Assembly: GCA_963714085.1 (NCBI GenBank)
Contig: OY970229.1
Location: 312,392 to 376,391 of the forward strand
DNA length: 64,000 nucleotides
Direction of reading: 5' to 3'
Origin: an uncultured Candidatus Micrarchaeota archaeon
Lineage (GTDB): Archaea; Micrarchaeota; Micrarchaeia; Anstonellales; Bilamarchaeaceae
In this document: positions 1 to 64,000 of the stretch, piece by piece
Layout: every line of letters starts with the position of its first letter
Numbering within the stretch: the first letter of the stretch is position 1
The notes under the pieces: model-generated
What the model saw: the letters and a program-made list of their open reading frames with translations, nothing else
Databases searched by the model: none
What the model was told of the DNA's origin: nothing
Program-made: the position numbers and the translations under genes

Positions 1-3000
1 TCGTTCGATGCCGTGGTCGAGTTGACCACCGACCCGTCGATGCTGAGGTTGCAAGAGGCGCTAGCGAAGAACTGGTCCGTCTCGTTGAAGGTGAAGCCCA
101 GTGCCGCGGAGGAGGTGTTGATGCCCATGGGCGGGGAAACCAGGATCACGGTCGGGCCCACCGTGGCGACCGCGAAGCCCCATGGCGGGCTTGTGCCGGT
201 ATTATTGGCGGCGTCCGTGCAGGAGACGCTCCAGGTGTGGGGGCCGCCGACCAGGCCGGAGTCGCCCATGTCAGCCGGTACGCTGTTCGTAGCGGTGGTC
301 GAGTTGACCTGGTAGCCGTCCATGGTGAGGTTGCATGAGGCCGTCGGGTAGACCGGGTCCGTCTCGTTGAAGCTGAAGTCCAATGACGTCGCGGTGGTGA
401 TGTTGTTGTTGGCCGGGGAGTTGAGGACGACCGTGGGCGCTGTGGTGACGATCGTGAAGTTCCAGGCCGCGCTCGGGCCGGTGTTGCCCGCGTTGTCCGT
501 GCACGCGACGTACCAGGTGTGGTTGCCGTCGGTGATGTTGCTGATCGTGAAGAGCGTCGGGGTGCTGTTCAGCACCGAGGGGTTGGTGCTGTTCTGGACG
601 TTGTCGAGGTATATGGAGCAGTTCGTCGCATTGGCCAGGTTGTCCGTCGCGGTGAAGTTGAAGCTGACCGTGGCTGAGTTGAGCAATGAGAGGTTGTACG
701 GGGAATTGAGGGCGACGCCCGGTGCCGTGGTGTCCACCGTGAAGCTCCTGGCCGCGCTCGTGTTCGTATTATTGGCCGGATCCATGCAGGTGACGTTCCA
801 GTAGTGGATCCCCTGGCCGAGAGGCGAGTCGCCCATCGAGGTCAGGCTGCTGTTCGCCGCCGTGGTGGAGTTGGCCACCGAGCCGTCCACCGTGAGGTTG
901 CATGAGGCGTTCGTGTAGAAGTGGTCGGTCACGTTGAACGTGAAGCTCAATGCCGTCGAGGACGTGTTGAGGCCGCTTATCGGCGAGACGAGGACCACCG
1001 ACGGGAGCGTGGATACGAGCGTGAAGTTCCATACCTGGCTCGTTCCAATGTTGCCCGCGCTGTCCGTGCACACCACGTACCAGGCGTGGCTCGCGTCGGT
1101 TATGTTGCTGATCGTGAAGAGCGTCGGAGTGCTGTTCAGCACCGAGGCGTTGGTCCTGTTCAGGTGGTTGTCTAGGTATATGGAGCAGTTCGTCGTGGAA
1201 GCCAGGTTGTCCGTCGCCGTGAAGTTGAATGCGACCGTGGTCGAGGTGGATATGGACTGGTTGGCCGGGGAGCTGAGGGTGACGTTCGGCGGCTCTGTGT
1301 CCACCGTGAAGCTCCTGGTCGCGCTCGTGCCCGTATGATTGGCCGCGTCTATGCAGGAGACGTTCCAGCTGTAGGCCCCCTCGCCCAGGCCGGAGTAGCC
1401 CAATGTGGTGAGGGTGTTGTTCAATGCCGTGGTCGAGTTGACCGGTATGCCGTTTATTGTGAGGTTGCATACTGCGCTTGCGAAGACGTCGGTCTCGTTG
1501 AAGGCGAAGTTCAGCGCCGTCGCCGAGGTGTTGAGGCCCATGACGGGCGAGCTCGGGACCACCAGCGGCGGGGTGGTCGCCACGGTGAAGCTGTTCGTCG
1601 CGCTCGTGTTCGTGTTATTGGCCGCGTTCGTGCAGGTGACGTTCCAGTAATGGACCGCCTGGCCCAGGCCGGAGTAGCCCAGCGTGATGAGGCTGCCGTT
1701 GGTCGCGGTCGTGGAGTTGCGGACCGTGCCGTCTATAGTGAGGTTGCATGACGCGTTCGGGTAGACCGGGTCGGTCTCGTTGAATGTGAAGTTGAGCGCC
1801 GTCACGGACGTGATGTTGTTGTTGGCCGGGGAGACCAGGGTGACCGTGGGCGCGGCGGTGTCGACCGTGAGGTTCCTTGCCACGCTCGTGCCGTTGTTGC
1901 CCGCGTTGTCCGTGCACACCACGTACCAGGTGTGGCTGCCGTCGTCTATGCTGCCTATCGTGAAGAGCGTCGGGGTATTGTTGGCGGTCAGGAAGTTGGT
2001 CTGGCCGAGGCTCCCGTCTATGTAGATGGAGCAGCTCATCCTTAAGGCCATGTTGTCCACAGCGGTGAAGTTGAAGACCACGGTGGCTGAATTGAAGACC
2101 GAGAGGTTGGCCGGGGAGTTGGGGGTGACGTTCGGCGGTGTCAGGTCCACGGTGAAGGTCCTGGTGAGGCTCTTGCCTACGAAGCTGACCGGGTTCACGC
2201 AGGAGACGTTCCAGCTGTGGGCCCCCTGGCTCAGGGGCGAATAGCCCATCGTGGTCAGGCTGCCGTTGGTCGCGGTCGTGGAGTTGCGGACCGTGCCGTC
2301 TATGCTGAGGTTGCACGTCTCGGTCGGGAAGACGTCGGTCTCGATGAAGACGAAGGGCAGCGACGTCGAGGACGTGTTGAGGCCCGTGGGCGGGGAGGAG
2401 AGGATCACCGTCGCGGCGGTGGTCCCGACTATGAAGCTCCTGGGACCGCTCGTTCCGGTGTTGTTCGCGCCGTTGGTGCAGGACACGCTCCAGGTGTGGG
2501 GGCCGCTCAGGAGGCCGGAATAGCTCATCGTGGTCAGGGTGTTGTTCGAAGCCGTGGTGGAGTTCCTGGACGTGCCGTCTATGCGGAGATTGCACGACGC
2601 GTTCGGGAACACGTCGGTCTCGATGAAGCTGAAGCTTATCGCGGTCGCCGAGGTGTTGAGCCCGTCGGCCGGGGACTGGGGCGCCACGCTCGGGCCGCTG
2701 GTGACCACCGTGAACGTCCTGGTCTCGCTCGTGCCGTTGTTGCCCGCGTTGTCCGTGCACGCGACGTACCAGGTGTGGCTGCCGTCGCCTATGCCGTTTG
2801 CCGAGAGTATGGTCTGCGTGTTATTGGCCGTGGGCGCGTACTGGCTGAAGGCGTTGTCGATGTAGAGCGAGCAGTTCATGGCGCTGGCCAGGTTGTCGGT
2901 CGCATTGAAGTAGAAGGATACCGCGGAGGAGTTGAACAGCGACTGGTTGGCCGGGGAGGTCAGGTTCACCGTCGGGGGGGCCGTGTCCACCGTGAAGCTC

Positions 3001-6000
3001 CTGGTCGCGCTCGTGTTAGCGTTGTTCGCGCCGTTCACGCAGGTGACGTTCCAGTAGTGGATCCCCTGGCCGAGAGGCGAGTCGCCCATCGAGGTCAGGC
3101 TGCTGTTCGTGGCAGTGGTGGAGTTGGCCACCGAGCCGTCCACGGTGAGGTTGCATGAGGCGTTCGTGTAGAAGTGGTCGGTCATGTTGAACGTGAAGCT
3201 CAATGCCGTCGAGGATGTGTTTAGGCCGCTTATCGGCGAGACGAGGACCACTGCTGGGAACGTGGATACGAGCGTGAAGTTCCAGGTCGCGCTGGTGGCG
3301 GTGTTGTTGGCCGCGTTCCTGCAGGTGACGCTCCAGTTGTGGTTCCCGTCGCCTATGCCGGAGTAGCCCATGGTGGTGGGCGTGTTGTTCGTCGCGGTGG
3401 TGGAGTTGCGGACCGTGCCGTCTATGCTGAGGTTGCAGGACGCGTTCGCGAAGACCGGGTCGGTCTCGTTGAACGTGAAGTTCAATGAAGTCGAGGACGT
3501 GGTGAAGCCGCTGATCGGGGAGCTCAGGTTGACGGTCGGGGCGGTGGTGACGACGCTGAATGTCCGGTTCTCGCTCGTGTTCGTATTGTTCGCGTTGTCC
3601 GTGCACGCGACGTACCAGGTATAGGTCCCGTCGGCTATGCTGATTATCGTGAAGGAGGCCGGCGTGTTGTTGATCGCGGAGCTGGTCCTGTTCAGGACGT
3701 TGTCGATGTATATGGAGCAGCTCATCACAGGGGCGAGGTTGTCCTGGGCCGTGAAGTTGAAGGCTAGCGTGGTCATGTTATACAGCGACTGGTTGGCCGG
3801 GGTGGCCAGGTTCACCGTCGGGGCGGTCGTGTCCACCGTGAAGCTCCTGGTGGCGCTCGTGTTCGCGTTGTTGATGCCGTCCGCGCAGGATACGCTCCAG
3901 GTGTGGAGCCCCTGCGCCAGGGGCGAGTCGCCCAGCGTGGCCGGGGTGCTGTTCGTCGCGGTGGTGGAGTTGACCACCGAGCCGTCGACGCTCAGGTTGC
4001 ATGCTGCGCCCGGGTAGATCGGGTCGGTCTCGGTGAAGTTGAAGTTCAACGCGGTCGATGAGGTGTTGAGGCCCGGGATCGGCGAGTTCAGGACCACCGT
4101 GGGCGCGGTGGTTATCACGGTGAAGTTCCAGGTCGCGCTCGCGTTCGCGTTGTTGGCCGCATCCCTGCAGGTGACGTTCCAGTGGTGGGTCCCGTCGGAG
4201 AGGCCGGAGTAGCCCAGCGTGGTCGGGGTGTTGTTCGTCGCGGTCGTGGAGTTGCGGATCGTGCCGTCTATGCTGAGGTTGCATGACGCGTTCGGGTAGA
4301 CCGGGTCGGTCTCGTTGAAGGTGAAACCCAGCGAATTCGAGGAGGTGTTGATGCCGCTCGTCGGGGAGTCGAGGACGACCGTGGGCGCGGTCGTGACCAC
4401 GCTGAAGTTCCCGGTCGCGCTCACATTGCTGTTGTTGGCGTTGTCCGTGCAGTTGACGTACCAGGTGTGGCTCCCGTCGGTTATGCCGCTGACGTTGAAG
4501 ACGGTGGCTGTGTTGTTGCTCACCGAGGAGTTGGTCCGGTTCGGGGCGCTGTCCAGGAAGAGCGAGCAGCTCATCTTCTGGGCCAGGTTGTCCTGAGCCG
4601 TGAAGTTGAATGCGACCGTGGACGAGTTGACCGGGGCCAGGTTCGCCGGCGAGTTGAGGCTCACGGACGGCGGGGTCGTGTCGAGCGTGAAGCTCCTGGT
4701 CGCGCTCGTGTTCGCGTTGTTGCTGGAGTCCACGCAGGATATGTTCCAGTAGTGGAGCCCGTCGGGCAGGCCGGAGTAGCTCACGGTCGCCAGGGTGTCG
4801 TTCAATGCGGCCGTGGAGGCGCGGAATGAGCCATCCACCGTGAGGTTGCACGAGGCGGTCGGGTAGACGGTGTCGGTCTCGATGAAACTGAAGTTCAATG
4901 TCGCAGCGGAGATATTGATGCCGTTGGCCGGGGAGACGAGGGATATCATCGGGGCTATGGTGGTGACTGTGAAGAGCCAGGTCACGCTCGCGTTGGTGTT
5001 ATTGGCGCCATCCGTGCAGGAGACGCTCCAGTTGTGGGCCCCGTCGGCCAGGCCGGAGTAGCCCAGGCCCGTGAGGGTGTTGTTAGCCGCGATCGTGGAG
5101 TTGCGTACGGCGCCGTCGACGCTGAGGCTGCACGATGCGTTCGTGAAGACCGGGTCGGTCTCGTTGAAGGTGAAGTTGATGGACTTGGCCGTGGTGATGT
5201 TGCCGCTGGCCGGCGAGCTGAGCGTCACGGTCGGCGCGGTCGTGACCACGGTGAAGCTCCTGTTGCCGCTCGTGCCGTTGTTGCCCGCGTTGTCCGTGCA
5301 CGAGACGTACCAGGTGTGGCTGCCGTCGGTTATGTTGCTGACCGTGAAGAGCGTCGCCGTGTGGTTGGACACCGATGCGTTGGTCGCGTTCGAATCGCCG
5401 TCCAGGTAGAGCGAGCAGCCCATCTTGGAGGCGAGGTTGTCCGTCGCGGTGAAGTTGAATGTGATCGTGGATTTGTTATACAGCGACTGGTCTGCCGGCG
5501 AGCTCGGGCTCACGGTCGGCTCTGTCACGTCCACCGTGAAGCTCCTGGGCGCGCTCGTGCCGGTGTGGTTGGCCGCGTTGGTGCAGGAGACGTTCCAGCT
5601 GTGGGCCCCTTCGGCTGCGGTGTAGCCCAGGGTCGTCGCGGTGCTGTTGTTGGCGGTGGTGGAGTTGACCGCCGAGCCGTCGATACTCAGGTTGCATGCA
5701 GCGGTCGCGAAGAGGCTGTCCGTCTCGTTGAAGGTGAAGTTCAATGACGTCGATGAGGTGTTGAGGCCGTTTATCGGGGAGACGAGGGACACCGACGGGA
5801 CCGAGGTGGCCGCGGTGAAGATCCTGGTCTCGCTCGTATTCGCGTTGCCCGCGTTGTCCGTGCACGAGACGTACCAGGTGTGGTTGCCGTCGCTCATGTT
5901 GCTGACCGTGAAGAGCGTCGCTGTGTTGTTCAGCACCGAGACGTTGGTCCTGTTCAGGACGTTGTCGAGGTACAAGGAGCAGTTCATCGTGGAAGCCAGG

Positions 6001-9000
6001 TTATCTATCGCGGTGAAGTTGAATGCGACCGTGGACGAGGTGTATATGGACTGGTTGGCCGGGGAGTTGAGGGTCACGTTCGGCGGCTCTGTGTCCACCA
6101 TGAAGCCCCTGGGCGCGCTTATGGCGGTATCATTGGCCGCGTTCGTGCAGGTGACGCTCCAGTTGTGGGCCCCTTCGGCTGCGGTGTAGCCCAGGGTCGT
6201 CGCGGTGCTGTTGTTGGCGGTGGTGGAGTTGACCGCCGAGCCGTCTACGCTCAGGTTGCATGCAGCGGTCGCGAAGACCGGGTCGGTCTCGTTGAAGACG
6301 AAGTTCAACGCTGTCGAGGAGGTGTTGAGGCCCGAAACAGGCGAAATGAGGTACACGGTCGGGGCGGCCGGGGCAGACGTGAAGCTCCAGGTCGCGCTCG
6401 TGGCGGTGTTGTTCGCCGCGTTCGTGCAGGTGACGTTCCAGTTGTGGGTCCCCTGGGATATGCCGGAGACGCCCAGCGTGGCCGGGGTGTCGTTGGTCGC
6501 GGTCGTGGAGTTGCGGATCGTGCCGTCTATGGTGAGGTTGCATGGCACGGTCGCGTAGACCGGGTCGGTCTCGTTGAACGTGAAGCTCAATGACGTCGCG
6601 TTGGTTATGAAGCCGCTGATCGGCGAGGCGAGGTACACGGTCGGGGACGTGGAGACGACGCTGAAGCTCCTGGTCTCGCTCGTGCCGGTGTTGTTCGCGT
6701 TGTCGGTGCACGCTACGTACCACGTGTGGTCCCCGTCGTCTATGCTGCCGGTCGTCAGGACGGTCGCGGTGTTGTTGTTCGTCGCTGGATGGACCAGGGC
6801 CAGGGCGTCGTCGATGAAGATGGAGCAGCTCATTTTCGAGGCCAGGTTGTCCTGAGCCGTGAAGTTGAAGGAGACCGTGGACGAACCGAGCTGGGACTGG
6901 TTGGACGGGGAGTTGAGGGCGATTGTCGGCGGGGTGGTGTCGACCGTGAAGTTCCTTGTCGTGCTGTTGCCCGGGTGGTTGGCCGCATTTGTGCATGAGA
7001 CGTTCCACCTGTGGGCACCCTGGCTCGTGACGTTATAGCCCAGGGTCGTCAGGCTGCTGTTCGTGGCAGTGGTGGAGTTGACCACCGAGCCGTCCACCGT
7101 GAGGTTGCATGACGCGTTCGTGAAGGCCGGGTCGGTCTCGTTGAAGGTGAAGTTCAGCGCGGTCGCCGAGGTGTTGAGGCCGTTTATCGGGGAGACCAGG
7201 GACACTGTCGGGCCCGTGGTGCTGACGATGAAGCTCCACGTCTCGCTTATGCCCGTATTGTTGACCGCATTGGTGCAGGAGACGTTCCAATAGTGGATTC
7301 CAGCGCCCAGGCCGGAGTAGCCCAGCGTGGTGAGGCTGCCGTTGGTCGCGGTCGTGGAGTTGCGGACCGTGCCGTCGATGGTAAGGTCGCATGAGACGCT
7401 CGGGTAGACCGGGTCGGTCTCGTTGAAGATGAAGTTCAGCGAGGTAGCCGAGGTGATGTTGCCGCTGGCCGGGGATATCAGGGTCACTGTCGGTGATGTG
7501 ATGATGACGCTCAAATCCCTGGTTTCGCTCGTGTCCGTGTTGTTCGCGTTGTCGGTGCATTGGACGTACCAGGTGTGGTCCCCGTCGGCTATGCCGCTGA
7601 TTGTGAAGGTCGTTTCCGTGCCGTTTGCCGAGGCCTTGCTCTGGTTCAGGACATCGTCGAGGAAGATCGAGCAGCTCATTGTCTGGGCCAGGTTGTCGGT
7701 CGGAGTGAAGTTGAAGGCGACGCTGGATGAGCTGGATATGGACTGGTTGTCCGGGGAGTCGAGGCTCACGGACGGGGCGGTCGTGTCCACGGTGAAGCTC
7801 CTGGTGAGGCTCGTGCCGCTGTTGTCTGCGTCATCGACGCAGGAGACGTTCCAGGTGTGGGTCCCCTCGTCCAGTGGCGAGTAGCCCATGTCTGCCAGGG
7901 TGCTGTTCGCCGCGGTCGTGGAGTTGACCACCGAGCCGTCCACGGTGAGGTTGCATGGCACGGTCGCGTAGACCGGGTCGGTCTCGTTGAAGATGAAGTC
8001 CAATGCTGTCGACGACGTGTTGAGGCCGCTGGCCGGGGAGACTAGGATGATCGCCGGGCCGATGGTGGTGACCGTGAAGTTCCAGGTCTCGCTTACGGCC
8101 GTGTTATTGGCTGCGTTGGTGCAGGACACGCTCCAGCTGTGCGGGCCGCCGACCAGGCCGGAATGGCCGAGGATCGTCTCGGTGTCGTTGGTCGCAGTCG
8201 TGGAGTTGACCGCAGTTCCGTCCATGATGAGGCTGCAGGACGCGTTCGCGTATACCGGGTCGGTCTCGTTGAAGCTGAAGTCCAATGCCGTTGACGAGGT
8301 GATGAAATCGTTGGCAGGGGAGTTGAGGACGACGCTGGGGAAGGTGGTGACGACGCTGAAGCTCCTGGTCTCGCTAGTGCCGGTGTTGTTCGCGTTGTCG
8401 GTGCACTGGACATACCATGTGTGGTCGCCGTCGTCTATGCCGTTGCCCGTCAATACGGTCGCGGTGTCGTTGTTCGTCGCTGGATGGACAAGGGCCAGGG
8501 CGTCGTCGATGAAGAGGGAGCAGCTCATCTTCCGGGCCAGGTTGTCCTGAGCCGTGAAGTTGAAGGAGACCGTGGACGAACCGGACGGGGACTGGTTGGC
8601 CGGGGAGTTGAGGATGATCGTCGGCACGGTGGTGTCGACCGTGAGGTTCCTGGTCGCGCTCGTGCCCGTATTGTCCGCCGCATTCGTGCATGAGACGTTC
8701 CACCTGTGGACTCCCTGGCCCAGGGGCGAGTAGCCCATTGAGGTCAGGCTGGCGTTGGTCGCGGTGGTGGAGTTGACCACCGAGCCGTCGATGGTGAGGT
8801 CGCATGAGACGCTCGTGTAGACCGGGTCGGTCTCGTTGAAGGTGAAGACCAATGACGTCGCGGAGGTGTTGAGATTGGCGATCGGGGAGATCGGGGACAC
8901 TGTCGGGCCCGTGGTGCTTACGCTGAAGCTCCTTGTTTCCGAGGTTCCGGTGTTGCTCACCCCGTCCATGCAGCTTACGGACCAGTTGTGCTGGCCCGCG

Positions 9001-9190
9001 GGGATGTCCAAGGCCTGGAAGGCCGTCGCGGTGTCGTTCGCGGTGGTTTCGTTGGTCTGGTTCAGGGAACCGTCCAAGTACAGCGAGCAGTTCATGGTAC
9101 TGGTCGCGCCCGTCGCATTGAACGTGAAGTTGACCGAGGCCGTGTTCGAGGCGTATCCTCCGGCAGGGGACATGAGGTCGACTGCCAGAG
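1..9190 (-). repeat. Gene B: in-frame tandem array of >=32 Ig-like domains (~282 nt each), running off the left edge
   Basis: It has the same unit consensus as the gene A array. The first unit (VDLMSPAGGYASNTASVNFTFNATGATSTMNCSLYLDGSLNQTNETT...) is the positional counterpart of the first gene A unit (VDLMYPPEAYLTNTTSIDFLFNATGTTPTLNCSLYIDGSLNATNETT...). 9,190 nt / 282 gives ~32.6 units. Confidence 0.8.
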
Positions 9191-12100
9191 TGGTCTGGTG
9201 CTGCAGTATGCCGTATGTGCCTGCCGGGTTCAGGTTCGCGAGGCTGAGCGTGCCTGCCACGGTGTCGAGCGCCGCGCCCGTGTCGCTCCAGCTCCCGTTG
9301 TAATTCCAGAGCTCGAACCTGGTTTGGTCGTATCCGTTAAGCTCTGAGCCGTTCCAGCTCCAGACTGTTGAGTCTATGGACACGTTGCCCGAGACGACCG
9401 AGATGTCCACGAACTTCTGCGCGAACGAGTTATAGCTCGGTGGAAGGGCGGCCGGGATGCCGGACCAGTTTATAACGTATACCTCGCCGTCATCCATCGT
9501 GTCGTTGATGGAGAGGTTGGTGAAGTTCTCCATGTTGCCCATCGGGTTGTCGAATATGATGCCGGAGAGGTTGAGCGTGATTGGGGAGCCGGAACCACCC
9601 ACGACCAGGTCGTTGGTGTTGTTGGATAGGTATTGTCCCTGGACCACGGTCTGGTCGGAATATTGTATTGTGAGGCCGTTGGCGCAGTTGGATACGCTGT
9701 TGTTGCGCAGGAAGGTGTCGTTGGACGACTCAACTGAGAGGCCGAGCCAGCTGCTGGTATTGAAGTAAGCAACGCGGCAGTCGATGATGTTGTCTGTGGC
9801 GTCGGACGAGAACGACCCACTCAGTTCAAGGTTACTGTAAAATATATTGCTCAGGTTGTTCCCGGAAATCACGGTTTGGTTGCCGTCATATACATAGATG
9901 CCTTCGCTGTTGGAGTGGGCAATGGTATTATTGATGAAACTGGAGTTGGAAAGCTCATTCGCGTATATGCCATCGCTGCCGACGTTAATGACCGAATTGT
10001 TGATGAGGCTTATCGCGCTTGATGTGATTATAATGAATCCGGCATACGAATCGTTGTCAGCGACATCGTTGGTGTAAGTGACATTGTTGACGTAGTCTGT
10101 CACGAAGCCCCTGGCGTTGAAAGACGATGATACGTTGGCGACCAGGCTGTCGTTCGTCAGGTACATGAGGAAAGCGTTGTTGTAGAGCGTGTCGGAGCCG
10201 TTCACGATGCTGTTCGTGACCGTGGAGCCGCTCGCGCCGCAAAGCTCGATCTCAGCCGCATCCAGGCCGTCCCATGGTACCGGCTCATCCGAGTAGTACA
10301 CCGGGCGGTATCCGGAGCCGATCAGGTCGGTGATGTTGTTCTGGCAATAGGAAACATCCCAATTGTAAGGTGGATTCGGGTTGGACGGGGTTACATCAAG
10401 GTCCAAATTGCTATTTTCCATAGCCGTGTTATTGTATACCGTGTTCAGGCTGGAGCCGTAGATGCTGATGCCAGTATTGCAGTTGTTTGCGGTGTTGTTG
10501 TATATGGTATTGTTGTCAGACGACTGGAGGGAGATGCCGTTACTGCTGATGTTATAGGCGATGTTGTCATGCAGGACATTGTTGTCGGACGAGTAGAGGA
10601 CGATTCCGTTACCGTAGCTCTGGAACACGTTGCCGGATACCAGGTCATCAGTGCTTGCGTTAATTAAGATGTCGTTGTAGTCGTTGCTGAGATTGTTGTC
10701 CGTGAGATTGTTGTTCGAGCCGTGGTTCAGCATGATGCCTGCGATAGTGCCGGACCATTCGTAGCTGTTCGTCACAGTGACGTTCGTTATTACGGAATAG
10801 GTGGCCGATTCCATGTCTATTCCGTGTCCGTAGCCGGAGATGTTCGGGCAGTTCTGGATAGTCACGTTCGTGAGCGAGGGGAACACCGCGATGCCGTAGG
10901 TGGTCGGGCCCGCAGGCGCATCCATCGTGATGTTGTAGCCGTTGCAGTCGAAGACCACGTCGGAAGAGTTTATCTCCACGCATGCCGTGCCGCCCTCGGC
11001 CATCTCCGAGGCGTCGTTCGGGGCCCCGAAGAGATTGTTCATCGGGCTGAATGTGCCGCTCGTGCTTATCACCGGGCACTCCTGGAAGCTCTCGAATATG
11101 CCGTAGGCGCCGGCCTGGCCCAGGTTCGTGAGGCCGAGCGTGTTCGCGCTGGTGTCCGGGGTGTCGTTCAGCAGGGTCCAGCCCGAGTCGTTGAGGCCCC
11201 AGAGCCCGAACCTGCCCGGTGTGTACCCGCCCTCGGCCACTTGGTCGTCGGTCCAGCTCCAGACTATCGAATCGATGGACATCGTGCTCGAGAGATTGGT
11301 GATGTTCACGAATGTCCGGGCGAAGGAGTCCTCCCCGGGCAGGAGGGCGGACGAGTTGCTGGTCCAGTTTATGGAATACTCTTCGCCCGGGTCCACGCTG
11401 TCGTTGATGGAGAGGTTGGTGTAGTTCTCCAGGCCGCCCAGCGGGTTGTCGAAGACGAGGCCGGAGAGGTTGATTGTCATCGGGGAGCCGGAATCGTCCT
11501 GCACCTGCATGTCCTGGCTGTTGTTGGAGAAGTACATGCCTTGTACGGATGTCTGATCAGAGCGTTCTATCAGCAAGCCGGCATTGGAGTTGTTGGAGGC
11601 GCTGTTGTTGATGAAGGTGTTGTTGGCGGCATTCACGATGTAGAAGCCGTACCTGCCGTTGCCGCACGCGAGGTTGTTGGTGAAAGTGCTGTTTGGACTC
11701 CATGACTGCAAGCCATCGAAAGAATTGTTGCACATGACATTTCCTGAGAACAGGTTTGGCGAGGCGTTGTCTCCGGCATAGGTGTCGGCGACGTAGATGC
11801 CTGCCCAACTGGAGTTGTCCGCGGTATTGCTGACGAAGCTGGAGCCGGAGGCCGGGTCTATGTCGATGTAGAAACCGTCAGCGATATCTCCGGCTGCCGT
11901 ATTGTTGGTGAGATTGAGCGCGGTTGAATTGGTTATATGGAACCCGGCGCCGCTGTTGTTGTTCGCAATGCCGTTGAGGTACGTAATCGCGTTTGAGTCC
12001 TGCACGTTGAAACCGTCAAAGCCGGAGTTGTCCGCAGTGTCGTCGAGGAATGTGCAGTTGGAGTCGTCTGACATCAAAAAGCCGTATGAGTTCCCATAGG

Positions 12101-15100
12101 AGGTCGTGTTGGCTATGGTCGTGTCGTTGGTGAACTCCATGAAGAGGCCGTCGTTGTTGAGCGTGTCGGAGCCGCTGACCACGCTGTCCGTGATGTTCGA
12201 GCCGTCCGCGCCGCACAGGATGATCTCGGCGGCGTCAAGGCCGTCCCACGAGACCGGCTCGCTGGAATAGTATATCGGGCGGCCTGCGGAGCCGGTGTTG
12301 TTGAGCACCGTGGTGTTCTGGCAGTCCTCCACGGAACCGGGGTACACGCCGAAATCGGAATAGCCGTTTTCCGCTGCAGTGTTGTTGTACAGGGCGTTCT
12401 GCGCGTAGTCGAGGATGCCGAAATTCTCGTTGTTGTCGGCGGTGTTGTTGACCAGGATGTTCTGCGACCCACCGTTATAGATGCCGATTTGGTTGTTGTC
12501 CGCGTGGTCGTTGGACAGGTTGGTCTGGTTCGATGATGAGAGCAGGATGCCGAACACGCTGTTGTTGTCGAAAATGCTGTTGGATATGGTGTTCTGGTTC
12601 GACGAATCAAGGGAGATGCCCCAGGTGCCGGAGTAAAAGCCTGCGCTGACTTCGGTGATGTTTGTGAAGACGCTGTCGTTGGACTGGTAGACGTAGACGT
12701 TGTAGGTGTAATTGGATATCAAAGGGCAGTTCTGCACAGTGACGTTGGTGAGCGAGCCGTTGAGCAGGATGCCGTAGCGGTCGGTGAACATGTAGTCGTT
12801 CGTGATGGTGTGGCCGTTGCAGTCGTAGACCACGTTCGAGGCGGCGATCTTCACGCATGCCGCGCCAGGACTCGGCATCTCCGATGCGTCGTTCGGGGCT
12901 CCCGTGTAATCGGAAGGCTGGAGATAGGTCCCCGGCGAGGTGATGACCGGGCAGCTGGTCGCGTTATAGGTCACGTTCCTCTCTTCGGTGCAGCTCTCGG
13001 CTCCGTTGATGTCCTGCGCGCAGCCGTAATAGGCGAGGTTGTCCTCCCCGAACGGCAACGAGCCGAAGGACTGATTTGTGGAGAACTGCCATTTGCCGGC
13101 ATCGTACTTGTTGAGGTTGGACTCGTAGAGCTGCTGGATCTCGGACGCGGAGAGGGTGCGGTTGTATACGCGGATCTCGTCTATCGTGCCCTGGAAGTTC
13201 TGGGAGAAGCCGGTGAAACCCATGCCGCCGACAAGGTATTGGCCGCCGGCGGAATTGAATACGGGATTATACGACGACGCGCTTCCTGATGCCGCACCAT
13301 CGATGTAGAAAGTCGCGGTGGAGCCGTCGTATGTAACGGTGAGCTGGTGCCAGTCGCTGTCCGCGACCGTGCCTGTCGATCCGCCGAGGACGACGTTGCA
13401 GGCCCAATCGAAGAACACTGTGTTATCAGCGGCTATGCCGAGGCCCCAGCCGTTGCAATCGTGGGTATATATGATGGCCTCGCCTCCAGAGACGCTGGTG
13501 CGGTCCCTCTTTATCCAGGTCGAGACGGTCATCGGAGTGTGATCCAGGTTGCCCATGGTGAAGTTGTCGTCCACCCCGTCGAAGTGGTACGCGCCGCCGT
13601 ATACGCCGTCCGAGGTCCATGCCGGGCAGGACGAGCCGCTGCACGTGGCGTTGTTGCCGTACATGCTCACGTCCGTGACGTGGCTGTCATTCTCCCCCAG
13701 GGCGGAGACGTTGTCGAAGTCGTACATCAGCACGAGGCTGCCATCATAGGGGGTGTAGTTCGTGCCGTTCCAGTCGTAGGTGAGCTGGCCCAGCGGATAG
13801 CGAGTCTCGTTCACGCTGATGTTGACCAGGATGCTTGAATTGGACGTGAACGCGGCCTCTGGCGGAGTGGGCGGGCTGAACGCGATGGCCGGCCCGAAGA
13901 CGCGGCTTGTTATATGCCTCGTTTCCGTGCATTTTCCGTGTCCGTTGATGTCCTGCGCGCAGCCGGAATAGGTGAAAATGTGGTCCCCGCCCGAGAGCAC
14001 GTCGAACGACTGGTTGATGGAGAACTGCCATTTGTTCGTGTCGTATTTGTCGAGGTTGGATTCGTAGAGCTGCATGACTTCCTGTGCCGAAAGCGAACGG
14101 TTGTAGACGCGGAGTTCGTCCATGCTCCCTTGGAAATAGCTTCCCACTCCGGCTCCTATGAGGTATTGCCCGCCGCTGGAATTGAACGTATCGTTGTAAG
14201 ACTGGCTTCCGGCCGGATTGCCGTCGATATAGAAGGTCGCGGTGGAGCCGTTGTACGACATGACGACCTGGTGCCAATCCGTGTCCGTGATAGTGCCCGT
14301 TGAGGCGATGGTGTTGACGCAGGTATGCGAGAACACCAGGGTGTTGTCAGGCCATATGAAAAAGCTCCAGCCGTTGCAGTTCCCGCTGGCGATGAGGCCC
14401 TGATAACCCGGGCGGCTGGTGCTGTTAAGCTTTATCCAGGTGGAAACCGTGAGCTGGTTATCATCCAGATTGTTCGCATTGAACTGGTCGTCCACTCCGT
14501 CAAATACGTACGCGCCGCCGTATACGCCGTCCGGGGTCCATGCCGGGCAGGACGAGCCGCTGCACGTGGCGTTGTTGCCGTACATGCTCACGTCCGTGAC
14601 GTGGCTGTCGTCCTCCCCCAGGGCCGAGACGTTGTCGAAGTTGTACATCAGCACGAGGTTGCCATCATAGGGGGTGTAGTTCGTGTTGTTCCAATCGTAG
14701 GTGAGCTGGCCCAGCGGGTTGAGCGTCTCGTTGATGCTGATGTTGATGGGGACGCCCGGGGCGCTCGTTACGTTGCCGTCGGCCGGGGTCGGCGGGCTGA
14801 ACGCGATGTCCGGCCCGATGTTGTGCAATGTGATGTTCCTCGTCTCGGTGCAGGCCGTATCGGCAGCGCTATCCTGCACGCAGGCGGAATATGTGAAGTT
14901 ATAGTAGCCGGCTGGCAGAGAGCCGAACGGCTGGTTGACTGAGAACTGCCATGTGCCTGCATCGTATTCGTCGAGGTTGGAGAGGTAGAGCTGCCCGACC
15001 TCGGACGGCAAGAGGCTGCGGTTGTAGACGCGCAGCTCGTCTATCTTTCCCGGGAAATATTGATCGGATGCAACAACGAGACCCCCTATCGTGTACGGCC

Positions 15101-18100
15101 CGCCGCCGGAATTGAAGGTATACCCGAAATATTGGTTCCCGGCCGAAGCGCCGTCTATGTAGAATCTCACGGTGTAGCCGTCGTCGGTCACGACGATATT
15201 GTGCCATTGCGTGTCATTGATTGTGCCTGCCGATTTGACGTGGTCGATGCATCTGTCTGCGAGCCACAGGGTATTGTCCGGTCCTACGTACAGTTCCCAA
15301 CCGCCGCAGTTCTGGGCGTCGATAATCTCCTTGCCGCTGGCGAAGCTGGTGGTGTCCAGCTTTATCCAGGCCGAGACGCTGAATATGTTCATGTCCAGGT
15401 TGCCCGTGGTGAAGTAGTCGTCCACGCCGTCGAAGTGGAATGCGCCGTTGTATTTGCCGGACGGGGTCCATGTGGGGCAGGTCGAGCCGCTGCATACGGC
15501 GTCATGGCCGTTCATGCTCGCGTCGGCGACGTGGCTGCCGTCCTCTCCCAATGCGGAGAGGTTGTCGAAATGATAGAGGAGCACGAGGTCGTCGGTTGGA
15601 TCGAGCGTGCGGTTCGTGCCGTTCCAGTCCAGGATGAACCGGGTGAGCGGATTCGAGGTCTCGTTTATGCTGATGTTTATCGGGACCGTGGAACCGCTCG
15701 TGTTCGTGCCCTCGTCCGGGGTCGGCGGTGCGAATGCTATCTGCGGCGGGATGACGTGGTGCGTTATGTTCCTCGTCTCCGTGCAGTTCTCGTTGGCAGC
15801 GGTGTCCTGCGCGCAGGCGGAATAGGTGAAATTGTAGTCGCCGGCCGGCAGAGAGCCGAACGGCTGGCTGGTGGAGAACTGCCATGCGCCGGAACCGTAT
15901 TTGTTGGGGCTGGATTCGTAGAGCTGCTGCATCTCATCTGCGGTGAGGGAGCGATTGTAGATGCGGACATCGTCCATCGTGCCGTTGAAGCAGCTGTTTT
16001 CCCCATCATAGGCGCATCCGAGCACGTATGGCGCGGCGCCGTTGAAGGTGGGCGAATACGGGTTCGCAATCCCTACCTGGACGCCGTCTATGTAGAATGT
16101 CGCTGTGTAGCCATCGTAGGTTAACGCGACCTGGTGCCATGTGTTGTCCGTGATCGTGCCTGCTGAGCCAATGGTGAAATGGCCGTGCCATTGGAGATAG
16201 AGATGGTCGCCCGAATCCACCCCGAAGCCCCAACCGTCGTATTGCGCGGGATGGAAGATGGTCATCCAGCCGGAGGAGTATGAACTCTTGTTTATCCATG
16301 CGGAGACAGTCATCTGGTTCATATTGAAGTTGCCCCTGACGAGGGCGTATTGCGAGCCGTTGAAATGCATCGCGCCGCCGTATACGCCGGCCGGGGTCCA
16401 GGTCGGGCAGGTCGAGCCGGCGCATTCCGCGTCATGGCCGCCCATGCTCGAGTCGATGATGTGGCTGCCGTCCTCTCCGAAAGCGGAGAAGTTGTCGAAA
16501 CGGTAGAGGAGCACGAGGTCGTCGCTGACGTCGAGCGTGCGGTTCGTGCCGTTCCAGTCCAGGATGAACCGGCTGAGCTGGTCGGAGGTCTCGTTCATGG
16601 TGGCGCTGATGGGTATTGTTGAATTGGACGTCACCGTGGCTTCGTCCGGGGTCGGCTGGGAGAAGGCTATCTGCGGCGGGATGGGCTGGAACGTAACGTT
16701 CCTCGTCTCTGTGCAGTTCCCGTTGTCGATGTCGTCCTGCGCGCAGGCGAAATAGGTGAAATCGTGGTCGCCGGCCGGCAAGGAAGCGAAGGGCTGGTTG
16801 GCGAAGAACTGCCATGCGCTCGCGTTGTCTTTGTTGAGGTTGGATTCGTAGAGCTGCTCTATCTCCATGTCGGAAAGCGCGCGGTCGTAGACGCGGACCT
16901 CGTCTATCTTTCCGTTGAAGTAATCGCCCCAATTAGGGTCCTTTCCCAGGGTGAACTTGTTCACGGTGTTCTGCCCGCTTGTCGGATACGTTCTGTATCT
17001 CACCCCGTTCTTATAGAACGTCACGCTGGACGCTGTGTATATCACCGCGACCTGCTGCCACTGGTTGAAATCAACCGGTGCGGTCTGCTGCCGATTAGGT
17101 CCTGTGTCCCCGGTGTATACCTCCCAATCGGACGTTCCGCCCTCTATAGTAAGGGTGCGGTCCCAGTTGTAATCATCGTCGCTGAACACGTCCTGCCGGC
17201 TTCCGCTCGTAGTTGTCGGATAGACCCACGCCACGAACGTCATGTACGGCATCGCGGAGGGCTGTATGTCGAGATTGGTGCCCAGAGCGTCGGATCCGTC
17301 GTATGAGAATGCGCCGCCGTATTTGCCGTCAGGCGTCCATGTCGGGCAGTTGCCGTTGCACGTGGCGTTGTTACCGTACATGCTCAGGTCCGTGACATGG
17401 CCGTCGCCCTCCCCCAACGAGGAGAGGTTGTCGAAGTTGTACATCAGGACCAGGTCCGGGCTGTACACGCTATCGTTATTCAGCTGGGGGCCGCATGTCA
17501 GGTTCATGGCGCTCGGCTTATAGCAGCGGAAGTCGCAGTCCCCGTAGGTGGGCCCGTAAGGCCAGCAACCGCCCCCGTATGTGACCGTGCACGAGCTGCT
17601 CCCTATCGCGCAGTTTCCGCAGTCGACGCCTGCGCCTCCGCCGCATGTACCGCATCCGACGCCCCATTTCGATGTGTAGCCGGATATCACGGTCCCTGCC
17701 GGGCAGGACAGGGTTATCGTAGACTCTTCGCCCGAGGCTTCATGGACGTTTACGACGCTGCTGTTGGCCGGGACGGAACTGCCGTTCCAGTCGAAGACGA
17801 ACTTTCCGAGAGGCAGCGTCCCCTCGTTGATGCTGATGTTGATAGGTATGGTCGAATTGGATGTGTTCGCGGCCTCATCTGGGGTCGGAGGGGTGAAGGC
17901 TATGCCTGGCGGCGTTACGGGGCAGAGCGGGGCGAAGATGCTTCCGAGATCGGTTATGTTGGCGAACACGAATTTGTTGACGGTGTCCACTCCGTATGAG
18001 GACGAGAAGTTTGCGGTGTCGGTTATCCATCCAGCGCCGTTTTGGGTGGTGTATTTTCCCATGAAGAGCAAGCTCTCGTTCAGCCGCGCGAGGTCCGCAG

Positions 18101-18413
18101 GGCTGTAGCTGAAGTTGAGGAAGAGGAACGAGTCCGGCGAGTTGGAGGTGGCTTCCACGAACCTGTTGATGTCTGCCGTGAGCACCGGCCTCCGGGCATT
18201 GATGCTGTTGGAGGAGCTGGTGCCGTTCTCGAAGAGCTTTATCTGCAGGGTGTTGTTCCCGGAATCGCCATAGCCGTATTCCGCGGCATGGTCGTAGAAG
18301 ATAATATATACGCGGTTGGGCGCCGTGCCCGCGACCCCGTAGGTGATGTTGCTGTCCACCCCGTTGGTGACTAGGTCCGACCACACGCCGGCGACCAGGT
18401 AATCCGAACCCTG
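1..18413 (-). CDS. Giant surface protein B, continuation after the frameshift (3'-partial; ~6,137 codons in-window). It contains a SUEL-like segment, 5 LamG cassettes, 2 beta-helix modules and >=32 Ig-like domains.
   Basis: This is the minus frame whose codon first bases are 2 mod 3. I checked codons at 17768, 8738 and 53, and all are in this frame. From 18413 the translation is collinear with gene A (QGSDYLVAGVWSDLVTNGVDSNITYG vs QDGDYLVAGLWTDLVSDGVNGTITYG). The ORF track lists no minus-strand ORF in this frame anywhere in 1-18413, as expected if there is no stop before the left edge. Upstream the frame is open only to a TAA at 18696-18698, and the only in-frame alternative start there is GTG 18450-18452. 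Confidence 0.85.
9191..11078 (-). other. Gene B: beta-helix module d plus cap
   Basis: CPVISTSGTFSPMNNLFGAPNDASEMAEGGTACVEINSSDVVFDCNGYNITMD (Cys codon 11076-11078). PbH1 turns follow, then the 2-Cys insert (YCQNNITDLIGSGYRPVYYSDEPVPWDGLDAAEIELCGASGS). The cap ends ...GTYGILQH. Confidence 0.7.
11079..12953 (-). other. Gene B: beta-helix module c plus cap
   Basis: CPVITSPGTYLQPSDYTGAPNDASEMPSPGAACVKIAASNVVYDCNGHTITND (Cys codon 12951-12953). PbH1 turns follow, then the 2-Cys insert (EDCQNTTVLNNTGSAGRPIYYSSEPVSWDGLDAAEIILCGADGS). The cap ends ...GAYGIFES. Confidence 0.7.
13115..17470 (-). repeat. Gene B: 5 LamG cassettes; the last four form a regular ~0.93-kb tandem cassette
   Basis: LV(L)(M/L)Y.FDN(L/F/V)S starts lie at about 17470, 16520, 15590, 14660 and 13730. 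Each cassette ends F(N/P/Q)G.(I/M)D(E/D)(V/L/I)R(V/I)YNR(S/T/A)L....(I/V/M).QLY. Shadow ORFs 15607..15825 and 16537..16755 are 930 nt apart. Confidence 0.8.
17495..17725 (-). other. Gene B: Cys-rich SUEL-lectin-like segment
   Basis: My translation is ITLSCPAGTVISGYTSKWGVGCGTCGGGGAGVDCGNCAIGSSSCTVTYGGGCWPYGPTYGDCDFRCYKPSAMNLTCG. It is positionally equivalent to gene A 59070-59305. Confidence 0.4.
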
Positions 18414-18844
18414 GTTATGCCCTGCGAACTCATGTAGTCCTCGTCGCAGCACGAGCTGTCGTCCGAGACTACGGTTTCGTTGTTCATGTAGATGAAGCCG
18501 TTCGTGCTTATCCTTATGTGGTCGTTCTGCCTTCCGAAAAGCGTGACGTTGAAGGGGAGCGTTATGTCGTCGCTGACGCCCTCGTCCCCGTACATCGACC
18601 CCAGGACGGTCATGCCAGATACGGGCGTGAGGTCCGTGGCGGTGTTGGATGAAAGGACGCTTCCGTTCGTCCCCGCGTAGTAGGCCACGGAGCCGTTATA
18701 ATCGACAATGGTCGGGCCGAAGGACGTGATGCTGCTGGGACTGCCCGCCCCGCCCGAGAGGCCCGTGACTTTGGTGCCGTCTCCCTGGGTCGAGAGTATG
18801 TCTATCTCGATGTTCGGCGAGCCGCTGTTTGTCCTAGGGCGCCC
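17925..18844 (-). other. Gene B: NIDO-like region, split by the frameshift
   Basis: ITLPFNVTLFGRQNDHIRISTNGFIYMNNE is in the upstream frame. YLVAGVWSDLVTNGVDSNITYG ... NNTLQIKLFENGT is in the downstream frame. The region is collinear with gene A 59500-60411. Confidence 0.4.
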
Positions 18845-21800
18845 GGAATCCTGGATGTTCACGTCCTTGGGCTCGAAGGACAGCGTGTTGTTGCCCAGGC
18901 TGAGGTTTTGGACCACGATGCCCGTGGAATCGTCGCTCGAGGAGAAGGCCCAGAGCGAGTTGCCTGATGCGTTGCAGCTGGTGAAATTGCTGTCCTGCGT
19001 CGAGTTGAGTGCGAAGCCGATGCTGTTGTTGTGCGCCGTGACTGAGGCGAAGGTGTCGTTGTCGGACTGGTAGGCGTAGAGGCCGTAGGTGTAATTGGAT
19101 ATCAGAGGGCAGTTCTGGACCGTCACGTTGGTGAGCGACGGGACGATCGCGATTCCGTAGGAGATGCCGGTTGTGCCGTTGCCGGTTATGGTGTCGCCGT
19201 TGCAGTCGAAGACGACGTTGGAGGCTGCTATCTTCACGCATGCCATGCCTCCATCGGGCATCTCCGAGGCGTCGTTCGGAGCCCCCAGGTAAGAGTTCGC
19301 CATGGTGAACGTCCCGGGCGAATCCACCACCTGGCAGGTCTGGATGGTCTCGAGTATGCCGTAGGTGCTCGCAGGATTCAGGTTCGTGAGGGCGAGTGTG
19401 TCCGCGCCGGTATCGAGCGCCGCGCCCGTATTGCTCCATGTTCCGTTGTATTTCCAGAGCTGGAAGCTCGATTCGTTGTGCCCTGAGCTCTCGGGATCGG
19501 TCCAGCTCCAGCGGATGGAGTCTATGGATACGGTCCCGGAGACTTTCGATATGTTCACGAACTTCTGCGCGAATGATACGCGGTTTTGCGGGAGGGTGGG
19601 CGGGCTATTCGCCCATTTTATCGTGTACGTCTCGCTTTTCAGCTGGTCGTTTATCGAAAGGTTCGTGTAGCCGGCCATGCTGCCCGTTGGATTGTCGAAC
19701 ACCACTCCTGTGAGGTTCACCGTCCTGTTGGTGCCGTCCGTCGTTATATAGAAACTTGCCACCGAATTGTTGAAGTAGCGGTCGTAGGAGATCTGCGTAT
19801 TGTTGCTTTTTTGGATGTATACGCCGTATTGGCTGTTGTCGTGCGCGGTGTTGTTGGTCAGGTTGTCGTTGTTGCTGCTTTGGAGGTAGAAGCCATAGCC
19901 GGAGCCGGACACCGTGTCGTTGGTGAACAGGTCTCCGTTGCTGCTTTGCGGGGAGAAGCCGTAACTGCAGCCGTATACCGTGTCGTTGGCGAACAGGTCT
20001 CCGTTGGACTGGTATGCGACGGCGCCGTACGTATAGGCCGATATCCCCGGGCAGTTCTGCACCGTCACGTTGCTGGCAGAGCTGCTGACCATTATGCCGT
20101 AGGTCGTTCCCGCGATGCCGTGGTTGGTTATCGCATGGCCGGCGCAGTCGAAGACCACGTTTGATGCGGTTATTTTCACGCACGCATTGCCTGCGAGCGG
20201 CGATACGCTGTTCGGGGCGCCGGAGTAGTCCCTGTCCATGGTGTAGAGGCCTGGAGCGGATATCACCGGGCAGTTGATGTTGTGGTATGTCACGTTCCTG
20301 GTCTCGGTGCAGTTCTCATTTGCGCCGCTATCCTGCACGCAGGCGGAATACGTGAAATTATAGTAGCCGGAGAGGGGAATGAAGCCGAAGGGCTGGTTGA
20401 GGAGGAACTGCGTGCTGCCGGGGTTGTAGCTGAGGGGATTGCCTAGATAGAGCTGCTGGATCTCCGATGCCGAGAGCGAGCGGTTGTAGATGCGGACCTC
20501 GTCCATCGTGCCGTTGAAGAACTCGCTGGAGGGGCTCGTGCCGTGCGAGCCGAGCATGAGCGGATATGGCGAGCTCGGGATGGCCCCGGATTGGGCGCGC
20601 CAGTTGTCAAGGACGCCGTTGATGTAGAGCTTCTCCTGGCTGCCGTCGTAGGTGGCTGTGAGCATGTACCACTGTCCAGAGCTCAGGACGGTGTTGGAGT
20701 CCAAGGCATAGCCGGGGTTCGCTGTCCAGAACTCGGCATGGACTCCGTTGGTGCGCAGCGCGTATGTCGCGTATGGGGAACCCCAATACGGCGTGATGGG
20801 GTTGGCCAGCTTGGTGATGAGGTCCTCGTAATAGGGGAAGTTGTCCGAGACATTGACCCACACCGAGAGGGTCAGCCCGTTGGTCGGGTCCAGCGATGGG
20901 CTGTCGGGCACTGTGAGGTAGTCGGTCCCGTCGAAGTGATAGGCTCCGTTGAACCTGCCGGCAGAAGTCCATTTCGGGCATGACGTGCCGCTGCACGTGA
21001 TGCGGTTGCCGTACACGCTAGAGTCGGCGATGTGGCTGCTGTCCTCGCCCAATGCGGAGAGGTTGTCGAAATGATAAAGGAGCACGAGGTCGTTGGTGGG
21101 CTCGTACGTGAGGTTCGTGCCGTTCCAGTCCAGGACGAGCCGGGTGAGCGGGTTGGAGGTCTCGTTCACGGTCACGTTTATGGGTATCGACGAATCGTTT
21201 GTTGCCGCCGCTTCGTCCGGGGTCGGCGGGGCGAATGCTATCTCCGGCGCGATGACGTCGTGCGTTATGTTCCTTGTTTCCGTGCAGTTCTCCGAGCCGA
21301 ACGCGTCCTGGACGCAGGCGGAATACGTGAAATTGTATTCGCCGGCGGGCAAAGAGCCGAACGGCTGGTTCGTGAAGAACTGCCAGTTGGTGGAATCGTA
21401 GAGCTGTGCTATCTCGGATGGCGGGAGGACGCGGTCGTAGACGCGCAGGTCGTCTATCAGGCCCTGGAAGTAGAAGCCACCGTCCATGTTCTGCTCCCCT
21501 ACCCCGTAGTGCCCTGCGCCGGAATTGAAAGTGTCGCTGTACCCCTGGCTGCCTGCCGGGACGCCATCTATGTAGAAGTTGACGTTGGAGCCGTCGTATG
21601 TGACGCTGACGAAATGCCAGGCCGTGTCAGTGATTGTGGAGGAGGATGCGCGGTCGCTATTGCACGTGTGGGTGAGCCGCAGTGTGTTGTCGGAATCGAT
21701 GCGCACGCCCCATCCTCCGCAGTTCATGGAGGCGAATATTCCGTCGTTGGAACCGACCCGGTCCCTCTTTATCCAGGCGGTGAACGTCAATGGGACGTTG

Positions 21801-24751
21801 TGGTCCAGGTTCACGCCGCTGTTGAAATAGGTCTGCGTGCCGTCGAACTGGTATGCGCCGCCGAATTTTCCGTCGGGCGTCCATGCCGGGCAGGACGAGC
21901 CGCTGCACGTGGCGTTGTTGCCGTACGTGCTCAGGTCCGTGACATGGTGGCCGTCCTCCCCCAAATAAGAGAGATTGTCGAACTCGTAGGCCAGCACGAG
22001 GCTGCTGTCGTATATTCCGTTGCCTGGCAACGTGCGGTTCGTGCCGTTCCAGTTGAAGACGAACGTGCTGAGGAGATTGGACGTCTCGTTCACGCTGATG
22101 TTGATGGGCATTGTGTAATTGGTTGTGCTGGCGCCTTCATCCGGGGTCGGCGCTGAGAATGCGATGGCCGGGGGGATGATGCGGAATGTCACATCCCTCG
22201 ACGTGCAGTTCTCGGACCCGAACATGTCCGCTATGCAGGCGGAATACGTGAAATTATGGTCGCCGGAGGGGAACAGGCCGAAGGACTGGGTCGTTGAGAA
22301 CTGCCAGTTGGTGGAGTTGTAGAGCTGCGCTATCTCGGATGCCGGCAGGGCGCGGTCGTAGACGCGCAGGTCGTCCATCGTGCCGTTGAAATAGGAGTCT
22401 CCGCCACCGGAGGTCCCGATCACGTAGTCCCCGCCTCCGCCATAGCTTACCGAGAAGCCCGGGTTTTCTTCCGGGATGCCATCTATGTAGAATATCGCGC
22501 TGGTACCGTTGTAGGTCACCGCGACATGCTGCCATGCTCCGTCGGTGACCGTGTCTGTTGAGATGGTCGTGAAATGGCCGCGCCATTCGAGATAAAGGTG
22601 ATTGTCATTCGTTATGCCGAAGCCGAAGCCGCCGTCGTTTCTGGAATGGAGGATATACATCCACTGGGGGGAGTCCGACTCCTTGTCTATCCATGCGGAA
22701 ACCGTCAGCTGGCTGTAGTCGAGGTTTCCTGTATCGAAGTAGTCCTGCACGCCGTCGAAATGGTATGCGCCGCCGTACTTGCCGTTCAGGGTCCACATGG
22801 GGCAGTCCGGGTCGGTGCACGTGGCGTTGTCGCCGTACGTGCTCAGGTCCGTGACGTGGTGGCCGTCCTCTCCCAGGTAAGGGAGGTTGTCGAACTCGTA
22901 GGCCAGCACGAGGCTGCTGTCGTATACGCCGTTGCCGGGCAGCGTGCGGTTGGTGCCGTTCCAGCCAAGGGTGAACACGCCGAGCGGGTTGGAGGTCGAG
23001 TTCATGCTTATGTTTATCAGGATGGATGAAGCGCTCGTTGTGCTGCCATTATCCGGGGTCGGCGGGCTGAAGGCGATGGCCGGCGGGGCGGGCTGGTACG
23101 TCACATCCCTTGACGTGCAGTTCTCGAAAGCGAGTGTATCCTGCGCGCAGCCGGAATACGTGAAGTTATAGTCGCCGGGCTGGAACGGACCGAAGGGCTG
23201 GTTGATGGAGAACTGCCATTGGCCGGGAGCGTATTTGTTGAGGTTGGACTCGTAGAGCTGTTGGATCTCCGATGCCGAGAGCGTGCGGTTGTAGAAGCGC
23301 ATCTCGTCCATGCTGCCATTTAAAAAGCCCCCTATGTAGCTTCCTATGTAATAAATGCCATTGTGATTTATCGGGTTCGAGAAAGGGCTGGTTCCGGCCG
23401 GAGCGCCGTCTATATAGTAGTCCACGCTGGAGCCGTCGTAGGTCACGGCGACTTGATGCCAATCCGTGTCCATGATCCTGCCTGTCGAGGGGGCGGCGTC
23501 GGCGATATACGCCTGCCCGAACCTCAGGGTATTGTCCGACCCGAGGTACAGGACCCAGCCCTGGCCGTTGTCAGTGGCGAGGCCCTGCAACCAGCCGATG
23601 TGGGTGCTGTCCAGCTTTATCCAGGTGGAGAATGTGAGCGGGACGGTGCTCAGATCGTTCGTAGTGAACTGCTCGTCCACTCCGTCGAAATGGTATGCGC
23701 CCCCGTACCTGCCGTCCAGCGTCCATGTCGGGCAGTACGGGTCTGTGCACGTGGCGGTGTTGTTGCCGTACATGCTCAGGTCCGTGACCTGGCTCCCGTT
23801 CTCCCCCAGCGAGGAGACGTTGTCGAAGTTGTACATCAGCAGAAGGCTGGGGTCGTAGGGCGTGTAGTTCGCGCCGTAGCTGATGGGATTGGAAAGGTAG
23901 AGCTGCTGGATTTCCGATGCTGAAAGTGAACGGTTGAGTGCCATGACCTCGTCCACCGAACCGTTGAAGAAAAAGAACGGGGGGCCATAATCATGGAACA
24001 GGCAGCCGATGCTGAAGCCATCGAGCGTCGAATCCGGAGATGCGGACGACGTTCCGGGAGTCACCACACCGTCAACATACAGGTATGTCGTTCCGTCCCT
24101 CCTTGTCATCGTTACATAGTACCACTGGTTTGCAGAAGGGAAGGCATAACCGCTATCTATAATTACGACACCGCCGAAAAGCCCTTCGAGATGGTCTCCT
24201 ATGACTCCAAAGCCGTAGCCGCCGTAATCACGCCCGTTGTAGACGGCTATGGTCGTCGCCTGCGGCAGGACCGCCGGATTTATCCATGCGGCCAGCGTCC
24301 AATTGTCCGTGGCGTTCGTGGCTGCGTTCGGGAAGCCGATGTAGCCATCGACTCCGTCGAATGTGTAAGCGCCCCCGTATTTTCCTGAGGGTGTGAACGA
24401 CGCTCCCCCGTAGACCGTTCCGACCCTTCCGAAGGAGCTCACATCGGCGACGCTCGTGGAAGTCTCTCCGAGCGCGGAGACGTTGTCCAGGTGGCACATG
24501 AGCACGAGGCTGCTGTCACTGGACGTGTAGTCCGTGCCGTTCCAGTCGTAGGTGAACGAACCCAGCGGGTGGGCGGTCTCGTTTACGCTTATGTTGACCA
24601 GCATGGTCCGGTTGGATACGGTCGCGGCTTCGTCCTGGGTCGGCGGGCTGAATGCGATGGCCGGTTGGGCGTGGCTGAGTGGCACGCAGGCCAGGCTGAA
24701 AAGCAGGGCCAGTAATAATGCTACGAATGTCACATTTCCCCTACGATGCAT
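18371..24751 (-). CDS. Giant surface protein B, N-terminal reading frame (2,126 aa as listed). It is terminated prematurely by a frameshift and is a paralog of gene A.
   Basis: ORF track 18371..24751, with ATG at 24749-24751. It carries a signal peptide, 5 LamG cassettes, 2 short beta-helix modules and the start of a NIDO-like region, collinear with gene A. The last 13 residues (RVRITWSPACGRT*) have no counterpart in gene A and are frameshift read-through. Confidence 0.9.
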   Translation of the reverse strand: MHRRGNVTFVALLLALLFSLACVPLSHAQPAIAFSPPTQDEAATVSNRTMLVNISVNETAHPLGSFTYDWNGTDYTSSDSSLVLMCHLDNVSALGETSTSVADVSSFGRVGTVYGGASFTPSGKYGGAYTFDGVDGYIGFPNAATNATDNWTLAAWINPAVLPQATTIAVYNGRDYGGYGFGVIGDHLEGLFGGVVIIDSGYAFPSANQWYYVTMTRRDGTTYLYVDGVVTPGTSSASPDSTLDGFSIGCLFHDYGPPFFFFNGSVDEVMALNRSLSASEIQQLYLSNPISYGANYTPYDPSLLLMYNFDNVSSLGENGSQVTDLSMYGNNTATCTDPYCPTWTLDGRYGGAYHFDGVDEQFTTNDLSTVPLTFSTWIKLDSTHIGWLQGLATDNGQGWVLYLGSDNTLRFGQAYIADAAPSTGRIMDTDWHQVAVTYDGSSVDYYIDGAPAGTSPFSNPINHNGIYYIGSYIGGFLNGSMDEMRFYNRTLSASEIQQLYESNLNKYAPGQWQFSINQPFGPFQPGDYNFTYSGCAQDTLAFENCTSRDVTYQPAPPAIAFSPPTPDNGSTTSASSILINISMNSTSNPLGVFTLGWNGTNRTLPGNGVYDSSLVLAYEFDNLPYLGEDGHHVTDLSTYGDNATCTDPDCPMWTLNGKYGGAYHFDGVQDYFDTGNLDYSQLTVSAWIDKESDSPQWMYILHSRNDGGFGFGITNDNHLYLEWRGHFTTISTDTVTDGAWQHVAVTYNGTSAIFYIDGIPEENPGFSVSYGGGGDYVIGTSGGGDSYFNGTMDDLRVYDRALPASEIAQLYNSTNWQFSTTQSFGLFPSGDHNFTYSACIADMFGSENCTSRDVTFRIIPPAIAFSAPTPDEGASTTNYTMPINISVNETSNLLSTFVFNWNGTNRTLPGNGIYDSSLVLAYEFDNLSYLGEDGHHVTDLSTYGNNATCSGSSCPAWTPDGKFGGAYQFDGTQTYFNSGVNLDHNVPLTFTAWIKRDRVGSNDGIFASMNCGGWGVRIDSDNTLRLTHTCNSDRASSSTITDTAWHFVSVTYDGSNVNFYIDGVPAGSQGYSDTFNSGAGHYGVGEQNMDGGFYFQGLIDDLRVYDRVLPPSEIAQLYDSTNWQFFTNQPFGSLPAGEYNFTYSACVQDAFGSENCTETRNITHDVIAPEIAFAPPTPDEAAATNDSSIPINVTVNETSNPLTRLVLDWNGTNLTYEPTNDLVLLYHFDNLSALGEDSSHIADSSVYGNRITCSGTSCPKWTSAGRFNGAYHFDGTDYLTVPDSPSLDPTNGLTLSVWVNVSDNFPYYEDLITKLANPITPYWGSPYATYALRTNGVHAEFWTANPGYALDSNTVLSSGQWYMLTATYDGSQEKLYINGVLDNWRAQSGAIPSSPYPLMLGSHGTSPSSEFFNGTMDEVRIYNRSLSASEIQQLYLGNPLSYNPGSTQFLLNQPFGFIPLSGYYNFTYSACVQDSGANENCTETRNVTYHNINCPVISAPGLYTMDRDYSGAPNSVSPLAGNACVKITASNVVFDCAGHAITNHGIAGTTYGIMVSSSASNVTVQNCPGISAYTYGAVAYQSNGDLFANDTVYGCSYGFSPQSSNGDLFTNDTVSGSGYGFYLQSSNNDNLTNNTAHDNSQYGVYIQKSNNTQISYDRYFNNSVASFYITTDGTNRTVNLTGVVFDNPTGSMAGYTNLSINDQLKSETYTIKWANSPPTLPQNRVSFAQKFVNISKVSGTVSIDSIRWSWTDPESSGHNESSFQLWKYNGTWSNTGAALDTGADTLALTNLNPASTYGILETIQTCQVVDSPGTFTMANSYLGAPNDASEMPDGGMACVKIAASNVVFDCNGDTITGNGTTGISYGIAIVPSLTNVTVQNCPLISNYTYGLYAYQSDNDTFASVTAHNNSIGFALNSTQDSNFTSCNASGNSLWAFSSSDDSTGIVVQNLSLGNNTLSFEPKDVNIQDSGRPRTNSGSPNIEIDILSTQGDGTKVTGLSGGAGSPSSITSFGPTIVDYNGSVAYYAGTNGSVLSSNTATDLTPVSGMTVLGSMYGDEGVSDDITLPFNVTLFGRQNDHIRISTNGFIYMNNETVVSDDSSCCDEDYMSSQGITRVRITWSPACGRT
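18845..19336 (-). other. Gene B: short beta-helix module b (counterpart of gene A module 3)
   Basis: CQVVDSPGTFTMANSYLGAPNDASEMPDGGMACVKIAASNVVFDCNGDTITGNG ... IGFALNSTQDSNFTSCNASGNSLWAFSS ... EPKDVNIQDS. Confidence 0.6.
19337..20272 (-). other. Gene B: short beta-helix module a plus cap (counterpart of gene A module 2)
   Basis: CPVISAPGLYTMDRDYSGAPNSVSPLAGNACVKITASNVVFDCAGHAITNHG ... GYGFYLQSSNNDNLTNNTAHDNSQYGVYIQKSNNTQISYD ... FAQKFVNIS..SIDSIRWSW ... STYGILE. Confidence 0.7.
20440..24530 (-). other. Gene B: 5 LamG cassettes with small flanking domains
   Basis: Five copies of ..L(V/L)L..(H/F/Y)(L/F)DN ... (K/R)(Y/F)(G/N)GAY.FDG ... W(H/Q/Y).V(A/S/T)(V/M)T ... (Y/F)(I/V)(D/N)G ... (F/L)(N/Q)G(S/T/L)(V/M/I)D(E/D)(V/M/L)(M/R).(L/Y)(N/D)R.L..SEI.QLY. 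Most are preceded by (I/A)AF(S/A)(P/A)PTPD...N(I/V)(S/T)VNET..(P/L)L..F...WNGT and followed by WQF(S/F)..Q.FG....G..NFTYS.C......ENCT.R. Confidence 0.8.
24668..24751 (-). other. Gene B: Sec-type signal peptide
   Basis: MHRRGNVTFVALLLALLFSLACVPLSHA / QPAIAF. It has a basic n-region, a 15-residue hydrophobic core and a small-x-small (S-H-A) site. Confidence 0.75.
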
Positions 24752-24772
24752 GCAGGTGTTACTTATACAGCA

Positions 24773-24780
24773 TTTAAAAA
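24773..24780 (-). promoter_or_regulatory. TATA-like box (minus strand TTTTTAAA) for gene B; leaderless or near-leaderless start
   Basis: The minus strand reads GCAAGAATC-TTTTTAAA-TGCTGTATAAGTAACACCTGC-ATG. The box is 22-29 nt upstream of the ATG and is preceded by purine-rich AAGAA. No GGAGG-like Shine-Dalgarno lies between the box and the ATG. Confidence 0.4.
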
Positions 24781-24867
24781 GATTCTTGCTCGCTGAGCAT
24801 GGTTTTCTTGATCAACGGGCATACGTAAACCGCATGCTGCAAGAGCGTTGAGAGGCTATGGAAAAGG

Positions 24868-24876
24868 ATTATAATA
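24868..24876 (+). promoter_or_regulatory. TATA-like box (ATTATAATA) with purine-rich upstream flank (GAAAAGG) for the tRNA
   Basis: Lies 26-34 nt upstream of the mature tRNA 5' end, which is archaeal TATA/BRE spacing. It can also be read as a bacterial -10 (see rejected list). Confidence 0.4.
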
Positions 24877-24901
24877 GGAGCATTACAAGAATCAACACTC
24901 C

Positions 24902-24975
24902 GCCCTCGTAGTCTAACCTGGACAGAACGTCAGCTTGCGGAGCTGATTATCCGTGTTCAAATCACGGCGAGGGCG
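24902..24975 (+). tRNA. tRNA-Arg (anticodon GCG)
   Basis: Manual cloverleaf. The acceptor GCCCTCG (24902-24908) / CGAGGGC (24968-24974) is 7 bp and perfect. The anticodon stem is TCAGC/GCTGA with loop TTGCGGA, placing anticodon GCG at 24937-24939. The T arm is CCGTG-TTCAAAT-CACGG (24951-24967). The discriminator is G at 24975, and no CCA is encoded. Weak point: the D stem GTCT/GAAC has one C-A mismatch and one G-U pair. Confidence 0.85.
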
Positions 24976-24990
24976 ATTTCAATCACCGGC

Positions 24991-24997
24991 TTATTTT
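24991..24997 (+). terminator. T-rich tract (TTATTTT) downstream of the tRNA; a possible archaeal oligo-T terminator
   Basis: Lies 16-22 nt after the tRNA discriminator base. It is the only T-run in the 37 nt between the tRNA 3' end and the gene A stop codon. Confidence 0.35.
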
Positions 24998-25012
24998 GAA
25001 GGAAAGCCCGGC

Positions 25013-28000
25013 TCAGGCCGGCGGCGGATTCTGCGGCGGGGTTGCCGGAGGCGACTGCCTCGTGTGCCAGGGTTTGCGCGGCGGCCTGCCGGCGGTGAGG
25101 AACTCGTATGCCAGGAAAGCCAGGACCATGGCCGCGGATATCAGCACCGGCATCCACCAGTAGCTCTCCAGTCCCGGGGACGGAGGCTGGACCGCGCCCT
25201 GCGCCGATGAGTTCGACGGGGGCTGGACCGCCATGTTGAGGCTTAGCGTCGTGGAGACGCCTCCGTGGGCCACGTTCACCGTGTAATAGCCGTGCAGCTG
25301 GAACGGGAGCATGGATTCGCCGTTCGCGTCCGTGGTGACCTGGGAGCTCGTCGCGTTGGGCCCGTATATCTGGAGTATGGCGTTCGCCAGCGGAAGCCCG
25401 CCCACCGTGAGCAGGATCACTCCCTCTCCGCTCGGGCCCTCGTTGGAGCCGGTGATGTTCGGGACGTCGCACGAGTTGGCCACGCAGAACTGGCCCTGGC
25501 GGCAGTCGGTGTCCGCGCAGCATTCGTATTGGTGCCAGGCATGGTTCTCGACGTAACCGCAGGAGCTCGTCACGGACTGGCAGACCCCCAGGGTCGTGTT
25601 GCAGAAGGCCGTGGACGGGCATTGCGCGTCCGCTGTGCAGTTGACCTGGGGCGAGACCGGCGGGACCACAGGCGGGGTGACGTTCGCCGGGGCCCCCGCG
25701 GCGCATGTCGTGTACGTGAAGTTGTTGATTCCGGACCTGTAGCCCTGCTTGGAGCCGTCGATCTCGTAGCTCCCGTTCGCGGCCAGGTGGAACACCGCGG
25801 TGGCGTCGCTTCCGGTCGTGGCCGAGTAAAGCGTCCCCTCGTACGGTTTCGTGAGCAGGAGCTTCACGCTCACGCCCGATGTGGACGAGGTCACGGTCAC
25901 CTCGTCGGACGGGCATGGCGCTATCACGTAGGAGAGCAGCAGCGACGGCTCGGTGTACGGCCCTGACGCGTATCCTCCGCCACCGCCTCCTCCGCCTCCC
26001 CCTCCGGATGGCGGGGGCGGGGGCGGCGCTGGAGCGGATATCGTGAAGACGTAGCCCGCCGACGAGTTCGTATTGCCGTAGATGTCGGTGCAGGTCACTA
26101 TCCAGGTGTGGCGTCCCAGCGCGACGAGCGGGCTCGTCTGGTCGGAGGAGCCGCTCACGAAGGCGTCGTCGGTGTAGTTGGGCGACCCGTCCAGGTAAAG
26201 CGAGCAGTTCATCGTGGGGGACGCGGCATCCGTCGCAGTGAAGTTGAGGTCCACGACCATGGGTGCGCTCGATGTCAGGCCGGCTCCGTTCGCAGGGCTG
26301 TTGAGCGCTATGTTCGGCAGGACCGAGCTGGAGTTGAAGCTCCTGGTCTCGCTCGTGTTCGCGTTGCCCGCGTTGTCCGTGCACGTCACGTACCAGGTGT
26401 GGTTCCCGTCGCTTATGCCGCTGACGCTGAAGACGGCCAGGGTGTTGTTCGCCGCGGGCTCGGTCTGCTTCGGGACGCCGTCGATGAAGAGCGAGCAGCT
26501 CATCGCCGAGGCGAGGTTGTCCGTCGCGGTGAAGTTGAATGCGACCGCCGCTGTGGTGAGCGACTGGTTGTACGGGGATAGGAGGCTCACGGCCGGGGCG
26601 GTCGTGTCCACGGTGAAGCTCCTGGGGATGCTCGTGCCGTTGTTGCCGGCCCCGTCGATGCAGGTGACGTTCCAGGTGTAGGCCCCCTCGCCCGTGACGT
26701 TGTAGCCCAGGGCCGTCAGGGTGTCGTTGGATGCGGTCGTGGAGTTGACTACCGCGCCGTTGATGGTGAGGTTGCATGAGGCGTTCGGGAAGAACGGGTC
26801 CGTCTCGTTGAATATGAAGTTCAATTGCGTCGACGAGCTGTTGAAGCCGTCGGCCGGGGAGACGAGGATTACGGTCGGCCCTGTGGTGGCGACCGTGAAG
26901 CCCCAAGTCGCGCTGGTGTTCGTATTGTTGGCGAAATCCTTGCAGGAGACGCTCCATGTGTGCGGGCCGCCGACCAGGTTCGCGTCGCCCATGTCAGCCG
27001 GTACATTGTTCGTAGCGGTGGTCGAGTTCACCGCGTGGCCGTCCACGGTGAGGTTGCATGATGCGGTCGGGTATACCGGGTCCGTCTCGTTGAAGCTGAA
27101 GTCTATCGAGGTCGCCGGGGTGGCGCTGTTGTTGTACGGGGAGTTGAGGCTCACGGTCGGGGCCGTGGTGACGACCGTGAAGTTCTCCGTTCCGCTCACA
27201 TTGCTGTTGTTGGCGTTGTCCGTGCAGTTGACGTACCAGGTGTGGTTCCCGTCGGCTATGCCGCTGACGTTGAAGACGGTGGCGGTGTTGTTGCTCACCG
27301 AGGAGTTGGTCCGGTTCGGGGCGTCGTCGAGGACGAGCAAGCAGCTCATCTTCTGGGCCAGGTTGTCCTGAGCCGTGAAGTTGAAGTAGACCGACGATGA
27401 ATTGAGCGTCGACAGGTTGTATGGGGAGTTGAGGCTTATGCTCGGCGGGGTGGTGTCCACCGTGAAGTTCCTCGGGAGGCTTGAGCTCGTGTTGCCGCCG
27501 TCATCCGTGCAGGAGACGTTCCAGGTGTAGGCCCCGTCGGCCGGGACGGTGTAGCCCATGGTCGTCACGGTGCTGTTGTTGGCGGTGGTGGAGTTCACCG
27601 ATGCGCCGTTGACCATGAGGCTGCACGACGCGTTCGTATAGAACAGATCCGTCATGTTGAAGGTGAAGTTCAGCGCGGTAGCCGAGGTGTTGAGGCCGCT
27701 GATTGGCGAGAGGGAGACCACGATCGGACCTCCTATGACGACCGTCAAGCTCCAGGTCGCGCTGGTGTTCGTATTGTTCGCGAAGTCGGTGCAGGACACG
27801 CTCCATGTGTGCGGGCCGGCGCTGATGCCCGAGTCTCCCAAGGTCGCCGGGGTGTTGTTCGTCGCGGTCGTGGAGTTGACCGAATGGCCGTCCACGGTGA
27901 GGTTGCATGATGCGGTCGGGTATACCGGGTCCGTCTCGTTGAAGCTGAAGCTCAGCGACGCCGCCGCGGTGACGCTGTTGTTGTACGGGGAGTTGAGGAC

Positions 28001-31000
28001 GACGCTCGGGGCGGTGGTGATTACCGTGAAGTTCCTTATCGCGCTCACATTGCTGTTGTTGGCGTTGTCCGTGCACTGGACATACCAAGTGTAGTTCCCG
28101 TCGGCTATGTTGCTTATCGGGAAGGCGGTCAGGGTGTTGTTGGCGGTCTGGAAATTGGTCTGGGTGAGGGAGCCGTCGATGAAAAGGGAACATGGCATCT
28201 TCTTGGCCAGGTTGTCAGTCGCGGTGAAGCTGAAGGAGACTGATGACGAGTTTAGCGTCGACAGATTGGCGGGCGAGCCGAGGCTGATGCTCGGGGGTGT
28301 CGTGTCATCCGTGAAGTTCCAGGTCTGGCTGTTGGTCGAGAAGAGGCTGTTCTGGCAGGCGACGTGCCAGGTGTCGAATCCCTGGCTCACTGCGGAGCCC
28401 ATGGTCGTTTGGACGCCCGTCGTCGCGTAGGTGGCATTGACCTGAGAGATGCCCAAATAGAGCCGACAGTACACCGTTGGGACGAAGTCGGTCGCGGTGA
28501 AAGTGAAGTTCAACGCCGTCGCCGAGGTGTTGGTGCCGTTGAACGGGGAGTTGAGGGTAACACCCGGGCCGGTGATGAAGATATTGAAGTTCCAGGTCGG
28601 GCTGGCGCCGCTGTTCTTGGCGGCATCGGTGCAGAGGATGCTCCAGTTGTACGCCCCGTAAGTCGGCAAGGTGTAGCTTATGCTCGCCGGGGTGTTGTTC
28701 GCGGCTGTCACGTTATTGCCATAATGCGGGTAGCCGTTGATGTAAAGGAAGCATGACGCGTTCGTGAAGACCGGGTCGGTCTCGTTGAAGCTGAAGGTAA
28801 TCGGATATCCCGAGGTGTTGTATCCGTTTATCGGCGAGTTGAGGACCACGGTCGGGTGCGTCGTCACGACCCTGAAATTCCAGGCCGCGCTCACGTTGCT
28901 GTTGTTGGCCGGGTCGGTGCAGTTGACGTACCAGGAGTGGGTCCCGTCGCCTATGCCGCTCAGCGAGAAGAAGGTCGGCGTGTTGTTGTCCGTGAAGGGG
29001 GCGACCTGGCCCGTCGGCAGGTTGTCCAGGAAGAGGGCGCAGCTCATCGTCGGGGACAGGCTGTCCAGCGCGGTGAAGTTGAATGAGACCGTGGATATGT
29101 TGAACAGCGTGTTGTTGGCCGGCGTCCCGGGGATCACGGTCGGGGCGGCCGTCTCCACCGTGAAGGTCCTCGGTGCGCTCGAGCCGGTGTTGCCTGCGCC
29201 GTTCGTGCAGGAGACGTTCCAGGTGTAGGCCCCCTGGGCCGGGACGGCGTACCCCAGGGTCGTCACGGTGCTGTTGTTGGCGGTGGTGGAGTTCACAGAT
29301 GCGCCGTTGATGGTGAGGTTGCACGAGGCGTTCGTGTAGAAGTGGTCCGTCTCGTTGAACGTGAAATTCAATTGCGTCGACGAGGTGACGAAGCCGTCGG
29401 ACGGGGAGATGGAGGCTACGGTCGGAGCCGCTGAGATGAGGGTGAAGTTCCAGGTCGCGCTCGTGTTGGCGTTGTTGGCCGCATCCCTGCATGAGACGCT
29501 CCAGTTGTGGGCCCCGTCGGCCAGGCCGGAGTAGCCAAGGGTCGTCGGGGTGTTGTTGTTGGCCGTGGTGGAGTTGACCGGTGCGCCGTCCACTATCAGG
29601 CTGCACGGCGCCGCCGGGTAGACCGGGTCGGTCTCGGTGAAGGTGAAATTCATCGCCGTCGCCGTGCTGACGTTGCCGTTGGCCGGCGAGTTGAGCAGGA
29701 CCGTGGGGGCGGTTGTGACTATTGTGAAGCTCCTGGCCGCGCTCGCGTTGCTGTTGTTGGCCGGGTCGGTGCAGTTGACGTACCAGGAGTGGGCCCCGTC
29801 GGCTATGCCGCTGACCAGGAGGACGGTCGGGGTGTTGTTTATCGAGGAGCTGGTCCGGTTCAGGTGGCTGTCCAGGAAGAGCGAGCAGTTCGTCGCCGGG
29901 GCCAGGTTGTCCGTCGCGGTGAAGTTGAAGGAGACCGCGGACGAGTTGATCGTGGCCAAATCATATGGGGAATTGAGGCCCACGGACGGGGCGGTCGTGT
30001 CCACCGTGAGGCTCCTGGTGAGGCTCGTGTTTGTATTGTTGAGGGCATCCGTGCAGGTGACGTTCCAGCTGTAGGCGCCCTGGGCCGGGACGGCGTACCC
30101 CAGGGTCGTCACGGTGCTGTTGTTGGCGGTGGTGGAGTTCACCGATGCGCCGTTGATCGTGAGGTTGCACGAGGCGTTCGTGAAGAAGCGCTCCGTCTCG
30201 TTGAACGTGAAGTTCAATTGCGTCGCCGAGGTGTTGAGGCCGCTGATCGGTGAGACGAGGAGCACGGCCGGGGGAATGGTGACGAGGGTGAAGTTCCATG
30301 TCGCGCTAGTATTGGCGTTGTTCGCGGCATCGGTGCAGGTGACGCTCCAGTTGTGGGCCCCGTCGGAGAGGCCCGAGTCGCTGATCGTCGCCGGGACGTT
30401 GTTCGTAGCGGTGGTCGAGTTGACGGAGTGGCCGTCGATGCTGAGGTTGCATGACGCGTTTGCGTATACCGGGTCGGTCTCGTTGAAGCTGAAGTTGAGC
30501 GTCTTCGCGGAGATGACGCTGCCGTTTGGCGGGGAGTTGAGGACCACTGTGGGGGCCGTGGATACGACGCTGAAGTTCCAGGTCGCGCTCAAGGCGGTGT
30601 TGTTGGCGTTGTCCGTGCAGTTGACGTACCAGGTGTGGGGCCCGTCTGCCATGCCGCTCACGTTGAAGATGGTGGCGGTGTTGTTGCTCACCGAGGAGTT
30701 GGTCCGGTTCAGGTGGCTGTCCAGGAAGAACGAGCAGCTCATCTTCTGGGCCAGGTTGTCGGTCGCGGTGAAGTTGAAGGCGACCGATGCTGAATTGACC
30801 GTAGACATGTTGTACGGGGAATTGAGGCTCACCACCGGCGGGGTCGTGTCCACGGTGAAGCTCCTGGTCACGCTCGTATTGGCATTGCCGGTGCCATCGC
30901 TGCAGCTGACGTTCCAGTAGTGGATGCCGTCTAGCAGGTTGGAGTAGCTCACGTTCGTCACGGTGTCGTTCTGCGCCACCGTGGAGAGGCGGAAGGAGCC

Positions 31001-34000
31001 GTCAATCGTGAGGTTGCATGAGGCCGTCGTGAAGACCGGGTCGGTCTCGTTGAAGCTGAAGCTTATCGTGGTTGCCGAGGTGTTGAAGCCGTTGGGCGGG
31101 GAGACGAGGAACACGCTCGGTGACGTGACGATGGTGGTGAAGGTCCAGATCCCGCTTGCGCCGGTGTTGTTTGCCGCGTCGATGCAGGAGACGCTCCAGG
31201 TGTGGCTGCCGTTGATTATGCCCGAGTCGCTCATCGTCGCCGGGACGTTGTACGTCGCATTGGTCGAGTTGACGACCGAGCCGTCCACGCTGAGGTTGCA
31301 TGAGACCGTCGTGTAGACCGGGTCCGTCTCGGTGAAGGTGAAGTTGATCGCCGTCGCCGAGGTGATGAAGCCGCTGAGCGGCGAGCCGAGGGTCACGCTC
31401 GGCCCGGTGGTGATGACCGTGAAGTTCCAGGCCGCGCTCGTTCCCGTGTTGTTCGCGGGGTCGGTGCACTCCACGTACCAGGAGTGGTTCCCGTCGCTTA
31501 TGCCGCTGATCGAGAGGATGGTCGGGATGCCGTTGGGTGCTGTGGCGTCGCTCACGTTCCGATGGTTGTCGAGGAAGACCGAGCAGTTCATCGCCGGAGC
31601 CAGGTTGTCCGTCGGCGTGAAGTTGAAGGAGACCGATGGCGAATTGACCGTAGACATGTTGTACGGGGAATTGAGGCTTATGCCCGGGGCGGTGGTGTCC
31701 ACCGTGAAGCTCCTGGGCGAGCTTGTGCCGATGTTGCCGACGGCATCCGCGCAGGTGACGTTCCAGGCGTATACCCCCTGGGCCGTGACGTTGTAGCCCA
31801 ATGTCGCCGGGGTGTTGTTGAACGCCGTGGTCGAGTTGACTACCGTGCCGTTGATGGTGAGGTTGCACGATGCGTTCGCGAAGACCGGGTCGGTCTCGCT
31901 GAAGGTGAAGTTCAATTGCGTCGCCGAGGTGTTGAGGCCGCTGATCGGTGAGGCGAGGGTCACCGTCGGGGCCTCCGTGGTGACCGTGAAGCTCCAGGCC
32001 GCGCTCGCGTTGGTATTATTGGCGGCGTCCTTGCACGAGACGCTCCAGTTATAGGTCCCGTCATTCGCCAGGGTGTCGCCCAGCGTCGCCGGGGTGTTGT
32101 TGTATGCAATGACCGTGTTGACGGCCGTGCCGTTCACGATGAGGCTGCATGAGGCGTTCGGATAGACCGGGTCGGTCTCGTTGAAGCTGAAGTTCAACGA
32201 CCTTGTGGATGCGATGCTGTTGTTGGCTGGCGAGTTGAGGGCGACGCTCGGGACCGAGGTGACGACGCTGAAGTTCCAGGTCGCGCTAATGTTCGTATTA
32301 TTGGCGTTGTCCGTGCAGTTGACGTACCAGGTGTGGGGCCCGTCGGCCATGCCGCTCACGTTGAGGATGGTGGCGGTGTTGTTGCTCACCGAGGAGTTGG
32401 TCCGGTTCAGGTGGCTGTCCAGGAAGAGCGAGCAGCTCATCTTCTGGGCCAGGTTGTCAGTCGCGGTGAAGTTGAAGGAGGCCGATGGCGAATTGACCGT
32501 AGACATGTTGTACGGTGAATTGAGGCTTATGCTCGGGGCGGTGGTGTCCACCGTGAAGTTCCTGGTGAGGCTCGTGTTCGTATTGCCGGCGCTGTCGGTG
32601 CAGGTGACGTTCCAGGCGTAGGCCCCCTGGGCCGGGACGGTGTAGCCCATGGTCGTCACGGTGCTGTTGTTGGCGGTGGTGGAGTTCACCGATGCGCCGT
32701 TGATCGTGAGGTTGCATACGGCGCTCGCGTAGACCGGGTCCGTCTCGTTGAAGCTGAAGCTCAACGCGGTCGAGGACGTGTTGAGGCCGTTGATCGGGGA
32801 GACCAGGGTCACCGTCGGAGCCGAGGTGATGATGGTGAAGTTCCATGTCGCGCTAGTATTCGTATTGTTGGCGGCATTGGTGCAGTAGACGCTCCAGTTG
32901 TGGTTTCCGTCGGCCAGGCCGGAGTGTCCTAAGGAAGTCAGGCTGCCGTTCGCCGCCGTGGTGGAGTTGCGGACTGAGCCGTCAACTATCAGGCTGCATG
33001 AGGCGTTCGTGAAGACCGGGTCGGTCTCGTTGAAGGTGAAGTTGACCGCGGTCGCGGTGATGTTCAGGCCGTTGGCCGGGGAGACGAGCGTCACGGTCGG
33101 CGCAGTGGAGACGACGCTGAAGTTCCGGAGCTCGCTTTCGCCCGTATTGTTGACGTTGTCGGTGCACTCTACGTCCCAGTCGTGGCTCCCGTCGTGTATG
33201 TTGGTTACCGTGAGGACGGTCGGGGTGTTGTTCAGCACCGAGGAGTTGAACTTGATCGGGGTATGGTCTATGGAGATTGTGCAGTTCGCAGTCGGGTCAA
33301 GGTTGTCCGTCTCAGTGAAGTTGAACGCTACCGTGGAGGAGTTGAACAGCGACAGGTTGGCCGGCGAGTTGAGGCTCACGAAGGGTTCTGTCGTGTCCAC
33401 GGTGAACCTCCTGGTGGCGCTCGTGGCTGCATTGCCGATCGCATCGGCGCAGGAGATGTTCCAATAATGGACCCCCTCGCCGAGGCTGTAGCTCACGGTC
33501 GTCAGGCTGCTGTTCAATGCGACTGCGGAACTGCGGAAGGAACCGTCGATGGTGAGGTTGCACGAGGCCGTTGCGTAGAACGGATCGGTCTCGTTGAATA
33601 TGAAGTCCAATGCCGTCGAGGAGGTGTTCAGGCCGTTTATCGGGGAGACGAGGACGACGTTCGGTCCGGCGGTCACTATGGTGAAGCTCCTGGTGGCGCT
33701 CGAATTGGTATTGTTGGCTGAATCGGTGCAGGAGACGTTCCAGTGGTAGGTGCCGTCGCTCAGGCCTGAGTAGCCGAGTGTGACGGGCGTGTTGTTCGAC
33801 GCCGTCGTGGAGTTGCGGACCGTGCCGTTGATCATGAGGCTGCATGAGGCGTTCGTGAAGACCGGGTCGGTCTCCGTGAAGCTGAAGTTGATTGACGTCG
33901 CCGTGGTGATGTTGGAGTCGGCCGGGGTGTCGAGGACGACCGTGGGCGCGGTGGTCACGATTGTGAAATTCCAGGCCGGGCTCGTTCCCGTGTGGTTGAA

Positions 34001-37000
34001 GACGTCCGTGCACGCCACGTACCAGGCGTGATTGCCGTCGCTTATGTTGTTTATCGTGAAGGAGGTCGCGGTGTTGTTCTTCGCAGTGGAGTTGTACTGG
34101 TTCGGGGCGTCGTCAAGGAAGATGGAGCAGTTCGTCGTGCTCTGGTCGTCGGTGAACGTGAAGTTGAACTTCACGGTGGACGAGTTCACGAGCGAGAGGT
34201 TGGCCGGGGAGCTCAGGGTCACGTCCGGGACGCTCGTGTCCAGCGTGAAGGTCCTTGTCGCGCTCGTTCCCGTGTTGTTGACCGGGTCGGTGCAGGATAC
34301 GTTCCAACGGTAGACCCCATCGCCGAAGCCGGAGTAGCCTAATTCCGTCAGGGTGCTGTTAGTGGCGGTCGTGGAATTGACGGATACGCCGTTGACTGTG
34401 AGGTTGCACGAGGCGGTCGTGAAAGTGGCGTCCGTCTCGTTGAAGACGAAGTTCACTGCCGACGTCGAGGCGTTGAGGCCGTCCACCGGGGAGACGAGGA
34501 GCACGGTCGGGGGCGTGGTGACCACGGTGAAGCTCCTGGTCGCGCTCGTGTTCGTATTGTTGGCTGGATTGGTGCAGGAGACGTTCCAATAATATGTCCC
34601 CTGGCTCAGGCCGGAGTAACCGATGGTCGTGGGCGTGTTGTTCAATGCTGTCGTCGAGTTGCGGACCGTGCCGTTGATGGTGAGGCTGCACGAGGCGTTC
34701 GTGAAGACGACGTCTGTCGCGTTGAAGCTGAAGTTCAACGACGTCGCGGAGGTATTGAAACCATCTACCGGCGAGTTGAGGACCACGGACGGGGCGCTGG
34801 TGACGACCCGGAAGTTCCAGGCCGCGCTGATGTTCGTATTGTTGGCATTATCAGTGCAGTTGACGTACCAGGTGTGGGGGCCGTCGCTTATGCCGCTGAT
34901 TATGAAGATGAATAGGACGTTGTTCGCGACTGAGTAGTTGGTCTGGTTCAGGGCGTTGTCCAGGTATATCGAGCAGCTCATCGCCGGGGCGAGATTGTCC
35001 GTCGGAGTGAAGCTGAAGTCGACTGATGACGAGCTGGTTACAGATTGGTTGGCCGGCGAGAACAGGTTAACGGCCGGGGGCGTCGTGTCCACCGTGAAGG
35101 TCCTGGGGATGCTTGTGCCGTTGTTGCTGGCTCCGTCGGTGCAGGAGACGCTCCAGCTGTGGACACCCTGGCTCAGGCCGGAGTAGCCCAGCGTGGTCAG
35201 GCTGCCGTTCGTCGCCGTGGTGGAGTTGACCGATGTACCGTTGATGTTGAGGCTGCATGAGACGTTCGTGAAGAACGGGTCGGTCTCGTTGAACGTGAAG
35301 CTCAATGACGTCTGCGAGGTGCTCAGGCCGTCGACCGGGGAGACGAGCACCACGGTCGGACCGGTGCTGGTGATTGTGAAGTTCCTTGTGGCGCTCGTGC
35401 CGGTGTTGGGGGCGGCGTCGGTGCAGGAGACGCTCCAGCTATGCGGTCCGGCGACCAGTCCCGAATCGCCTAATATAGCGGGGGTGTTGTTCGTCGCCGT
35501 GGTGGAGTTGACCGATGTGCCGTCCACGATGAGGCTGCATGATGCGTTCGTGTAGACCGGGTCGGTCTCGGTGAAGTTGAAATTGATCGCAGTCGCGGAG
35601 GTGATGTTGTTGTTGGCCGGGTAGTTGAGGGCCACGGTCGGGCCGGTTGTCACGATCGTGAAGCTGTTCGTCGCGCTCGGGCCGGTGTTACCAGTGAAGT
35701 CGGTGCACGTCACGTACCAGGAGTGGCTCCCGTCGCCTATGCCGCTGATAAGGAATATGGTCGCGGTGTTGTTGGATGTCGAGGGGTTTATCAGGTCCAG
35801 GTCGCCATCGATGAAGAGGGAGCAGCTCATCTTCTGGGCAAGGTTGTCCGTCGCAGTGAAGTTGAAGGAGACCGACGATGAATTGACCGGCGAGCCGTTG
35901 GCTGGCGAGCGGAGGGTCACGTTCGGCGCTATCGTGTCCACCGTGAAGCTCCTGGTCCCGCTTGCGCCCGTGTTATTGGCCGGATCCATGCAGGAGACGT
36001 TCCAGCTGTGGGCCCCCTGGCTCAGGCCGGAGTAGCCTAAGGAAGTCAGGCTGCCGTTCGTCGCCGTGGTCGAGTTGACCACCGAGCCGTCCACGGTGAG
36101 GTTGCACAATGCGGTCGCGAAGACGCCGGTCTCGTTGAAGGCGAAGTTGACCGCCGTGGCCGAGATATTGACGCCGCTGGCCGGGGAGACGAGCACGACT
36201 GTCGGGATCGCGACTGCGATGGTGAAGCTCCTGGTCGCGCTCGTGTTCGTATTGTTGGCCGCATCGGTGCAGGAGACGTTCCAGTAGTGGGTGCCGTCGC
36301 CCAGGTTGGAGTAGCCCAGGGTGGTCAGGCTGCTGTTCGTCGCCGTGGTGGAGTTGACCGGTGCGCCGTCGATGTTGAGGCTGCATGAGGCGTTAGTGAA
36401 GAGCGGGTCCGTCTCGTTGAATGTGAAGTTCAATGACGTCGACGAGGTGTTGAAACCGTTGACAGGCGATTTGAGGAGCACGGTCGGGGCAGTGGTGAAG
36501 ACGCTGAAGTTCCATGTCTGGCTGGTGCCCGTGTTGTTGGCATTGTCAGTGCATTGGACGTACCAGGTGTGGTTGCCGTCGCTTATGCCGCTGATTGTGA
36601 AGATGGCCGGCGTGTTGTTCATCACCGAGGAGTTGGTCTGGTTCAGGACGTTGTCCAGGAAAATCGAGCAGTTGGTCGCCGGAGCCAGGTTGTCCGTCGG
36701 AGTGAAGTTGAAGGTGATTGTGGACGAGTTGAGTATCGATAGGTTGCCTGGCGAGTTGAGGGCCACGGTCGGCTGGGTCGTGTCCACCGTGAAGTTCCTG
36801 TTAAGGCTTGAGCCGCTGTTGCCGATGCCATCGGTGCAGGAGACGTTCCAATAATGGGTCCCCTGGCTGAGTCCGGAGTAGCCCGAGGAAGTCAGGCTGC
36901 TGTTCGTGGCTGTGGTGGAGTTGACCGGTGCGCCGTCCATATTGAGTGTGCATGTGGCGTTCGTGAAGAACGGATCCGTCTCGTTGAACGTGAAGTTCAA

Positions 37001-40000
37001 TGCCGTTTGCGAGGTGTTCAGGCCCATTATCGGGGTCACGAGGATGACGGTCGGGCCCGTGCTGGTGACTGTGAAGTTCCTGGTCTCGCTCGTGGCGGTG
37101 TTGGCCGGATCGCTGCATGAGACGCTCCAGCTGTGGGGTCCTGCGACCAGGTTGGAATCGCCTAGGATAGTCGGGGTGTTGTTCATCGTCGTGGTCGAAT
37201 TCACAGGAGAGCCGTCCACGATCAGGCTGCATGAGGCGTTCGTGAAGACAGGGTCGGTCTCGTTGAAGCTGAAGTTCAATGACGTCTGCGAGGTGACGTT
37301 GTTGTTGGCCGGGTAGTTGAGGACGACGCTGGGGAACGTGGTGACGACGCTGAAGTTATTTGTCGCGCTGGTGCCGGTGTTGCCCGCCGAGTCAATGCAC
37401 GCCACGTACCAGGTGTGGTTCCCGTCGCTCATGCCGCCGATAAGGAATGTGGCCGGGGTGTTGTTGGATGTCAGGGGATTCGTGAGGTACAGCCCGTTGT
37501 CGATGAAGATTGAGCAGCTCGTCTTCGGGGCCAGGTTGTCCTGGGCCGTGAAGTTGAAGGTCACCGTGGACGAGTTGAGTATGGACAGGTTGCCTGGTGA
37601 GTTTAGGGCCACGTTCGGAGGGATCGTGTCCACGGTGAAGCTCCTGGTGACGCTCGTGCCGTTGTTGTTGGCCCCATCAGCGCATGTGACGCTCCAGCTG
37701 TGGGCGCCCTGGCTCAGGCCGGAGTAACTTATCGTCGTCAGGGTGTTGTTAGTGGCAGTGGTGGAGTTGACAGTCGAGTCGTCAACGGTCAGGTTGCATG
37801 AGGCGCTAGTGAATACCGGATCTGTCTCTTCGAAGGTGAAGTTGATCGCGGTTGACGAGATGTTGGTGCCGCTGCCAGGATAGACGAGGACCACTGCAGG
37901 CCCGGTGGTGGCTATGGTGAAGCTCCTGGTCTCGCTTGTATTGGTATTGTTGGCCTCATCGGTGCAGGAGACGTTCCAGTAGTGGATTCCATTGGCCAGG
38001 TTGGAGTAGCCTAAGGAAGTGGGCGTGTTGTTCGTCGCCGTGGTGGAGTTTACCGCTGAGCCGTCTATGTTAAGGCTGCACGAGGCGTTCGTGAAGACAG
38101 GGTCGGTCTCGTTGAAGCTGAAGTCCATCTGCGTCGTAGAGGTGTTGAAGCCGTCGGTCGGGTAGTTGAGGACCACGGTCGGAGCCGTGGTGACTACCGT
38201 GAAGTTCCAGGTCGCGCTCGTTCCCATGTGGCTGAAGACGTCAGTGCACGCCACGTACCAGGTGTGGTTGCCGTCCTCTATGCCGCTGATCGTGAAGTTA
38301 GTCTGGGTATTGTTTGCCACGGAAGAGTTGGTCTGGTTCAATACGTTGTCCAGGAAGATGGAGCAGTTCGTCGTGTTCTGGTCGTCGGTGAACGTGAAGT
38401 TGAACGTGACTGTGGACGAGTTCACGAGCGAGAGGTTGGCCGGGTAGTCGAGGGTCACGTTCGGGACGCTCGTGTCCAGTGTGAAGGTCCTTGTCAAGCT
38501 CGTTCCCGTATTGTTGACCGGGTCGGTGCAGGAGACGTTCCAACGGTAGACCCCATCGCCGAAGCCGGAGTAACCCAGGGTGGTCAGGGTATCGTTGGTG
38601 GCGGTCGTGGAATTGACGGATACGCCGTTGACTGTGAGGTTGCACGATGCCGTCGCGAAGCCGCTCGTCTCGTTGAATGTGAAGTTCAATGAGGAGGTCG
38701 AGGCGTTGAGGCCGTCCACCGGGGAGACAAGGAGCACGGTCGGTCCCGCGGTGACTACGGTGAAGTTCCTTGTCGCGCTTGTTGCTGTGTTGGCCGCGTC
38801 GCTGCATGAGACGCTCCAGCTGTGTGGGCCGCCCACCAGTCCCGAATCGCCTAATATAGTGGGAGTGTTGTTCGTAGCCGTTGTCGAATTCACAGGAGAG
38901 CCGTCCACGATGAGGCTGCATGAGGCGTTCGTGAAGACAGGGTCGGTCTCGTTGAAGCTGAAGTTGATCGAAGTCGAAGACGTGATGTTGTTGTTGGCCG
39001 GGTAGTTGAGAACCACGGTCGGGAACGTGGTGACGACGCTGAAGTTATTTGTCGCGCTGGTGTTGGTGTTGCCCGCCGAGTCGGTGCACGCCACGTACCA
39101 GGTGTGGTTGCCGTCGCTCATGCCGCCGATAAGGAATGTGGCGGGCGTGTTGTTGGATGTCAGGGGATTCGTGAGGTACAGCCCGTTGTCGATGAATAGG
39201 GAGCAGCTCATCTTAGCGGCCAGGTTGTCCGTGGCGGTGAAGTTGAAGGTGACCGTGGATGAGTTGAGTATGGACAGGTTGCCTGGGGAGTTGAGGGCCA
39301 CGGTCGGTGGGATCGTGTCCACGGTGAAGCTCCTGGTGACGCTCGTGCCGTTGTTGTCTGCGGCGTCGGCGCATGTGACGCTCCAGCTGTGGGCGCCCTG
39401 GCTCAGGTCGGAGTAACCTATCGTCGTCAGGGTGTTGTTAGTGGCGGTCGTGGAGTTGACAGTCGAGTCGTCAACGGTCAGGTTGCATGAGGCGGTAGTG
39501 AATACCGGATCTGTCTCTTCGAAGGTGAAGTTGATCGCGGTTGACGAGATGTTGGTGCCGCTGCCAGGATAGACGAGGACCACTGCAGGCCCGGTGGTGG
39601 CTATGGTGAAGCTCCTGGTCTCGCTTGTATTGGTATTGTTGGCCTCATCGGTGCAGGAGACATTCCAGTAGTGTGTCCCGTCACCGAGGTTGGAGTAGCC
39701 TAAGGAAGTGGGCGTGTTGTTCGTCGCCGTGGTGGAGTTTACCGCTGAGCCGTCTATGTTAAGGCTGCATGAGGCGTTCGTGAAGACAGGGTCGGTCTCG
39801 TTGAAGCTGAAGTCCATCTGCGTCGTAGAGGTGTTGAAGCCGTCGGTCGGGTAGTTGAGGACCACGGTCGGAGCCGTGGTGACTACGCTGAAGTTCCAGG
39901 TCGCGCTCGTGTTCGTATTGTTGGCGTTGTCAGTGCAGGCCACGTACCAGGCGTGGTTCCCGTCGGCTATGCCGCTGATGTTGAATAGCGTCGCAGTGTT

Positions 40001-43000
40001 GTTGTTCACCGAGGAGTTGGTCTGGTTCGGGACGTTGTCCAGGAAGATGGAGCAGTTCGTCGCCGGAGCCAGGTTGTCGGTCGCCGTGAAGTTGAAGGTC
40101 ACCGTGGATGAGTTGAGTATGGACAGGTTGCCTGGTGAGTTGAGGGTCACGTTCGGAGGCGTCGTGTCCACCGTGAAGCTCCTGGTGAGGCTTGAGCCCG
40201 TATTGCCGACGATATCGCTGCATGAGACGCTCCAGCTGTGGGCCCCCTGGCTCAGGCCGGAGTAGCCCAATGTGGTCAGGATACCGTTCGTCGCAGTGGT
40301 CGAGTTGGCAACCGAGCCGTCAACAGTCAGGTTGCATGAGGCGCTCGTGAAGACAGGATCGGTCTCGTTGAAGCTGAAGTTGATGGCGGTCGCCGAGGTA
40401 TTGAGGCCGTCCAGCGGGGAGACGAGGATCACGGTCGGCCCTGCGACGCTGACCATGAAGCTCCTGGTCGCGCTTGCATTGGTATTGTTGGCCGCATCGG
40501 TGCAGGAGACGTTCCAGTAGTGAGTTCCGTTGACAATGTTGGAGTAGCCCATGATGGTCGGGGTGCCGTTCATCGCCGTGGTGGAGTTGACCACCGAGCC
40601 GTCGAGGTCAAGGCTGCACGACGCGTTCGTGAAGACCGGGTCGGTCTCGTTGAAGCTGAAGTTCAATGCGGTCGAGGACGTGTTGAAGCTATTGACCGGA
40701 GAGTTGAGGAGCACGGTCGGGGCAGTGGTCACGACGCTGAAGTTCCAGGTCGGGCTCATCCCGGTGTTGTTGGCATTGTCCGTGCACCGGGCGTACCAGG
40801 TGTGGTTCCCGTCGGCTATGCCGCTGATCGTGAAAACGGCCCCGCTGTTGTTCGCCACCGCGGGGTTGGTCTGGTTCGGGACGTTGTCCAGGAAGATGGA
40901 GCAGTTCATCGTCGGAGCCAGGTTGTCCACCGGTGCGAAGCTGAAGGTGACATTGGATGAATTGAATAGCGACTGGTTGGCTGGGGAGTAGAGGGTTACG
41001 CTTGGGGCGGTCATGTCCACCGTGAAGCTCCTGGCGAGGCTCGTGCCCGAGTTGGGGGCGTCATCCGTGCAGGAGACGCTCCAGCTGTGGACCCCCTCGA
41101 TGATGCCGGAGTAGCTCAGGGTCGCCAGGCTGCCGTTCGTCGCCGTGGTAGAGTTGACCGGTATGCCGTCTATGTTGAGGTTGCAGGAGGCGGTCGTGAA
41201 GAACGGGTCCGTCTCGTTGAAGCTGAAGTCCAATGCCGTGGACGAGGTATTAAGGCCCCTGGCCGGGGATATGAGGATCACCGTCGGGCCGGTGCTGGTG
41301 ACCGTGAAGTTCCTGGTCTCGCTCGTGGCGGTGTTGGCCGGGTCGCTGCATGAGACGCTCCAGCTGTGCGGGCCGGCAACCAGTCCAGAGTCGCCCAATA
41401 TAGCAGGGGTGTTGTTAGCCGCAGTGGTTGAGTTGACTACCGAGCCGTCCATGATGAGCCTGCATGACGCGTTCGCGTAGACCGGGTCCGTCTCGTTGAA
41501 GCTGAAGTTGAGCGACGCCGACGGGGTGACGTTGTTGTTGGCAGGGTAGTTGAGGACGACGCTGGGGGAGGTGGTGACGATTGTGAAGTTCGCAATCACG
41601 CTCGCGCCCAGGTTGTTGGCATTGTCAGTGCATTGGACGTACCAGGTGTGGCTCCCGTCGGCTATGCCGCCGATCAGGAATATTGTCGGGGTGTTGTTGG
41701 ATGTCAGGGGATTGTTCAGGTCCAGGACGCCGTCGATGTAGAAGGAGCAGCTCATCTTCGTGGCCAGGTTATCCGTCGCCGTGAAGTTGAAGGAGACCGT
41801 GGAGGAGTTGAGCAGCGAGTTGTACGGGGAATTGAGGGTGACGTTCGGCGCTATCGTGTCCACGGTGAAGCTCCTGGTGACGCTTGCGCCGATGTTATTG
41901 GCGCCGTCGATGCAGGTGACGTTCCAGCTATGGGTCCCCTGGCCCAGGTTGGAGTAGCCCAATGTGGTGAAGGTGTTGTTCGTGGCGGTCGTGGAGTTGC
42001 GGACGCTGCCGTCGATGGTGAGGTTGCATGAGGCCGTCGCGAAGGCGTCCGTCTCGTAGAAGGTGAAGTTGATCGCAGTCGCCGAGATGTTGAGGCCGCT
42101 GCCGGGGTAGACGAGGACGACCGCCGGTGCCGCGGTGGCGATGGTGAAGCTCCTGGTCGCGCTGGTGTTCGTATTGTTGGCCTCATCGGTGCAGGAGACG
42201 TTCCAGTAGTGGGTCCCGTCGCCCAGGTTCGAGTAGCCTAAGGAAGCGGGCGTGTTGTTCGCCGCGGTGGTGGAGTTTACCGCTGAGCCGTCTATGTTCA
42301 GGTTGCACGACGCGTTCGTGAATACCGGGTCGGTCTCGTTGAAGCTGAAGCTCACTGCCGTTGTCGAGCTGTTGAATCCGTTGACCGGGGAGTTGAGGAC
42401 CACTCTAGGGGCGGTGGTGACGAGGCTGAAGTTCCAGGCCGCGCTCGTGCCCGTGTGGCTGAAGACGTCAGTGCACGCCACGTACCAGGTGTGGTTCCCG
42501 TCGCGTATGCTGTTTATCGTGAAGAAGGTCGGGGTGTTGTTCATTGTCGTGGCGTTGGTCTGGTTCCGTACGTTGTCCAGGAACATTGAGCAGTTCGTCG
42601 TGTTCTGGTCGTCGGTGAAGTTGAAGGTGAACGTCACGTTGGAGGAGTTCAGGAGCGAGACGTTTGCCGGGGAGGCGAGGGTCACGTTCGGGACGCTGGT
42701 GTCCATCGTGAAGGTCCTCGCCGCGCTCGTGCCCGTATTGTTGACCTGGTCCGTGCAGGAGATGCTCCAGCTGTAGGTCCCCTCGACAATGCCTGAGTAG
42801 CGGATGGTCGTCGGGGTGTTGTTCGTGGCGGTCGTGGAATTGACGGATACGCCGTTGAGGGTGAGGTTGCACGCGGCCGTCGCGAAGGCGCTGGTCTCGT
42901 TGAAGGTGAAGTTCAATGCCGTGGACGAGGTGTTGAGGCCGTCCACAGGGGAGATTAGGAGCACGGTCGGTCCCGCGGTGACGACCGTGAAGTTCCAGGC

Positions 43001-46000
43001 CGGGCTCGTGCCGCTGTTGCTGGCCGCGTCGGTGCAGGACACGCTCCAGGTGTGGAAGCCGCCGGACAGGTTCGAGCCGCCAAGGGTCGTCGGGGTGTTG
43101 TTGGTCGCCGTTGTGGTGTTGACAGTTATGCCGTCGATGGTGAGGTTGCATGAGGCGTTCGTGTAGACCGGGTCCGTCTCGTTGAATGTGAAGTTCAATG
43201 CCGTCTGCGAGGTGGTGAAGCCGTTTGTCGGCGAGTTGAGGAACACTGTCGGGGCGGTGGAGATTACGCTCAGGTTGAAGGTCTGGCTCGTTCCAGTATT
43301 GTTGGCATGGTCGGTGCACTGGACGTACCAGGTGTAGTTCCCGTCGGCCATGCCGTATACCGTGAGGACGGTCGCCGTGTGGTTGGATGCCAGGGGATTC
43401 GTGAGGTACAGGGTGTCGTCGATGAAGAGGGAGCAGCTCATCTTAGCGGCCAGGTTGTCCGTCGCCGTGAAGTTGAATGGGACCGTGGATGTGCCGGAGA
43501 TGGTCGGGGAGTTGAGGGTCACGTTCGGAGGCGTCGTGTCCACCGTGAAGTTCCTCACTGGGCTGATGCCCGTATTGCTGGCGGCATCGGTGCAGGAGAT
43601 GCTCCAGGTGTAGAATCCGTCTGCGATGGGCGAGTAGCCCATGGAAGTGGGCGTGTTGTTCGTCGCCGTGGTGTAGTTGACCGATATGCCGTTGATCGTG
43701 AGGTTGCATAAGTCGGTCGTGTAGACCGGGTCGGTCTCGTTGAAGCTGAAGTTCAGCGCCGTTCTCGAGGTGATGAGGCCGCTGGCCGGGGAATTGAGGA
43801 CCACGATTGGGGCTTGGGTCACGATCGTGAAATTCCTGGTTTGCGAGGTCCCGGTGTTGTTCCCCCCGTCGATGCAATATACGTACCAGTCGTGCTGGCC
43901 TGCGCTTATGTTCGAGACCGGGAAATCGGTCGGGGTGCCGTTCTGAGTCGTCTCGTTGGTCGCGTTCAGCGAACCGTCTATATATAATGAGCAGTTCAGG
44001 GTGGGGGTCGTGCCGGTCGCGTTGAAGAGGAAGTCGATGGAGGTCGTGTTGGTGAGGTAGGCTTCAGGCGGATACATGAGGTCGACCGTGCCCCGGATCT
44101 CGTTGTCCTGGAGTATGGCGTATGTGCCTGCCGGGGCGAGGTTGGTGAGGCCGAGCGTGTCCGCGACGGTGTCCGGGGTGCCGTTCAGCCTGGTCCAGCT
44201 CGAGCCGTCGAACTGCCAGAGCTCGAAGTCGCTGTCGTTGTATCCGCCGAGCTCGGAGTCGTTCCAGCTCCACACGATGGAGTCTATCACCGGCGAGCCG
44301 CCCGTCGTGCTGATGTCCACGAACTTCTGCGCGAAGGAGGACCGAAGGGATGGTGAGGATCCCGGGTCGCTGGCCCAGGATATGGAGTACGATTGGCCGT
44401 CCTGTATGGTGTGGTTGATGGAGAGGTTTGTGTAGTTCTCCATGTCGCCCAGCGGGTTGTCGAAGACCAGGCCAGAGAGGTTCATGGTCATCGGGTAGCC
44501 GGAGTAGTCCTGCACCAGGACATCGTGTCTGTTGTTGGAGAAGTACATGCCTTCCACGGACGTGTTGTCGGAATTCACTATCATGAGGCCTTCAGCGAGA
44601 TTACCGAATACACTGTTGTTAGTGAAGTTATCGTAGTCCGAGACGCTCTCGACAATGATACCATATCCGCCGTTGCCATAGACACTGTTGCCGCTCGCCG
44701 TGTTATTGCTCGCGTCGGTCTCGAGGTGTAGGCCGTCCCCTGCGTTGCCATAAAGCGTATTGTTGATTATCTGGTTGAAGTGCGAAACGTATCCGAGCTG
44801 GAGGCCGTTCGAGGCGCCGCCATATATCGTGTTGTTGATGAATGTGTTGTTGTCGCAATATCCCCACGCGCGTATGCCGATATCCCGGCTTCCGTTCACC
44901 ACATTGCCCGATATCAGGTTATTGCTGTTGCCCATCTGGATGCCCCAGTAGTTTCCGGAGAGCGTGTTGTCCGTTATATTGTTGTAAGAGGCCGAGTTGC
45001 CCATAGCGATGCCGCTCAGGTTGTCGTCATATGCCGTGTTGTTCGTGACATTGTTGTAGCTCGAGCTGTCCGTGATGAGGATGCCGGCGTCAGAGCTTTC
45101 GTATACCACGTTGTTCGACAGCGTGTTGCCGTTGCTGTCGGAGAGCTCGATGTCCCTGTAGTTCCCGTAGACCGTGCTGCCCGTGATGCTGTTGTTGGAG
45201 TTCAACTGGAGCAGGATGCCGTCCCCGCTGTTGTTGTACGCCGTGCTGTTGACGACCAGGCTGTAGTCGCAGTCCTGCCCTATCGCGAGGCCGGCCTGCG
45301 AATCGCCGTTGTAGAACGTGTCGTTGATGAATTCGCCCCCGTCCGAATCGTACCACTCGTTGACGCCGGCCAGCGCGTCCCCGTATGCCACGTCGTTAGA
45401 TACGAGGGTGTTGTCCGTGTCCGAGAACAGTGCGGCGCCGTATTGGCCCGCGCCGGAGAGCGTGTCGTCCGAGATGGTGTCGTTGAGGCCTGAATCCAGC
45501 TCTATGTCTGCCAGGCTGCTGTCGAGGATCGTGCTGTTCGTTATGGTGGAATACTGGAGCGACAATCCCCTGATCCCGTACGTGTAGTTCGCGATGCCCG
45601 GGCAGTTCTGTATAGTGACATTCGTGAGCGAGGGATCGAGGCCGATGCCGTAGGTGGTGCCGTTCAGGCCGTCGTTGGCTATGCTGTAGCCGCCGCAGTC
45701 GTAGACCACGTTTGACGAGGCGATCTTGACACATGCCATGCCAGGGCTCGGCATCTCAGATGCGTCGTTCGGGGCGCCGAAGTAGTCGGAAGGCTGGACG
45801 TAGGTCCCGGGCTCGGTTATGATTTGGCAGTTGGTGACGTTGAAGGTCACGTTCCTCGCTTCGGTGCAGTTCTCGTTGCCGTTGTTGTCCGTCGCGCAGC
45901 CTTGATAGGCGTAGGTGTGCTCTCCGCTCTGCGACGAACCGGACTGGTTGATGGAGAACTGCCATTCGTTGGTGTCGTACTTGTTCAGGTTGGACTCGTA

Positions 46001-49000
46001 GAGCTGCTGGATCTCCGAGGGCGAGAGGGCGCGGTCGTAGACGCGGACCTCGTCTATGGAGCCGTTGAAGTACCTGAAGGGGGTGTTGGCAGCGCTCAGC
46101 TCATTGCCGATTGTGAGGTTGTCTTGCGGCGTATGGGGCGTGGCCGTGCTTGTTCCCGGTGTCTGGATGCCGTTCACATAGAAATGTGTCGTCCCGCCGT
46201 TCCTTGTCATTACGACGTAGTACCATTGGTCTGCTGAAGGGAACGTATAGCCGGAGTCGATACCCGCGACGTAGCCGTACAGCCCTTCCAGCTGGCTCCC
46301 ATTTATTATTCCGATCCCGTACCCTCCCAGATCATTTCCGTTGTATAAGACGAGCTGGTGGTCTGCTCCTTGATTTAGCTCCGGCTTTATCCAGGCCGAG
46401 AGGGTCCAGTCGTCTATTGCGCTCGTGGCACTGCTCGGGGCGAGGAGATAATCGCTGATCCCGTCGAACTGGTATGCGCCGCCGTACACTCCGTTGGGGA
46501 TCCATGTGGGGCAGTCCGGGTCGCTGCACGTGGCGTTGTTGCCGTACTGGCTCAGGTCGGTCACCTGGCTGCCGTTCTCGCCCAGGGCGGAGACGTTGTC
46601 GAAGTTGTACATCAGCACGAGGCTCTCGTCATACGGTGTGTAGTCCGTGCCGTTCCAGTCGTATGTGAAGACGCCCAATGGGAACGTGGTCTCATTCACG
46701 CTGATGTTTATCGGTATCGTGGAGTTGGACGTGACCGTGCCGGTGTCAGGGGTCGGCGGGCTGAATGCGATGAGCGGCGGCGGTGCCACGATCCCGTTCT
46801 GGAGTATTCCGTAGTCGCCTCCCGGGCTCAGGCCGCTCATGCCGAGCGTCTCCGCGACTGTGTCCGGGGTGTCGTTCACCATGGTCCAGCCCGATTCGTT
46901 GAACTCCCAGAGGCTGAACTTGGTCGGGTCGTATCCTGCGGAGCCGTTCCAGCTCCATACGATGGAGTCGATGGACGGCGAACCTTCCAGTGTGGAGATG
47001 TTCACGAACTTCCCCGCGAATGGATGGTAGCCTGCAGGGTGGGATCCTGGGTCGCTGGTCCAGTTCACGGAGTATCCATCTCCATACTCGACGCTGTCGT
47101 TTATGGATAACGTGGTGTAGTCCGCCATGTTGCCCAGCGGGTTGTCGAAGACCATGCCTGACAGGTTTATCGTGTTGGGGAAACCGATATTGTCGCGCAC
47201 CGTCAGGTCGGGGTTGTTGTCGGAGAAGTACATGCCCTGCACCGAGGTGTTGTCGGAGCCATCTATCCACAAGCCGGACATGTTGTTGCCGAACACGCTG
47301 TTGCCGACCAGGGTATTGTCGCCGCCCCCGCCGACGTGTATCCCGCTTTGGTTGTTACCGGACGCGTCGTCGTAGAGCAGGGTGTTGTTGTACCCGCCGA
47401 TGTAGAAGCCTTCGTATGTGTTGCCGGACGCGTTGTCGTAGAGCAGGGTGTTGTTGTCCCCGCCGATGTCGAAGCCGCTCGCATAGTTGTAATTGCCGGA
47501 GGCTGTGCTGCCGGTGATGTTGTTATCCGATCCGTACATCAGGAAGCCGTAGTCGCGGTTATCGCTCGCGTTGATCCCGGAGAACTGCGTTTGCGATATA
47601 CCGTATATGTAGAGGCCGACGTCACGGTCGTTGGTGGCGGTATCGTTGACGAAGCTGGAGTTAGAGACAGAATACAGGACGAAGGTGGCATCGCCATCAC
47701 CAGTGCCGGAATCGTTGGTGGAATTGAATGCGTTTACGTCACCTAGGTCAAAGCTTATCCAGTCGTTGTTCGCGACGTCGTTTAGGGACGTGACATTGTC
47801 GCTTGATTCTATCTCGAATCCTATGGAGTCGTTGTTTGCGGCATCGTTGAGGTATGTGGCGTTGTCGCTTTGTTCCGTATCGAAGCCCAGGTGATTGTAG
47901 GATGAGGAGACATTGGCGACTGTGGTGCCGTTGCTGTAGTACAGTATGAGTCCGTCGTTGTTGAGGGTGTCGGAGCCGTTGACCACGCTGTTCGTGATAC
48001 TAGAGCCGGTCGCATTGCAAAGTTCAATCTCGGCGGTGTCCTGCCCGTCCAATGAAACGGGTTCATCGGAGTAATATATCTGGCGGCCGTCCGAGCTGGT
48101 CGTATCCGTGATGTTGTTCTGGCAGTCGTCCGGGGAATTCGGGTACACGTAGAGGTCGTACTGCCCGTTTTCCATGGCGGTGTTGTTGTACAAGGTATTC
48201 TGGCTGGACCCGGTGAGCGAGATGCCATAGTAGCTGTTGTTGTCGAAGCTATTGTTGGACATGGTATTGTTGTACGACGACTCAAACTGGGCGCCGTCGT
48301 TACGGCTGTTTTCGATGTCATTGCCGGAGATGTCGCTGTCGCTCAATGAACCATAGATGCCGTATCCGTTGCCGACCAGGGTATTGCCGGAGATTTCGTC
48401 GCCGCTCGATGTGGGGAGATAGATGCCCTCGTCGGAGGCGTTGTAGATGCCATTGCCGTATAGGCCTTCGTTGTTGGAATTCTCGATATCGAAACCCGCC
48501 CAGCTGCTGCCGTATATGGTGTTGCCGGTGAAGTTGTTGTAATCCGAGCCGCTTAGGACCACGAAGCCTGCGTATCCCTCGTCAGAGAGATTGTTGTCAG
48601 ATAGCAGGTTATCGCTGCTTGCGCTGAGCTGGATGCCAGAATAGTCCCGGGTGAGGGTATCGTTCGTGAGGTTGTTGTCAGAGCCGCCGTTGAGCATGAT
48701 GCCGGCCGAGCCGGACGGGCCGCTGCCCGACACCGTGCTGTTGATTATGGCCGAATCGGTGTCGGACTCGGCCCAGAGCCCGTAAGTGTAGCCGGAGATT
48801 TGGCAGTTCTGGACCGTCACGTTGTCTAGCGACGAGTCGATGGCGATGCCGTAGGTCGTGCCGACGATGCCCACGTTCGTGATATTGTGGCCCTGGCAGT
48901 CGAAGACCACGTTTGGCGAGGATATCTTGATGCACGTGTTCCCCCCGTCCGGCATCTCCGAGGCGTCATATGGCGCGCCGACATAGTCGTTCGGCATGTT

Positions 49001-52000
49001 GTAGTAGCCCGGGGAGGTTATCTCCTGGCAGTTGGTGGTGTTGAAGGTGACGCTCCTCGTCTCGGTGCAGTTCTCGTTCGCGTTGTCGTCCGTCGCGCAT
49101 GCGTAATAGGTGTAGTTGTATTCCCCGCTCACCAACGGGCTCGGAGCCTGGTTGATGGAGAACTGCCATTGGCCGGTAGCGTACTTGTCGAGGTTGGACT
49201 TGTAGGACTGCTGGACCTCGGATGGCGAGAGGGCGCGGCCGTAGATGCGGACCTCGTCCATTGAGCCGTTGAAGAATTCGCTTGGCTGTGCCCCGTCAGC
49301 GCCTATGAAGAGATTGTTCTGCGGATTTATGGTTCCCGAGAGGGAGCCATTCATATCGAGCAGCCCATTGACATAGGTGTTCACGTATGCCCCGTCGTAG
49401 GTGAGAACGACGTAATTCCATTGGCCCGCGTTGAGTTTGATATTTCCGTCATCGGAGAGACCGCCCGCGTTTGTCCAGATATATATTTCCAGTCTGCCGT
49501 CGCTCGATGGAGCGAATCTTAGGATGTAGGCGCCGTTGTTTTTCACTATCTCCCCGTAATCCCCAAAGCTCGAGGGCTTGACCCATGCGGCGATGGTCAT
49601 CTGGCTGGCCAGCGTTGGAGCGGTCGGAACCGAGAGGTACTCACTCATCCCGTCGAAGGCGTAGGCGCCGCCGTACACTCCGTCCGAAGTCCAGGTCGGG
49701 CAGGTGCCGGGGGCGCAGGTGGCGTTGTCGCCGTACAAGCTCAGGTCCTCGACCGAATTCGGAGCGAGAGCGGAGGAGTCGTTGAAACCGTAGTACAGGA
49801 CGAGCCCGTCCGTATCCGGGAAGTTGAAATTATAGAGGTCGTTCACCTGGCTCGGGGAGAGCGTGTAGTTGTAGATGCGGAGGTCGTCTATGGCGCCCGT
49901 CCAGTAGTTCGCCGGGTAGAAATTCTGGCCGATGTTTGCGGTCCCTGAAGCGAGGTCCCAGACCACGGGCGTGGGACCAGCGACGAGCGTCCCGTTCTCG
50001 TATATCTCTGCGTTGGCCCCGTCATAGGCCAGGCACATGTGCTCCCATTCGTTCTGGACGAAGAAGTCCGGGACGGCCATGACGTCCCCGCCCCATGATT
50101 CGATGGTCAGGTTCGTCCCGCTCCTGATGATGCGGAGCGTGGAGTTCCCGTAGTTCATGGGGCCCATGGTGAGCGCGACCACACCAGGCGGGCTCACGTC
50201 CGACGCATTGAGCCACATGCAGATTGTCCTTGCCGCGGTGCCGCTCGGGATCGGGGGGTTCGTCGTATTCGTATCGAAGCTCAATACCCCTCCGTTGAAA
50301 ACGTAGGCGCCCCCTTGGACGCCGTCCGGGGTCCATGTGGGGCAGGAGCCGCTGCATATGGCGTCGTTGCCGTTCCCGCTATCGTCGGCCACGCTCCGGC
50401 CGAAGGCGGAGGAGTCGTTGAAATCGTAGTACAGGGCGAGCCCGCTGGTGTTGGTGAAACTGCCACTGTAGAGGTCGCTCACCTGGCTCGGGGAGAACGC
50501 GTAGTTGTAGACGCGCAGGTCGTCGATGCTTCCGTTGAAATTGTCCGTGATGCCATAGTAGTCCAAGGCGCCGACAAAATAGGAGTTGCTGGAGCCGAAG
50601 ATGTCCGTATAGTTTCGCGTTCCTGCCGGGACTCCGTCTATATAGAAATCCGCCTCCGAGCCGTTATACGTGACTGCGACGTGGTGCCACCCGGAGGTGT
50701 CTGTGAGAGTGCCTGTGGAGGCGACATCACTAATACCGACATGGGTAAGATGCAGGTTCCCACTTGAATCGAAGAACACCGCCCAGCCGCCGTAATCGCC
50801 CCCGAATATCGCCTGGGTGTTGCCTATGCTGTCCCTCTTGACCCAGGCGCTGAACGTGAAGGGGATGCTATCGAAGTTGTGGTTGGTATTCAGGTAGTCC
50901 TGCACGCCGTCGAACTGGTACGCGCCGCCGGATTTCCCGTTCGGCGTCCACGTCGGGCAGGAACCCGGAACGCATGCGGCATTGTGCCCGTTCCCGCTCT
51001 CGTCGGCCACGCCGTTGTGGAGGGTCCCGGAGGAGTTATCGAAGGAGTACATGAGCATGAGGCTGCTGTCGTAAGGCGTGAAGTCCGTGCCGTTCCAATC
51101 GTAGGTGAACTGGCCGAGCGGGTACGTGGTCTCGTTCACGCTGACGTTTATCGGTATGGTCAGGTTGGACGTGGTTATGCCGCTGTCAGGGGTCGGCGGG
51201 CTGAACGCGATGGCCGGCGGAGGCGCCGCGAGCCCGTTCTGGAGTATGGCATAGACACCTCCCGGGCTCAGGCCGCTCATGCCGAGCGTGTCTCCGACCG
51301 TGTCCGGGGTGTTGTTCACCGTGGTCCAGCCCGATTCGTTGAACTCCCAGAGCTGGAACTTGGTCGGGTCGTATCCTGCGGAGCCGTTCCAGCTCCAGAC
51401 GATGGAATCTATGGATGTCGGAGTACTGCCTTGTTGGGAGATGTTCACGAACCTCTGCGCGAACGAGTAGCGGCCTGGTGGAAGGGCGGCCGGGCTGCCG
51501 GACCAGTTCACGGCGTATTGTTCGCCGTCATTCACCGTGTCGTTGATGGAGAGGTTGGTGTAGTTCTCCATGCCGCCCAGCGGGTTGTCGAAGATGATGC
51601 CGGAGAGGTTGATTGCGAGCGGGGCGCCGAAATCATCTTGCACCTGCAGGTCGTTGCCATTGTCGAAGAGGTGCATGCCCTGCACGGAGCTGTTGTCGGA
51701 GTCGCGTATCAGCAAGCCGGAATAGGAGCTGTTGAATGAAGTGTCGTTGAGCAGGACGTCGTTGGGTTGCCGGTTTACGAGGAAACCTTGCTGGCCATTG
51801 CCGGACGTGACATCATTGGTGAAATTATTCGAGTCTCCCGAGTATATAAGGAAACCAGCATAGAGATTGTCGGACGAGGAGACGTCTATGACGTTGTCCG
51901 ATTGCGAACCGTCCGCAGTGAAGCCGTTTTGGCTGTTGGTCACGTTGATTCCGGAAAAGAGGCTTTGCGTGGTCTCCATCGAATCGAAGCCCCAGGCCGC

Positions 52001-55000
52001 ACCGCTTGCGGTATCGTCGACGAAGCTGGAGTTGGAGACGCGGTATGTAGCGAAACCATCCAGGTAATCACCGGTGACACCGATGGCAGAATCGTTGGTG
52101 AAATTGGCTCCGTTTGAATTTTCGATCCAGAACCCGTAATAACCATAATTGGTAGTGATGTCGTTATCTACGACGTCGTTGAGGCATGTGGCGTTGTCGC
52201 TCCATTCTATGTAGAAGCCGCCGTTGCTATCGTTGTCCGCGACATCGTTGGTGTATGTGGCCGCGTCGCTCCAGTATATGTCGAAGCCATGATAATTGTA
52301 AGACGAAGAGGTATTGGCGACCGTGGTGCCGTTGCTGTAGTACATTATGAGTCCGTCGTTGTTGAGGGTGTCGGAGCCGTTGACCATGCTGTTCGTGACG
52401 TTCGAGCCGCTCGCGCCGCAAAGCTCTATCTCGGCCGCGTCATAGCCGTCCCATGAGACCGGGTCGCTGGAATAATATATCTGGCGGCCGTCCGAGCTGG
52501 CCGTATCCGTGATGCTGTTCTGGCAGTCGTCCGGGGAAGTCGGCACCACGTCAAGATCATACTGCCTGTTCTCCATGGCAGTGTTGTTGTACAGGGTGTT
52601 CTGGCTCGACACGGTCATGTAGATGCCGGAGTTGCCGTTGTTGTCGAAGTCATTGCCATAGACGATAGTGTTGTTGGATGCTGAGGCCAGGATGATGCCG
52701 TACTGCCCATTGTCGGAGGCGTTGTTGTTGTACACGCTGTTGTTGTCGGACGACTCTATATCGATGCCGGCCACACCGTTGTTGTCGGCGGTGTTGTTGG
52801 AGAGCTGGCTGAAACTGGCGTAGTTCAGGTAAAAGCCGTCATTGGAATTGTTGAATGCGATGTTCTGGGTGAGATTGGTCCCGTTCACGGGATAGTTGTT
52901 GTCCTGGACTAAGTAGAAACCGTTCCCGTTGCTATAGGCGGTATTGCCGCTCACCGTGCCGTTGTCCGCCGCATACTCGAAATAGATGCCGGCGCCGCCG
53001 TTGCCGTAGGCTGTGTTGTTGACCAGTTGGTTGAAGGTGCAATGGTCCCCGATTCCAAAGCCCCATGCGCTATTGCCATATGCGGTGTTGTTGATGAACG
53101 TGTTGTCGTCCGCGCTCCACCACGCGACGACGCCCCCTTCCGCGTTCCTATATGCCACATTGCTTGATACAGTGTCGTAGTCGTCTCCGGCCAACCGCAT
53201 GCCATCGTTGCCGTTCCCATAGAGCGTATTGTCTGTGACATTGTTGTTGGAGCCGCCGTCCAGGAAGAGCCCATACCAGTGGTTGCCGAACGCCGTGACG
53301 TTCGTTATGGTCGAATAGCTGACGAACTGCGTCTTGACTCCGAATGTGTAGTCCGAGATGCCCGGGCAGTTCCGTATGGTCACGTTCGTGAGCGAGGGGA
53401 CCGCCGCGATGCCGTAGGTGACGCCGCTCACACCGGTGTTGGTTATGTGATAGCCCGCGCAGTCGAACACCACGTCGGACGAGTTTATCTTCACGCAGGC
53501 CATGGCACTGCCATCTAGCATCTCCGAGGCGTCGTTCGGCGCGCCCGTGTAGTCGTTCGTCATGGAATACGAGCCCGGCGAGGTTATGACCGGGCAGTTG
53601 GTGGCGTTGAAGCTCACGCTCCTCGTCTCGGTGCAGTTCTCGTTGCCGTTGTTGTCCGTCGCGCAGGCCTGGTAGGTGTAGTTGTACTCGCCGCTCGGCA
53701 GACCGGTGGGGCCCTGGTTGGCGGAGAACTGCCACTGGCCCGGAGCGTATTTGTACAGGTTCGACTCGTAGAGATCCTGGACTTCCGAAGGCGAGAGGGC
53801 GCGGTCGTAGACGCGGACCTCGTCTATGGAGCCGTTGAAGTACCAGTAGGCCCAGCCCCAATCCTCATATACCTGCCGCCCGATGTACAAGGGACTATCA
53901 GCGGTCGTGAATGCATACGGCTGGGATACGAGGAAGGCGCCATCGCCATACAGGAGCACATCCGTACCGTTGTACTCGGCTACGACGTGGTGCCATAGGC
54001 CATCGTTCACCTTGAAGGATGTGGAGACGTCGGATTCATATCCTACGAGATAAAGATCGCCCGGACCTGCGACCGAAACTTCCAGATCGAATGCGTTGCC
54101 CTGACCAACGCTGCCCCAGCCAGCCAGACTCTGTCTGCCCGTGCCCGTGGTTTTCACCCAAAGGGAAAGGGTTCTTGGGCTGGAACCGGTTATCCCGACG
54201 TCATTGGAGCTTGAAAGATAATCGCCTATGCCGTCGAACGAATAGGCGCCGCCGTACCTGCCGTCAGACGTCCATGCCGGGCAGGAGCCGAAGGCGCACG
54301 TGGCATTGTCGCCGTACAAGCTCACGTCCTCAATCGAATTCGGAGCGAGAGCGGAGGAGTCGTTGAAATCGTAATAAAGGACGAGCCCGCTGGTGTCGGT
54401 GAAATTGCCGCTGTAGACGTCGTTCACCTGGTCCGCGGAGAGCGAGTAGTTGTAGACGCGGACGCCGCTTATGGAGCCGTTCCAGTGCCAGTTGAGGTCA
54501 CCGGACAACCCCACGAAAGCGTTTCCGATCTGGACGTTCCAGCTTTCAGGAGTGGGGGGCGTGATGTTCTGGCCGTCCGAATAGACTTCGGCGTCGGTCC
54601 CGTTGTATGTGAGGCAGATATGCGTCCAATTGTTCGAGCCGACGTCACACCAGTAGTTCGTGACAAATATCTCGGACCCGGTCTGGCCCACTCCGAGATC
54701 GCAGTTTTCCCAGCGTTTGCCCATCCATATGCCCGAGGAAGTATACCAGTCACCATAGGATATGATTGGCTGTACGTCGTCCACGGCGCTCGTGTCGGTG
54801 TCGTTCGCCCACGCGCACACCGTGAACGGAGCGCTGCCGGATGGAAGGACGCCAGGATTGCTGATGTTCAGGAAGTCATCCGCTCCGTCGAACTGGTATG
54901 CGCCGCCATACGCTCCGTTGGGGGTCCACGTCGGGCAGTTCACGCCCGGGGTGCACGTGGCGCTGTTGCCGTTACCGCTCTCATCGGCCACGTTCGGACC

Positions 55001-58000
55001 AAAGGCGGAGGAGTCGTTGAAATCGTAATAGAGGACGAGCCCGCTGGTGTTGGTGAAACTGCCGCTGTAAAGGTCGTTCACCTGGTCCGGGGAGAGCGAG
55101 TAGTTGTAGACACGGACATCGTCTATCGCGCCGTTCCAGCCCCAGTAATTGTCATTAGAGGTTCCCACGTAAGCAACGCCTGGCTGCGTGTTCCAGCTCT
55201 CCGGTGTCGGGCCGACGGCCACCTGGCCATCCACGTAGAGCGTCTCGTCCGTGCCGTTATACGTGATGCAGATGTGCTTCCACACGTGGGTGCCGACACT
55301 GGTCCAGAAACCAGGTATCTCCAGGGAACCGGTTTGTTCGCCGGCGTCTAAATTGTCGGCATAGCCGCTGAAACCCAGGCTGTTGTCGCCGTTTCCATAG
55401 GTCAGTACGGTCCCGGATGATCCGAGCTGGTATATGTTGGCCCAGGCGCACATCGTGACCGGGGCGCTGCCCATCGGAAGATTGGCGGCGTTGCTGAAAT
55501 CCAGGTGCTCGTTGTTTTGGAAATAATAGGCGCCTCCGTACACCCCGTCCGGGGTCCACGCCGGGCAGGTCGAGCCCGGGGTGCATATGGCGTTGTTGCC
55601 GTTCCCGCTCTCATCGGCCACGCCGTTGTGGATAATCCCGGAGAAGTTGTCGAAGTTGTACATCAGCACGAGGCTGCTGTCATACGGCGTGAATACCGTG
55701 CCGTTCCAGTCGAAGGTGAACCGGCCGAGCGGGAATGTCGTCTCGTTTATGCTGATGTTTATGGGTATCGTGGAGTTGGACGTGACCGTGCCGGTGTCAG
55801 GGGTCGGCGGGCCGAATGCGATGGCCGGCGGCGGAGCCACGATCCCGCTCTGGAGTATGGCATAGGTGATCGTATTACCTGGCTGGGGAGCGAGGTTCGT
55901 GAGGCCTAGCGTGTCCCCGACCGTGTCCGGGGTGTTGTTCAGCATGATCCAGTTAGAGCCGTCGAACTGCCATAGCTGGAACCTGGCGTCATAGTATCCG
56001 CCGAGTTCGGAGGGGCTCCAGCTCCAGACGATGGAGTCTATGGAAGGCGAGCCGCCCAGCATGGAGATGTTCACGAACTTCTGCGCGAATGGGCGGTAGC
56101 CTGCCGAAATGGATCCGGGGTTGCTGGCCCAGCTTATGGAATACGACTCTCCTGCGTTGAAGGTGTCGTTTATCGCGAGCGTGGTGTAGTTCTGCATCCC
56201 GCCCAGCGGGTTGTCGAAGACCAGGCCGGAGAGGTTCATTGTGAACGTAAAGCCGGCGGGCTGGACCCAGAAGTCGGGAGTATTGTTGGAGAAGTACATG
56301 CCCTCCACGGACGTGTTGTCGGAATCATATATTGTAAGGCCGGCGTTCGAGTTATTGGATGCGGTATTGTTGGCGAAGATGGTCCCTTCCACCGGACTCC
56401 CGTCCGCCATCGAGGAGAAGCCGTACTGGTTGCCAGAGGCGACATTGCCGCTTAGCGTGTTATTGTCCGAGGAGTCCGTGAAATAGAAGCCGCTTCCGGT
56501 GTTGTCATCTGCCGTGTTGTTGATAAGCTGGTTGAAATCGCAACCGCCATCCATCACGATGCCGCGCATGCCGTTGTCGTCCGCCGTGTTGTTGATGACC
56601 GTGTTGTTGCTCGAGGACAGCCATAGGAATACACCGGCTCCCGACGAGGTTCCAGACGCCGTGTTGTCCGATATCACGTTACCGGTGTCTTCGACTATGA
56701 AGAAGCCGGCGTTCACGTTTCCGGACACATTGTTGGCAGAGAGCAGGTTGTCGTTGCTGCCGGAGAGATAGATGGCGTTGTAGTTTCCGTAGGCCGTGTC
56801 GTTCGTGACGTTACTGTCCGAGCAGCTGTTGAGCTCGATGCCGTTTCCGCTGTTGTCGTAGGCGACGTTGCCGCTTAGCGTGTTATCGCTTGCGCCGCTA
56901 TCCAGGTGGAAGCCATCATTGGAGTTGTTGAATGCGATGTTGTTGGTGAGATTTGTCCAGGTCACCGGGTCGGAGTAGCCGGTGGTCAGGTAGAAACCGT
57001 TCACATTGCCATAGGCGGTATTGCCGCTCACCGTGCAGTTGTCCGACCCGTCCTCGAAATAGAAGCCGTAGTTGCCGTTGCCATAAGCCGTGTTGTCGAT
57101 CAGCTGGTTCAGGACGGAACCGCCTCCGAACTCGAAGCCGCCCTCGCTGTTGTTGTACGCGGTGTTGTTGGTGACTGTGTTGTTGTCCGCGCCCCACCAC
57201 GCGTTTAGGCCGCGCGAGTTCGCGTACAGCACGTTGCCGGATATCAGGTTGTCATCGGCTCCGGAGGCGAGGAAGATGCCTATGTCGTTTCCGTAGGCCG
57301 TAACGTTCGTGACGTTGTTGTCCGAGCCGCCGTGCAGTTCGATGCCGTTCGAGCCGCTCAGCATCGTGCTGCCGGTTATGGCCGAATCGGTGTCGGACTC
57401 CGCCCAGACCCCGTACGAGTAGCCGGACATCTGGCAGTTCTGGACCGTGACGTTGCTGAGCGATGAATCGATGACGATGCCGTAGGTGGTGCCTCCGGTG
57501 CCGTCGTTCGTGATGTTGTGGCCGTTGCAGTCGAACACCACGTCGGATGATGTTATCTTCACGCAGGCCGTGCCGGGATATATCATGTCGGAGGCGTCGT
57601 TCGGGGCGCCCAGGTAATCACCCGCCATGACGTACGAGCCAGGGGAGGTTATCGGCTGACAGTTGGAGATGTTGAAGGTCACGCTCCTTGTTTCAGTGCA
57701 GTTCTCGTATCCATGCGTGTCCAGCGCGCAGCCCTGGTAGGTGTAATTGGGTGTCCCCCTCAGGACGTCCGGGGGCTGGTTGATGGTGAACTGCCATTGG
57801 GTGGAGTTGTACTTGGCGAGGTTGGACTCGTAGAGCTCCTTTATCTCGGCGCCGGACAGGGAGCGGTTGTAGACCCTGACTTCGTCCATTTTTCCATTGA
57901 AGTATTCCCCCCACGCGGGATTGCCTCCCAGAACGAGTTTGAATGGCGAGTCCTGCCCGCTCACCGGGTATGGTCCGTAGGATACCCCGTTCTTATAGAA

Positions 58001-61000
58001 TGTCACGTCGGACTGGGTGTAGACCGCGGCCACCTGCTGCCACTGGTCCAGGCCCACCGGAGCGGTCTGCTGCGAATAGCCGAAGAATCCGCCGGCGGTC
58101 CCTACGTACACCGACCAATTGGCTGTCCCCTCTTCTACCAGGATCTCGCGGCCATGGTTGCCGTCATCGTCGCTGAACACGGTCTGCCGCGACCCGGTGT
58201 TCACTACGGTGGGGTAGACCCATGCCACGAATGTCATGTCCGGCATCGCCGAGGGCTGGATGTCCAGATTGGTGCTCATACGGTCGTTGCCCAAAAAGTC
58301 GCCGCCGTTGCCGTCGAACACGTATGCGGCGCCGTACTTCCCTTCAGGTGTCCAGTCCGGGCAGGAGCCGGGGCTGCAGGTGGCGTTGTCGCCGTACATG
58401 CTCTCGTCCGGAATCATGACCGAATTCCTCGGGGCGGAGGAGTCGTTGAAATCGTAATGCAGGATCAGCCCGTCCGTGTCCGGGAAGTTGGCGTTGTATA
58501 AGTCGCTCACCTGGCTTGGGGAGAGCGAATAGTTGTAGACGCGCAGGTCGTCCATGTAACCGTTGAAAAAATAGCCGCCGCCGGCCCACGCGCCGACCAG
58601 ATAGTCGCCCGTGGAGCTGAAGTTGTCGGTATAAGGCACGGTCCCTGCCGGGATTCCGTCTATATAGAAGTCCGCGTCGGAGCCGTCGTCCGTGACTACG
58701 ATGTGATGCCACAGGGTGTCCGGGATGCTGGCGTTTGAAACGATATGGTCAATACCTATCTTGGTGAGTTGCACCGTGCCGTCACCGCCGATGACCACCC
58801 CCCACCCGTTAGTGTTTCCGCCCATGAGTATTCCTTGGTCGCCGCTTAAACCGACCCTCTTCACCCATGCGCTTACAGTGAATGGATAAGTGCCGAAATT
58901 GGTGTGGGTGTCGAGATAATTGGTGCCGTCGAATGAATATGCGCCGCCGTATACTCCGTTGGGGGTCCATGTCGGGCAGGAGCCGGGGGCGCATGTCGGG
59001 TTGGGCGCGTTATTGAAGTCGTACATCGCCACCAGGTCCGGATTGTACAGCGTGTCGTTACGTGGTGGCAAGCTTGCGCAGGTCAGGTTCAGGTAGCTCG
59101 GCTTGGGTACGTAGGGGCTGCAGTCCGTCTCGCCGCATACACCGCCTTCTTCGATAGTAAGGCCGTACCTGACCGAGCACGAGCTGGCCCCCAGGGTGCA
59201 GTTCCCGCAAGGCACGCCGGCCCCTCCGCCGCATGCGGTGCCGATCCCCCATAACGATGAATACGAGGATATCGCGCTCCCTACGGGGCAGGTCAGCGAG
59301 AGGGTGTCGGCTTCGCCGCCGCTTTCGGAGATGGTGGTGATGGAGGGTGGGCCCGCGGTTCCGTTCCAGTCATAGATGAACGAGCCCAGCGGGTAGGTCG
59401 TCTCGTTCACGCTGATGTTTATGAGTATAGTCGGATTGAACGTGACCGTGGCGTCAGCAGGGGTCGGAGGGCTGAAGGCTATCTCCGGCAGCAGCACGGA
59501 GCCGAGGATGCCGAACTCGCTCCCGAAATCTGTGATGTTGGCGAACACGTAGCCGTCGATGCTGTCCTGTCCGTACGGTGACGAGAAGTCCGCGGGGTTC
59601 GTGTCCCATCCGCTCGCGTCGTATCTGGCCATGGAGAGCGGGCTCCCGAGGCGCAGGGCGTCCGCCGGGGTGTAGCTCAGGTTGAGGAAAAGGTAGGAGT
59701 CCGGAGCGTTGGCTGTCGCCTCCACGAACCTGCCGGAGGTGGCCAGGCCGTACGGGTCCGGGGCGGTGCTGGCGACCGAGCCCCCGGAACCGTTCTCGAA
59801 GAGCTTTATCTCGAATGTGTTGTTCCCGAACGTGTCGAAGCCGTCGTATTGCGCGTTGTGGTCGTAGGATATGATGAACACGCGGTTCGGTGAGACGCCC
59901 GCGGTCCCGTACGTGATGGTGCCGTTCACGCCGTCGGAGACGAGGTCGGTCCACAGCCCTGCGACCAGGTAGTCCCCATCCTGGGTTATGCCCTGCGAGC
60001 TCATGTAGTCCTCCTCGCAGCATGCGCTCTCATCCGAGGTTACGGACTCGTTGCTCAGGTAGATGAATCCGTTGGTGCTTATCTTGATGTGGCTGTTGGA
60101 CCTCCCGAAGAGCACCACGTTGAACGGTAGCGTTATGTCGTCGCTCACGGCCTCGTCGCCGTACATCGACCCCATGGGAGTGTCTATGGGCGTGATGGTG
60201 GTGGGGACGAAGGACGGGATCATGCTTCCGTTCGTTTCCTGGTAGTAGGCCACGGAACCTGCATAGCCAACCGTGGTCGGGCCGAAGGACGTGATGCTTT
60301 TCGGGCCTCCCGTGCCGTCGGATATGCCCGTGACCTTGTCGTTGCTGCCGTCGCTCGATAGTATGTCTATCTCGACGCTCCGGGAGCCGCTGATCTGCTG
60401 CGGCCGCCCGGACTCCCCGACGTTCACGTCCTTAGAATCGAAGGACACCCGGTCGTTGCCCATGGTCATGTTGTCTACGATGTTGCCCATGGAATCCGAG
60501 GTCGAGGAAAAGGCCCAGATGGAGTTGCCCGACGCGTTCCAGCCGCTGAAAACGTTGTCCTGCGAGGAATCGAGGAAGATACCCACGCTGTCGTTGGACG
60601 TCGCGCCGTTGGTGAAGCTGTCGTTGTCGGACTGATAGGCATAGACTCCGTAGCTGTAGTCCGATATCCCGGGGCAGTTCTGCACCGTGACGTTGGTGAG
60701 CGGACCGTCGAGCAGGATCGCGTAGGTGGGGCCGGCCATGGCGTTGTTGGTTATGTTGTAGCCGTCGCAGTCGAAGAGCACGTTGGATGCGGTTATCTCC
60801 ACGCACGCCGCGCCGCCGTCCGGCATCATCGAGGCGTCGTTCGACGCACCGAAGAAATCGTTCGTCATGTTGAATACGCCGCTCGTGCTTATCACCGGGC
60901 AGGGCTGGAAGCGCTCGAGTATTCCGTAGGTGCCAACCGGGTTGAGGTTCGTGAGGCTGAGCGTATCCGTGAATGTGTTGAGCGCCGCGCTGGCATTGCT

Positions 61001-64000: not shown

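Follow-up and report, generated by a model that had tools for sequence, protein, structure and literature searches.

Probable giant fibrillar adhesins encoded by a tandem-duplicated gene pair in an archaeal chromosome

Introduction

Do the two neighbouring genes that occupy a 64,000-nt stretch of DNA (the window, analysed over its whole length) encode genuine giant proteins, how did such a pair arise and what may the products do at the cell surface? Few prokaryotic proteins exceed 10,000 amino acids (aa), and among archaea they are even rarer. We know of no member of the class of huge archaeal proteins whose function has been established. The locus consists of two neighbouring, duplicated genes on the minus strand, A and B, encoding enormous membrane-anchored surface proteins of at least 12,995 aa (A) and 8,825 aa (B, after correction of a frameshift). 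On the minus strand the order is gene A, a 261-nt gap with a tRNA-Arg gene, and gene B. Positions are given below in plus-strand numbering of the window.

Results and discussion

Gene A (25013..64000, minus strand) presented a frame of 12,995 sense codons, stop-free from 25016 to 64000 and closed by a stop at 25013-25015; it runs to the window edge, open at its 5' end as a previous sequence-only reading had stated. From base composition the chance of meeting no stop over this length is about 1e-168. Pfam domains were present along the whole length, and the domain map was drawn with HMMs of our own. The N-terminus lies outside the window, thus the signal peptide and the true length of A are beyond the data. 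Searches of the protein libraries, an exhaustive representative search among them, did not recover gene A. The product surpasses halomucin (9,159 aa; PMC4378361), as had been expected, but halomucin no longer serves as the size benchmark, since archaeal proteins above 10,000 aa have already been reported, though few (bioRxiv 10.1101/2023.11.21.568195).

The head of A (aa 1-6650; 44051..64000, minus strand) is built of eight beta-helix regions alternating with nine Laminin_G_3 lectin-like domains, and the motif IAFSPPTP..NISVNE..DWNGT occurs at the starts of these cassettes. A single-copy nidogen-like (NIDO-like) module at aa ~1200-1500 (59501..60403, minus strand) is the head module best conserved between A and B (62 %). 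The rod (aa 6651-12654; 26039..44050, minus strand) contains 64 Big_13 Ig-like domains with a period of 94 aa and a super-period of three domains (846 nt), repeat identity being 60 % at lag 3 versus 42 % at lags 1 and 2. The C-terminal anchor region (25016..26038, minus strand) starts with a PPPPPPSG(11) linker, followed by CarboxypepD_reg-like beta-sandwiches that flank a Cys-rich stretch (12 Cys), a transmembrane helix (25097-25162) and a basic, Pro-rich tail. This layout recurs in the proteins P0003, P0251, P0261, P0265 and P0286.

Chimeric joins or over-expansion in the repeat arrays may create giant lengths. In favour of this, the rods are long tandem arrays that repeat every 846 nt, the DNA comes from a metagenome-type contig, and the rod of A contains one exact repeat of 166 bp (37806 and 39495), at which a short-read assembler could miscount two triplet units. 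We consider such an assembly artefact improbable: the repeat copies are only 70-74 % identical in DNA (never above 82 % across stretches of at least 200 bp), 98 % of the 31-mers are unique and 2 % recur, the reading frame is intact across 39 kb, the triplet register is regular throughout, and the heads of the two genes (20 kb and 15 kb) lack a simple array structure. Proteins of 3,478 to 7,282 aa with the same domains occur in relatives, the upper value being the longest reached by the exhaustive representative search.

Gene B is broken as assembled. The first piece, B1 (18371..24751, minus strand), starts with an ATG at 24751 and comprises 2,126 codons plus a stop at 18371-18373, so the single open frame assumed earlier does not exist in this assembly. 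B1 is identical to the public protein P0252 and encodes a signal peptide (MHRRGNVTFVALLLALLFSLACVPLSHAQ), five Laminin_G_3 domains, two beta-helix regions and the first half of the NIDO-like module. The second piece, B2 (3..18695, minus strand), is an open frame of 6,231 codons that runs off the window, with the rest of the NIDO-like module, five Laminin_G_3 domains, beta-helix regions and the rod (3..9146, minus strand; 33 of its 35 Big_13 Ig-like domains lie in the window). Over 6,127 aa B2 is identical to the public protein P0253 (6,703 aa), which continues 575 aa past the window edge to a transmembrane anchor, in line with the proposal that the 3' end of B lies outside. The public call starts with a GTG at 18386, inside a domain and without a signal peptide. 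The frameshift site was located at 18413..18414 (minus strand), where a 1-nt deletion leaves CC in B versus CCC in paralog A; in the DNA alignment A reads GGCATAACCCAGG and B reads GGCATAACCAGG, one C missing in B. Paralog A is collinear across the break, and the ortholog P0251 reads through the site uninterrupted. Restoring one base yields exactly 8,250 in-window codons, or 8,825 aa with the 575 beyond the window; the earlier estimate of about 8,250 codons was therefore right as a span, not as an uninterrupted frame.

With this 1-nt deletion, only the first 2,126 aa of B could be made, and rod and anchor would be lost. A programmed frameshift or phase variation was rejected as explanation, the site offering no slippery heptamer and a run of only CC/CCC. 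The deletion reflects either an indel introduced by the assembly or an inactivation that happened very recently. That B is a genuine, very recent pseudogene, with only A and a truncated, secreted B1 of 2,126 aa functional and the locus reduced to a giant gene beside a decaying duplicate, is a serious possibility, if somewhat short of an even chance. The frameshift is present in both public gene calls from the same contig, the CC/CCC run is too short for phase variation, and the B2 call has no signal peptide. Past the break, however, 6,231 in-window codons (6,806 to the gene end) are free of stops, with a probability of about 1e-80 by composition, so any inactivation must be extremely recent. 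Two further proteins of the same contig, P0040 with an out-of-frame-looking tail and P0023 with a start in mid-domain, look like fragments, thus indel errors in a long-read assembly fit equally well.

A and B share their domain vocabulary, i.e., Laminin_G_3 (E-values down to 1e-162), Beta_helix/NosD and Big_13 (down to 1e-116), and they lie on the same strand. Amino acid identity between them is 40-54 %, with one collinear block of 1,169 aa (53.7 % identical) and rods about 50 % identical over some 3,000 aa, in agreement with the proposed paralogy and partial collinearity. The CarboxypepD_reg match was weak (27.8 bits versus a cut-off of 32.3). An acidic composition and an abundance of Ser, Thr and Asn characterise both proteins. 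N-glycosylation sequons (NxS/T) numbered 773 in A versus 349 ± 15 in shuffles and 457 in B versus 195 ± 11, an enrichment of 2.2-fold that the reversed motif did not display.

Exactly 261 nt, the distance given in the sequence-only reading, separate the stop of gene A from the ATG of gene B. ARAGORN placed a tRNA-Arg(GCG) gene at 24901..24976 on the plus strand (Rfam 54.6 bits), divergent from gene B and without an encoded CCA; it was absent from the earlier statement on this pair. Next to it lies a TATA-like element, TTATAATA, at 24869-24876. The region upstream of the tRNA also fits a sigma-70-type consensus at 11 of 12 positions, so the promoter reading alone would be ambiguous on the host; a bacterial origin deduced from this fit was overruled by archaeal synteny. 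Gene B has a TATA-box-like element of its own, TTTTTAAAT (24772..24780, minus strand), 25 nt before the ATG and without a Shine-Dalgarno sequence, a putative archaeal promoter of a leaderless mRNA. The ortholog P0251 is preceded by the same element without a single base change.

P0251 is a protein of 2,369 aa encoded as a single ortholog, with the promoter and signal peptide of B, on a 500-kb archaeal contig (L012). This contig carries the tRNA with 74 of 74 positions identical, in the same position and orientation, and the C-terminal coding DNA adjoining it is about 85 % identical to the window. Upstream of P0251 are genes for DnaK-DnaJ-GrpE, a radical SAM protein, MarC and AAA_14, downstream those for aEF-1beta and ribosomal proteins. 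L012 and a second contig, L013, encode aEF-1beta, S13-S4-S11-RpoD, S8e and MCM, with Thermococcus and Pyrococcus proteins as the best solved-structure matches. The identical tRNA, the homologous flanks and the ortholog on such a contig bear out the archaeal host suspected earlier. P0252, P0253 and further family members sit on one contig of 1,571,539 bp, of which the locus takes about 4 %. A 60-mer taken from the end of the window had no exact match among the genome and metagenome contigs searched. Among the matches listed (all below about 1.75 times the query length), the named nearest homologs were mostly from Micrarchaeota, Woesearchaeota and Nanoarchaeota. Smaller family members adjoin genes for a type IV pilus-like ATPase and platform protein. 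A metagenome scan with the C-terminal domain returned six loci only, without a tandem giant pair.

The gap between the genes contains a tandem-duplication junction (24838..24868), at which homology to the 3' flank and tRNA of the relative meets homology to its 5' flank: 24978-24869 aligns to L012 17078-17186 (98 of 110 positions) and 24837-24749 to L012 9849-9937 (76 of 89). The identical tRNA and the single P0251 with the promoter and signal peptide of B argue that the pair arose by tandem duplication, followed by a large domain amplification, the Ig-like domains numbering two in P0251 versus 64 in A and 35 in B. A single gene for about 2.4 k aa, still present in the close relative, would have been duplicated together with its flanks, and both copies would have grown by cassette duplication and amplification of the Ig array. 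The full scenario is put forward tentatively: A would be among the largest archaeal protein genes, possibly the largest outside Asgard, and the twins would have been born by one tandem duplication of the ~2.4 k aa gene within a shallow divergence, then enlarged by 17- to 32-fold Ig-array amplification and cassette multiplication. If true, the locus is a natural, datable example of giant-gene birth and turnover, with copy B perhaps already decaying.

Tandem giant genes beside a tRNA gene are also known from aloposons, integrative elements of Heimdallarchaeum that carry Otus and Ephialtes and are inserted by tRNA genes (PMC8813620). Their hallmarks are tandem giants of 3,000-6,000 aa and, upstream, a conserved set of four genes, one of them for a MinD/ParA-like ATPase. 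The present locus as cargo of such a mobile element is very unlikely, despite two adjacent giant genes on one strand and a tRNA gene directly downstream of the first. The tRNA is complete, without a visible partial copy, and simple tandem duplication explains the intergenic region. In L012 the same tRNA stands beside a single ortholog of ordinary size in a housekeeping neighbourhood, with no ParA/MinD-type gene called upstream. None of the tRNA, the C-terminal domain and the NIDO-like module had a match in the collection of viral contigs. Compared by description with aloposons, A and B differ as mutual paralogs, much larger and derived from a locally duplicated chromosomal gene, without signs of integration.

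The function was read from domain types and architecture alone. The locus probably represents archaeal, chromosomal, tandem-duplicated genes for giant type-I membrane-anchored, heavily N-glycosylated fibrillar adhesins. An N-terminal signal peptide, present in B and also in P0251 and expected for A, would direct export, and a C-terminal transmembrane helix with basic cytoplasmic tail, found in A and in full-length B (P0253) opposite the binding region, would keep the protein membrane-bound. Close to the membrane, two small beta-sandwich domains would be accompanied by a Cys-rich knot and a Pro/Gly linker. The Ig-like rod would form a long stalk of 64 domains in A and 35 in B, i.e., about 250 nm and 140 nm at ~4 nm per domain. 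It would carry a distal head of 5,000-6,600 aa with repeated Laminin_G_3 and right-handed beta-helix cassettes and one nidogen-like module. Ligand binding by the distal domains is predicted from their resemblance in fold and family to lectins and carbohydrate-active beta-helices. The head may bind, and possibly cut, polysaccharides or glycans on other cells or surfaces, and it is this multivalent binding that places the proteins with the fibrillar adhesins. For DPANN archaea, a part in host contact has been proposed for expansions of LamG (PMC5498576). The earlier claim of giant surface proteins of adhesin or glycocalyx type, secreted and membrane-anchored, is supported. A working two-gene system remains unproven because B is frameshifted as assembled; B has its own promoter region, a divergent tRNA gene lies between the duplicates, and cooperation of the two is unsupported.

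The density of sequons, the composition and the share of the contig, which suggests a bulk structural role, would also suit a protective coat: a hydrated, heavily glycosylated canopy, as proposed for halomucin, a secreted archaeal protein that surrounds the cells (PMC4378361). The lectin and beta-helix modules would here hold the cell's own polysaccharide. By this analogy a coat is conceivable, yet unlikely. Rod, distal head and single anchor have the layout of a reach-out adhesin and not that of a low-complexity, mucin-like polymer, the domains fold as beta-structures, pilus loci are associated with smaller paralogs, and a protein of about 2.4 k aa suffices in the close relative.

Beta-helices of the NosD type are frequent in archaeal surface proteins that have no enzymatic role. 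NosD identity itself was rejected, NCBIfam NosD_copper_fam scoring 17-29 bits versus a cut-off of 300 through shared beta-helix repeats only. AlphaFold modelled a cassette of gene A (aa 5744-6650) with a mean pLDDT of 68.5, most 10-residue blocks of its beta-helix part (about 380-760) reaching 82 to 96. For this part Foldseek retrieved the Det7 tailspike gp208, the epimerases AlgE4 and AlgE6, a Klebsiella phage depolymerase and an alpha-1,3-glucanase; for the LamG part it retrieved receptor-binding domains of botulinum and tetanus toxins and a carbohydrate-binding module. Whole-model TM-scores were low, and sequence identity to the enzymes was 9-18 %.

These models would be compatible with a tethered enzyme array, in which beta-helices act as depolymerases or epimerases and LamG domains as carbohydrate-binding modules, digesting or remodelling a polymer or the wall of another cell for nutrition or invasion. 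The best fold matches of the modelled beta-helix are indeed enzymes (tailspike endoglycosidase, capsule depolymerase, alpha-1,3-glucanase, mannuronan C-5 epimerases), NCBIfam gave a weak match to the AlgG epimerase, and giant proteins of the bacterial Omnitrophota have been proposed to degrade prey cell walls (bioRxiv 10.1101/2023.11.21.568195). Nevertheless, we hold this explanation to be doubtful, given the low scores and identities, the non-enzymatic occurrence of such helices and the lack of any glycoside hydrolase, lyase or peptidase family past the Pfam threshold in A, B1 and residues 1-3231 of B2; B2 beyond these residues is Ig rod by our own HMM.

The NIDO-like module had no Pfam match at E<=1, an AlphaFold mean pLDDT of 54, nothing better than E = 0.06 in Foldseek and no confirmed relative in pattern scans of GTDB genomes. 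A sequence search against solved structures returned nothing for this module, a beta-helix block or the C-terminal domain. TafC, a haloarchaeal Tat-fimbria subunit (PMC11821415), was rejected as identity, since the matches of 131 and 44 bits (cut-off 410) cover model positions ~182-362, the LamG-like part only.

For the fibrillar adhesins favoured here, gene B provides a complete architecture from signal peptide to anchor and so a concrete model, in which about ten lectin/beta-helix cassettes form the tip of a fibre 140-250 nm long. The single ortholog of the relative is about one-fifth as long, and the comparison indicates that duplication and array amplification can lead to giant size within a short time. 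The cost of some 4 % of a 1.57-Mb contig argues that the product matters for meeting surfaces or other cells. Should the frameshift in B be genuine, the locus also illustrates the fragility of such giant genes.

Comparison with known systems

The SPEARE proteins of Nanohaloarchaeota reach up to about 8.5 k aa. Their defining features are a serine protease and a restriction endonuclease domain (PMC6642349, PMC10266531); like A and B, they are giant archaeal surface proteins, thought to mediate contact with another cell. Pfam detected no protease or nuclease family in A, B1 and B2 residues 1-3231. A PGF-CTERM/archaeosortase anchor was not indicated either, the C-terminal 340 aa containing no NCBIfam match and no PGF motif.

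SiiE of Salmonella is likewise very large and extracellular, with a tandem Ig-like rod that carries binding modules outward. Its export uses type I secretion, and it is retained at the outer membrane (PMC6272769), whereas a signal peptide of the Sec type and, at the C-terminus, a transmembrane anchor in an archaeal membrane are predicted here, together with dense N-glycosylation sequons and a head of LamG/beta-helix cassettes.

Halomucin of Haloquadratum walsbyi (9,159 aa; PMC4378361, PMC1544339) is, like A and B, a giant secreted, surface-associated archaeal protein with a predicted signal sequence. By its published description it is mucin-like and surrounds the cell, whereas A and B are modular rods of beta-domains with a transmembrane anchor. 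Gene A is at least 40 % longer, and halomucin was not among the named homolog matches listed.

Surface proteins of DPANN archaea and methanogens with LamG-like and beta-helix/PKD domains (Mia14, PMC5498576; Jing et al. 2002, cited there) share the domain families of A and B. In relatives there is a link to type IV pilus loci, and a role in cell-cell contact was proposed (PMC5498576). Unlike A and B, they measure hundreds to a few thousand aa; the host contig here has at least 1.57 Mb.

The domain mix of A and B has been reported before as characteristic of huge archaeal proteins (at least 5,000 aa), in which Laminin_G_3 dominates and a second class combines CarboxypepD_reg with Big_13/Big_3_3, their function being 'not understood' (PMC11573180). 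The absence of a named family claimed by the sequence-only reading applies to curated whole-protein families, not to this published hallmark. A and B resemble those proteins in archaeal origin, in size (at least 12,995 aa, and 8,825 aa corrected), in Laminin_G_3 as the most frequent domain, in Big_13 arrays and, by a weak match, in CarboxypepD_reg-like domains. Tandem duplicates and a small ortholog are not described there (PMC11573180). In contrast to the described proteins, both architectures are fused in one protein here, with beta-helix cassettes and a NIDO-like module in addition, and gene A lies far above the 5,000-aa threshold.

Gene layout and reading frames

All long open frames of the window were located on the minus strand. 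Gene A covers + 25016-64000 with 12,995 sense codons, ends at a stop at + 25013-25015 and has no start within the window, hence its full length is at least 12,995 aa. The single stop-free frame, open at the window edge on its 5' side, agrees with the sequence-only reading; for the base composition of the coding strand its occurrence by chance is ~1e-168, and the other two frames of this strand contain 516 and 196 stops. Among 1.84 billion representative proteins, searched exhaustively, there was no 100% match to gene A. The stop is followed by a gap of 261 nt with 47% G+C, which carries a tRNA-Arg(GCG) gene on the plus strand (+ 24901-24976, CCA not encoded), opposite to the giant genes on its two sides. 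Gene B begins with ATG at + 24751 on the minus strand and a typical signal peptide, MHRRGNVTFVALLLALLFSLACVPLSHAQ. A twin arginine is present in this peptide (MHRRGNV; window 24730-24751, minus), with following residues that fit the Tat consensus poorly. For a protein as large as the gene B product, Sec export is presumed. Plus-strand antisense frames of 300-525 codons opposite the giant genes (e.g. 60362-61936, 14943-16121 and 20984-22153) lack domain support; a skewed codon composition of the C-rich coding strand (plus-strand GC skew +0.05 to +0.24) explains them best.

The frame of gene B is interrupted. The first part comprises 2,126 codons up to a stop at + 18371-18373, the second is open from + 18695 and extends over 6,231 codons to the window edge. 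Its paralog A aligns unbroken across this position, with aa 1047-1340 against the first frame and aa 1337-1638 against the second, and the DNA alignment revealed one missing C in B (A, GGCATAACCCAGG; B, GGCATAACCAGG; CC at + 18413-18414). Restoration of the base gives 8,250 codons within the window. The ~8,250 codons proposed before are thus correct as a span, but not as an open frame, which the 1-nt deletion divides into 2,126 and 6,231 codons. Slippage or phase variation was rejected, as the site is no slippery heptamer and the C run is too short. A pseudogenised copy B would agree with the presence of the frameshift in the public record as well; however, 6,231 codons past the break lack a stop (chance ~1e-80), and the lesion has therefore to be seen as an assembly indel or as a very recent event.

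The same search returned the two parts of gene B as public gene calls. P0252 (2,126 aa) is identical to the first part in every residue, and P0253 (6,703 aa) to the second from a GTG at + 18386 over all 6,127 residues within the window. Past the window P0253 continues for 575 aa with two Ig domains, a poly-Gly linker, the same anchor domain as in A, a transmembrane helix and a tail, so the corrected gene B has 8,825 aa with 35 Ig domains. Both calls are on one contig of 1,571,539 bp (NCBI and ENA), of which the gene pair occupies at least 65.7 kb or ~4%, together with four smaller family members (P0261, P0286, P0023 and P0040). Two of these are fragment-like calls: P0023 begins mid-domain inside a beta-helix cap, and P0040 combines a signal peptide, DUF333, a papain-like peptidase C1, Ig and beta-helix with an Arg/His-rich tail of the type that these genes give when read out of frame. 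They hint at assembly indel errors or at several decaying genes.

Domain architecture

Strong Pfam matches were of three kinds only: Laminin_G_3, which has a ConA-like lectin fold, Beta_helix/NosD and the Ig-like Big_13. The full domain map was obtained with HMMs derived from the copies in the window itself. In the product of gene A (minus strand), aa 1-6650 form a head of eight beta-helix regions alternating with nine Laminin_G_3 domains and aa 6651-12654 a rod of 64 Ig-like domains. A linker, PPPPPPSG(11), follows the rod; the last ~320 aa contain weak CarboxypepD_reg-like domains as well as 12 cysteines, and a transmembrane helix (+ 25097-25162) precedes a basic, proline-rich tail at the protein end. 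Gene B, on the same strand, encodes before the break the signal peptide, five Laminin_G_3 domains and two beta-helix regions, and after it, up to the window edge, five Laminin_G_3 domains, two large beta-helix regions and 33 Ig-like domains. Head cassettes start with the conserved motif P.IAFSPPTP..NISVNE..DWNGT, which in the first cassette of gene B directly follows the signal peptide cleavage site. The best-conserved head module, 62% identical between A and B, is present as a single copy (aa ~1200-1500 in A) and displays the pattern of nidogen-like (NIDO) domains, ISTNGFI / W.DL / APNR / FQIKLFE. The Pfam scan assigned no model to this module, and its database matches were weak, one annotated as nidogen-like and one with PF06119.

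Paralogy and repeat structure

Genes A and B share 40-54% amino acid identity, with one collinear block of 1,169 aa at 53.7% and rods ~50% identical over ~3,000 aa. Paralogs in tandem on one strand, 261 nt apart, with a common domain vocabulary and a partly collinear order had been suggested before and were found here. The last ~100 columns of the alignment, covering the transmembrane helix and the cytoplasmic tail (window 25016-25315, minus, against the P0253 C-terminus), are 98-100% identical, in contrast to ~50% outside them, which suggests gene conversion or strong constraint. The rods consist of super-repeats of three domains (846 nt), domains three apart being 60% identical versus 42% for neighbours. 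Rod units resemble each other more within a rod than between rods (A 76% versus 68%, B 73% versus 70%), consistent with independent growth or homogenisation after the duplication.

Could the giant lengths be an artefact of assembly? Repeat copies are 70-74% identical on the DNA level, with 82% as the maximum over stretches of 200 bp or longer, and only 2% of the 31-mers recur; wholesale chimerism is therefore unlikely. The longest exact repeat, 166 bp, lies in the Ig rod of gene A (37806-37971 and 39495-39660) at a distance of two triplet units and stands out from the 70-74% background. A local conversion tract is its probable explanation, and it marks the one place where the copy number could be mis-assembled, with a local miscount near + 37806 / + 39495. 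A truncated homolog, P0003 (contig L001, 3-2294), has 60.5% G+C versus 51% in the rest of its contig (2295-12160); the high G+C of the family genes reflects amino acid and codon composition rather than the genome.

Archaeal host and origin of the gene pair

The second-best match was P0251, a single smaller ortholog with 57% identity and 2,347 aa as called, or 2,369 aa from its true ATG (9935-9937), on a 500,611-bp JGI contig of a close relative (L012). Right after its stop and on the opposite strand follows a tRNA identical to that of the window in 74 of 74 positions (L012 17081-17154), and the adjoining C-terminal coding DNA is ~85% identical to the window. The true start of the ortholog gene is MHRRGSATFILLLLALLFGLACVPISHAQ, with upstream DNA nearly identical to that of gene B. 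The intergenic region of the window joins both flanks of the relative's gene: + 24978-24869 matches the 3' flank with tRNA and TATA-like box (98/110), + 24837-24749 the 5' flank through the ATG (76/89), and 31 nt form the junction. Such a composite is the signature expected of one gene tandemly duplicated with its flanks. Upstream of gene A, this model predicts the 5' flank GAGCAAGAATCTTTTTAAATGCTGTATAAGTAA.ACCTGCATG followed by an MHRRG... signal peptide. P0251 is small and comprises two beta-helix regions, a NIDO-like module, a single Laminin_G_3 domain, one further beta-helix, a pair of Ig domains and the anchor; the window copies have therefore grown ~4- to more than 5-fold since the two lineages separated. 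An aloposon-type mobile element would be another source of such genes, but the tRNA is intact, the ortholog resides in a housekeeping neighbourhood and the junction is a simple duplication; this origin is disfavoured.

The contig of the relative encodes aEF-1beta, an S13-S4-S11-RpoD cluster, S8e and an intein-bearing MCM, and the best solved-structure matches of its S4 and RpoD are Thermococcus and Pyrococcus proteins. Contigs with more distant homologs are archaeal too, and the named database homologs belong mostly to DPANN archaea, Micrarchaeota above all. Identical tRNA and ortholog on a contig with these markers turned the archaeal host, so far a conditional assumption, into a result. A conserved TTTTTAAAT located 25 nt upstream of the gene B ATG, without Shine-Dalgarno, would fit an archaeal promoter of a leaderless mRNA. 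The palindromic ATTATAAT (window 24848-24895) doubles as TATA-like box ~29 nt ahead of the tRNA and matches sigma-70-type promoters on both strands (11/12 and 10/12), hence motif scans alone are ambiguous on the domain of life.

Proposed function

The architecture comprises a signal for export (seen in B), an anchor in the membrane at the C-terminus, a rod of Ig-like domains and a distal lectin-like/beta-helix head. NxS/T sequons are under strong selection: 773 versus 349 +/- 15 in shuffles for A and 457 versus 195 +/- 11 for B, with no enrichment of the reversed motif and with z-scores inflated by the repeats. With ~4 nm per Ig domain, a value assumed from bacterial Ig-rod adhesins generally, the predicted N-glycosylated fibres would measure roughly 250 nm for A and 140 nm for B. 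One cassette was modelled with AlphaFold (mean pLDDT 68.5), and the beta-helix was confident; its best fold matches were a phage tailspike endoglycosidase, mannuronan C-5 epimerases, a capsule depolymerase and an alpha-1,3-glucanase, while the LamG part matched receptor-binding lectin domains of clostridial neurotoxins and a carbohydrate-binding module. We infer that the fibres may display, towards other cells or surfaces, many modules for carbohydrate binding and possibly cleavage. A tethered enzyme array and a protective glycocalyx are rival readings of these proteins.

Genes for type IV pilus-like ATPase and platform proteins are direct neighbours of smaller family members, both in the relative and on a further archaeal contig; this neighbourhood fits an adhesion role. 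P0265 (L013 18146-23418) and P0132 (L010 11011-14760) are beside or a few genes upstream of T2SSE ATPase and T2SSF platform genes. This echoes the link of LamG genes to pilus loci in the micrarchaeon Mia14 (PMC5498576). On another contig (L011 1-24005; ENA ERZ25039480 contig_117966) four same-strand genes of 4,424+, 1,334, 2,571 and 1,736+ aa follow each other with gaps of only 33-145 nt. All have Laminin_G_3 and beta-helix, the last also Peptidase_S8; either the row is a related array of tandem genes, or stops have split a single larger gene.

Comparison with known giant proteins

The main value of the locus is that the architecture of gene B is fully readable, the duplication junction is clear and a small ortholog is present in a close relative; together they document a rapid birth of giant genes. 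With at least 12,995 aa the product of gene A is, as proposed, larger than halomucin (9,159 aa; PMC4378361). Halomucin has, however, lost its place as the benchmark: a few archaeal proteins >10,000 aa have been reported, mostly from Asgard archaea (bioRxiv 10.1101/2023.11.21.568195). Likewise, the view that no named family fits was upheld for SPEARE, PGF-CTERM anchoring, NosD and TafC, to none of which the window proteins belong, but the domain mix is that of a known kind of huge archaeal protein. In a survey of proteins of at least 5,000 aa, Laminin_G_3 was by far the commonest domain of the huge archaeal ones, and a second archaeal architecture consisted of CarboxypepD_reg and Big_13, the function being described as not understood (PMC11573180). 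The window genes belong to this group and join both layouts; they are real, archaeal and large, and stand within a known kind of protein rather than as a new one.

Follow-up and report, generated by a model that had tools for sequence, protein, structure and literature searches.

A collinear core in two tandem giant surface proteins of a Micrarchaeota genome, probably the inherited head of a smaller ancestral adhesin

Two giant genes in tandem

The window, a stretch of 64,000 nucleotides from an uncultured Candidatus Micrarchaeota archaeon, holds two neighbouring giant surface-protein genes, A and B, both encoded on the minus strand in the same orientation, with 261 nt between them. The full-length product of A has 13,675 aa, its true start lying past the end of the window, and that of B has about 8,825 aa when a frameshift is read through. 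Each gene has its own promoter-like stretch and its own copy of the signal peptide. The start codon and signal peptide of B, MHRRGNVTFVALLLALLFSLACVPLSHAQ, are located at 24662..24751 (minus strand), and the promoter-like stretch with the TTTTTAAA box at 24752..24810 (minus strand). About 55 nt of this stretch are almost identical 5′ of A, of B and of their ortholog in a close relative; the signal peptides (residues 1–30) of A and B are 73% identical, and that of the ortholog is also closely similar. The C-terminal anchor region of A (25013..26038, minus strand; 341 aa plus the stop codon) contains a TM helix, followed by a basic, Pro-rich tail, and is 82% identical to the anchor of B, which falls outside the window. 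A and B are tandem paralogs, probably enlarged by cassette amplification.

Mapping with our own HMMs left no large unassigned stretch in either protein and counted 64 Ig-like stalk repeats in A and 35 in B. Both proteins share a core, which is described below. About 1,400 residues of other cassettes precede it in A and B, so that it does not lie at the tip. These upstream flanks are unlike each other, as a sequence-only reading of the window had noted: that of B consists of four Ig cassettes with five LamG domains, and that of A of beta-helix/S cassettes.

The reading frame of B is interrupted at 18413..18414 (minus strand) by a deletion of 1 nt inside the NIDO-like domain of the core, the coding strand having CC against CCC in A (GG against GGG on the plus strand). 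Because of the missing base, ORF 18371-24751 (the B1 frame) continues for 13 codons past the deletion and stops at a TAG (18371-18373), and the remainder of B lies in the frame of ORF 3-18452. The B copy would have been inactivated recently, or else the assembly is wrong at this one base. A second giant gene of the same genome also carries a frameshift.

Modules of the shared core

The core occupies 59070..61777 in A (minus strand; full-length residues 1422-2323) and 17495..20272 in B (minus strand; residues 1494-2419, across the frameshift). Both copies have the same succession of modules: short helix, S domain, short helix, X, NIDO-like, Y, IgN and SUEL-like. The proposed module-for-module collinearity held: BLASTP joined B 1494-2639 and A 706-1803 (window numbering) in one HSP (53.7% identity over 1,167 columns, E = 0), and a global alignment of the flagged interval gave 62% amino-acid and 73% nucleotide identity over 890 aligned columns. 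Three near-identical peptides quoted in the earlier reading were found in the alignment as written, and B has a helix rung of 22 residues that is extra relative to A. At the 5′ end, both copies of the core begin with the Cys codon of 'CPVIS...', where a short beta-helix cassette opens; the 3′ end had been set too early. The collinear block extends about 270 residues 3′ of 17495/59070, through LamG and IgC (half an Ig-like domain), to about B 16686 and A 57671. In A this continuation (57671..59017, minus strand) comprises an extra LamG (58487-59017), a LamG (57821-58411) and IgC (57671-57814); in B (16686..17393, minus strand), a LamG (16839-17393) and IgC (16686-16832).

All modules of A lie on the minus strand. 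The first short right-handed beta-helix, H1 (61295..61777), is matched by Pfam NosD/Beta_helix and by TIGR03804; the S domain (60893..61294; 'FDNP...SIDSIxWSW'), identified by our own HMM with a weak DUF7359 match, is beta-rich and terminates every helix cassette; and the second short beta-helix, H2 (60443..60892), rests on Pfam and the module map. Over the 902-aa core, NosD (PF05048) scored 61.9 bits and Beta_helix (PF13229) 46 bits, each on two stretches and above the cut-offs, and TIGR03804 scored 28.2 bits, also above its cut-off. The X element (60197..60442; 82 aa) and the Y domain (59483..59776), a beta domain that normally follows directly after a helix, were both delimited by our own HMMs, on either side of the NIDO-like domain (59777..60196). 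A LamG cassette has an Ig-like frame, and IgN (59357..59482) is its first half; the SUEL-like domain (59075..59356), an 8-Cys domain resembling rhamnose-binding lectins, is inserted behind IgN. The B counterparts of two of these domains are at 18210..18631 (NIDO-like, split by the frameshift) and 17490..17777 (SUEL-like, from our own map and profile), both on the minus strand. X, the NIDO-like domain and the SUEL-like domain are single-copy and, within A and B, are found only in the core.

The NIDO-like assignment came through intermediate sequences and a custom profile, but not from the Pfam model itself. PF06119 gave no match on the A segment at E <= 10, its cut-off of 25 bits not being reached, and nothing at E <= 1 in a search of the whole genome, including A, B, C and D. 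Phmmer matches of the A domain passed PF06119 over the same stretch (P0016, 40.8 bits; P0036, 32.7; P0032, 29.3), and for 11 of the 37 aligned remote homologs Pfam NIDO is the sole family matched. The archaeal domain has three sequence blocks in common with metazoan NIDO (PF06119; nidogen, mucin-4, alpha-tectorin), namely F.F.G...I.(I/V)S.NG(F/Y)I, (I/V)AG.W.DL and NR.F(I/V)(I/V)...TFQI.L.E; unlike the metazoan domain, it has a conserved vicinal CC and the 82-residue X element at its N-terminal side. X always precedes the NIDO-like domain in archaeal copies. An alignment-based AlphaFold model of X-NIDO-Y is all-beta (pLDDT 82, pTM 0.69), with X and the NIDO-like domain continuous and no drop in confidence between them; a Foldseek search of the PDB with this model returned no solved structure at E <= 0.001. 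Other archaeal proteins carry X-NIDO at the N-terminus or behind a helix, and helix-Y without X-NIDO is common; judging from these arrangements, X-NIDO seems to have been inserted between a beta-helix and the Y domain that usually follows it.

The NIDO-like profile also matches residues 50-167 of RemA (PDB 8gl6_D, E = 1.6e-11). The lectin domain of RemA is probably of the galactose/rhamnose-binding type. RemA of Flavobacterium johnsoniae is presented, in the part of PMC10994853 that cites Shrivastava et al. 2012 (pmid 22582276), as a mobile cell-surface lectin of the gliding machinery; it is described with a lectin domain (PMC12618676), and in 8gl6 it is reportedly resolved at the C-terminal domain only (PMC10994853). 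Both RemA and the archaeal giants are long surface adhesins, anchored by the C-terminus, with a NIDO-like domain at the distal, N-terminal end. RemA is, however, a bacterial protein of 1,436 aa that is exported and anchored by a type IX secretion C-terminal domain, whereas the archaeal giants, 6-10 times longer, combine a Sec signal peptide with a C-terminal TM helix and carry the NIDO-like domain behind a beta-helix and with the extra X element. An NCBIfam search of the last 341 residues found no type IX secretion sorting domain, the TM helix and Pro-rich tail being there instead.

The SUEL-like assignment has a similar standing: a custom profile matched a solved lectin over its full length, but the Pfam model stayed below its cut-off. 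PF02140, with a cut-off of 31.4 bits, gave no match on A or B, and its only match in the genome, at 14.8 bits, was on a small lipoprotein-like ORF at genome positions 987630-987839. The profile A1 aligned with all three domains of the L-rhamnose-binding lectin 5h4s_A at full length (E = 9e-7); the weaker matches, with 5iaz_A (0.021) and 8suf_E (0.028), were to a latrophilin lectin domain and a beta-galactosidase lectin domain. The remaining PDB matches, to antibody light chains, were discarded as chance matches. Like known SUEL / rhamnose-binding lectins (PF02140; SUL-I 5h4s, latrophilin 8suf), the archaeal domain has about 90 residues and 8 Cys. Six Cys together with E11, D74 and K81 are invariant across six sequences. 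These E, D and K residues line up with the conserved E, 'DPC' and 'KYL' positions of the SUEL family, which presumably have a role in sugar binding. In A and B the 'YGR' and 'DPC' motifs are degenerate; the small ORF shows the family motifs more clearly ('TYGT', 'GDPC', 'KKGTLTLVC'). Unlike known SUEL domains, the domain of A and B belongs to an archaeal protein and, by its position in the module map, has been inserted into an Ig-LamG cassette.

A conserved linkage of the four elements had also been proposed. It applies to the first three, which are linked in the positional ortholog, but elsewhere the elements separate: other proteins have beta-helix-X-NIDO-Y without SUEL, or Ig-SUEL-LamG without NIDO, and bacteria have NIDO arrays. 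On this comparison of architectures, the head is a set of three separable cassettes.

Ancestry and divergence of the core

In a close relative, the syntenic locus has one gene, P0002, of about 2,370 aa, in place of A and B; both loci are flanked by GrpE-DnaK-DnaJ-MarC-radical SAM on one side and EF1B-S13-S4-S11-RpoD on the other. P0002 encodes, in order, a signal peptide, [short helix-S], [short helix-X-NIDO-Y], [Ig-LamG], one helix cassette, two stalk domains and an anchor. Its N-terminus corresponds to the first seven modules of the core in unchanged order; the module comparison with the A and B cores found no SUEL-like element in it. A and B have the skeleton of P0002, with differing cassettes (helix/S, Ig(LamG)n and Ig-like stalk repeats) added on both sides of the head. 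Since a single short gene with the core at its N-terminus stands at this locus in the close relative, the core is probably the inherited N-terminal head of a smaller ancestral adhesin, as far as gene order and module sequences indicate. The direction could also be the opposite, the short gene being a deletion product.

The core had been expected to be less diverged than its flanks, as a functionally specific part would be, and this did not prove correct. Between A and B it has an amino-acid identity of 0.62 (95% CI 0.59-0.66), dN 0.28, dS 0.57 and dN/dS 0.49, and 35 stalk domains aligned in register have an identity of 0.59 (0.57-0.62), dN 0.30, dS 0.59 and dN/dS 0.51; thus the divergence of the core essentially equals that of the stalk, and its dN/dS of about 0.5 gives no sign of special constraint. 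The anchor is far better conserved (identity 0.82), and the best flank LamG cassettes, with 50-55% BLAST identity, equal the 53.7% of the core. The statement that everything around the core is reshuffled likewise went too far: the next LamG/IgC, the last ~3,640 residues, the signal peptide and the promoter-proximal 55 nt are collinear as well. Compared with the close relative, the neighbouring genes have dS of 0.27-0.64 and the core dS of 0.4-0.85, with dN 5-10 times that of the neighbours; its dN/dS is 0.2-0.5, against 0.05-0.12 in the neighbouring housekeeping genes. The core is fast-evolving by the standards of this genome.

With these values, a specially constrained functional centre, with purifying selection stronger there than elsewhere in the proteins, is unlikely. 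It would agree with the core holding each giant's sole copies of X, NIDO-like and SUEL-like domains and with the lowest dN/dS of the block, 0.33-0.36, in NIDO, S1 and IgN; against it stand the parity with stalk and flank cassettes, a core dN/dS 4-10 times that of neighbouring genes, and an ortholog that does without SUEL. What does hold of the proposed functional specificity is that the core is the only site of these three modules, is poor in sequons and forms the N-terminus of the ortholog; extra conservation is not part of it. Gene conversion between the tandem copies, keeping the cores alike by concerted evolution instead of by descent and selection, is very improbable. The tandem, co-oriented arrangement with its short gap would permit it, and the anchor, whose dS is 0.23 against about 0.57 elsewhere, is compatible with conversion or later homogenisation of that region. 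The dS of the core, however, is no lower than that of the stalk or of A against the ortholog, with no recent conversion tract in the core, and the core of A is nearer to the ortholog than to B in 5 of 7 modules (H1, S1, H2, X, Y). An X-NIDO-Y tree did not separate the relation among A, B and the ortholog.

Pectate lyases and phage depolymerases often have the beta-helix fold, and the NosD/Beta_helix matches on both helices would suit a core that is mainly an enzyme, its helices being lyases or hydrolases that cut the partner's envelope and its lectin-like domains only targeting it. We regard this as improbable: the helices have just ~150-160 residues and match no catalytic family, beta-helix surface proteins often have a purely structural or adhesive role, and H2 has the second-highest dN/dS of the block (0.65). 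A substantial possibility, though one we hold tentatively, is that B is a pseudogene in which the core is a decaying relic, the functional protein being A alone or the 2,126-aa N-terminal product of B alone. The deletion and early stop in its NIDO-like domain, a downstream frame without its own signal peptide, B branches about twice as long as those of A in H2, S1 and Y (derived from the comparison with the ortholog) and the other frameshifted giant gene all point that way. Nevertheless, 6,712 codons 3′ of the deletion are still open, dN/dS past the shift (0.55) is close to that ahead of it (0.45), and the NIDO-like domain is the module of B best kept relative to the ortholog (76%); moreover, the deletion, which falls within a short homopolymer of the single-contig assembly, may be an assembly error.

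A putative glycan-binding head and related giant proteins

The reading we favour, and consider reasonably likely, is that the core is the inherited N-terminal head, putatively glycan-binding, of heavily N-glycosylated, C-terminally TM-anchored fibre adhesins of one Micrarchaeota genus. Their ancestor would have resembled the short P0002-type gene, the giants having grown via unequal recombination between repeated cassettes; the head modules, being single-copy, would escape this shuffling and hence have remained alignable. To judge from its domains, the head would bind glycans, whether of a partner cell or of a surface. Candidates for the binding itself are the domain that resembles rhamnose-binding lectins, the LamG domain, the NIDO-like domain by analogy with the bacterial surface lectin RemA and, possibly, the short helices. 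The Ig stalk with its coat of sugars would keep the head distant from the cell, and fast protein-level evolution of the head would be expected of a recognition surface. The stalk has 7.6-8.2 N-glycosylation sequons per 100 aa, against 1.2-4.2 for X, NIDO, Y, SUEL and LamG; this density, 2-4 times lower in the core modules, fits a ligand-binding head.

Giant surface proteins have been described in other DPANN archaea, such as the nanohaloarchaeal 'SPEARE' protein SVXNc_0300, of 9,409 aa and with a VirB4/TraG-like ATPase part (PMC10266531), and the LamG expansion of Mia14 (PMC5498576). Like these, A and B come from a small-genome, symbiotic-type archaeon and combine a Sec signal, a huge glycosylated ectodomain, a tandem Ig-like stalk and a C-terminal membrane anchor with LamG domains, for which a role in host recognition has been proposed. 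A and B have the signal peptide, the giant ectodomain with tandem Ig-like domains and the C-terminal TM anchor of SPEARE-type proteins; a Pfam scan covering residues 1-3,200 of A (window numbering) and roughly the first 3,600 of B showed no VirB4/TraG-like ATPase. The head composition of A and B (short helices, X-NIDO, SUEL-like) is unlike that of these other DPANN proteins.

The same design, an anchor, a long tandem Ig-like extender and a cluster of single-copy binding domains, is found in giant bacterial adhesins (SiiE; MpIBP/LapA-type RTX; Apilactobacillus Giant1-5, PMC12863079), which likewise grow through block duplication and exist as tandem paralogs. Their sequences, secretion route and anchoring are unrelated to those of A and B, in which, in addition, the binding cluster is embedded amid further cassettes. 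At 13,675 aa, A exceeds the largest DPANN protein reported in PMC10266531 and PMC5498576.

The paired giant genes and their shared block

Nearly the entire window is taken up by two neighbouring minus-strand genes, A and B, which encode giant surface proteins. Gene A has its stop at 25013 and a frame still open at the window end, with the ATG 2,040 nt farther in the genome. It is a single open frame of 13,675 aa (genome 337404–378431; window 25013–64000 and beyond), and at 41 kb it represents 2.6% of the 1.57-Mb single-contig genome (~4.3% together with gene B, of 26.5 kb). Among named genomes, uncultured Candidatus Micrarchaeota MAGs are the closest to this one. The A product exceeds in length the 9,409-aa protein that PMC10266531 describes as the largest of cultivated archaea. 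Gene B starts at 24751, with the N-terminus MHRRGNVTFVA...LACVPLSHAQ, and is present in two pieces, ORF 18371–24751 (2,126 aa) and the frame of ORF 3–18452, which leaves the window at its start; read across the split, it comprises 8,825 aa. The ORFs of 150–380 aa that overlap the giants in other frames or on the plus strand, e.g. window 17397–17999 (+), 19586–20164 (+) and 18834–19439 (−), are not genes but shadows cast by coding sequence that is GC-rich and strongly skewed.

Both proteins were mapped with our own HMMs, built from their modules: signal peptide (SP), beta-helix (H, or Hshort when short), a beta domain closing helix cassettes (S), an 82-aa element before the NIDO-like domain (X), another beta domain (Y), the halves of the Ig-like frame around LamG (IgN and IgC), the C-terminal Ig-like stalk repeats, and the anchor. 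Protein A reads SP-[H-S]x2-{[Hshort-S][Hshort-X-NIDO-Y][IgN-SUEL-LamG-LamG-IgC]}-[H-S]-[Ig(LamG)3]-[H-S]-[Ig(LamG)3]-[H-S]-[Ig-LamG]-[H-S]-64 stalk repeats-anchor, and protein B reads SP-[Ig(LamG)2]-[Ig-LamG]x3-{same block as A, one LamG}-[Ig-LamG]x4-[H-S]x2-35 stalk repeats-anchor. The signal peptide is common to both. According to the same HMMs, X, NIDO-like and SUEL-like domains occur once per giant, confined to the shared block in braces.

The sequence-only reading had described a core, A 59070–61777 and B 17495–20272, collinear between different flanks. The collinearity is real: BLASTP returns a single HSP of 1,167 columns with 53.7% identity, and aligning the flagged interval globally gives 62% amino-acid and 73% nucleotide identity over 890 columns. 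The Cys of 'CPVIS' opens both intervals, and the near-identical peptides quoted in that reading are present in the alignment. The upstream flanks do differ in the HMM map, [H-S]x2 in A and [Ig(LamG)2]-[Ig-LamG]x3 in B. The block is longer than was proposed, with collinearity extending through LamG and IgC as far as ~57671 in A and ~16686 in B; this continuation holds an additional LamG in A, and B has an extra helix rung relative to A.

The B copy is frameshifted within the NIDO-like domain (A GGC ATA ACC CAG GAT vs B GGC ATA AC- CAG GGT), where a CCC run is short of one C, seen as plus-strand GG at window 18413–18414. Phase variation was rejected because a run of 2–3 C is too short to support it. 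Metagenome contigs, scanned for the exact sequence of the site with either two or three C, contained no match. A programmed +1 shift of the 'hungry codon' type is unlikely because A and B use AGG for Arg more often than any other codon; ACC-AGG is also without re-pairing. The 6,712 codons 3′ of the break remain open, dN/dS is 0.45 ahead of it and 0.55 beyond, and the NIDO-like domain is the best-kept B module against the ortholog described below. Therefore, the break either arose very recently or is an assembly error. Another giant surface-protein gene outside the window (genome 39103–47263, minus strand) has an apparent frameshift inside a stalk repeat, with a 1,382-aa ORF bearing a signal peptide followed by a 1,425-aa open frame without its own start. 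Two broken giants in one assembly could represent real decay or assembly errors.

Constraint and linkage of the core

The core had been regarded as the specially conserved part of these proteins, and pairwise comparison of A and B (NG86 estimates; 95% CI of identity by block bootstrap) contradicts this. Amino-acid identity of the core is 0.624 (0.59–0.66), with dN 0.277, dS 0.57 and dN/dS 0.49, while the 35 stalk repeats in register present 0.594 (0.57–0.62), dN 0.30, dS 0.59 and dN/dS 0.51. The LamG and IgC just downstream of the core are 0.595 identical, and the 341-aa anchor reaches 0.824 (dN 0.11, dS 0.23). The core thus shows no extra constraint: it resembles the stalk, and the anchor is better kept. 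The claim that its surroundings were reshuffled holds for the added cassettes on both sides of it, but the signal peptide, the upstream ~55 nt and the C-terminal 3,640 residues of B, which align with A from end to end, are also shared. LamG cassettes of the non-collinear flanks have partners in the other giant at 50–55% identity. Gene conversion as the source of the core similarity was rejected on the dS values. Two paralogs that share a block are what duplication and cassette shuffling ordinarily produce, and this is not evidence of special constraint.

The anchors (A, window 25013–26038; B, genome 310666–311700, outside the window) have dS of 0.23 against ~0.57 in the other collinear parts, which is compatible with either gene conversion at the 3′ ends or tighter constraint in this region.

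Linkage of the four elements (two short helices, NIDO-like and SUEL-like) is partial. The order Hshort-S, Hshort-X-NIDO-Y is kept in P0002, the ortholog in a close relative, which is without SUEL, but the elements are separate in other proteins. The full block including SUEL was found in A and B only (search of 1.84 billion proteins; metagenome scan), and the metagenome scan with Y-IgN-SUEL found no relative. One member of a tandem pair of paralogs elsewhere in the genome has an extra helix joined straight to Y, without X-NIDO, an arrangement also seen in many database proteins; X-NIDO therefore looks like an insert. In other Micrarchaeota proteins, X-NIDO lies immediately after the signal peptide or behind an S domain. 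The NIDO-like domain alone forms arrays of 2–4, and its lone occurrences in named genomes belong to Bacteroidota, Ignavibacteria, WOR-3 and Cloacimonadota. Its profile was detected in 5 of 401 sampled genomes of the phylum, from two genera of one family, and the full X-NIDO-Y unit, among 60 relatives, in the same genus only. The SUEL-like profile was detected in 6 of the 401; in another genus, IgN-SUEL-LamG-IgC cassettes follow an S domain or other Ig cassette with no NIDO nearby, as likewise in the database fragment P0018.

The tandem paralogs (genome 412227–418955 and 419094–424463, minus strand, outside the window) are frames of 2,242 and 1,789 aa with long beta-helix, X-NIDO-Y, Pro linker, Cys-rich part and TM anchor, without SUEL, short H-S or LamG. 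Their C-terminal parts are near-identical.

A head-first ortholog at the syntenic locus

The search with the core against 1.84 billion representative proteins returned 337 matches. The top foreign match is P0002, with 66% identity over the best matched stretch and the order Hshort-S, Hshort-X-NIDO-Y, IgN-LamG-IgC (without SUEL), H-S, a pair of stalk repeats and an anchor that has its TM helix in common with A and B. On its contig, GrpE, DnaK, DnaJ and MarC lie upstream together with a radical-SAM gene that contains an intein, and EF1B, S13, S4, S11 and RpoD follow downstream; the same genes flank A and B. The upstream reading frame of P0002 has the same signal peptide with the core directly after it. 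The neighbour genes present dS of 0.27–0.64 (~0.4) and dN/dS of 0.05–0.12 to the relative, and the core, A vs P0002, dS of 0.4–0.85 and dN of 0.14–0.24. The common neighbours, the shared N-terminal arrangement and these divergence values identify the single gene of ~2,370 aa as the positional ortholog of the A and B pair. At the protein level, the head has evolved 5–10 times faster than the neighbour genes.

The ~55 nt before the ATG are almost identical in A (genome 378432–378490), B (window 24752–24810) and the ortholog (contig L023, about 9880–9934), and include a TTTTTAAA box ~25–30 nt ahead of the start; the duplication therefore carried the promoter along. In the simplest history, a short, head-first ancestor would have undergone tandem duplication including the promoter, followed by independent cassette amplification in A and B, whose cassettes N-terminal to the head differ. 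In the X-NIDO-Y tree, A, B and the ortholog form a polytomy, which does not order duplication and speciation; the anchor, LamG type and SUEL presence group A with B. The best explanation of the shared block is an ancestral head that two tandem paralogs kept by descent. On this view the block is still alignable because its modules are single-copy and thus outside the unequal recombination that reshuffles repeated cassettes. The sister genomes differ about ninefold at this locus (~7 kb vs ~68 kb), a striking growth of ~60 kb of coding sequence beside neighbour genes at dS ~0.4.

The radical-SAM gene adjoining A (genome 378924–381356, just past the window end) is 90% identical to that of the relative, in whose annotation it contains an intein (Intein_splicing, LAGLIDADG).

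Domain relationships and putative function of the head

Pfam recognises only NosD/Beta_helix and Laminin_G_3 in the core region. The NIDO models of Pfam and NCBIfam gave no match on the A segments, nor did Pfam NIDO genome-wide; PF06119 is passed by 3 of 10 remote homologs and 11 of 37 aligned domains of the NIDO-like family. The NIDO-like profile matches RemA of Flavobacterium johnsoniae (8gl6_D, residues 50–167; E = 1.6e-11), and a literature search on prokaryotic NIDO domains found no paper. The six-sequence SUEL-like profile matches all three domains of the L-rhamnose-binding lectin 5h4s_A (E = 9e-7) and, more weakly, the lectin domains of latrophilin and beta-galactosidase. SUEL models (Pfam PF02140, NCBIfam) gave no match on the A segments and, genome-wide, only 14.8 bits on a small ORF.

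AlphaFold with a 39-sequence alignment yields a confident all-beta model of X-NIDO-Y (A 59483–60442; pLDDT 82, pTM 0.69) whose confidence does not dip from X to NIDO; from the single sequence, pLDDT is 31. Foldseek against the PDB found nothing at E ≤ 0.001. The sole structural matches below E = 0.001 are two uncharacterised tailed-phage proteins of a viral library, A0A6J5P7T5 and A0A6J5KVM1 (E ~1e-4), which may carry a NIDO-like domain, although a TM of ~0.3 is not informative. A vicinal Cys-Cys ('S.CC', A about 59990–60010) is conserved in most archaeal and bacterial NIDO-like homologs. A thioester-like reading of the 'CC.G(Q/E)' motif was discarded, since archaeal copies do not conserve the Gln.

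To our knowledge, little is understood of how DPANN archaea recognise their hosts and stay attached to them; suspicion usually falls on giant LamG-rich surface proteins, and we know of none whose binding parts have been pinned down. A and B belong to the known giant modular surface adhesins of these archaea, and are unusual in their RemA/NIDO-like and rhamnose-binding-lectin-like content and in the ~ninefold difference in locus size. The protein would be exported via its Sec signal peptide and held by the C-terminal TM helix. N-glycosylation sequons per 100 residues number 7.6–8.2 in the Ig-like stalk vs 1.2–4.2 in X, NIDO, Y, SUEL and LamG, as would be expected if the stalk were a glycan-shielded extender and the other modules offered exposed surfaces for binding. 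The head would join folds that bind carbohydrates in other proteins, and LamG-rich surface proteins are standing candidates for DPANN host attachment (PMC5498576; PMC10266531). Taken together, the sequon contrast, the folds and the LamG precedent suggest that the core is probably a glycan-binding head on a fibre for attachment to a host or surface. It would be a sensible place to seek specificity, but is without extra constraint in the sequence data, not an obligate unit, and interrupted in its B copy.

A more specific scenario, rather unlikely in our judgement, is that X-NIDO and the rhamnose-binding-lectin-like domain are parts of RemA-type bacterial (Bacteroidota/FCB) adhesins, horizontally captured by one Micrarchaeota family into the head of a host-attachment fibre. 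The head would then set the host glycan, and hence the host, at a fast-expanding host-range locus that went from ~7 kb to ~68 kb between sister species.

For the putative glycan-binding head, the search space is narrowed from two genes (41 kb and 26.5 kb) to about 900–1,250 residues, with two concrete candidate binding domains, rhamnose-binding-lectin-like and RemA/NIDO-like. In the relative, the head belongs to a protein one-sixth the size and much easier to express.

The small ORF with the weak SUEL match (genome 987600–988667, minus strand, outside the window) shows MNKPLIAAFALAFILLCGC, a lipoprotein-like signal, and the clearest SUEL-like domain in the genome at its C-terminus ('TYGT', 'GGDPC', 'KKGTLTLVC').

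Follow-up and report, generated by a model that had tools for sequence, protein, structure and literature searches.

A one-base deletion very probably interrupts one of two tandem giant genes in an uncultured Micrarchaeota archaeon

Does a giant open reading frame that stops inside a conserved domain, and continues in another frame for thousands of codons, represent two genes, one gene that is read through a programmed shift, or one gene that has lost a base, either in the cell or only in its assembled sequence? The question is raised by a 64,000-nucleotide stretch of DNA from an uncultured Candidatus Micrarchaeota archaeon, which was analysed over its full length and is called the window here. 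Two co-oriented genes in tandem, A and B, fill about 99.6% of it (3-64000, minus strand), and both exit its ends. Our results indicate that gene B is very probably a single gene interrupted by an unprogrammed deletion of one nucleotide. The stop codon at 18371 would then be due solely to the absence of one C from a conserved CCC (ACC CAG), at 18413-18414. The features of the window on which the argument draws are the following.

3..18413, minus strand: downstream part of gene B (B2), 6,137 codons in the -1 frame, no stop, exits the left end of the window
17952..18661, minus strand: NIDO-like domain of gene B, single, split by the frameshift
18371..18412, minus strand: out-of-frame tail, 13 unrelated codons (RVRITWSPACGRT), then TAG at 18373-18371
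18413..18414, minus strand: frameshift site, CC in gene B and CCC in A and in the relatives L001, L002 and L059 (ACC CAG/CAC)
18371..24751, minus strand: upstream part of gene B (B1), 2,126 aa, ATG at 24751
24668-24751, minus strand: signal peptide of B1, MHRRGNVTFVALLLALLFSLACVPLSHA, with an LSHA/QP end
24763..24780, minus strand: TATA-like A/T-rich elements, TTTTTAAAT and TATAA, read from the sequence 12-29 nt upstream of the ATG of gene B
24901..24976, plus strand: tRNA-Arg(GCG), found by Rfam, within the 260 nt that separate the stop codon of A from the start codon of B, on the strand opposite to the genes
25013..64000, minus strand: paralogue gene A, 12,995 codons open (64000 to 25016), 5' end beyond the window
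25097-25162, minus strand: transmembrane helix (membrane anchor) of A, followed by a Pro-rich tail
25463-25639, minus strand: Cys-rich module of A
59531..60226, minus strand: intact counterpart of the split domain in A (A residues 1223-1454), with the site ctgggttatg at 59981-59990

On the plus strand gene B reads ctggttatg at 18411-18419, where paralogue A has one g more. The corresponding coding-strand stretches are GGC ATA ACC AGG GTT CGG in gene B and GGC ATA ACC CAG GAT GGG GAC TAC in A. Gene B remains in frame with A through SSQGIT, and a step of one base back at 18413 regains the homology (QGSDYLVAG). Base 18413 closes the codon of Thr2113 in frame 0 and opens the Gln codon CAG in the -1 frame, a double role that is expected from a one-base deletion. 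Read in frame 0, the peptide after GIT is out of frame and the truncated product ends in the tail peptide RVRITWSPACGR, so that 2,113 of the 2,126 amino acids of the ORF at 18371..24751 are homologous. Once the base is restored, the peptide across the junction becomes SSQGITQGSDYLVAG.

A scan of the minus strand for stop codons found frame 0 of gene B open from 24811 to 18374, and the -1 frame open from 18695 to base 3 at the window edge (6,231 codons, 6,137 of them past the shift point at 18413). By BLASTP, frame-0 residues 1494-2114 of gene B match residues 706-1304 of A with 62% identity (E=0), and residues 92-620 of the -1 frame match residues 1301-1803 of A with 44% identity (E=6e-113). 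Since these two matches abut, homology leaves frame 0 and enters the -1 frame at the same residue of A, far beyond what would be expected by chance. Elsewhere in the window, tblastn of A and of repaired gene B placed all 282 of 282 HSPs in the expected frames, and a search for a second lesion across the 64 kb, by tblastn frames and stop scan, found none. The break in gene B is the sole frame break within 64 kb. The initial annotation had explained the break by the loss of a single base from a CCC run within one gene, which is borne out by the BLASTP frames and also by the codon alignment and the split of the domain profile described below. As causes it had named a sequencing or polishing error, a very recent pseudogenisation, and a secreted lectin fragment that leaves its stalk orphaned. 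The strings and coordinates that it quoted (18411-18419 and 59981-59990) were exact on recheck, translation reproduced its 13 unrelated residues followed by TAG at 18371, and the frame that it described as open for more than 6,100 codons after a -1 shift at 18413 does regain homology by BLASTP and runs for 6,137.

The difference between the paralogues could in principle reflect a base gained by A instead of a base lost by B. Five independent relatives, found by protein, genome-representative and metagenome searches, bear on this point.

P0001: a 448-aa protein from an ENA metagenome
L001 and L002: two contigs of the uncultured Candidatus Micrarchaeota archaeon AlinenSediments_bin-0946, with homologous ORFs at 5972-11599 (L001) and 69-5207 (L002)
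L059 and L060: two JGI metagenome contigs

The reading frame passes the site without interruption in each of the five, as it does in A. Codons at the site were compared between gene B on the one hand and paralogue A with four relatives (L001, L002, L059 and L060) on the other. ACC CAx was present in four of these five (A, L001, L002 and L059), against ACC-AG in gene B. Since ACC CAx is shared by A and three of the outgroups and ACC-AG is found in B only, it is gene B that lost one C of a conserved CCC, and a gain by A is ruled out by the same outgroup alignment. The spacing of the residues is also informative: the conserved Q and DY are six residues apart in A, L001, L002, L059 and L060, and gene B reaches this spacing only with one base restored. 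Moreover, the junction peptide of L001 and P0001, ITQGSDYLVAGLW, is identical to that of repaired gene B (ITQGSDYLVAG). The homologous ORF is a single gene on each of the two Micrarchaeota contigs, 1,875 aa long in L001 and 1,712 aa long in L002. The initial annotation had named two separate genes in related genomes as the observation that would speak against it, and what we found in five of five relatives was one ORF, none with an independent start.

The closest genomic relatives of the window are Micrarchaeota contigs. The two from bin-0946 are 54-58% identical over ~400 aa, and 71% and 64% identical over the 227-aa domain query. Neighbouring genes on the L001 and L002 contigs are of archaeal type, namely a TrmB regulator, an ApgM-type phosphoglycerate mutase and a T2SSE-type ATPase. 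The last of these, a type IV pilus/archaellum-like ATPase gene, lies directly 3' of the homologue in L001 (11942-13567, plus strand). Taken with the archaeal-looking promoter of gene B, these identities and neighbours make a Micrarchaeota-like (DPANN) source probable; within the window, the one tRNA apart, there is no phylogenetic marker gene.

The break is situated about one third of the way into a single-copy conserved domain of ~200 residues. From an alignment of the A domain and 29 homologues translated from the relatives' loci, with B left out, we built a domain HMM. The frame-0 product of gene B matches positions 4-80 of this profile and the -1 frame matches positions 77-207, and repaired gene B matches 4-207 as one domain with 162 bits. 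Invariant residues flank the break, with ISTNG.I upstream and I.YG.AG..P.R downstream. By these profile matches, the cut is inside a predicted fold and not between modules. An AF2 model of the domain, computed from a 7-sequence alignment and of low confidence (pLDDT 44), places the break in a loop just before the YLVAG strand, a placement that carries no weight in the argument.

The initial annotation had located the split inside a domain that it called NIDO-like. The location agrees with the two-part HMM match and with the invariant residues on both sides. The name holds by way of the homologues, since 14 of the 30 aligned sequences match Pfam NIDO (best E=9.1e-8), but not for A and B themselves, in which Pfam finds nothing (E<=10). 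A search of the A and B domains against Pfam and NCBIfam gave no match, and Pfam gave none for repaired gene B at E<=10 or for the A domain at E<=1. The gathering score of Pfam NIDO (PF06119) is 25 bits, and the A and B domains do not reach membership of the family; a further sequence, P0002, has a weak NIDO match (E=0.063). The label therefore seems acceptable for a remote, transitive relationship and not as Pfam membership. The motif pattern ISTNG...(W)xDL...YG..G..PNR is common to NIDO and the split domain, whereas the A and B domains have an extra Cys-containing loop exactly where the frameshift lies.

The only PDB sequence matched by the domain profile was that of 8gl6 chain D, at residues 27-227 (E=7.9e-20). 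This chain is labelled 'RemA' in the file and corresponds to RemZ (Fjoh_0803) according to PMC10994853. Only the C-terminal domain is resolved in 8gl6 (PMC10994853), and consequently the match, which is to the sequence of the N-terminal domain, carries no structural information. The gliding adhesins RemA and RemZ of Flavobacterium johnsoniae resemble the proteins discussed here in being large cell-surface adhesins with lectin-type modules, and in the N-terminal domain match. They differ in being bacterial proteins whose export goes through the T9SS by way of a C-terminal sorting domain.

A break of this kind might be put to use by the cell. Under programmed recoding, a -1 slip by some ribosomes or polymerases would produce a full-length anchored protein and the others would produce a soluble head. 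The shift needed is indeed -1, the two frames overlap over 325 nt (18371-18695), and -1 frameshifting exists in principle in archaea, as in the alpha-fucosidase gene of Sulfolobus solfataricus. However, the overlap contains neither an X_XXY_YYZ heptamer, the site itself reading A ACC AGG, nor a homopolymer of five or more bases for transcriptional slippage. The 113 nt downstream of the site fold no more stably than shuffled sequences do, with a minimum free energy of -38.1 kcal/mol against a mean of -39.4 (z=0.35; z=1.53 for the corresponding stretch in A), and an Rfam scan of the window for frameshift elements found none, the tRNA being the only match. The shift is also absent from A, L001, L002, L059, L060 and P0001, and its position is within a domain fold and not at a boundary of modules. 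We consider such recoding extremely unlikely. A phase-variable contingency gene was rejected as well, the tract being CC (ancestrally CCC) against the about 7 nt or more that are needed. Very unlikely, too, is a missing C that is both real and used, such that the population, or each cell by means of low-level -1 slippage at a non-canonical site, would toggle between two forms, an anchored full-length adhesin (at least 8,250 aa) and a lectin head of 2,113 aa that is released. Were this true, a DPANN archaeon that depends on a host would be varying its surface or secreting a decoy.

Alternatively, the two parts could be bona fide genes, one for a secreted lectin head and one for a separately started stalk protein. 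Gene callers would list two ORFs, and there are in-frame GTG codons at 18452, 18386 and 18359. These three are the only in-frame starts nearby, and they come without an evident ribosome-binding or promoter context, the sequence upstream being GC-rich and coding; a plausible restart codon near the break was sought and none was found. A scan for promoters of bacterial type only found nothing on the minus strand near the break. The downstream product would lack a signal peptide, the cut falls within a single conserved domain that has invariant residues on both sides, and the relatives all have one ORF over the site. Taken on this evidence, a pair of genuine genes is scarcely credible.

Read as one gene, repaired gene B has at least 8,250 codons and is incomplete in the window, its C-terminus lying outside. 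According to Pfam and, for the NIDO-like domain, the domain HMM, B1 contains five Laminin_G_3 lectin-type domains, two NosD/right-handed beta-helix domains and the first third of the NIDO-like domain, and B2 contains the remaining two thirds, another five Laminin_G_3 domains, additional beta-helix domains and a long array of Big_13 Ig-like domains. A signal peptide of the LSHA/QP type, as in B1, is also found in L001. The A/T-rich elements close to the ATG fit a start of its own for gene B, with a putative archaeal promoter and a very short leader or none. Gene B is a tandem paralogue of A, and its product would be a giant adhesin of the cell surface, 8,250 aa or more in length and of type-I membrane plan, with the order, from the N-terminus, of signal peptide, head (LamG lectin-type domains, beta-helix and one NIDO-like domain) and Big_13 stalk. 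By analogy with A and the smaller relatives, a transmembrane anchor should be present at its C-terminus.

The plan of gene A is that of gene B enlarged, with beta-helix domains, one NIDO-like domain, many Laminin_G_3 and beta-helix domains, ~6,000 aa of Big_13 and a C-terminal cassette. It is entered in the ORF table as 25013..63892 (minus strand, 12,959 aa). As an uninterrupted ORF of more than 30 kb with 12,995 open codons, and still incomplete, it passes the size of more than 10,000 aa by which West-Roberts et al. define 'large' genes; few archaeal proteins above 10,000 aa have been reported. The traits of LamG-rich adhesins are found across the two genes taken together, with the signal peptide on B1, Laminin_G_3 domains in B (5+5) and A (at least nine), and the transmembrane anchor at the C-terminus of A. 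An adhesin function of A and B may be inferred from this domain content together with what has been proposed for LamG-rich proteins of Micrarchaeota.

Several further observations concern the two genes. N-glycosylation sequons (N-x-S/T) are dense, with 455 in repaired gene B and 766 in A, about one per 17-18 residues. The C-terminal cassette (25097-25639, minus strand, in A) consists of a Cys-rich module (C..DA.C......C.......C), a transmembrane helix and a basic or Pro-rich tail, and it is also present in P0001, L001 and L002, relatives that are 7-30 times smaller; the cassette of P0001 has a sub-threshold Pfam match to CarboxypepD_reg (carboxypeptidase-regulatory-like). The Big_13 stalk arrays lie on the minus strand at about 28487-43840 in A and about 700-5930 in B, and at the DNA level the array repeats in a higher order every ~850 nt, a length of roughly three units with 94-95 aa in each. 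Self-alignment of the stalk gave offsets of 858, 1704, 2549, 3402 and 4245 nt with 72-76% identity, and since self-identity is no higher than this, the array is old and diverged, not recently amplified. In addition, a GC-rich hairpin (CCGGCCTGAGCCGG) with a T-rich run at 25008-25021 (minus strand) overlaps the stop codon of gene A, and resembles a terminator by a scan of bacterial type only.

If gene B is one gene with one base too few, that base is missing either from the cell or from the assembled sequence. It is, by a little, likelier than not that it is missing only from the consensus, through a sequencing or polishing error, in which case the cell would make the full-length gene B protein. 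Two kinds of precedent are known from other giant genes: long-read assemblies contain single-base indels that 'prematurely terminate giant genes', and in Illumina-only assemblies a single giant gene has come out as two through local errors (bioRxiv 10.1101/2023.11.21.568195).

The deletion may instead be real, a possibility to which we attach a chance that is appreciable though somewhat short of even. It would then be a very young truncating mutation, which makes of gene B either a pseudogene of recent origin or a null allele at the level of the strain. What the cell exports would be a soluble head of 2,126 aa without stalk and membrane anchor, and the remainder of 6,137 codons would either be untranslated or not be exported for want of a signal peptide, having had no time to decay. 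Computed over the downstream frame (18.4 kb), 2.5% of single substitutions make a stop codon; under neutrality, the chance that the frame contains a stop would be 50% at 0.15% divergence and 95% at 0.64%. The lack of any stop in 6,137 codons consequently means that the mutation, if real, is very young, and a recent event agrees with the intact frame, which limits its age to less than about 0.6% of neutral divergence. A long-standing pseudogene was rejected, given one frame break in 64 kb and 6,137 downstream codons without a stop.

Other considerations also favor a real deletion. A gene of 25 kb is a large mutational target, host-dependent organisms often have surface adhesins that vary or can be dispensed with, and the function could be taken over by paralogue A. 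The anchors are at the C-termini of A, P0001, L001 and L002, and a truncation would therefore free the head. The run is of only three bases and not a long homopolymer. Consensus indels are rare in short-read assemblies, and a real deletion would be the better reading if the assembly were Illumina-only. On the other hand, there is one lesion only, without a sign of relaxed constraint, and breaks in giant genes have frequently been assembly errors in published experience (bioRxiv 10.1101/2023.11.21.568195). Consensus error and young mutation are inseparable from the sequence, since both predict a single lesion followed by a pristine downstream frame.

We also considered the runs of identical bases in the window, which number 1,403 of three bases and 88 of five or more, none of them frame-broken. 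As the 88 longer runs are intact, a generic homopolymer-error process is not strongly indicated; as regards error versus mutation, however, the statistics of homopolymer length are not informative. Read on the minus strand, the post-deletion site at 18411-18415 is CCAGG, an instance of the CCWGG motif. Systematic errors in nanopore consensus sequences are known to occur at methylated motifs of the CCWGG type, a context that would apply here if the organism methylates the motif and was sequenced by nanopore.

Misassembly or collapse between the paralogues was rejected, as no pair of repeats in the window exceeds 87% DNA identity over at least 150 nt. Second copies from the population were sought in several ways. 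An exact-protein look-up returned none, and neither did a 30-mer search of viral contigs. The best match in a protein search had 60% identity, that among genome representatives 71%, and that in JGI metagenomes 47%. None of these collections contained an independent copy.

Frameshifts like the one in gene B have been described before in giant genes, and the break is an ordinary one. In the cases of West-Roberts et al. 2023 (bioRxiv 10.1101/2023.11.21.568195) the same indel of one nucleotide ends an ORF early, two adjacent 'genes' are in fact one, and the downstream frame is fully intact, as it is here. Those cases differ in that they come from Omnitrophota and that Illumina reads served to prove the errors and to correct them, whereas for the Micrarchaeota-like gene B an error is one of two candidate causes.

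As to the genes themselves, LamG-like (jelly-roll) surface proteins are expanded in Micrarchaeota/DPANN, for example in 'Ca. Mancarchaeum acidiphilum' Mia14 (Golyshina et al. 2017, PMC5498576). A role in host-cell contact has been proposed for such LamG-rich proteins of Micrarchaeota, and in Mia14 the LamG genes are linked to type IV pilus loci (PMC5498576), a linkage that the T2SSE-type ATPase next to the homologue in L001 echoes. Proteins of the Mia14 type share with A and B that they are secreted or anchored surface proteins rich in LamG/concanavalin-A-like domains. Judged by domain content, A and B belong among these LamG-rich surface proteins of Micrarchaeota/DPANN and are far larger than their nearest relatives, with at least 12,995 aa in A and at least 8,250 aa in B against 1,712-1,875 aa. 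What sets A and B apart from the LamG-rich relatives is an added stalk, about 6,000 aa of Big_13 repeats.

In conclusion, gene B should be annotated as one giant adhesin gene or as a frameshifted pseudogene, and not as a 2,126-aa protein followed by an orphan of more than 6,000 aa. A genuine deletion would show that this lineage can lose or release one of its two tandem giant adhesins. The break itself is of little biological weight. The giant genes around it are remarkable and merit attention as a separate finding; A and B would take up more than 6% of the genome if their source has a DPANN genome of roughly 1 Mb.

Follow-up and report, generated by a model that had tools for sequence, protein, structure and literature searches.

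This study asked whether the reading frame that fills the right-hand part of the window (the whole 64,000-nucleotide stretch of DNA that was analysed) is a genuine gene, what kind of protein it encodes, and what that protein may do. The frame, referred to here as gene A, was located as follows:

25013-64000, minus strand: gene A, 12,995 codons and a stop codon; the frame is uninterrupted over 25016-64000 and the stop codon lies at 25013-25015

Gene A is genuine

Given the base composition, the probability that a frame of this length is open by chance was approximately 1e-167. The Pfam profiles Laminin_G_3 (9.5e-162), Beta_helix (1e-116), NosD (6e-115), and Big_13 (1e-97 and 5e-101) all matched the translation. 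Gene A is thus a genuine and very large gene of the known giant archaeal LamG/Ig surface protein kind. Its product, of at least 12,995 residues, is probably archaeal and consists of an anchor in the membrane, an Ig-like stalk of 64 units with a length of approximately 0.2 µm, and a lectin-rich distal end. Because no upstream stop codon was found in frame, the N-terminus is cut off at the right edge of the window. The initial annotation of this DNA did not mention this truncation; nearly all details of its parts list were reproduced, whereas its NIDO-like and SUEL-like labels proved weaker. Long plus-strand frames within gene A (e.g., the open stretch 60362-61936) resembled the shadow frames that arise antisense to coding DNA of high GC content.

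Stalk, hinge, and membrane anchor

The C-terminal half of gene A contained the following features:

26024-44113, minus strand: stalk of 64 tandem Big_13 Ig-like units (Pfam Big_13 and a self-built HMM)
25973-26026, minus strand: hinge, PPPPPP-S-G11
25166-25960, minus strand: membrane-proximal anchor module, consisting of a CarboxypepD_reg-like domain, a Pro-rich linker, a Cys-rich knot with 10 invariant Cys, and a second CarboxypepD_reg-like domain
25016-25156, minus strand: transmembrane (TM) helix (25088-25156) followed by a basic, Pro-rich tail of 24 aa, for which a cytoplasmic location is predicted

The self-built HMM delimited exactly 64 units (aa 6630-12659) with a period of approximately 94 aa, in agreement with the approximate count proposed earlier. 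The repeat unit was 282 nt, and three units formed a super-repeat of 846 nt; adjacent units shared approximately 42% identity, compared with approximately 60% at a three-unit lag. The repeats were mostly 60-83% identical at the DNA level, and units 16-19 and 22-25 were 90-96% identical. Two Cys were invariant in all 64 units, each of which carried approximately seven N-x-S/T sequons. The nearest solved relative of the unit was BIg50-52 of Salmonella SiiE (2yn3/2yn5, E 1.4e-5; cf. PMC5466336), and, judged by this match, the Ig units are homologous to the SiiE BIg stalk domains. The 53 BIg domains of SiiE make up a rod 175±5 nm long, and adhesion is impaired when this rod is shortened (PMC6272769). 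At the 3.3 nm per domain of SiiE, the 64 units would span approximately 210 nm, and at approximately 4 nm per unit they would span approximately 260 nm, so that the reach of roughly 250 nm suggested for this array is reasonable. If the rigidity of SiiE, which is Ca2+-dependent there, is assumed for gene A, the Ig array would act as a rigid spacer of approximately 0.2-0.3 µm. The 769 sequons counted were double the number expected from shuffling (z = 14 and 25), and the product of gene A would be heavily N-glycosylated.

Both runs of the proposed Pro6/Gly11 hinge (PPPPPP and 11 consecutive Gly) were exact. The TM helix expected after the hinge was recovered as the sole hydrophobic peak in gene A that reached 2.0 (aa 12952-12970, near the C-terminus); it was followed by RPPRKPWHTRQ, and the paralogues described below end in RKWRNGKNKKK. 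This lone TM helix and its basic tail supported the view that the protein is held by its C-terminus. Together with the signal peptide of the paralogous gene B, this arrangement fits a type I membrane protein, and by analogy with gene B the product would be exported by an N-terminal Sec signal. An archaeosortase PGF-CTERM anchor was rejected: gene A contained no PGF or PEF motif, and NCBIfam returned no match on its C-terminal 355 aa. An LPXTG anchor was considered and likewise rejected.

Paralogues with different stalk lengths

The remainder of the window contained a second locus of the same family:

24902-24975, plus strand: tRNA-Arg(GCG), within the 261 nt that separate gene A from gene B
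18371-24751, minus strand: gene B, 2,126 aa, with a signal peptide, five LamG domains, a beta-helix region (three profile matches), and the start of a NIDO-like domain
1-18410, minus strand: gene C, with the remainder of the NIDO-like domain, a SUEL-like domain, five LamG domains, beta-helix modules, and 33 Ig units in the window; it runs off the left end

Gene B begins with the signal peptide MHRRGNVTFVALLLALLFSLACVPLSHA, and a TTTTTAAAT element begins 29 nt upstream of its ATG. It ends at an apparent 1-nt frameshift, and gene C continues it in another frame. Both genes exactly matched database proteins; the full gene C frame (P0001) encodes 6,703 aa with 35 Ig units and with the hinge, anchor, and TM helix as in gene A. 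When repaired at the one frameshift, B/C constitutes a second giant gene of 8,826 aa, and the two giant genes occupy at least 4.2% of the contig. The frameshift implies either that decay may have set in for one or more members of the family or that the assembly carries indel errors.

The paralogues P0002, P0003, P0004, P0005, and P0007, among which P0003 and P0005 are recorded on a contig equal in length to that of genes B and C and are thus probably on the same one, shared the anchor module (E 1e-59 to 1e-148) and had beta-helix and NIDO-like parts, with 0-2 Ig units. The genome therefore appears to hold a graded series of 0, 35, and 64 Ig units on one anchor. Because paralogues share the anchor yet carry no Ig units, and B/C carries 35, the stalk is an insertable spacer, and this gradation on the same anchor suggests that stalk length sets reach. 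The stalk-and-head logic of the initial annotation thus held, with Ig units homologous to those of SiiE and an anchor that is kept when the stalk is absent.

The closest genome-resolved relative, L001, was found in a Candidatus Micrarchaeota metagenome-assembled genome, with 35-49% identity over 700-1,100 aa. A scan of genome contigs identified a single relative and did not recover the window itself. The homologue L001p has a signal peptide, and the contig of another relative, L002, also encodes aEF-1beta and S13-S4-S11-RpoD. Both L001 and L002, like the TTTTTAAAT element upstream of gene B, point to an archaeal setting. Scanning JGI metagenomes with gene A residues 1-300 produced no matches, the source contig being absent from that set, and a metagenome scan with the anchor alignment retrieved the short-stalk relatives L003-L005 and no others. 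Protein homologue searches with the NIDO/SUEL region and with the anchor module returned nothing although the exact paralogue P0001 was in the collection, and are uninformative on rarity.

Composition of the distal region

From the N-terminus to the stalk, the distal region was resolved into the following parts:

60431-64000, minus strand: N-terminal block of four parallel beta-helix modules (aa 1-1190, the first partial; Pfam Beta_helix/NosD, self-similarity, and landmarks)
59774-60391, minus strand: NIDO-like all-beta domain (aa 1204-1409; relatives matching Pfam NIDO, and AF2 model)
59336-59485, minus strand: 'IAFSPPTP...DWNGT' segment, directly N-terminal of the SUEL-like domain
59066-59335, minus strand: SUEL-like (rhamnose-binding-lectin-like) Cys-rich domain (aa 1556-1645; alignment and AF2/Foldseek)
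57842-58897, minus strand: LamG_3 domains 1-2 (Pfam and self-built HMM)
55823-57673, minus strand: beta-helix module 5, 617 aa (Pfam, module alignment, and PDB sequence relatives)
53780-55477, minus strand: LamG_3 domains 3-5 (Pfam and self-built HMM)
51212-53608, minus strand: beta-helix module 6, 799 aa (Pfam, module alignment, and PDB sequence relatives)
49214-50875, minus strand: LamG_3 domains 6-8 (Pfam and self-built HMM)
46772-49042, minus strand: beta-helix module 7, 757 aa (Pfam and module alignment)
46010-46426, minus strand: LamG_3 domain 9 (Pfam and self-built HMM)
44081-45841, minus strand: beta-helix module 8, 587 aa (Pfam and module alignment)

The results revealed exactly nine LamG copies (at aa 1702, 1916, 2842, 3053, 3270, 4376, 4585, 4795, and 5859) in the predicted 2-3-3-1 alternation with beta-helices. 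Our own profiles and Pfam together gave eight beta-helix modules, four interleaved with LamG and four at the N-terminus, where at least four had been proposed; a conserved beta-rich domain ('FAQKFVNIS...SIDSIVWSW') follows each of the first three N-terminal modules. Among solved structures, those closest to the LamG domains were an S-layer-domain protein, the accessory domain of arabinanase AbnA, neurexin LNS domains, pentraxins, and tetanus toxin Hc; together with the Pfam matches, this strongly suggests that the gene A domains belong to the LamG/LNS lectin-like fold. Lectin-type folds, which may bind ligands, thus lie beyond the stalk. The proposed head is a chain of separate segments, more than 6,600 aa long, rather than a compact body.

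The NIDO-like domain had 446 relatives in a library of 1.84 billion proteins. The gene A copy did not match Pfam NIDO (PF06119) at E values up to 10, whereas 2 of 27 aligned relatives did (best E 3.5e-5); the NIDO-like label is therefore indirect, through the relatives of this copy, and tentative. The AF2 model had a pLDDT of 91. Foldseek found no significant neighbour of this model in the PDB, and PDB sequence searches with the NIDO/SUEL region and with the NIDO-like family yielded no matches, making this a confidently modelled family without a solved structural neighbour.

The SUEL-like label is tentative as well. Pfam SUEL (PF02140) matched one of the seven family members weakly (E 0.64), and a PDB profile search with the family gave nonsignificant hits to latrophilin (E 1.3) and SUL-I (E 2.6), so that no significant sequence match was obtained. 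The top Foldseek neighbours of the AF2 model were latrophilin/rhamnose-binding lectin (RBL) domains, with weak E-values, probabilities of 0.8-0.99, and TM scores of 0.42-0.53. The RBL motifs (YGR/DPC/KYL) were partly kept as (W/Y)G, (G/T)DC, and KPxYL.

Adhesive fibre or envelope component

On balance, we consider it probable that the product of gene A is a giant type I membrane glycoprotein with a single pass, archaeal and, judged by its best homologue, probably of Micrarchaeota/DPANN type, that forms a fibre and holds multivalent lectin-like modules off the cell. In this model, the protein would project from the cell surface as a fibre, and the Ig spacer would hold the lectin-like modules away from the cell, where glycans on a partner cell, a host cell, or a surface may be bound. 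Judged from its domains, the product would most likely bind glycans at a distance. In DPANN archaea, a role in host contact has been proposed both for giant surface proteins and for expanded sets of LamG proteins (PMC10266531, PMC5498576).

The strongest competitor, although unlikely, is that the protein is no partner adhesin but a protective or structural component of the envelope (a glycocalyx, a canopy, a halomucin-like sheath, or a protein associated with the S-layer). The extreme sequon density, the share of the contig given to the two giant genes, and the S-layer-domain protein nearest to the LamG domains would all suit such a role, and some S-layer proteins of archaea do carry beta-helix and PKD domains (cited in PMC5498576). 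Nevertheless, a single TM anchor with a hinged stalk of approximately 200 nm is unlike lattice-forming proteins, graded stalk lengths on one anchor suit reach more than coating, and the lectin-like SUEL and LamG modules are located distally.

Beta-helix modules and enzymatic activity

Beta-helices joined to carbohydrate-binding modules are a frequent enzyme layout, and the initial annotation had suggested that the beta-helices may cleave polysaccharides. A fibre that degrades or modifies polysaccharides, with active lyase, hydrolase, or epimerase beta-helices targeted by LamG as carbohydrate-binding modules, would agree with the arabinanase accessory domain among the nearest LamG neighbours and with the mannuronan C5-epimerases AlgG and AlgE among the PDB sequence relatives of the modules (E approximately 1e-7). 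The best of these relatives, however, was NosD, which is not known as an enzyme. A motif search of the modules found neither the epimerase motif DPH(D/E) nor the GH28 motifs NTD, GHG, and RIK; gene A contained two G.DD strings, one inside a beta-helix module, and neither was conserved. Across five aligned modules, no D, E, K, R, or H was invariant in the coil body, and no invariant K or R of the pectate-lyase kind was found (judged on the alignment rather than on structure). Whole coils were gained and lost from one module to another, and K, R, and H together amounted to just 6-14 residues per body of 417-636 aa. Because the modules lack the C5-epimerase and GH28 signature motifs that were checked, cleavage is unsupported; AlgG/AlgE-, GH28-, and pectate lyase-type enzymes were rejected as candidates, and an enzymatic fibre is improbable. 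The beta-helices may instead be structural or binding rods.

A nonfunctional relic or a repeat-DNA assembly artefact is very unlikely: the adjacent B/C paralogue is broken by a 1-nt indel, and the unit count may be misassembled at the nearly identical units 16-19 and 22-25, but the 39-kb frame is free of stop codons, the repeats have mostly diverged in DNA, Cys are invariant across all 64 units, sequons are enriched, and genes B and C have exact database matches.

Comparison with known giant surface proteins

The adhesive fibre favoured here combines a tandem stalk array with a cell-surface anchor, two of the features of fibrillar adhesins. The lectin-type LamG_3 and SUEL-like folds are candidates for the distal adhesive domain of such proteins, and a secretion signal is seen in gene B and L001p. 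SiiE of Salmonella enterica and the giant nonfimbrial type 1 secretion system (T1SS) adhesins MpIBP and LapA likewise present a distal binding region on a tandem BIg-type rod. SiiE, however, is exported by type 1 secretion with a C-terminal signal and transient retention, whereas gene A has a C-terminal TM anchor and probable Sec export; gene A further differs in the density of its sequons, which is typical of N-glycoproteins in archaea, and in the size of its distal part, which exceeds 6,600 aa. No RTX motif (GGxGxD) was found in gene A, and its C-terminus is a TM helix, which ruled out an RTX/T1SS giant adhesin. Staphylococcus aureus Ebh, a bacterial fibrillar adhesin, also has a giant repetitive ectodomain and a C-terminal TM anchor; the likeness is one of architecture, and the repeat types differ.

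Among archaea, the SPEARE giant proteins of Nanohaloarchaeota (SVXNc_0300, 9,409 aa) are likewise membrane-bound DPANN-type ectoproteins with Ig-like domains; they have a signal peptide, and a role in host contact has been proposed (PMC10266531). SPEARE proteins carry a cytosol-facing C-terminal VirB4/TraG-like ATPase and WD40-like beta-propellers, whereas gene A has a beta-helix and LamG_3 head and only 24 aa beyond its single TM helix. Pfam detected no ATPase in gene A, and a SPEARE-type ATPase protein was therefore ruled out. The visible part of gene A alone is longer than SVXNc_0300. Almost every archaeal protein of at least 5,000 aa contains Laminin_G_3, CarboxypepD_reg with Big_13 marks a second common class, and the function of giant LamG-rich archaeal proteins is described as not understood (PMC11573180). 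That survey covered domain content only; gene A joins both vocabularies, and its anchor, stalk, and stalkless paralogues are resolved. Ca. Mancarchaeum acidiphilum Mia14, of the same putative phylum (Micrarchaeota), likewise has LamG-like jelly-roll surface proteins, likened here by description, which lie on a genomic island and for which host interaction was proposed; its description includes neither a 64-unit Ig stalk nor a protein of approximately 13,000 aa (PMC5498576).

Implications

The means by which ultrasmall DPANN-type archaea locate their hosts and stay attached to them are poorly understood. More speculatively, a small-genome, possibly episymbiotic archaeon may devote at least 4% of its genome to length-graded 'fishing lines' that share one anchor and carry 0, 35, or 64 Ig units, the longest spanning approximately the cell diameter and among the largest archaeal proteins on record, which would capture host or partner cells by multivalent glycan recognition through a head with a NIDO-like fold and an archaeal SUEL-type lectin. 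The largest protein reported in cultivated archaea has 9,409 aa (PMC10266531), and few archaeal proteins of more than 10,000 aa have been reported (10.1101/2023.11.21.568195). Gene A extends this size range as an unusually large archaeal example of a known giant adhesin design, and its locus offers a testable model in which the anchor is defined, the spacer differs in length among paralogues, and the distal end is modular and lectin-like.

Gene A encodes a probable anchored stalk with a distal chain

The reading frame of gene A, the giant minus-strand gene, contained 12,995 codons without a stop (25016-64000) and ended at a stop codon at 25013-25015; the chance of a stop-free frame of this size, given the base composition, is ~1e-167. 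Between the first start codon listed and the window edge, no stop was found, and the frame therefore exits the window and the N-terminus of the protein is missing (residues are numbered from that edge). The part of the protein encoded in the window has a mass of 1.37 MDa and a pI of ~4.05, and T, S, and N account for ~12% each and K+R for only 1.8% of its composition. Several stop-free stretches of 316-525 codons were observed antisense to gene A (50768-63934, plus strand), and these probably arise as shadow frames because the coding DNA is GC-rich.

Pfam searches identified Laminin_G_3 (9.5e-162), Beta_helix (1e-116), and NosD (6e-115) in the first 5,000 aa and Big_13 (1e-97 and 5e-101) in the second half. 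LamG copies and Ig units were counted by using HMMs made from the gene A protein itself, and the beta-helix modules were located through self-comparison and landmark motifs.

Features of gene A (minus strand)
aa 1-1190: four N-terminal beta-helix modules
aa 1702, 1916 / 2842, 3053, 3270 / 4376, 4585, 4795 / 5859: exactly nine LamG copies, in groups
aa 2110-2726, 3465-4263, 4987-5743, 6054-6640: four beta-helix modules between the LamG groups
aa 6630-12659: exactly 64 Ig-like units, period ~94 aa
aa 12659-12676: hinge, PPPPPP-S-G11
aa 12952-12970: sole hydrophobic peak reaching 2.0 in gene A, followed by TAGRPPRKPWHTRQ...

A conserved beta-rich domain ('FAQKFVNIS...SIDSIVWSW') followed every beta-helix module except the fourth N-terminal one. 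These results reproduced, item by item, the domain list of the initial annotation, which had described a membrane anchor, a stalk of ~64 Ig domains, and a distal LamG and beta-helix head; the NIDO and SUEL labels are weaker. The absence of RTX repeats, of an LPXTG motif, and of a PGF-CTERM-type signal set gene A apart from RTX adhesins and from proteins with either type of anchor.

The Ig stalk

The 64-unit array was built as a 3-unit super-repeat, with ~60% identity at lags of 3, 6, 9, and so on and ~42% between neighbours. At the DNA level (26024-44113, minus strand), the copies were mostly 60-83% identical at spacings of 282 nt and 846 nt, which speaks against a collapsed assembly. The 90-96% identity between units 16-19 and 22-25 suggests that six units were duplicated recently, and these units are also the one place in the stalk where misassembly could alter the unit count. 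Two Cys were kept in 64/64 units, and the density of sequons (~7.3 per unit) would fit an archaeal N-glycoprotein.

The titin-type value is ~4 nm per unit, from which the stalk would reach ~260 nm; at the 3.3 nm per unit of SiiE, the reach would be ~210 nm. The nearest solved relative of the Ig units was SiiE BIg50-52 (2yn3/2yn5, E 1.4e-5; 2YN5 is identified in PMC5466336), with the 'D-A-(A/G)-N' motif in common. SiiE, a rod of 175±5 nm, contains 53 BIg domains, and adhesion drops when BIg domains are deleted (PMC6272769); the 64 stalk units of gene A are related to these domains by sequence.

The distal region: binding or a structural role more likely than cleavage

Among solved structures, the closest relatives of the LamG copies were an S-layer-domain protein (4qvs, 6e-17), the AbnA arabinanase accessory domain, neurexin LNS domains, pentraxins, and tetanus toxin Hc, all of which we take to be binding modules. 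In sequence, the beta-helix modules matched NosD (6e-8) and, at ~1e-7, the mannuronan C5-epimerases AlgG and AlgE, which suggests that they are members of the PbH1-repeat beta-helix group. Polysaccharide cleavage by these modules had been proposed. However, entire coils were gained and lost among five aligned modules, whose coil bodies contained no invariant D/E/K/R/H, and neither the DPH(D/E) motif nor the GH28 motifs NTD, GHG, and RIK were found in the modules searched. Two G.DD strings were found but were unconserved, and the modules were very poor in K, R, and H. Catalysis of the types checked is therefore not supported, and the sequences make binding or a purely structural rod the more likely role. 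The distal region also proved to be a long segmented chain rather than a compact tip.

The region at aa 1190-1700 yielded no Pfam match even at E = 10 and no match in a PDB sequence search, whereas 446 relatives were detected when 1.84 billion representative proteins were searched with a profile. The alignment of 27 copies of its ~200-aa NIDO-like domain revealed the common motifs 'LPF.V..FGR...I.ISSNGFIYL' and 'AG.W.DL...G.I.YG..G.APNRVF.V.F.NVS...G.TFQIKLFE', which resemble NIDO. Pfam NIDO was matched by 2/27 copies (best E 3.5e-5) but not by the copy in the window, and the support for the label is indirect. AlphaFold2 produced a confident all-beta model of the domain (59774-60391, minus strand; pLDDT 91, pTM 0.89), for which Foldseek against the PDB returned no significant neighbour (best E 0.064, TM <0.3), so that this comparison placed no solved structure next to the fold. 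The family comprises hundreds of proteins, most of which match no Pfam model, and the domain often lies right after the signal peptide.

The SUEL-like segment is Cys-rich, and seven Cys were invariant in 7/7 aligned copies. Its sequence matches were all insignificant, and they included Pfam SUEL_Lectin (E 0.64), the RBL domain of latrophilin (E 1.3), and the rhamnose-binding lectin SUL-I (E 2.6). The best Foldseek matches of its AF2 model (pLDDT 81) were RBL domains, namely the LAT-1 and latrophilin lectin domains, SUL-I, and CSL3, with probabilities of 0.8-0.99 but TM scores of 0.42-0.53 and E values of 0.02-0.4. Three weak lines thus agree, and the label is likely correct. A 358-aa library protein (P0088) combines a pilin-type (class III) archaeal signal peptide with two SUEL-like Cys-rich copies, which places the domain also on putative pilin-like proteins.

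A second giant locus and graded stalk lengths

The whole window was filled by two giant genes that share a strand, and the second, split into genes B and C, lay directly downstream of gene A.

Features of the second locus and the spacer
24902-24975, plus strand (opposite): tRNA-Arg(GCG), Rfam 54.6 bits, in the 261-nt spacer between genes A and B
24760-24790, minus strand: TTTTTAAAT element, which starts 29 nt upstream of the ATG of gene B
24751-18374, minus strand: gene B, 2,126 aa, with a signal peptide, five LamG copies, a beta-helix region, and the initial portion of a NIDO-like domain

The TTTTTAAAT element resembles an archaeal TATA box, and we infer a placement for leaderless mRNA. Genomic islands are often flanked by tRNA genes. 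The LamG locus of Mia14 is reported to lie on a genomic island (PMC5498576).

Gene B ended at the point where its gene A homologue reads 'GITQDGDYLVAG', and another frame (gene C), open from 18695 to base 3, carried on with 'GSDYLVAG...'. The split is explained by the lack of a single C at 18411-18412 (ACC-[C]AG-GGT), which may be either a real indel or a homopolymer error. Gene B was identical to the library protein P0006, and gene C to P0001 (6,703 aa) across 6,127 aa; P0001 runs 575 aa past the left window end and terminates in the same hinge and anchor module as gene A, with a near-identical TM helix and tail. After repair, B/C comprised 8,826 aa with 35 Ig units on the same anchor. P0001 is an 83%-identical paralogue of the gene A segments searched, the NIDO/SUEL region and the anchor module. 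Gene B and P0001 lie on an NCBI/ENA contig of 1,571,539 bp, of which the two giant genes occupy at least 4.2%.

The anchor module consists of a CarboxypepD_reg-like domain, a Pro-rich linker, a Cys-rich knot (10 invariant Cys), a second CarboxypepD_reg-like domain, a Pro-rich segment, a TM helix, and a basic tail. It was conserved in P0003 (2,237 aa) and P0005 (1,784 aa), which are both listed on a contig equal in length (1,571,539 bp) to that of genes B and C and so probably share their genome, and in P0002, P0004, and P0007. These five proteins carry beta-helix modules and the NIDO-like domain directly on the anchor, with 0-2 Ig units, and all have a signal peptide except P0002, whose N-terminus is not hydrophobic. 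The 500-kb contig of P0002 is archaeal, as indicated by the neighbouring aEF-1beta and S13-S4-S11-RpoD genes. A metagenome scan with the anchor alignment detected short forms only (L003-L005). The short stalkless relatives (L002-L005, P0003, P0005) combine this anchor with a beta-helix/NIDO-like ectodomain and measure 1.8-2.9 kaa, with JGI samples 3300035696 and Ga0326728 among their sources. Among species-representative genomes, the only match was a protein of 5,132 aa from a Candidatus Micrarchaeota MAG (L001), which shared the beta-helix/LamG super-repeats (35-49% identity across 700-1,100 aa) and had a signal peptide and no Ig array. A Micrarchaeota-like archaeon is accordingly a provisional candidate for the source of the window.

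The same anchor thus carries heads at three distances, with 0, 35, or 64 Ig units, and this provides the strongest internal support for the stalk proposed initially. Judged from sequence, the Ig stalk is an insertable spacer.

Relation to known giant proteins

Giant surface proteins have been described in DPANN archaea, of which SVXNc_0300 (9,409 aa) was called the largest in cultivated archaea (PMC10266531), and LamG expansions have been described in Micrarchaeota strain Mia14 (PMC5498576). Almost all archaeal proteins of at least 5,000 aa contain Laminin_G_3, a CarboxypepD_reg + Big_13 class exists, and the function of these large proteins is stated as 'not understood' (PMC11573180); few archaeal proteins >10,000 aa have been reported (10.1101/2023.11.21.568195). 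In contrast to nanohaloarchaeal SPEARE-type proteins, which have a cytoplasmic ATPase (PMC10266531), gene A has none and was not assigned to that type. Because giant DPANN, LamG, and Big_13 proteins have already been described, gene A is a new and unusually large protein of a known kind, whose function, expression, and glycosylation we infer. The present analysis adds to this picture by resolving how anchor, stalk, and head are arranged, by relating the stalk to SiiE through homology, by showing that one anchor occurs with stalks of graded length, and by describing two poorly known distal domains.

Follow-up and report, generated by a model that had tools for sequence, protein, structure and literature searches.

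A 64,000-nucleotide stretch of DNA from an uncultured Candidatus Micrarchaeota archaeon (hereafter the window) contains an array of Ig-like units that an initial annotation placed at 26039-44095, counted as about 64 units and described as a titin-like super-repeat of three subtypes in fixed order. The locus raises the question of whether this order is real, how it could have arisen and what an array of this kind might do.

Two neighbouring giant genes

The array lies in giant gene 1 (25013-64000, minus strand), delimited from the ORF list and its translation. The frame has its stop codon at 25013-25015 and contains none from there up to the window end, 63893-64000 included; the product is therefore longer than 12,995 aa, and the 5' end of the gene, with the N-terminus and signal peptide region, falls outside the window. 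The N-terminal, distal half (44096-64000, minus strand; Pfam matches with E 1e-27 to 1e-72 and a motif map) is made of repeated super-modules containing a NosD/Beta_helix right-handed beta-helix, a sandwich with a SIDSIVWSW motif, a small 'AFSPPTP' domain and one to three Laminin_G_3 domains. The array itself (26027-44095, minus strand; aa 6600-12622 of the ORF) comprises 64 Big_13-like units of 91-97 aa (weak Pfam match, 5.7e-13), in agreement with the number and span first proposed. On its 3' side, the translation contains a Pro6-Ser-Gly11 linker (25973-26026, minus strand), followed by a membrane-proximal region (25163-25972, minus strand; Pfam and sequence comparison) with a weak CarboxypepD_reg-like domain (Pfam 6e-6, below cut-off) and a Cys-rich segment, which is kept in gene 2 and in P0014. 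The protein ends in a predicted transmembrane helix, read by eye from the sequence (YWWMPVLISAAMVLAFLAYEFL; 25097-25162, minus strand), and a short Arg/Lys/Pro-rich tail (25016-25096, minus strand; translation).

A tRNA-Arg(GCG) gene identified with ARAGORN (24901-24976, plus strand) occupies the gap between gene 1 and its paralogue, giant gene 2 (1-24751, minus strand). Gene 2 begins with an ATG at 24751 and a signal peptide; after a -1 frameshift near 18412-18414 its frame runs on past the window start, where the public protein P0013 continues it. The frameshift adjoins a short run of C and may be a sequencing error. Its Ig-like array (1-9191, minus strand) has 33 of its 35 units within the window.

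Each of the 64 units of the gene 1 array contains exactly two Cys (128 in total), 39 residues apart in type a and 38 in types b and c (extremes 37-40), so the claimed conserved pair about 38 aa apart is present throughout. The spacing itself follows a period of 3, type a always being one residue longer. The unusual composition first noted for one unit (1 K, 0 R, 0 E; N+S+T 42%) recurs exactly in K, R and E in u03, u09, u18 and u24, and extends to the array as a whole (N+S+T 42.1%, K 0.3%, R 1.1%, E 1.1%). There are 492 N-X-S/T sequons, about eight per unit, compared with 214 ± 12 in shuffles. Each unit would probably carry a single disulfide and about eight N-glycans.

Order of the unit subtypes

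Along the array, the units run a0, b/c-like, a-b-c twenty times without exception, a, a'. The core (26600-43537, minus strand) holds u03-u62 as 20 uninterrupted triplets of ~283 aa (0.85 kb), which bears out both the three-domain super-repeat and its ~0.85-kb length. An N-terminal cap (43538-44095, minus strand) consists of u01 (a0, a divergent a-like unit) and u02 (a b/c hybrid with FTVD at its end), and a C-terminal cap (26027-26599, minus strand) of u63 (type a) and u64 (a', divergent). The outermost units have orthologues elsewhere: u01 corresponds to the first unit in gene 2 (58%) and in the metagenomic relative L036 (55%), and u64 to the final unit in L036 (62%).

When all 64 units were clustered without supervision by average linkage, they fell into two clusters in the order B A B A A B A A B ..., which follows a strict period of 3, and autocorrelation gave the same period. 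Mean protein identity was 0.57-0.62 at lags of 3, 6, 9 and further multiples and 0.42 at other lags (nucleotide identity: 0.70-0.73 at multiples of 3; 0.58-0.59 at others), and for every unit from u03 to u63 the most similar unit was one of the same phase. The proposal of three subtypes holds in part. The split of a from b/c is deep (identity of a to b or c 0.34-0.39), whereas that between b and c is shallow (b-c 0.53; b-b 0.59; c-c 0.60), and global clustering across genes did not separate the two. The distinction between b and c is nevertheless rule-bound: c always stands directly before a. The inter-domain linkers, of 4-5 residues, are type-specific (a>b VVTTAP; b>c T.GP; c>a VDTT.P), and the per-type consensus sequences match the motifs first described, with FTVDT at the end of c.

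Adjacent units were less alike (identity 0.419) than in any of 10,000 random orders (0.472 ± 0.014), and their maximum identity was 0.63 against an expected 0.78 (p = 0.0006). By junction, identity was 0.34 at c>a, 0.38 at a>b and 0.54 (up to 0.63) at b>c. As b>c neighbours are 54% identical, and one b-c pair in the relative L035 reaches 84%, avoidance of similar neighbours is weak at this junction and cannot alone account for the order.

Using subtype HMMs built without gene 2 sequences, we found that the gene 2 array shares the a/(b)/c grammar but is irregular, with a-c doublets and one a-c-c; the unit before a was type c in 12 of 12 cases, and the unit between a and c was b in 8 of 9. Genome matches were mostly to DPANN MAGs, the closest being Micrarchaeota (45-62% identity), and relatives at 45-66% identity point to a DPANN archaeon, most likely one related to Micrarchaeota. 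The closest metagenomic relatives follow the same grammar (L035, b c a b c a; L038, b c a; L036, with five units only, a0 b c a a'). Among 99 long arrays of the protein family, 58 have a two-domain super-repeat and others have period 5, 6 or none; L068 and L043 are homogeneous (~0.60 identity at every lag), and P0014 has an unrelated period of 3 made from three a-like subtypes. Periodicity is therefore the norm in the family and period 3 a rare variant, and super-repeats this common give no support to uniqueness of the array.

Block duplication and competing accounts

The a-b-c pattern is real, and its best explanation is growth by blocks of three domains, a route that repeat proteins often take; duplication units of several domains are well known among domain repeats in general (PMC1553488). 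All 40 of the most similar unit pairs at the nucleotide level are separated by a multiple of three units, with scattered block shifts of 3, 6, 9, 12, 15 and 21 units. The most recent duplication, shifted by 6 units, links u16-u19 (38747-39871, minus strand) to u22-u25 (37055-38182, minus strand), at 92% nucleotide identity over the block (84-96.5% for unit pairs) and dN/dS of 0.12-0.22. Together with a further pair, u42 and u48, it underlies the lag-6 signal. Identity at lag 6 (0.624) is barely above that at lags 3 (0.596) and 9 (0.616) and equals that at lag 15 (0.624), so the 1.69-kb hexamer tier once proposed reduces to a local recent duplication. Same-type units share 57-60% protein and ~72% nucleotide identity, with a median dS of about 0.55-0.62 and a median dN/dS of 0.42-0.55 (recent copies, 0.12-0.49).

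From these data we propose that an older (a, x) alternation became a-b-c on duplication of x, and that in-register unequal recombination then copied blocks of 3, 6, 9, 15 or more units. The register would be maintained because only same-type units are similar enough to recombine. Selection may have favoured unlike neighbours, which would be less prone to co-misfolding; divergence between adjacent homologous domains is a general tendency that limits misfolding (PMC4660218). Each subtype, with its own linker, would remain under purifying selection.

AlphaFold2 modelled a-b-c as three beta-sandwiches (pLDDT 95.6, pTM 0.78). An AlphaFold model of c-a-b was equally confident (pLDDT 95.4, pTM 0.77), and between the two no junction stood out as a hinge or block boundary. 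The triplet is therefore not marked as a special rigid unit, a possibility raised at first for a-b-c.

These models bear on an alternative that we consider unlikely, in which the triplet serves as a functional period of the structure: the axial repeat of the rod would measure roughly 10-13 nm, and every third domain (for example type a) would face alike and bind a partner that is itself periodic. Candidates would be the S-layer lattice of a host, an adjacent rod within a bundle or sheath, and a repeating glycan. The perfect order over 60 units, a grammar kept in the paralogue and other genomes despite 35-45% within-type divergence, the retained type-specific residues and linkers, the constant extra residue between the Cys of type a and a pTM that suggests fairly fixed inter-domain geometry would all suit such a period. 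However, the equal confidence of a-b-c and c-a-b gives no special junction, gene 2 tolerates a-c doublets and a-c-c, and L036 makes do with five units; relatives mostly have period 2, and others 5, 6 or none, so the family requires no single period, and there is no known partner.

Less probable still is a neutral history, in which recent amplification of one ancestral a-b-c block left an order that has yet to decay, with no selection on order or neighbour dissimilarity. Low neighbour similarity can arise from block duplication alone, as argued in PMC1553488, close unit pairs are all in register and b and c differ little. Against recent amplification, the divergence of same-type units indicates an old array in which 0 of 60 core units are misplaced; grammar and subtype linkers also persist in the paralogue and other genomes at 57-66% identity, and dN/dS is below 1. 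Mis-assembly of a shorter repeat into a long regular array is highly improbable: repeats are difficult to assemble and the gene 2 frameshift may be a sequencing error, but same-type pairs are mostly 70-85% identical in nucleotides (best 96.5%), so that every unit is unique and placeable, one 39-kb reading frame remains open, public databases hold the same gene 2 sequence on a 1.57-Mb contig, and the same subtypes occur on independent contigs of another metagenome.

A probable stalk and its known counterparts

We regard it as probable that the array is the glycosylated, disulfide-stabilised extender or stalk of an adhesin-like giant surface protein, and that it grew by in-register block duplication. 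The predicted C-terminal helix would hold the protein in the membrane of the DPANN archaeon, and the 64 beta-sandwich domains would form a rod of roughly 0.2 μm, projecting the beta-helix and LamG (carbohydrate-binding type) modules from the cell, where they would probably contact a host cell or surface.

In a comparison with PDB structures, the a-b-c model was closest to SiiE, the giant non-fimbrial adhesin of Salmonella enterica (BIg50-52; PDB 2yn3, 2yn5; TM 0.45-0.51 for the four best chains, E about 1e-9). SiiE resembles the proposed stalk in being a long rod of about 50-60 Ig-like domains, and the two share Asp-rich conserved positions; the 53 BIg domains of SiiE form a 175-nm rod that serves as an adhesion extender (PMC6272769). 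Sequence identity is only 18-20%, and SiiE is bacterial, type I secreted and Ca2+-stiffened, whereas the window protein is archaeal, with a predicted C-terminal membrane anchor, a conserved Cys pair and very abundant N-glycosylation sequons. No subtype order was seen in the SiiE review.

Closer in lineage are the giant LamG/Ig-like surface proteins of DPANN archaea (for example SVXNc_0300, 9,409 aa; the LamG proteins of Micrarchaeota Mia14). Like the window protein, these combine long tandem Ig-like arrays, followed by a transmembrane segment, with LamG domains; a host-contact role has been proposed for them (PMC10266531, PMC5498576, PMC11573180), and surface proteins rich in LamG domains have been put forward as factors in host interaction in Micrarchaeota and other DPANN (PMC5498576, PMC10266531). 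The nanohaloarchaeal giants have a cytoplasmic VirB4/TraG-like ATPase and WD40 propellers, neither reported for the window protein, whose N-terminal half contains beta-helix/LamG super-modules and whose cytoplasmic tail is short; no subtype order was found in the passages searched on these giants. The gene 1 product is longer than 9,409 aa, cited in that literature as the record for cultivated archaea.

With titin and nebulin, the array shares a fixed multi-domain order by block duplication and the same autocorrelation signature (Bjorklund et al. 2006, PMC1553488). Titin, however, mixes Ig and Fn3 folds in 7- and 11-domain super-repeats matched to the thick-filament period, whereas the array consists of a single fold with three sequence subtypes, is encoded in a prokaryote, which lacks exons, and has no periodic partner that is known. 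The titin likeness first suggested is thus formal only; true likeness would require a functional period with such a partner.

Acinetobacter Bap (modules A-E) is, like the protein studied here, a large surface protein with a repeat region of several module types. The repeat regions of staphylococcal SasG (G5-E) and Embp (FIVAR-GA) are likewise composed of several module types. All three differ from the array in domain family and organism. For mixed repeat modules, protection against slippage and misfolding has been invoked (PMC4647330). In periscope proteins and MpIBP, the reach of a binding tip beyond the cell is set by tandem domains of Ig-like or similar type (PMC8201768, PMC4083281), but their DNA repeats are near-identical and array length varies quickly. 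As adjacent units are ~58% and same-type units ~72% identical at the DNA level, the window array is, unlike these, old and stable.

Subtype order along the Ig-like array

The giant minus-strand ORF at 25013-64000 (gene 1) encodes 64 Ig-like units (u01-u64) at window positions 26027-44095 (-). The initial annotation had described a span of 26039-44095, which corresponds to residues 6600-12622 of gene 1, as an array of Ig-like units with a cysteine pair, a skewed composition and three subtypes (a, b and c) recurring in a fixed order, and each of these observations was confirmed. The units are 91-97 aa long and contain 128 cysteines, exactly two per unit (conserved: 128/128). The spacing between paired cysteines along the array (39, 38, 38, 39, 38, 38 ...) is already a period-3 signal. 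The subtype consensus sequences reproduced the motifs listed in the annotation, including the FTVDT that ends type c. Asn, Ser and Thr together account for 42.1 % of the array (K = 0.3 %, R = 1.1 %, E = 1.1 %), and the count of one Lys, no Arg and no Glu reported earlier for one unit applies to exactly four units.

When the 64 units were clustered blind to position, we observed two clusters in strictly periodic order, with a perfectly periodic split between a and b/c. Within the b/c cluster, complete-linkage clustering recovered strict alternation, and Ward clustering misplaced only u56. The array consists of a divergent a-like first unit (a0, u01), a b/c hybrid ending in FTVD, 20 a-b-c triplets (26600-43537), another type a unit and a divergent last unit (a', u64); all 60 core units keep to this order. 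The subtypes are mutually 34-54 % identical (mean protein identity: b-b = 0.59; c-c = 0.60; b-c = 0.53; a-b = 0.39; a-c = 0.34).

As ungapped nucleotide autocorrelation was blurred with distance by 3-nt indels, we used a codon-aligned comparison of units instead. Mean protein identity was 0.57-0.62 at distances (lags) of 3, 6, 9 and further multiples of three units and 0.42 at all other lags, and mean nucleotide identity was 0.70-0.73 at multiples of three units versus 0.58-0.59 elsewhere. The nearest neighbor of every unit from u03 to u63 lies in the same phase, and all of the 40 most similar unit pairs at the DNA level (40/40) are separated by a multiple of three units. Tandem Repeats Finder, with its period limit of 500 bp, detected only adjacent b-c pairs, the super-repeat period being beyond that limit.

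The annotation had also proposed a 1.69-kb hexamer as a further level of the hierarchy. As a general level this did not hold up, since identity at lag 6 (0.624) hardly exceeded that at lags 3 (0.596), 9 (0.616) and 15 (0.624), and best-pair shifts of 9, 12, 15 and 21 units were as frequent as shifts of 6. The strong six-unit signal is confined to one recent block duplication (u16-19 versus u22-25, 92 % DNA identity) and to u42 versus u48.

Order in the paralogue and across the wider family

We asked whether the order recurs in sequences outside the training set, using HMMs for a, b and c built from gene 1 units only. Gene 2, the paralogue at 1-24751, carries an array of 35 units when completed from P0013, the public protein that continues it, and its order is a0 c abc abc abc ac abc abc abc acc abc ac abc a a'. 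Type c directly precedes a in 12 of 12 cases and type b lies between a and c in 8 of 9, so that 20 of the 21 b/c positions follow the order of gene 1. Across the genes, the split between a and b/c is deep and clean. That between b and c is shallow: 38 of 45 best matches are of the same type, and confusions among internal units involve b and c only.

The closest metagenomic relatives (57-66 % identity, all from one single sample) gave clear HMM score margins and the same order (L035: b c a b c a; L038: b c a). A third, L036 (Ga0326728_10032706), has a minimal array of five units, a0 b c a a' (aa 1585-2060 of the frame), ahead of the C-terminal region that it shares with gene 1. Related proteins thus carry arrays of 5 to 64 units. 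As the first and last array units are orthologous across gene 1, gene 2 and these relatives, the caps are fixed and the interior expands.

A word-indexed protein search returned only 12 fragments, which had suggested a rare family; this reading was dropped after an exhaustive profile search matched 19,139 proteins at E <= 1e-3 (1,703 at E <= 1e-30), often with lengths of 2,000-7,700 aa. Among species representatives, genome matches came mostly from MAGs of the archaeal group DPANN, the best from Micrarchaeota MAGs (45-62 % identity) and others from Woese-, Nano- and Altiarchaeota and a few MAGs labelled Methanosarcinales. In one distant relative (L002; GCA_021731385.1, JAKFXM010000203.1, 3224-4125), a protein with a single a-like unit adjoins an IS1595-family transposase.

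Because HMM labels are unreliable for distant relatives, where margins are a few bits, we used label-free lag profiles to survey periods in the 99 arrays of at least nine units found among the top 150 representatives. Period 2 was observed in 58 arrays, period 3 in 2, period 5 in 2, period 4 in 1, period 6 in 1 and no period in 35. The period-2 representatives are P0122, P0021 and 56 others. Many distant relatives also have a two-domain super-repeat, for example L063 (identity 0.28 at lag 1 versus 0.69 at lag 2), L064, L065 and L004. P0014 (2,822 aa, JGI metagenome) has period 3, a still stronger period 6 (lag-6 identity: 0.77) and a C-terminal Cys-rich region homologous to that of the window protein; as its period 3 is made of three a-like subtypes, it arose independently. 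From the period survey, we conclude that super-repeats are the rule in this family and that the a-b-c version is a rare variant. Domain repeats mostly grow several domains at a time, with a two-domain unit the commonest (PMC1553488), and the prevalence of period 2 in this family agrees with that general pattern.

Fold of the units and origin of the order

The a-b-c triplet matched Pfam Big_13 (PF19077) in three stretches (49.7 bits, E = 5.7e-13; gathering threshold of 27 bits passed), the best spanning profile positions 24-100 of 102. As this match is weak per domain, the units form a divergent subfamily. NCBIfam gave no match for the units or the C-terminus. From an alignment of 20 triplets, AlphaFold2 predicted three all-beta sandwich domains with nine strands per unit (a-b-c: pLDDT 95.6, pTM 0.78). 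A permuted c-a-b triplet was modelled with equal confidence (pLDDT 95.4, pTM 0.77), and linker blocks had pLDDT 95-97 at all three junction types. The annotation had suggested that the triplet could be a rigid super-unit; in this coarse test, the models give no sign of a-b-c as a closed rigid body or of the c>a junction as a hinge.

The a-b-c model had 260 PDB matches at E <= 1e-3, the top ones all tandem Ig/Fn3-type proteins. The best solved matches were domains BIg50-52 of the Salmonella giant adhesin SiiE (TM 0.45-0.51 in the four best chains, E ~1e-9, identity 18-20 %). In the model, the two cysteines fall on strands 4 and 7, and the pair is also invariant in gene 2 (65/65) and in the relatives inspected. 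This invariance makes a structural intradomain disulfide, as predicted, likely. The array contains 492 N-X-S/T sequons versus 214 ± 12 in shuffled arrays (8.2 per 100 aa, ~8 per domain), an excess that would fit a heavily N-glycosylated archaeal surface protein. A halophile origin was rejected, with Glu very low and Asp moderate in the array.

The best-supported reading of the subtype order is one of history plus selection. An older alternation of two types, one of which would have been duplicated to give a-b-c, is suggested by the depth of the split between a and b/c, taken with the existence of relatives with period 2. The array has since grown by in-register duplication in blocks of 3n units. 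Same-type units share ~58 % protein identity (median dS: ~0.55-0.62; dN/dS: 0.42-0.55) and recent copies have dN/dS of 0.12-0.49, from which we infer that the array is old and under purifying selection. The age of the array, its conservation from gene to gene and between genomes, and dN/dS values under 1 make a purely neutral history unlikely.

Mean identity of adjacent units is 0.419 versus 0.472 ± 0.014 in random orders, and none of 10,000 permutations was as low. One idea is that unlike neighboring domains misfold less (PMC4660218), and the same argument has been made for Bap (PMC4647330). The low neighbor identity fits this idea, under which reduced misfolding would favor dissimilar adjacency. 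The argument is weakened by the b>c junction, which averages 54 % identity, and one relative has a b-c pair at 84 %.

The annotation had called the hierarchy titin-like. In titin super-repeats, Ig and Fn3 folds are combined in a fixed order whose period is matched to a periodic partner. Titin thus mixes two folds, whereas the window array has one fold in three sequence subtypes; in addition, gene 2 accepts a-c doublets, the array of L036 is only five units long and the periods of relatives differ. The resemblance to titin is therefore formal, and the interpretation offered with the annotation is partly supported. We consider it improbable that the a-b-c triplet is a true structural period, in which a fixed twist of the rod would bring type a to one face every ~10-13 nm. 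Such a rod would present a periodic, multivalent binding surface in register with a lattice, for example a host S-layer or neighboring rods, and would be a prokaryotic counterpart of the molecular-ruler principle of titin; most relatives, with their period-2 arrays, would in that case be adapted to other partners. Mis-assembly of the array is unlikely, as each unit can be told from the others (at most 96.5 % identity), the reading frame runs intact over 39 kb and the same subtypes occur on independent contigs.

Returning to history plus selection, whether dissimilarity of neighbors is selected or a by-product of block duplication was left open by two earlier studies (PMC1553488; PMC4660218). 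A strict grammar, in an uncharacterized family of 19,139 proteins where two-domain super-repeats prevail, is a natural data set for asking this, and the family-wide prevalence of super-repeats makes it a good test bed for why adjacent domains differ. The subtype grammar could also aid in checking assemblies of such genes and in designing stable multi-domain constructs.

Two giant genes and their products

The 64-kb window is filled entirely by two tandem giant minus-strand genes. Gene 1 ends at 25013 and its reading frame continues without a stop to base 64000, the 5' start lying beyond the window, so its product exceeds 12,995 aa. Directly downstream, gene 2 (1-24751, -) begins with an ATG at 24751 and a signal peptide and runs off the window start; its product of ~8,800 aa contains many LamG modules, beta-helices, the 35-unit array and a C-terminal anchor nearly identical to that of gene 1. 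The gene 1 product is among the largest archaeal proteins on record. A nanohaloarchaeal protein of 9,409 aa with ~75 Ig-like domains has been described as the largest of any archaeon in cultivation (PMC10266531), and Laminin_G_3 is the commonest domain of archaeal proteins >5,000 aa, whose function is not understood (PMC11573180).

Repeated super-modules make up the N-terminal half of gene 1, each combining a right-handed beta-helix of the NosD/Beta_helix type with a sandwich, a small domain and 1-3 Laminin_G_3 domains, so that hierarchy exists outside the Ig array too. In the N-terminal halves of both genes (44096-64000 - and 9192-24751 -), these super-modules are 1,300-1,600 aa long, in the order beta-helix, sandwich with SIDSIVWSW, 'AFSPPTP' domain and 1-3 LamG. 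The array is followed on its 3' side by a Pro6-Ser-Gly11 linker and a Cys-rich region with a weak CarboxypepD_reg-like match; the protein then ends in one hydrophobic helix and a tail that is short and basic. A PGF-CTERM-type archaeal sorting signal was rejected, the C-terminus being a simple predicted TM helix followed by a longer tail rich in Pro and Arg. This order of parts points to a membrane anchor, a 64-domain stalk and distal binding-type modules. Scaled from SiiE, in which 53 domains measure 175 nm (PMC6272769), the stalk would be ~0.2 μm long.

Together, the two giant genes occupy at least 4 % of a 1.57-Mb contig, a heavy investment for a small-genome archaeon that points to a key cell-surface role, plausibly in host contact. 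RTX or type I secreted giant adhesins (the SiiE, LapA and MpIBP class) are marked by a type I secretion signal at the C-terminus, RTX repeats, a retention module at the N-terminus and a Gram-negative host. The window protein differs in ending in a TM helix and basic tail and in having archaeal relatives, and Pfam reported no RTX repeats in it. By analogy, it would work like these adhesins without being a member of their class. Adhesin-like giants whose extenders are Ig-like, and domain repeats growing by multi-domain blocks, are known kinds, and the array does not amount to a new kind of molecular system; of interest are the extreme size for an archaeon, the unusually strict three-subtype grammar and the prevalence of super-repeats across the family.

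The 262-bp gap between the genes contains a single gene, tRNA-Arg(GCG), on the plus strand (24901-24976), which is the window's only marker gene. tRNA genes commonly serve as integration points. One report on Micrarchaeota describes a genomic island carrying LamG loci in one strain and, in strain Mia14, expanded LamG proteins with a proposed host-interaction role (PMC5498576). Upstream of gene 2 (24752-24800, -), a TATA-like TTTTTAAAT lies ~25 nt from the ATG with no leader visible, a layout that would be consistent with an archaeal promoter whose mRNA has a short leader or none.

Relative to its paralogue, gene 2 has a -1 frameshift near 18412-18414, beside the short C run ACC[C]AGGG (18398-18421, -), where gene 1 reads …SSQGIT Q GSDYLVAG…. 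Either this is a sequencing error, or the gene is truly split or a pseudogene. The public gene call P0013 (6,703 aa), on a contig of 1,571,539 bp, begins just past this site and is identical to gene 2 after it. Strand asymmetry is strong across the whole window: plus-strand GC skew is +0.05 to +0.24, with its maximum over both Ig arrays, and AT skew is negative. The asymmetry mirrors the bias of the minus-strand genes in codon usage and amino-acid content (Asn, Ser, Thr). In the other frames, long ORFs that are spurious occur in large numbers.
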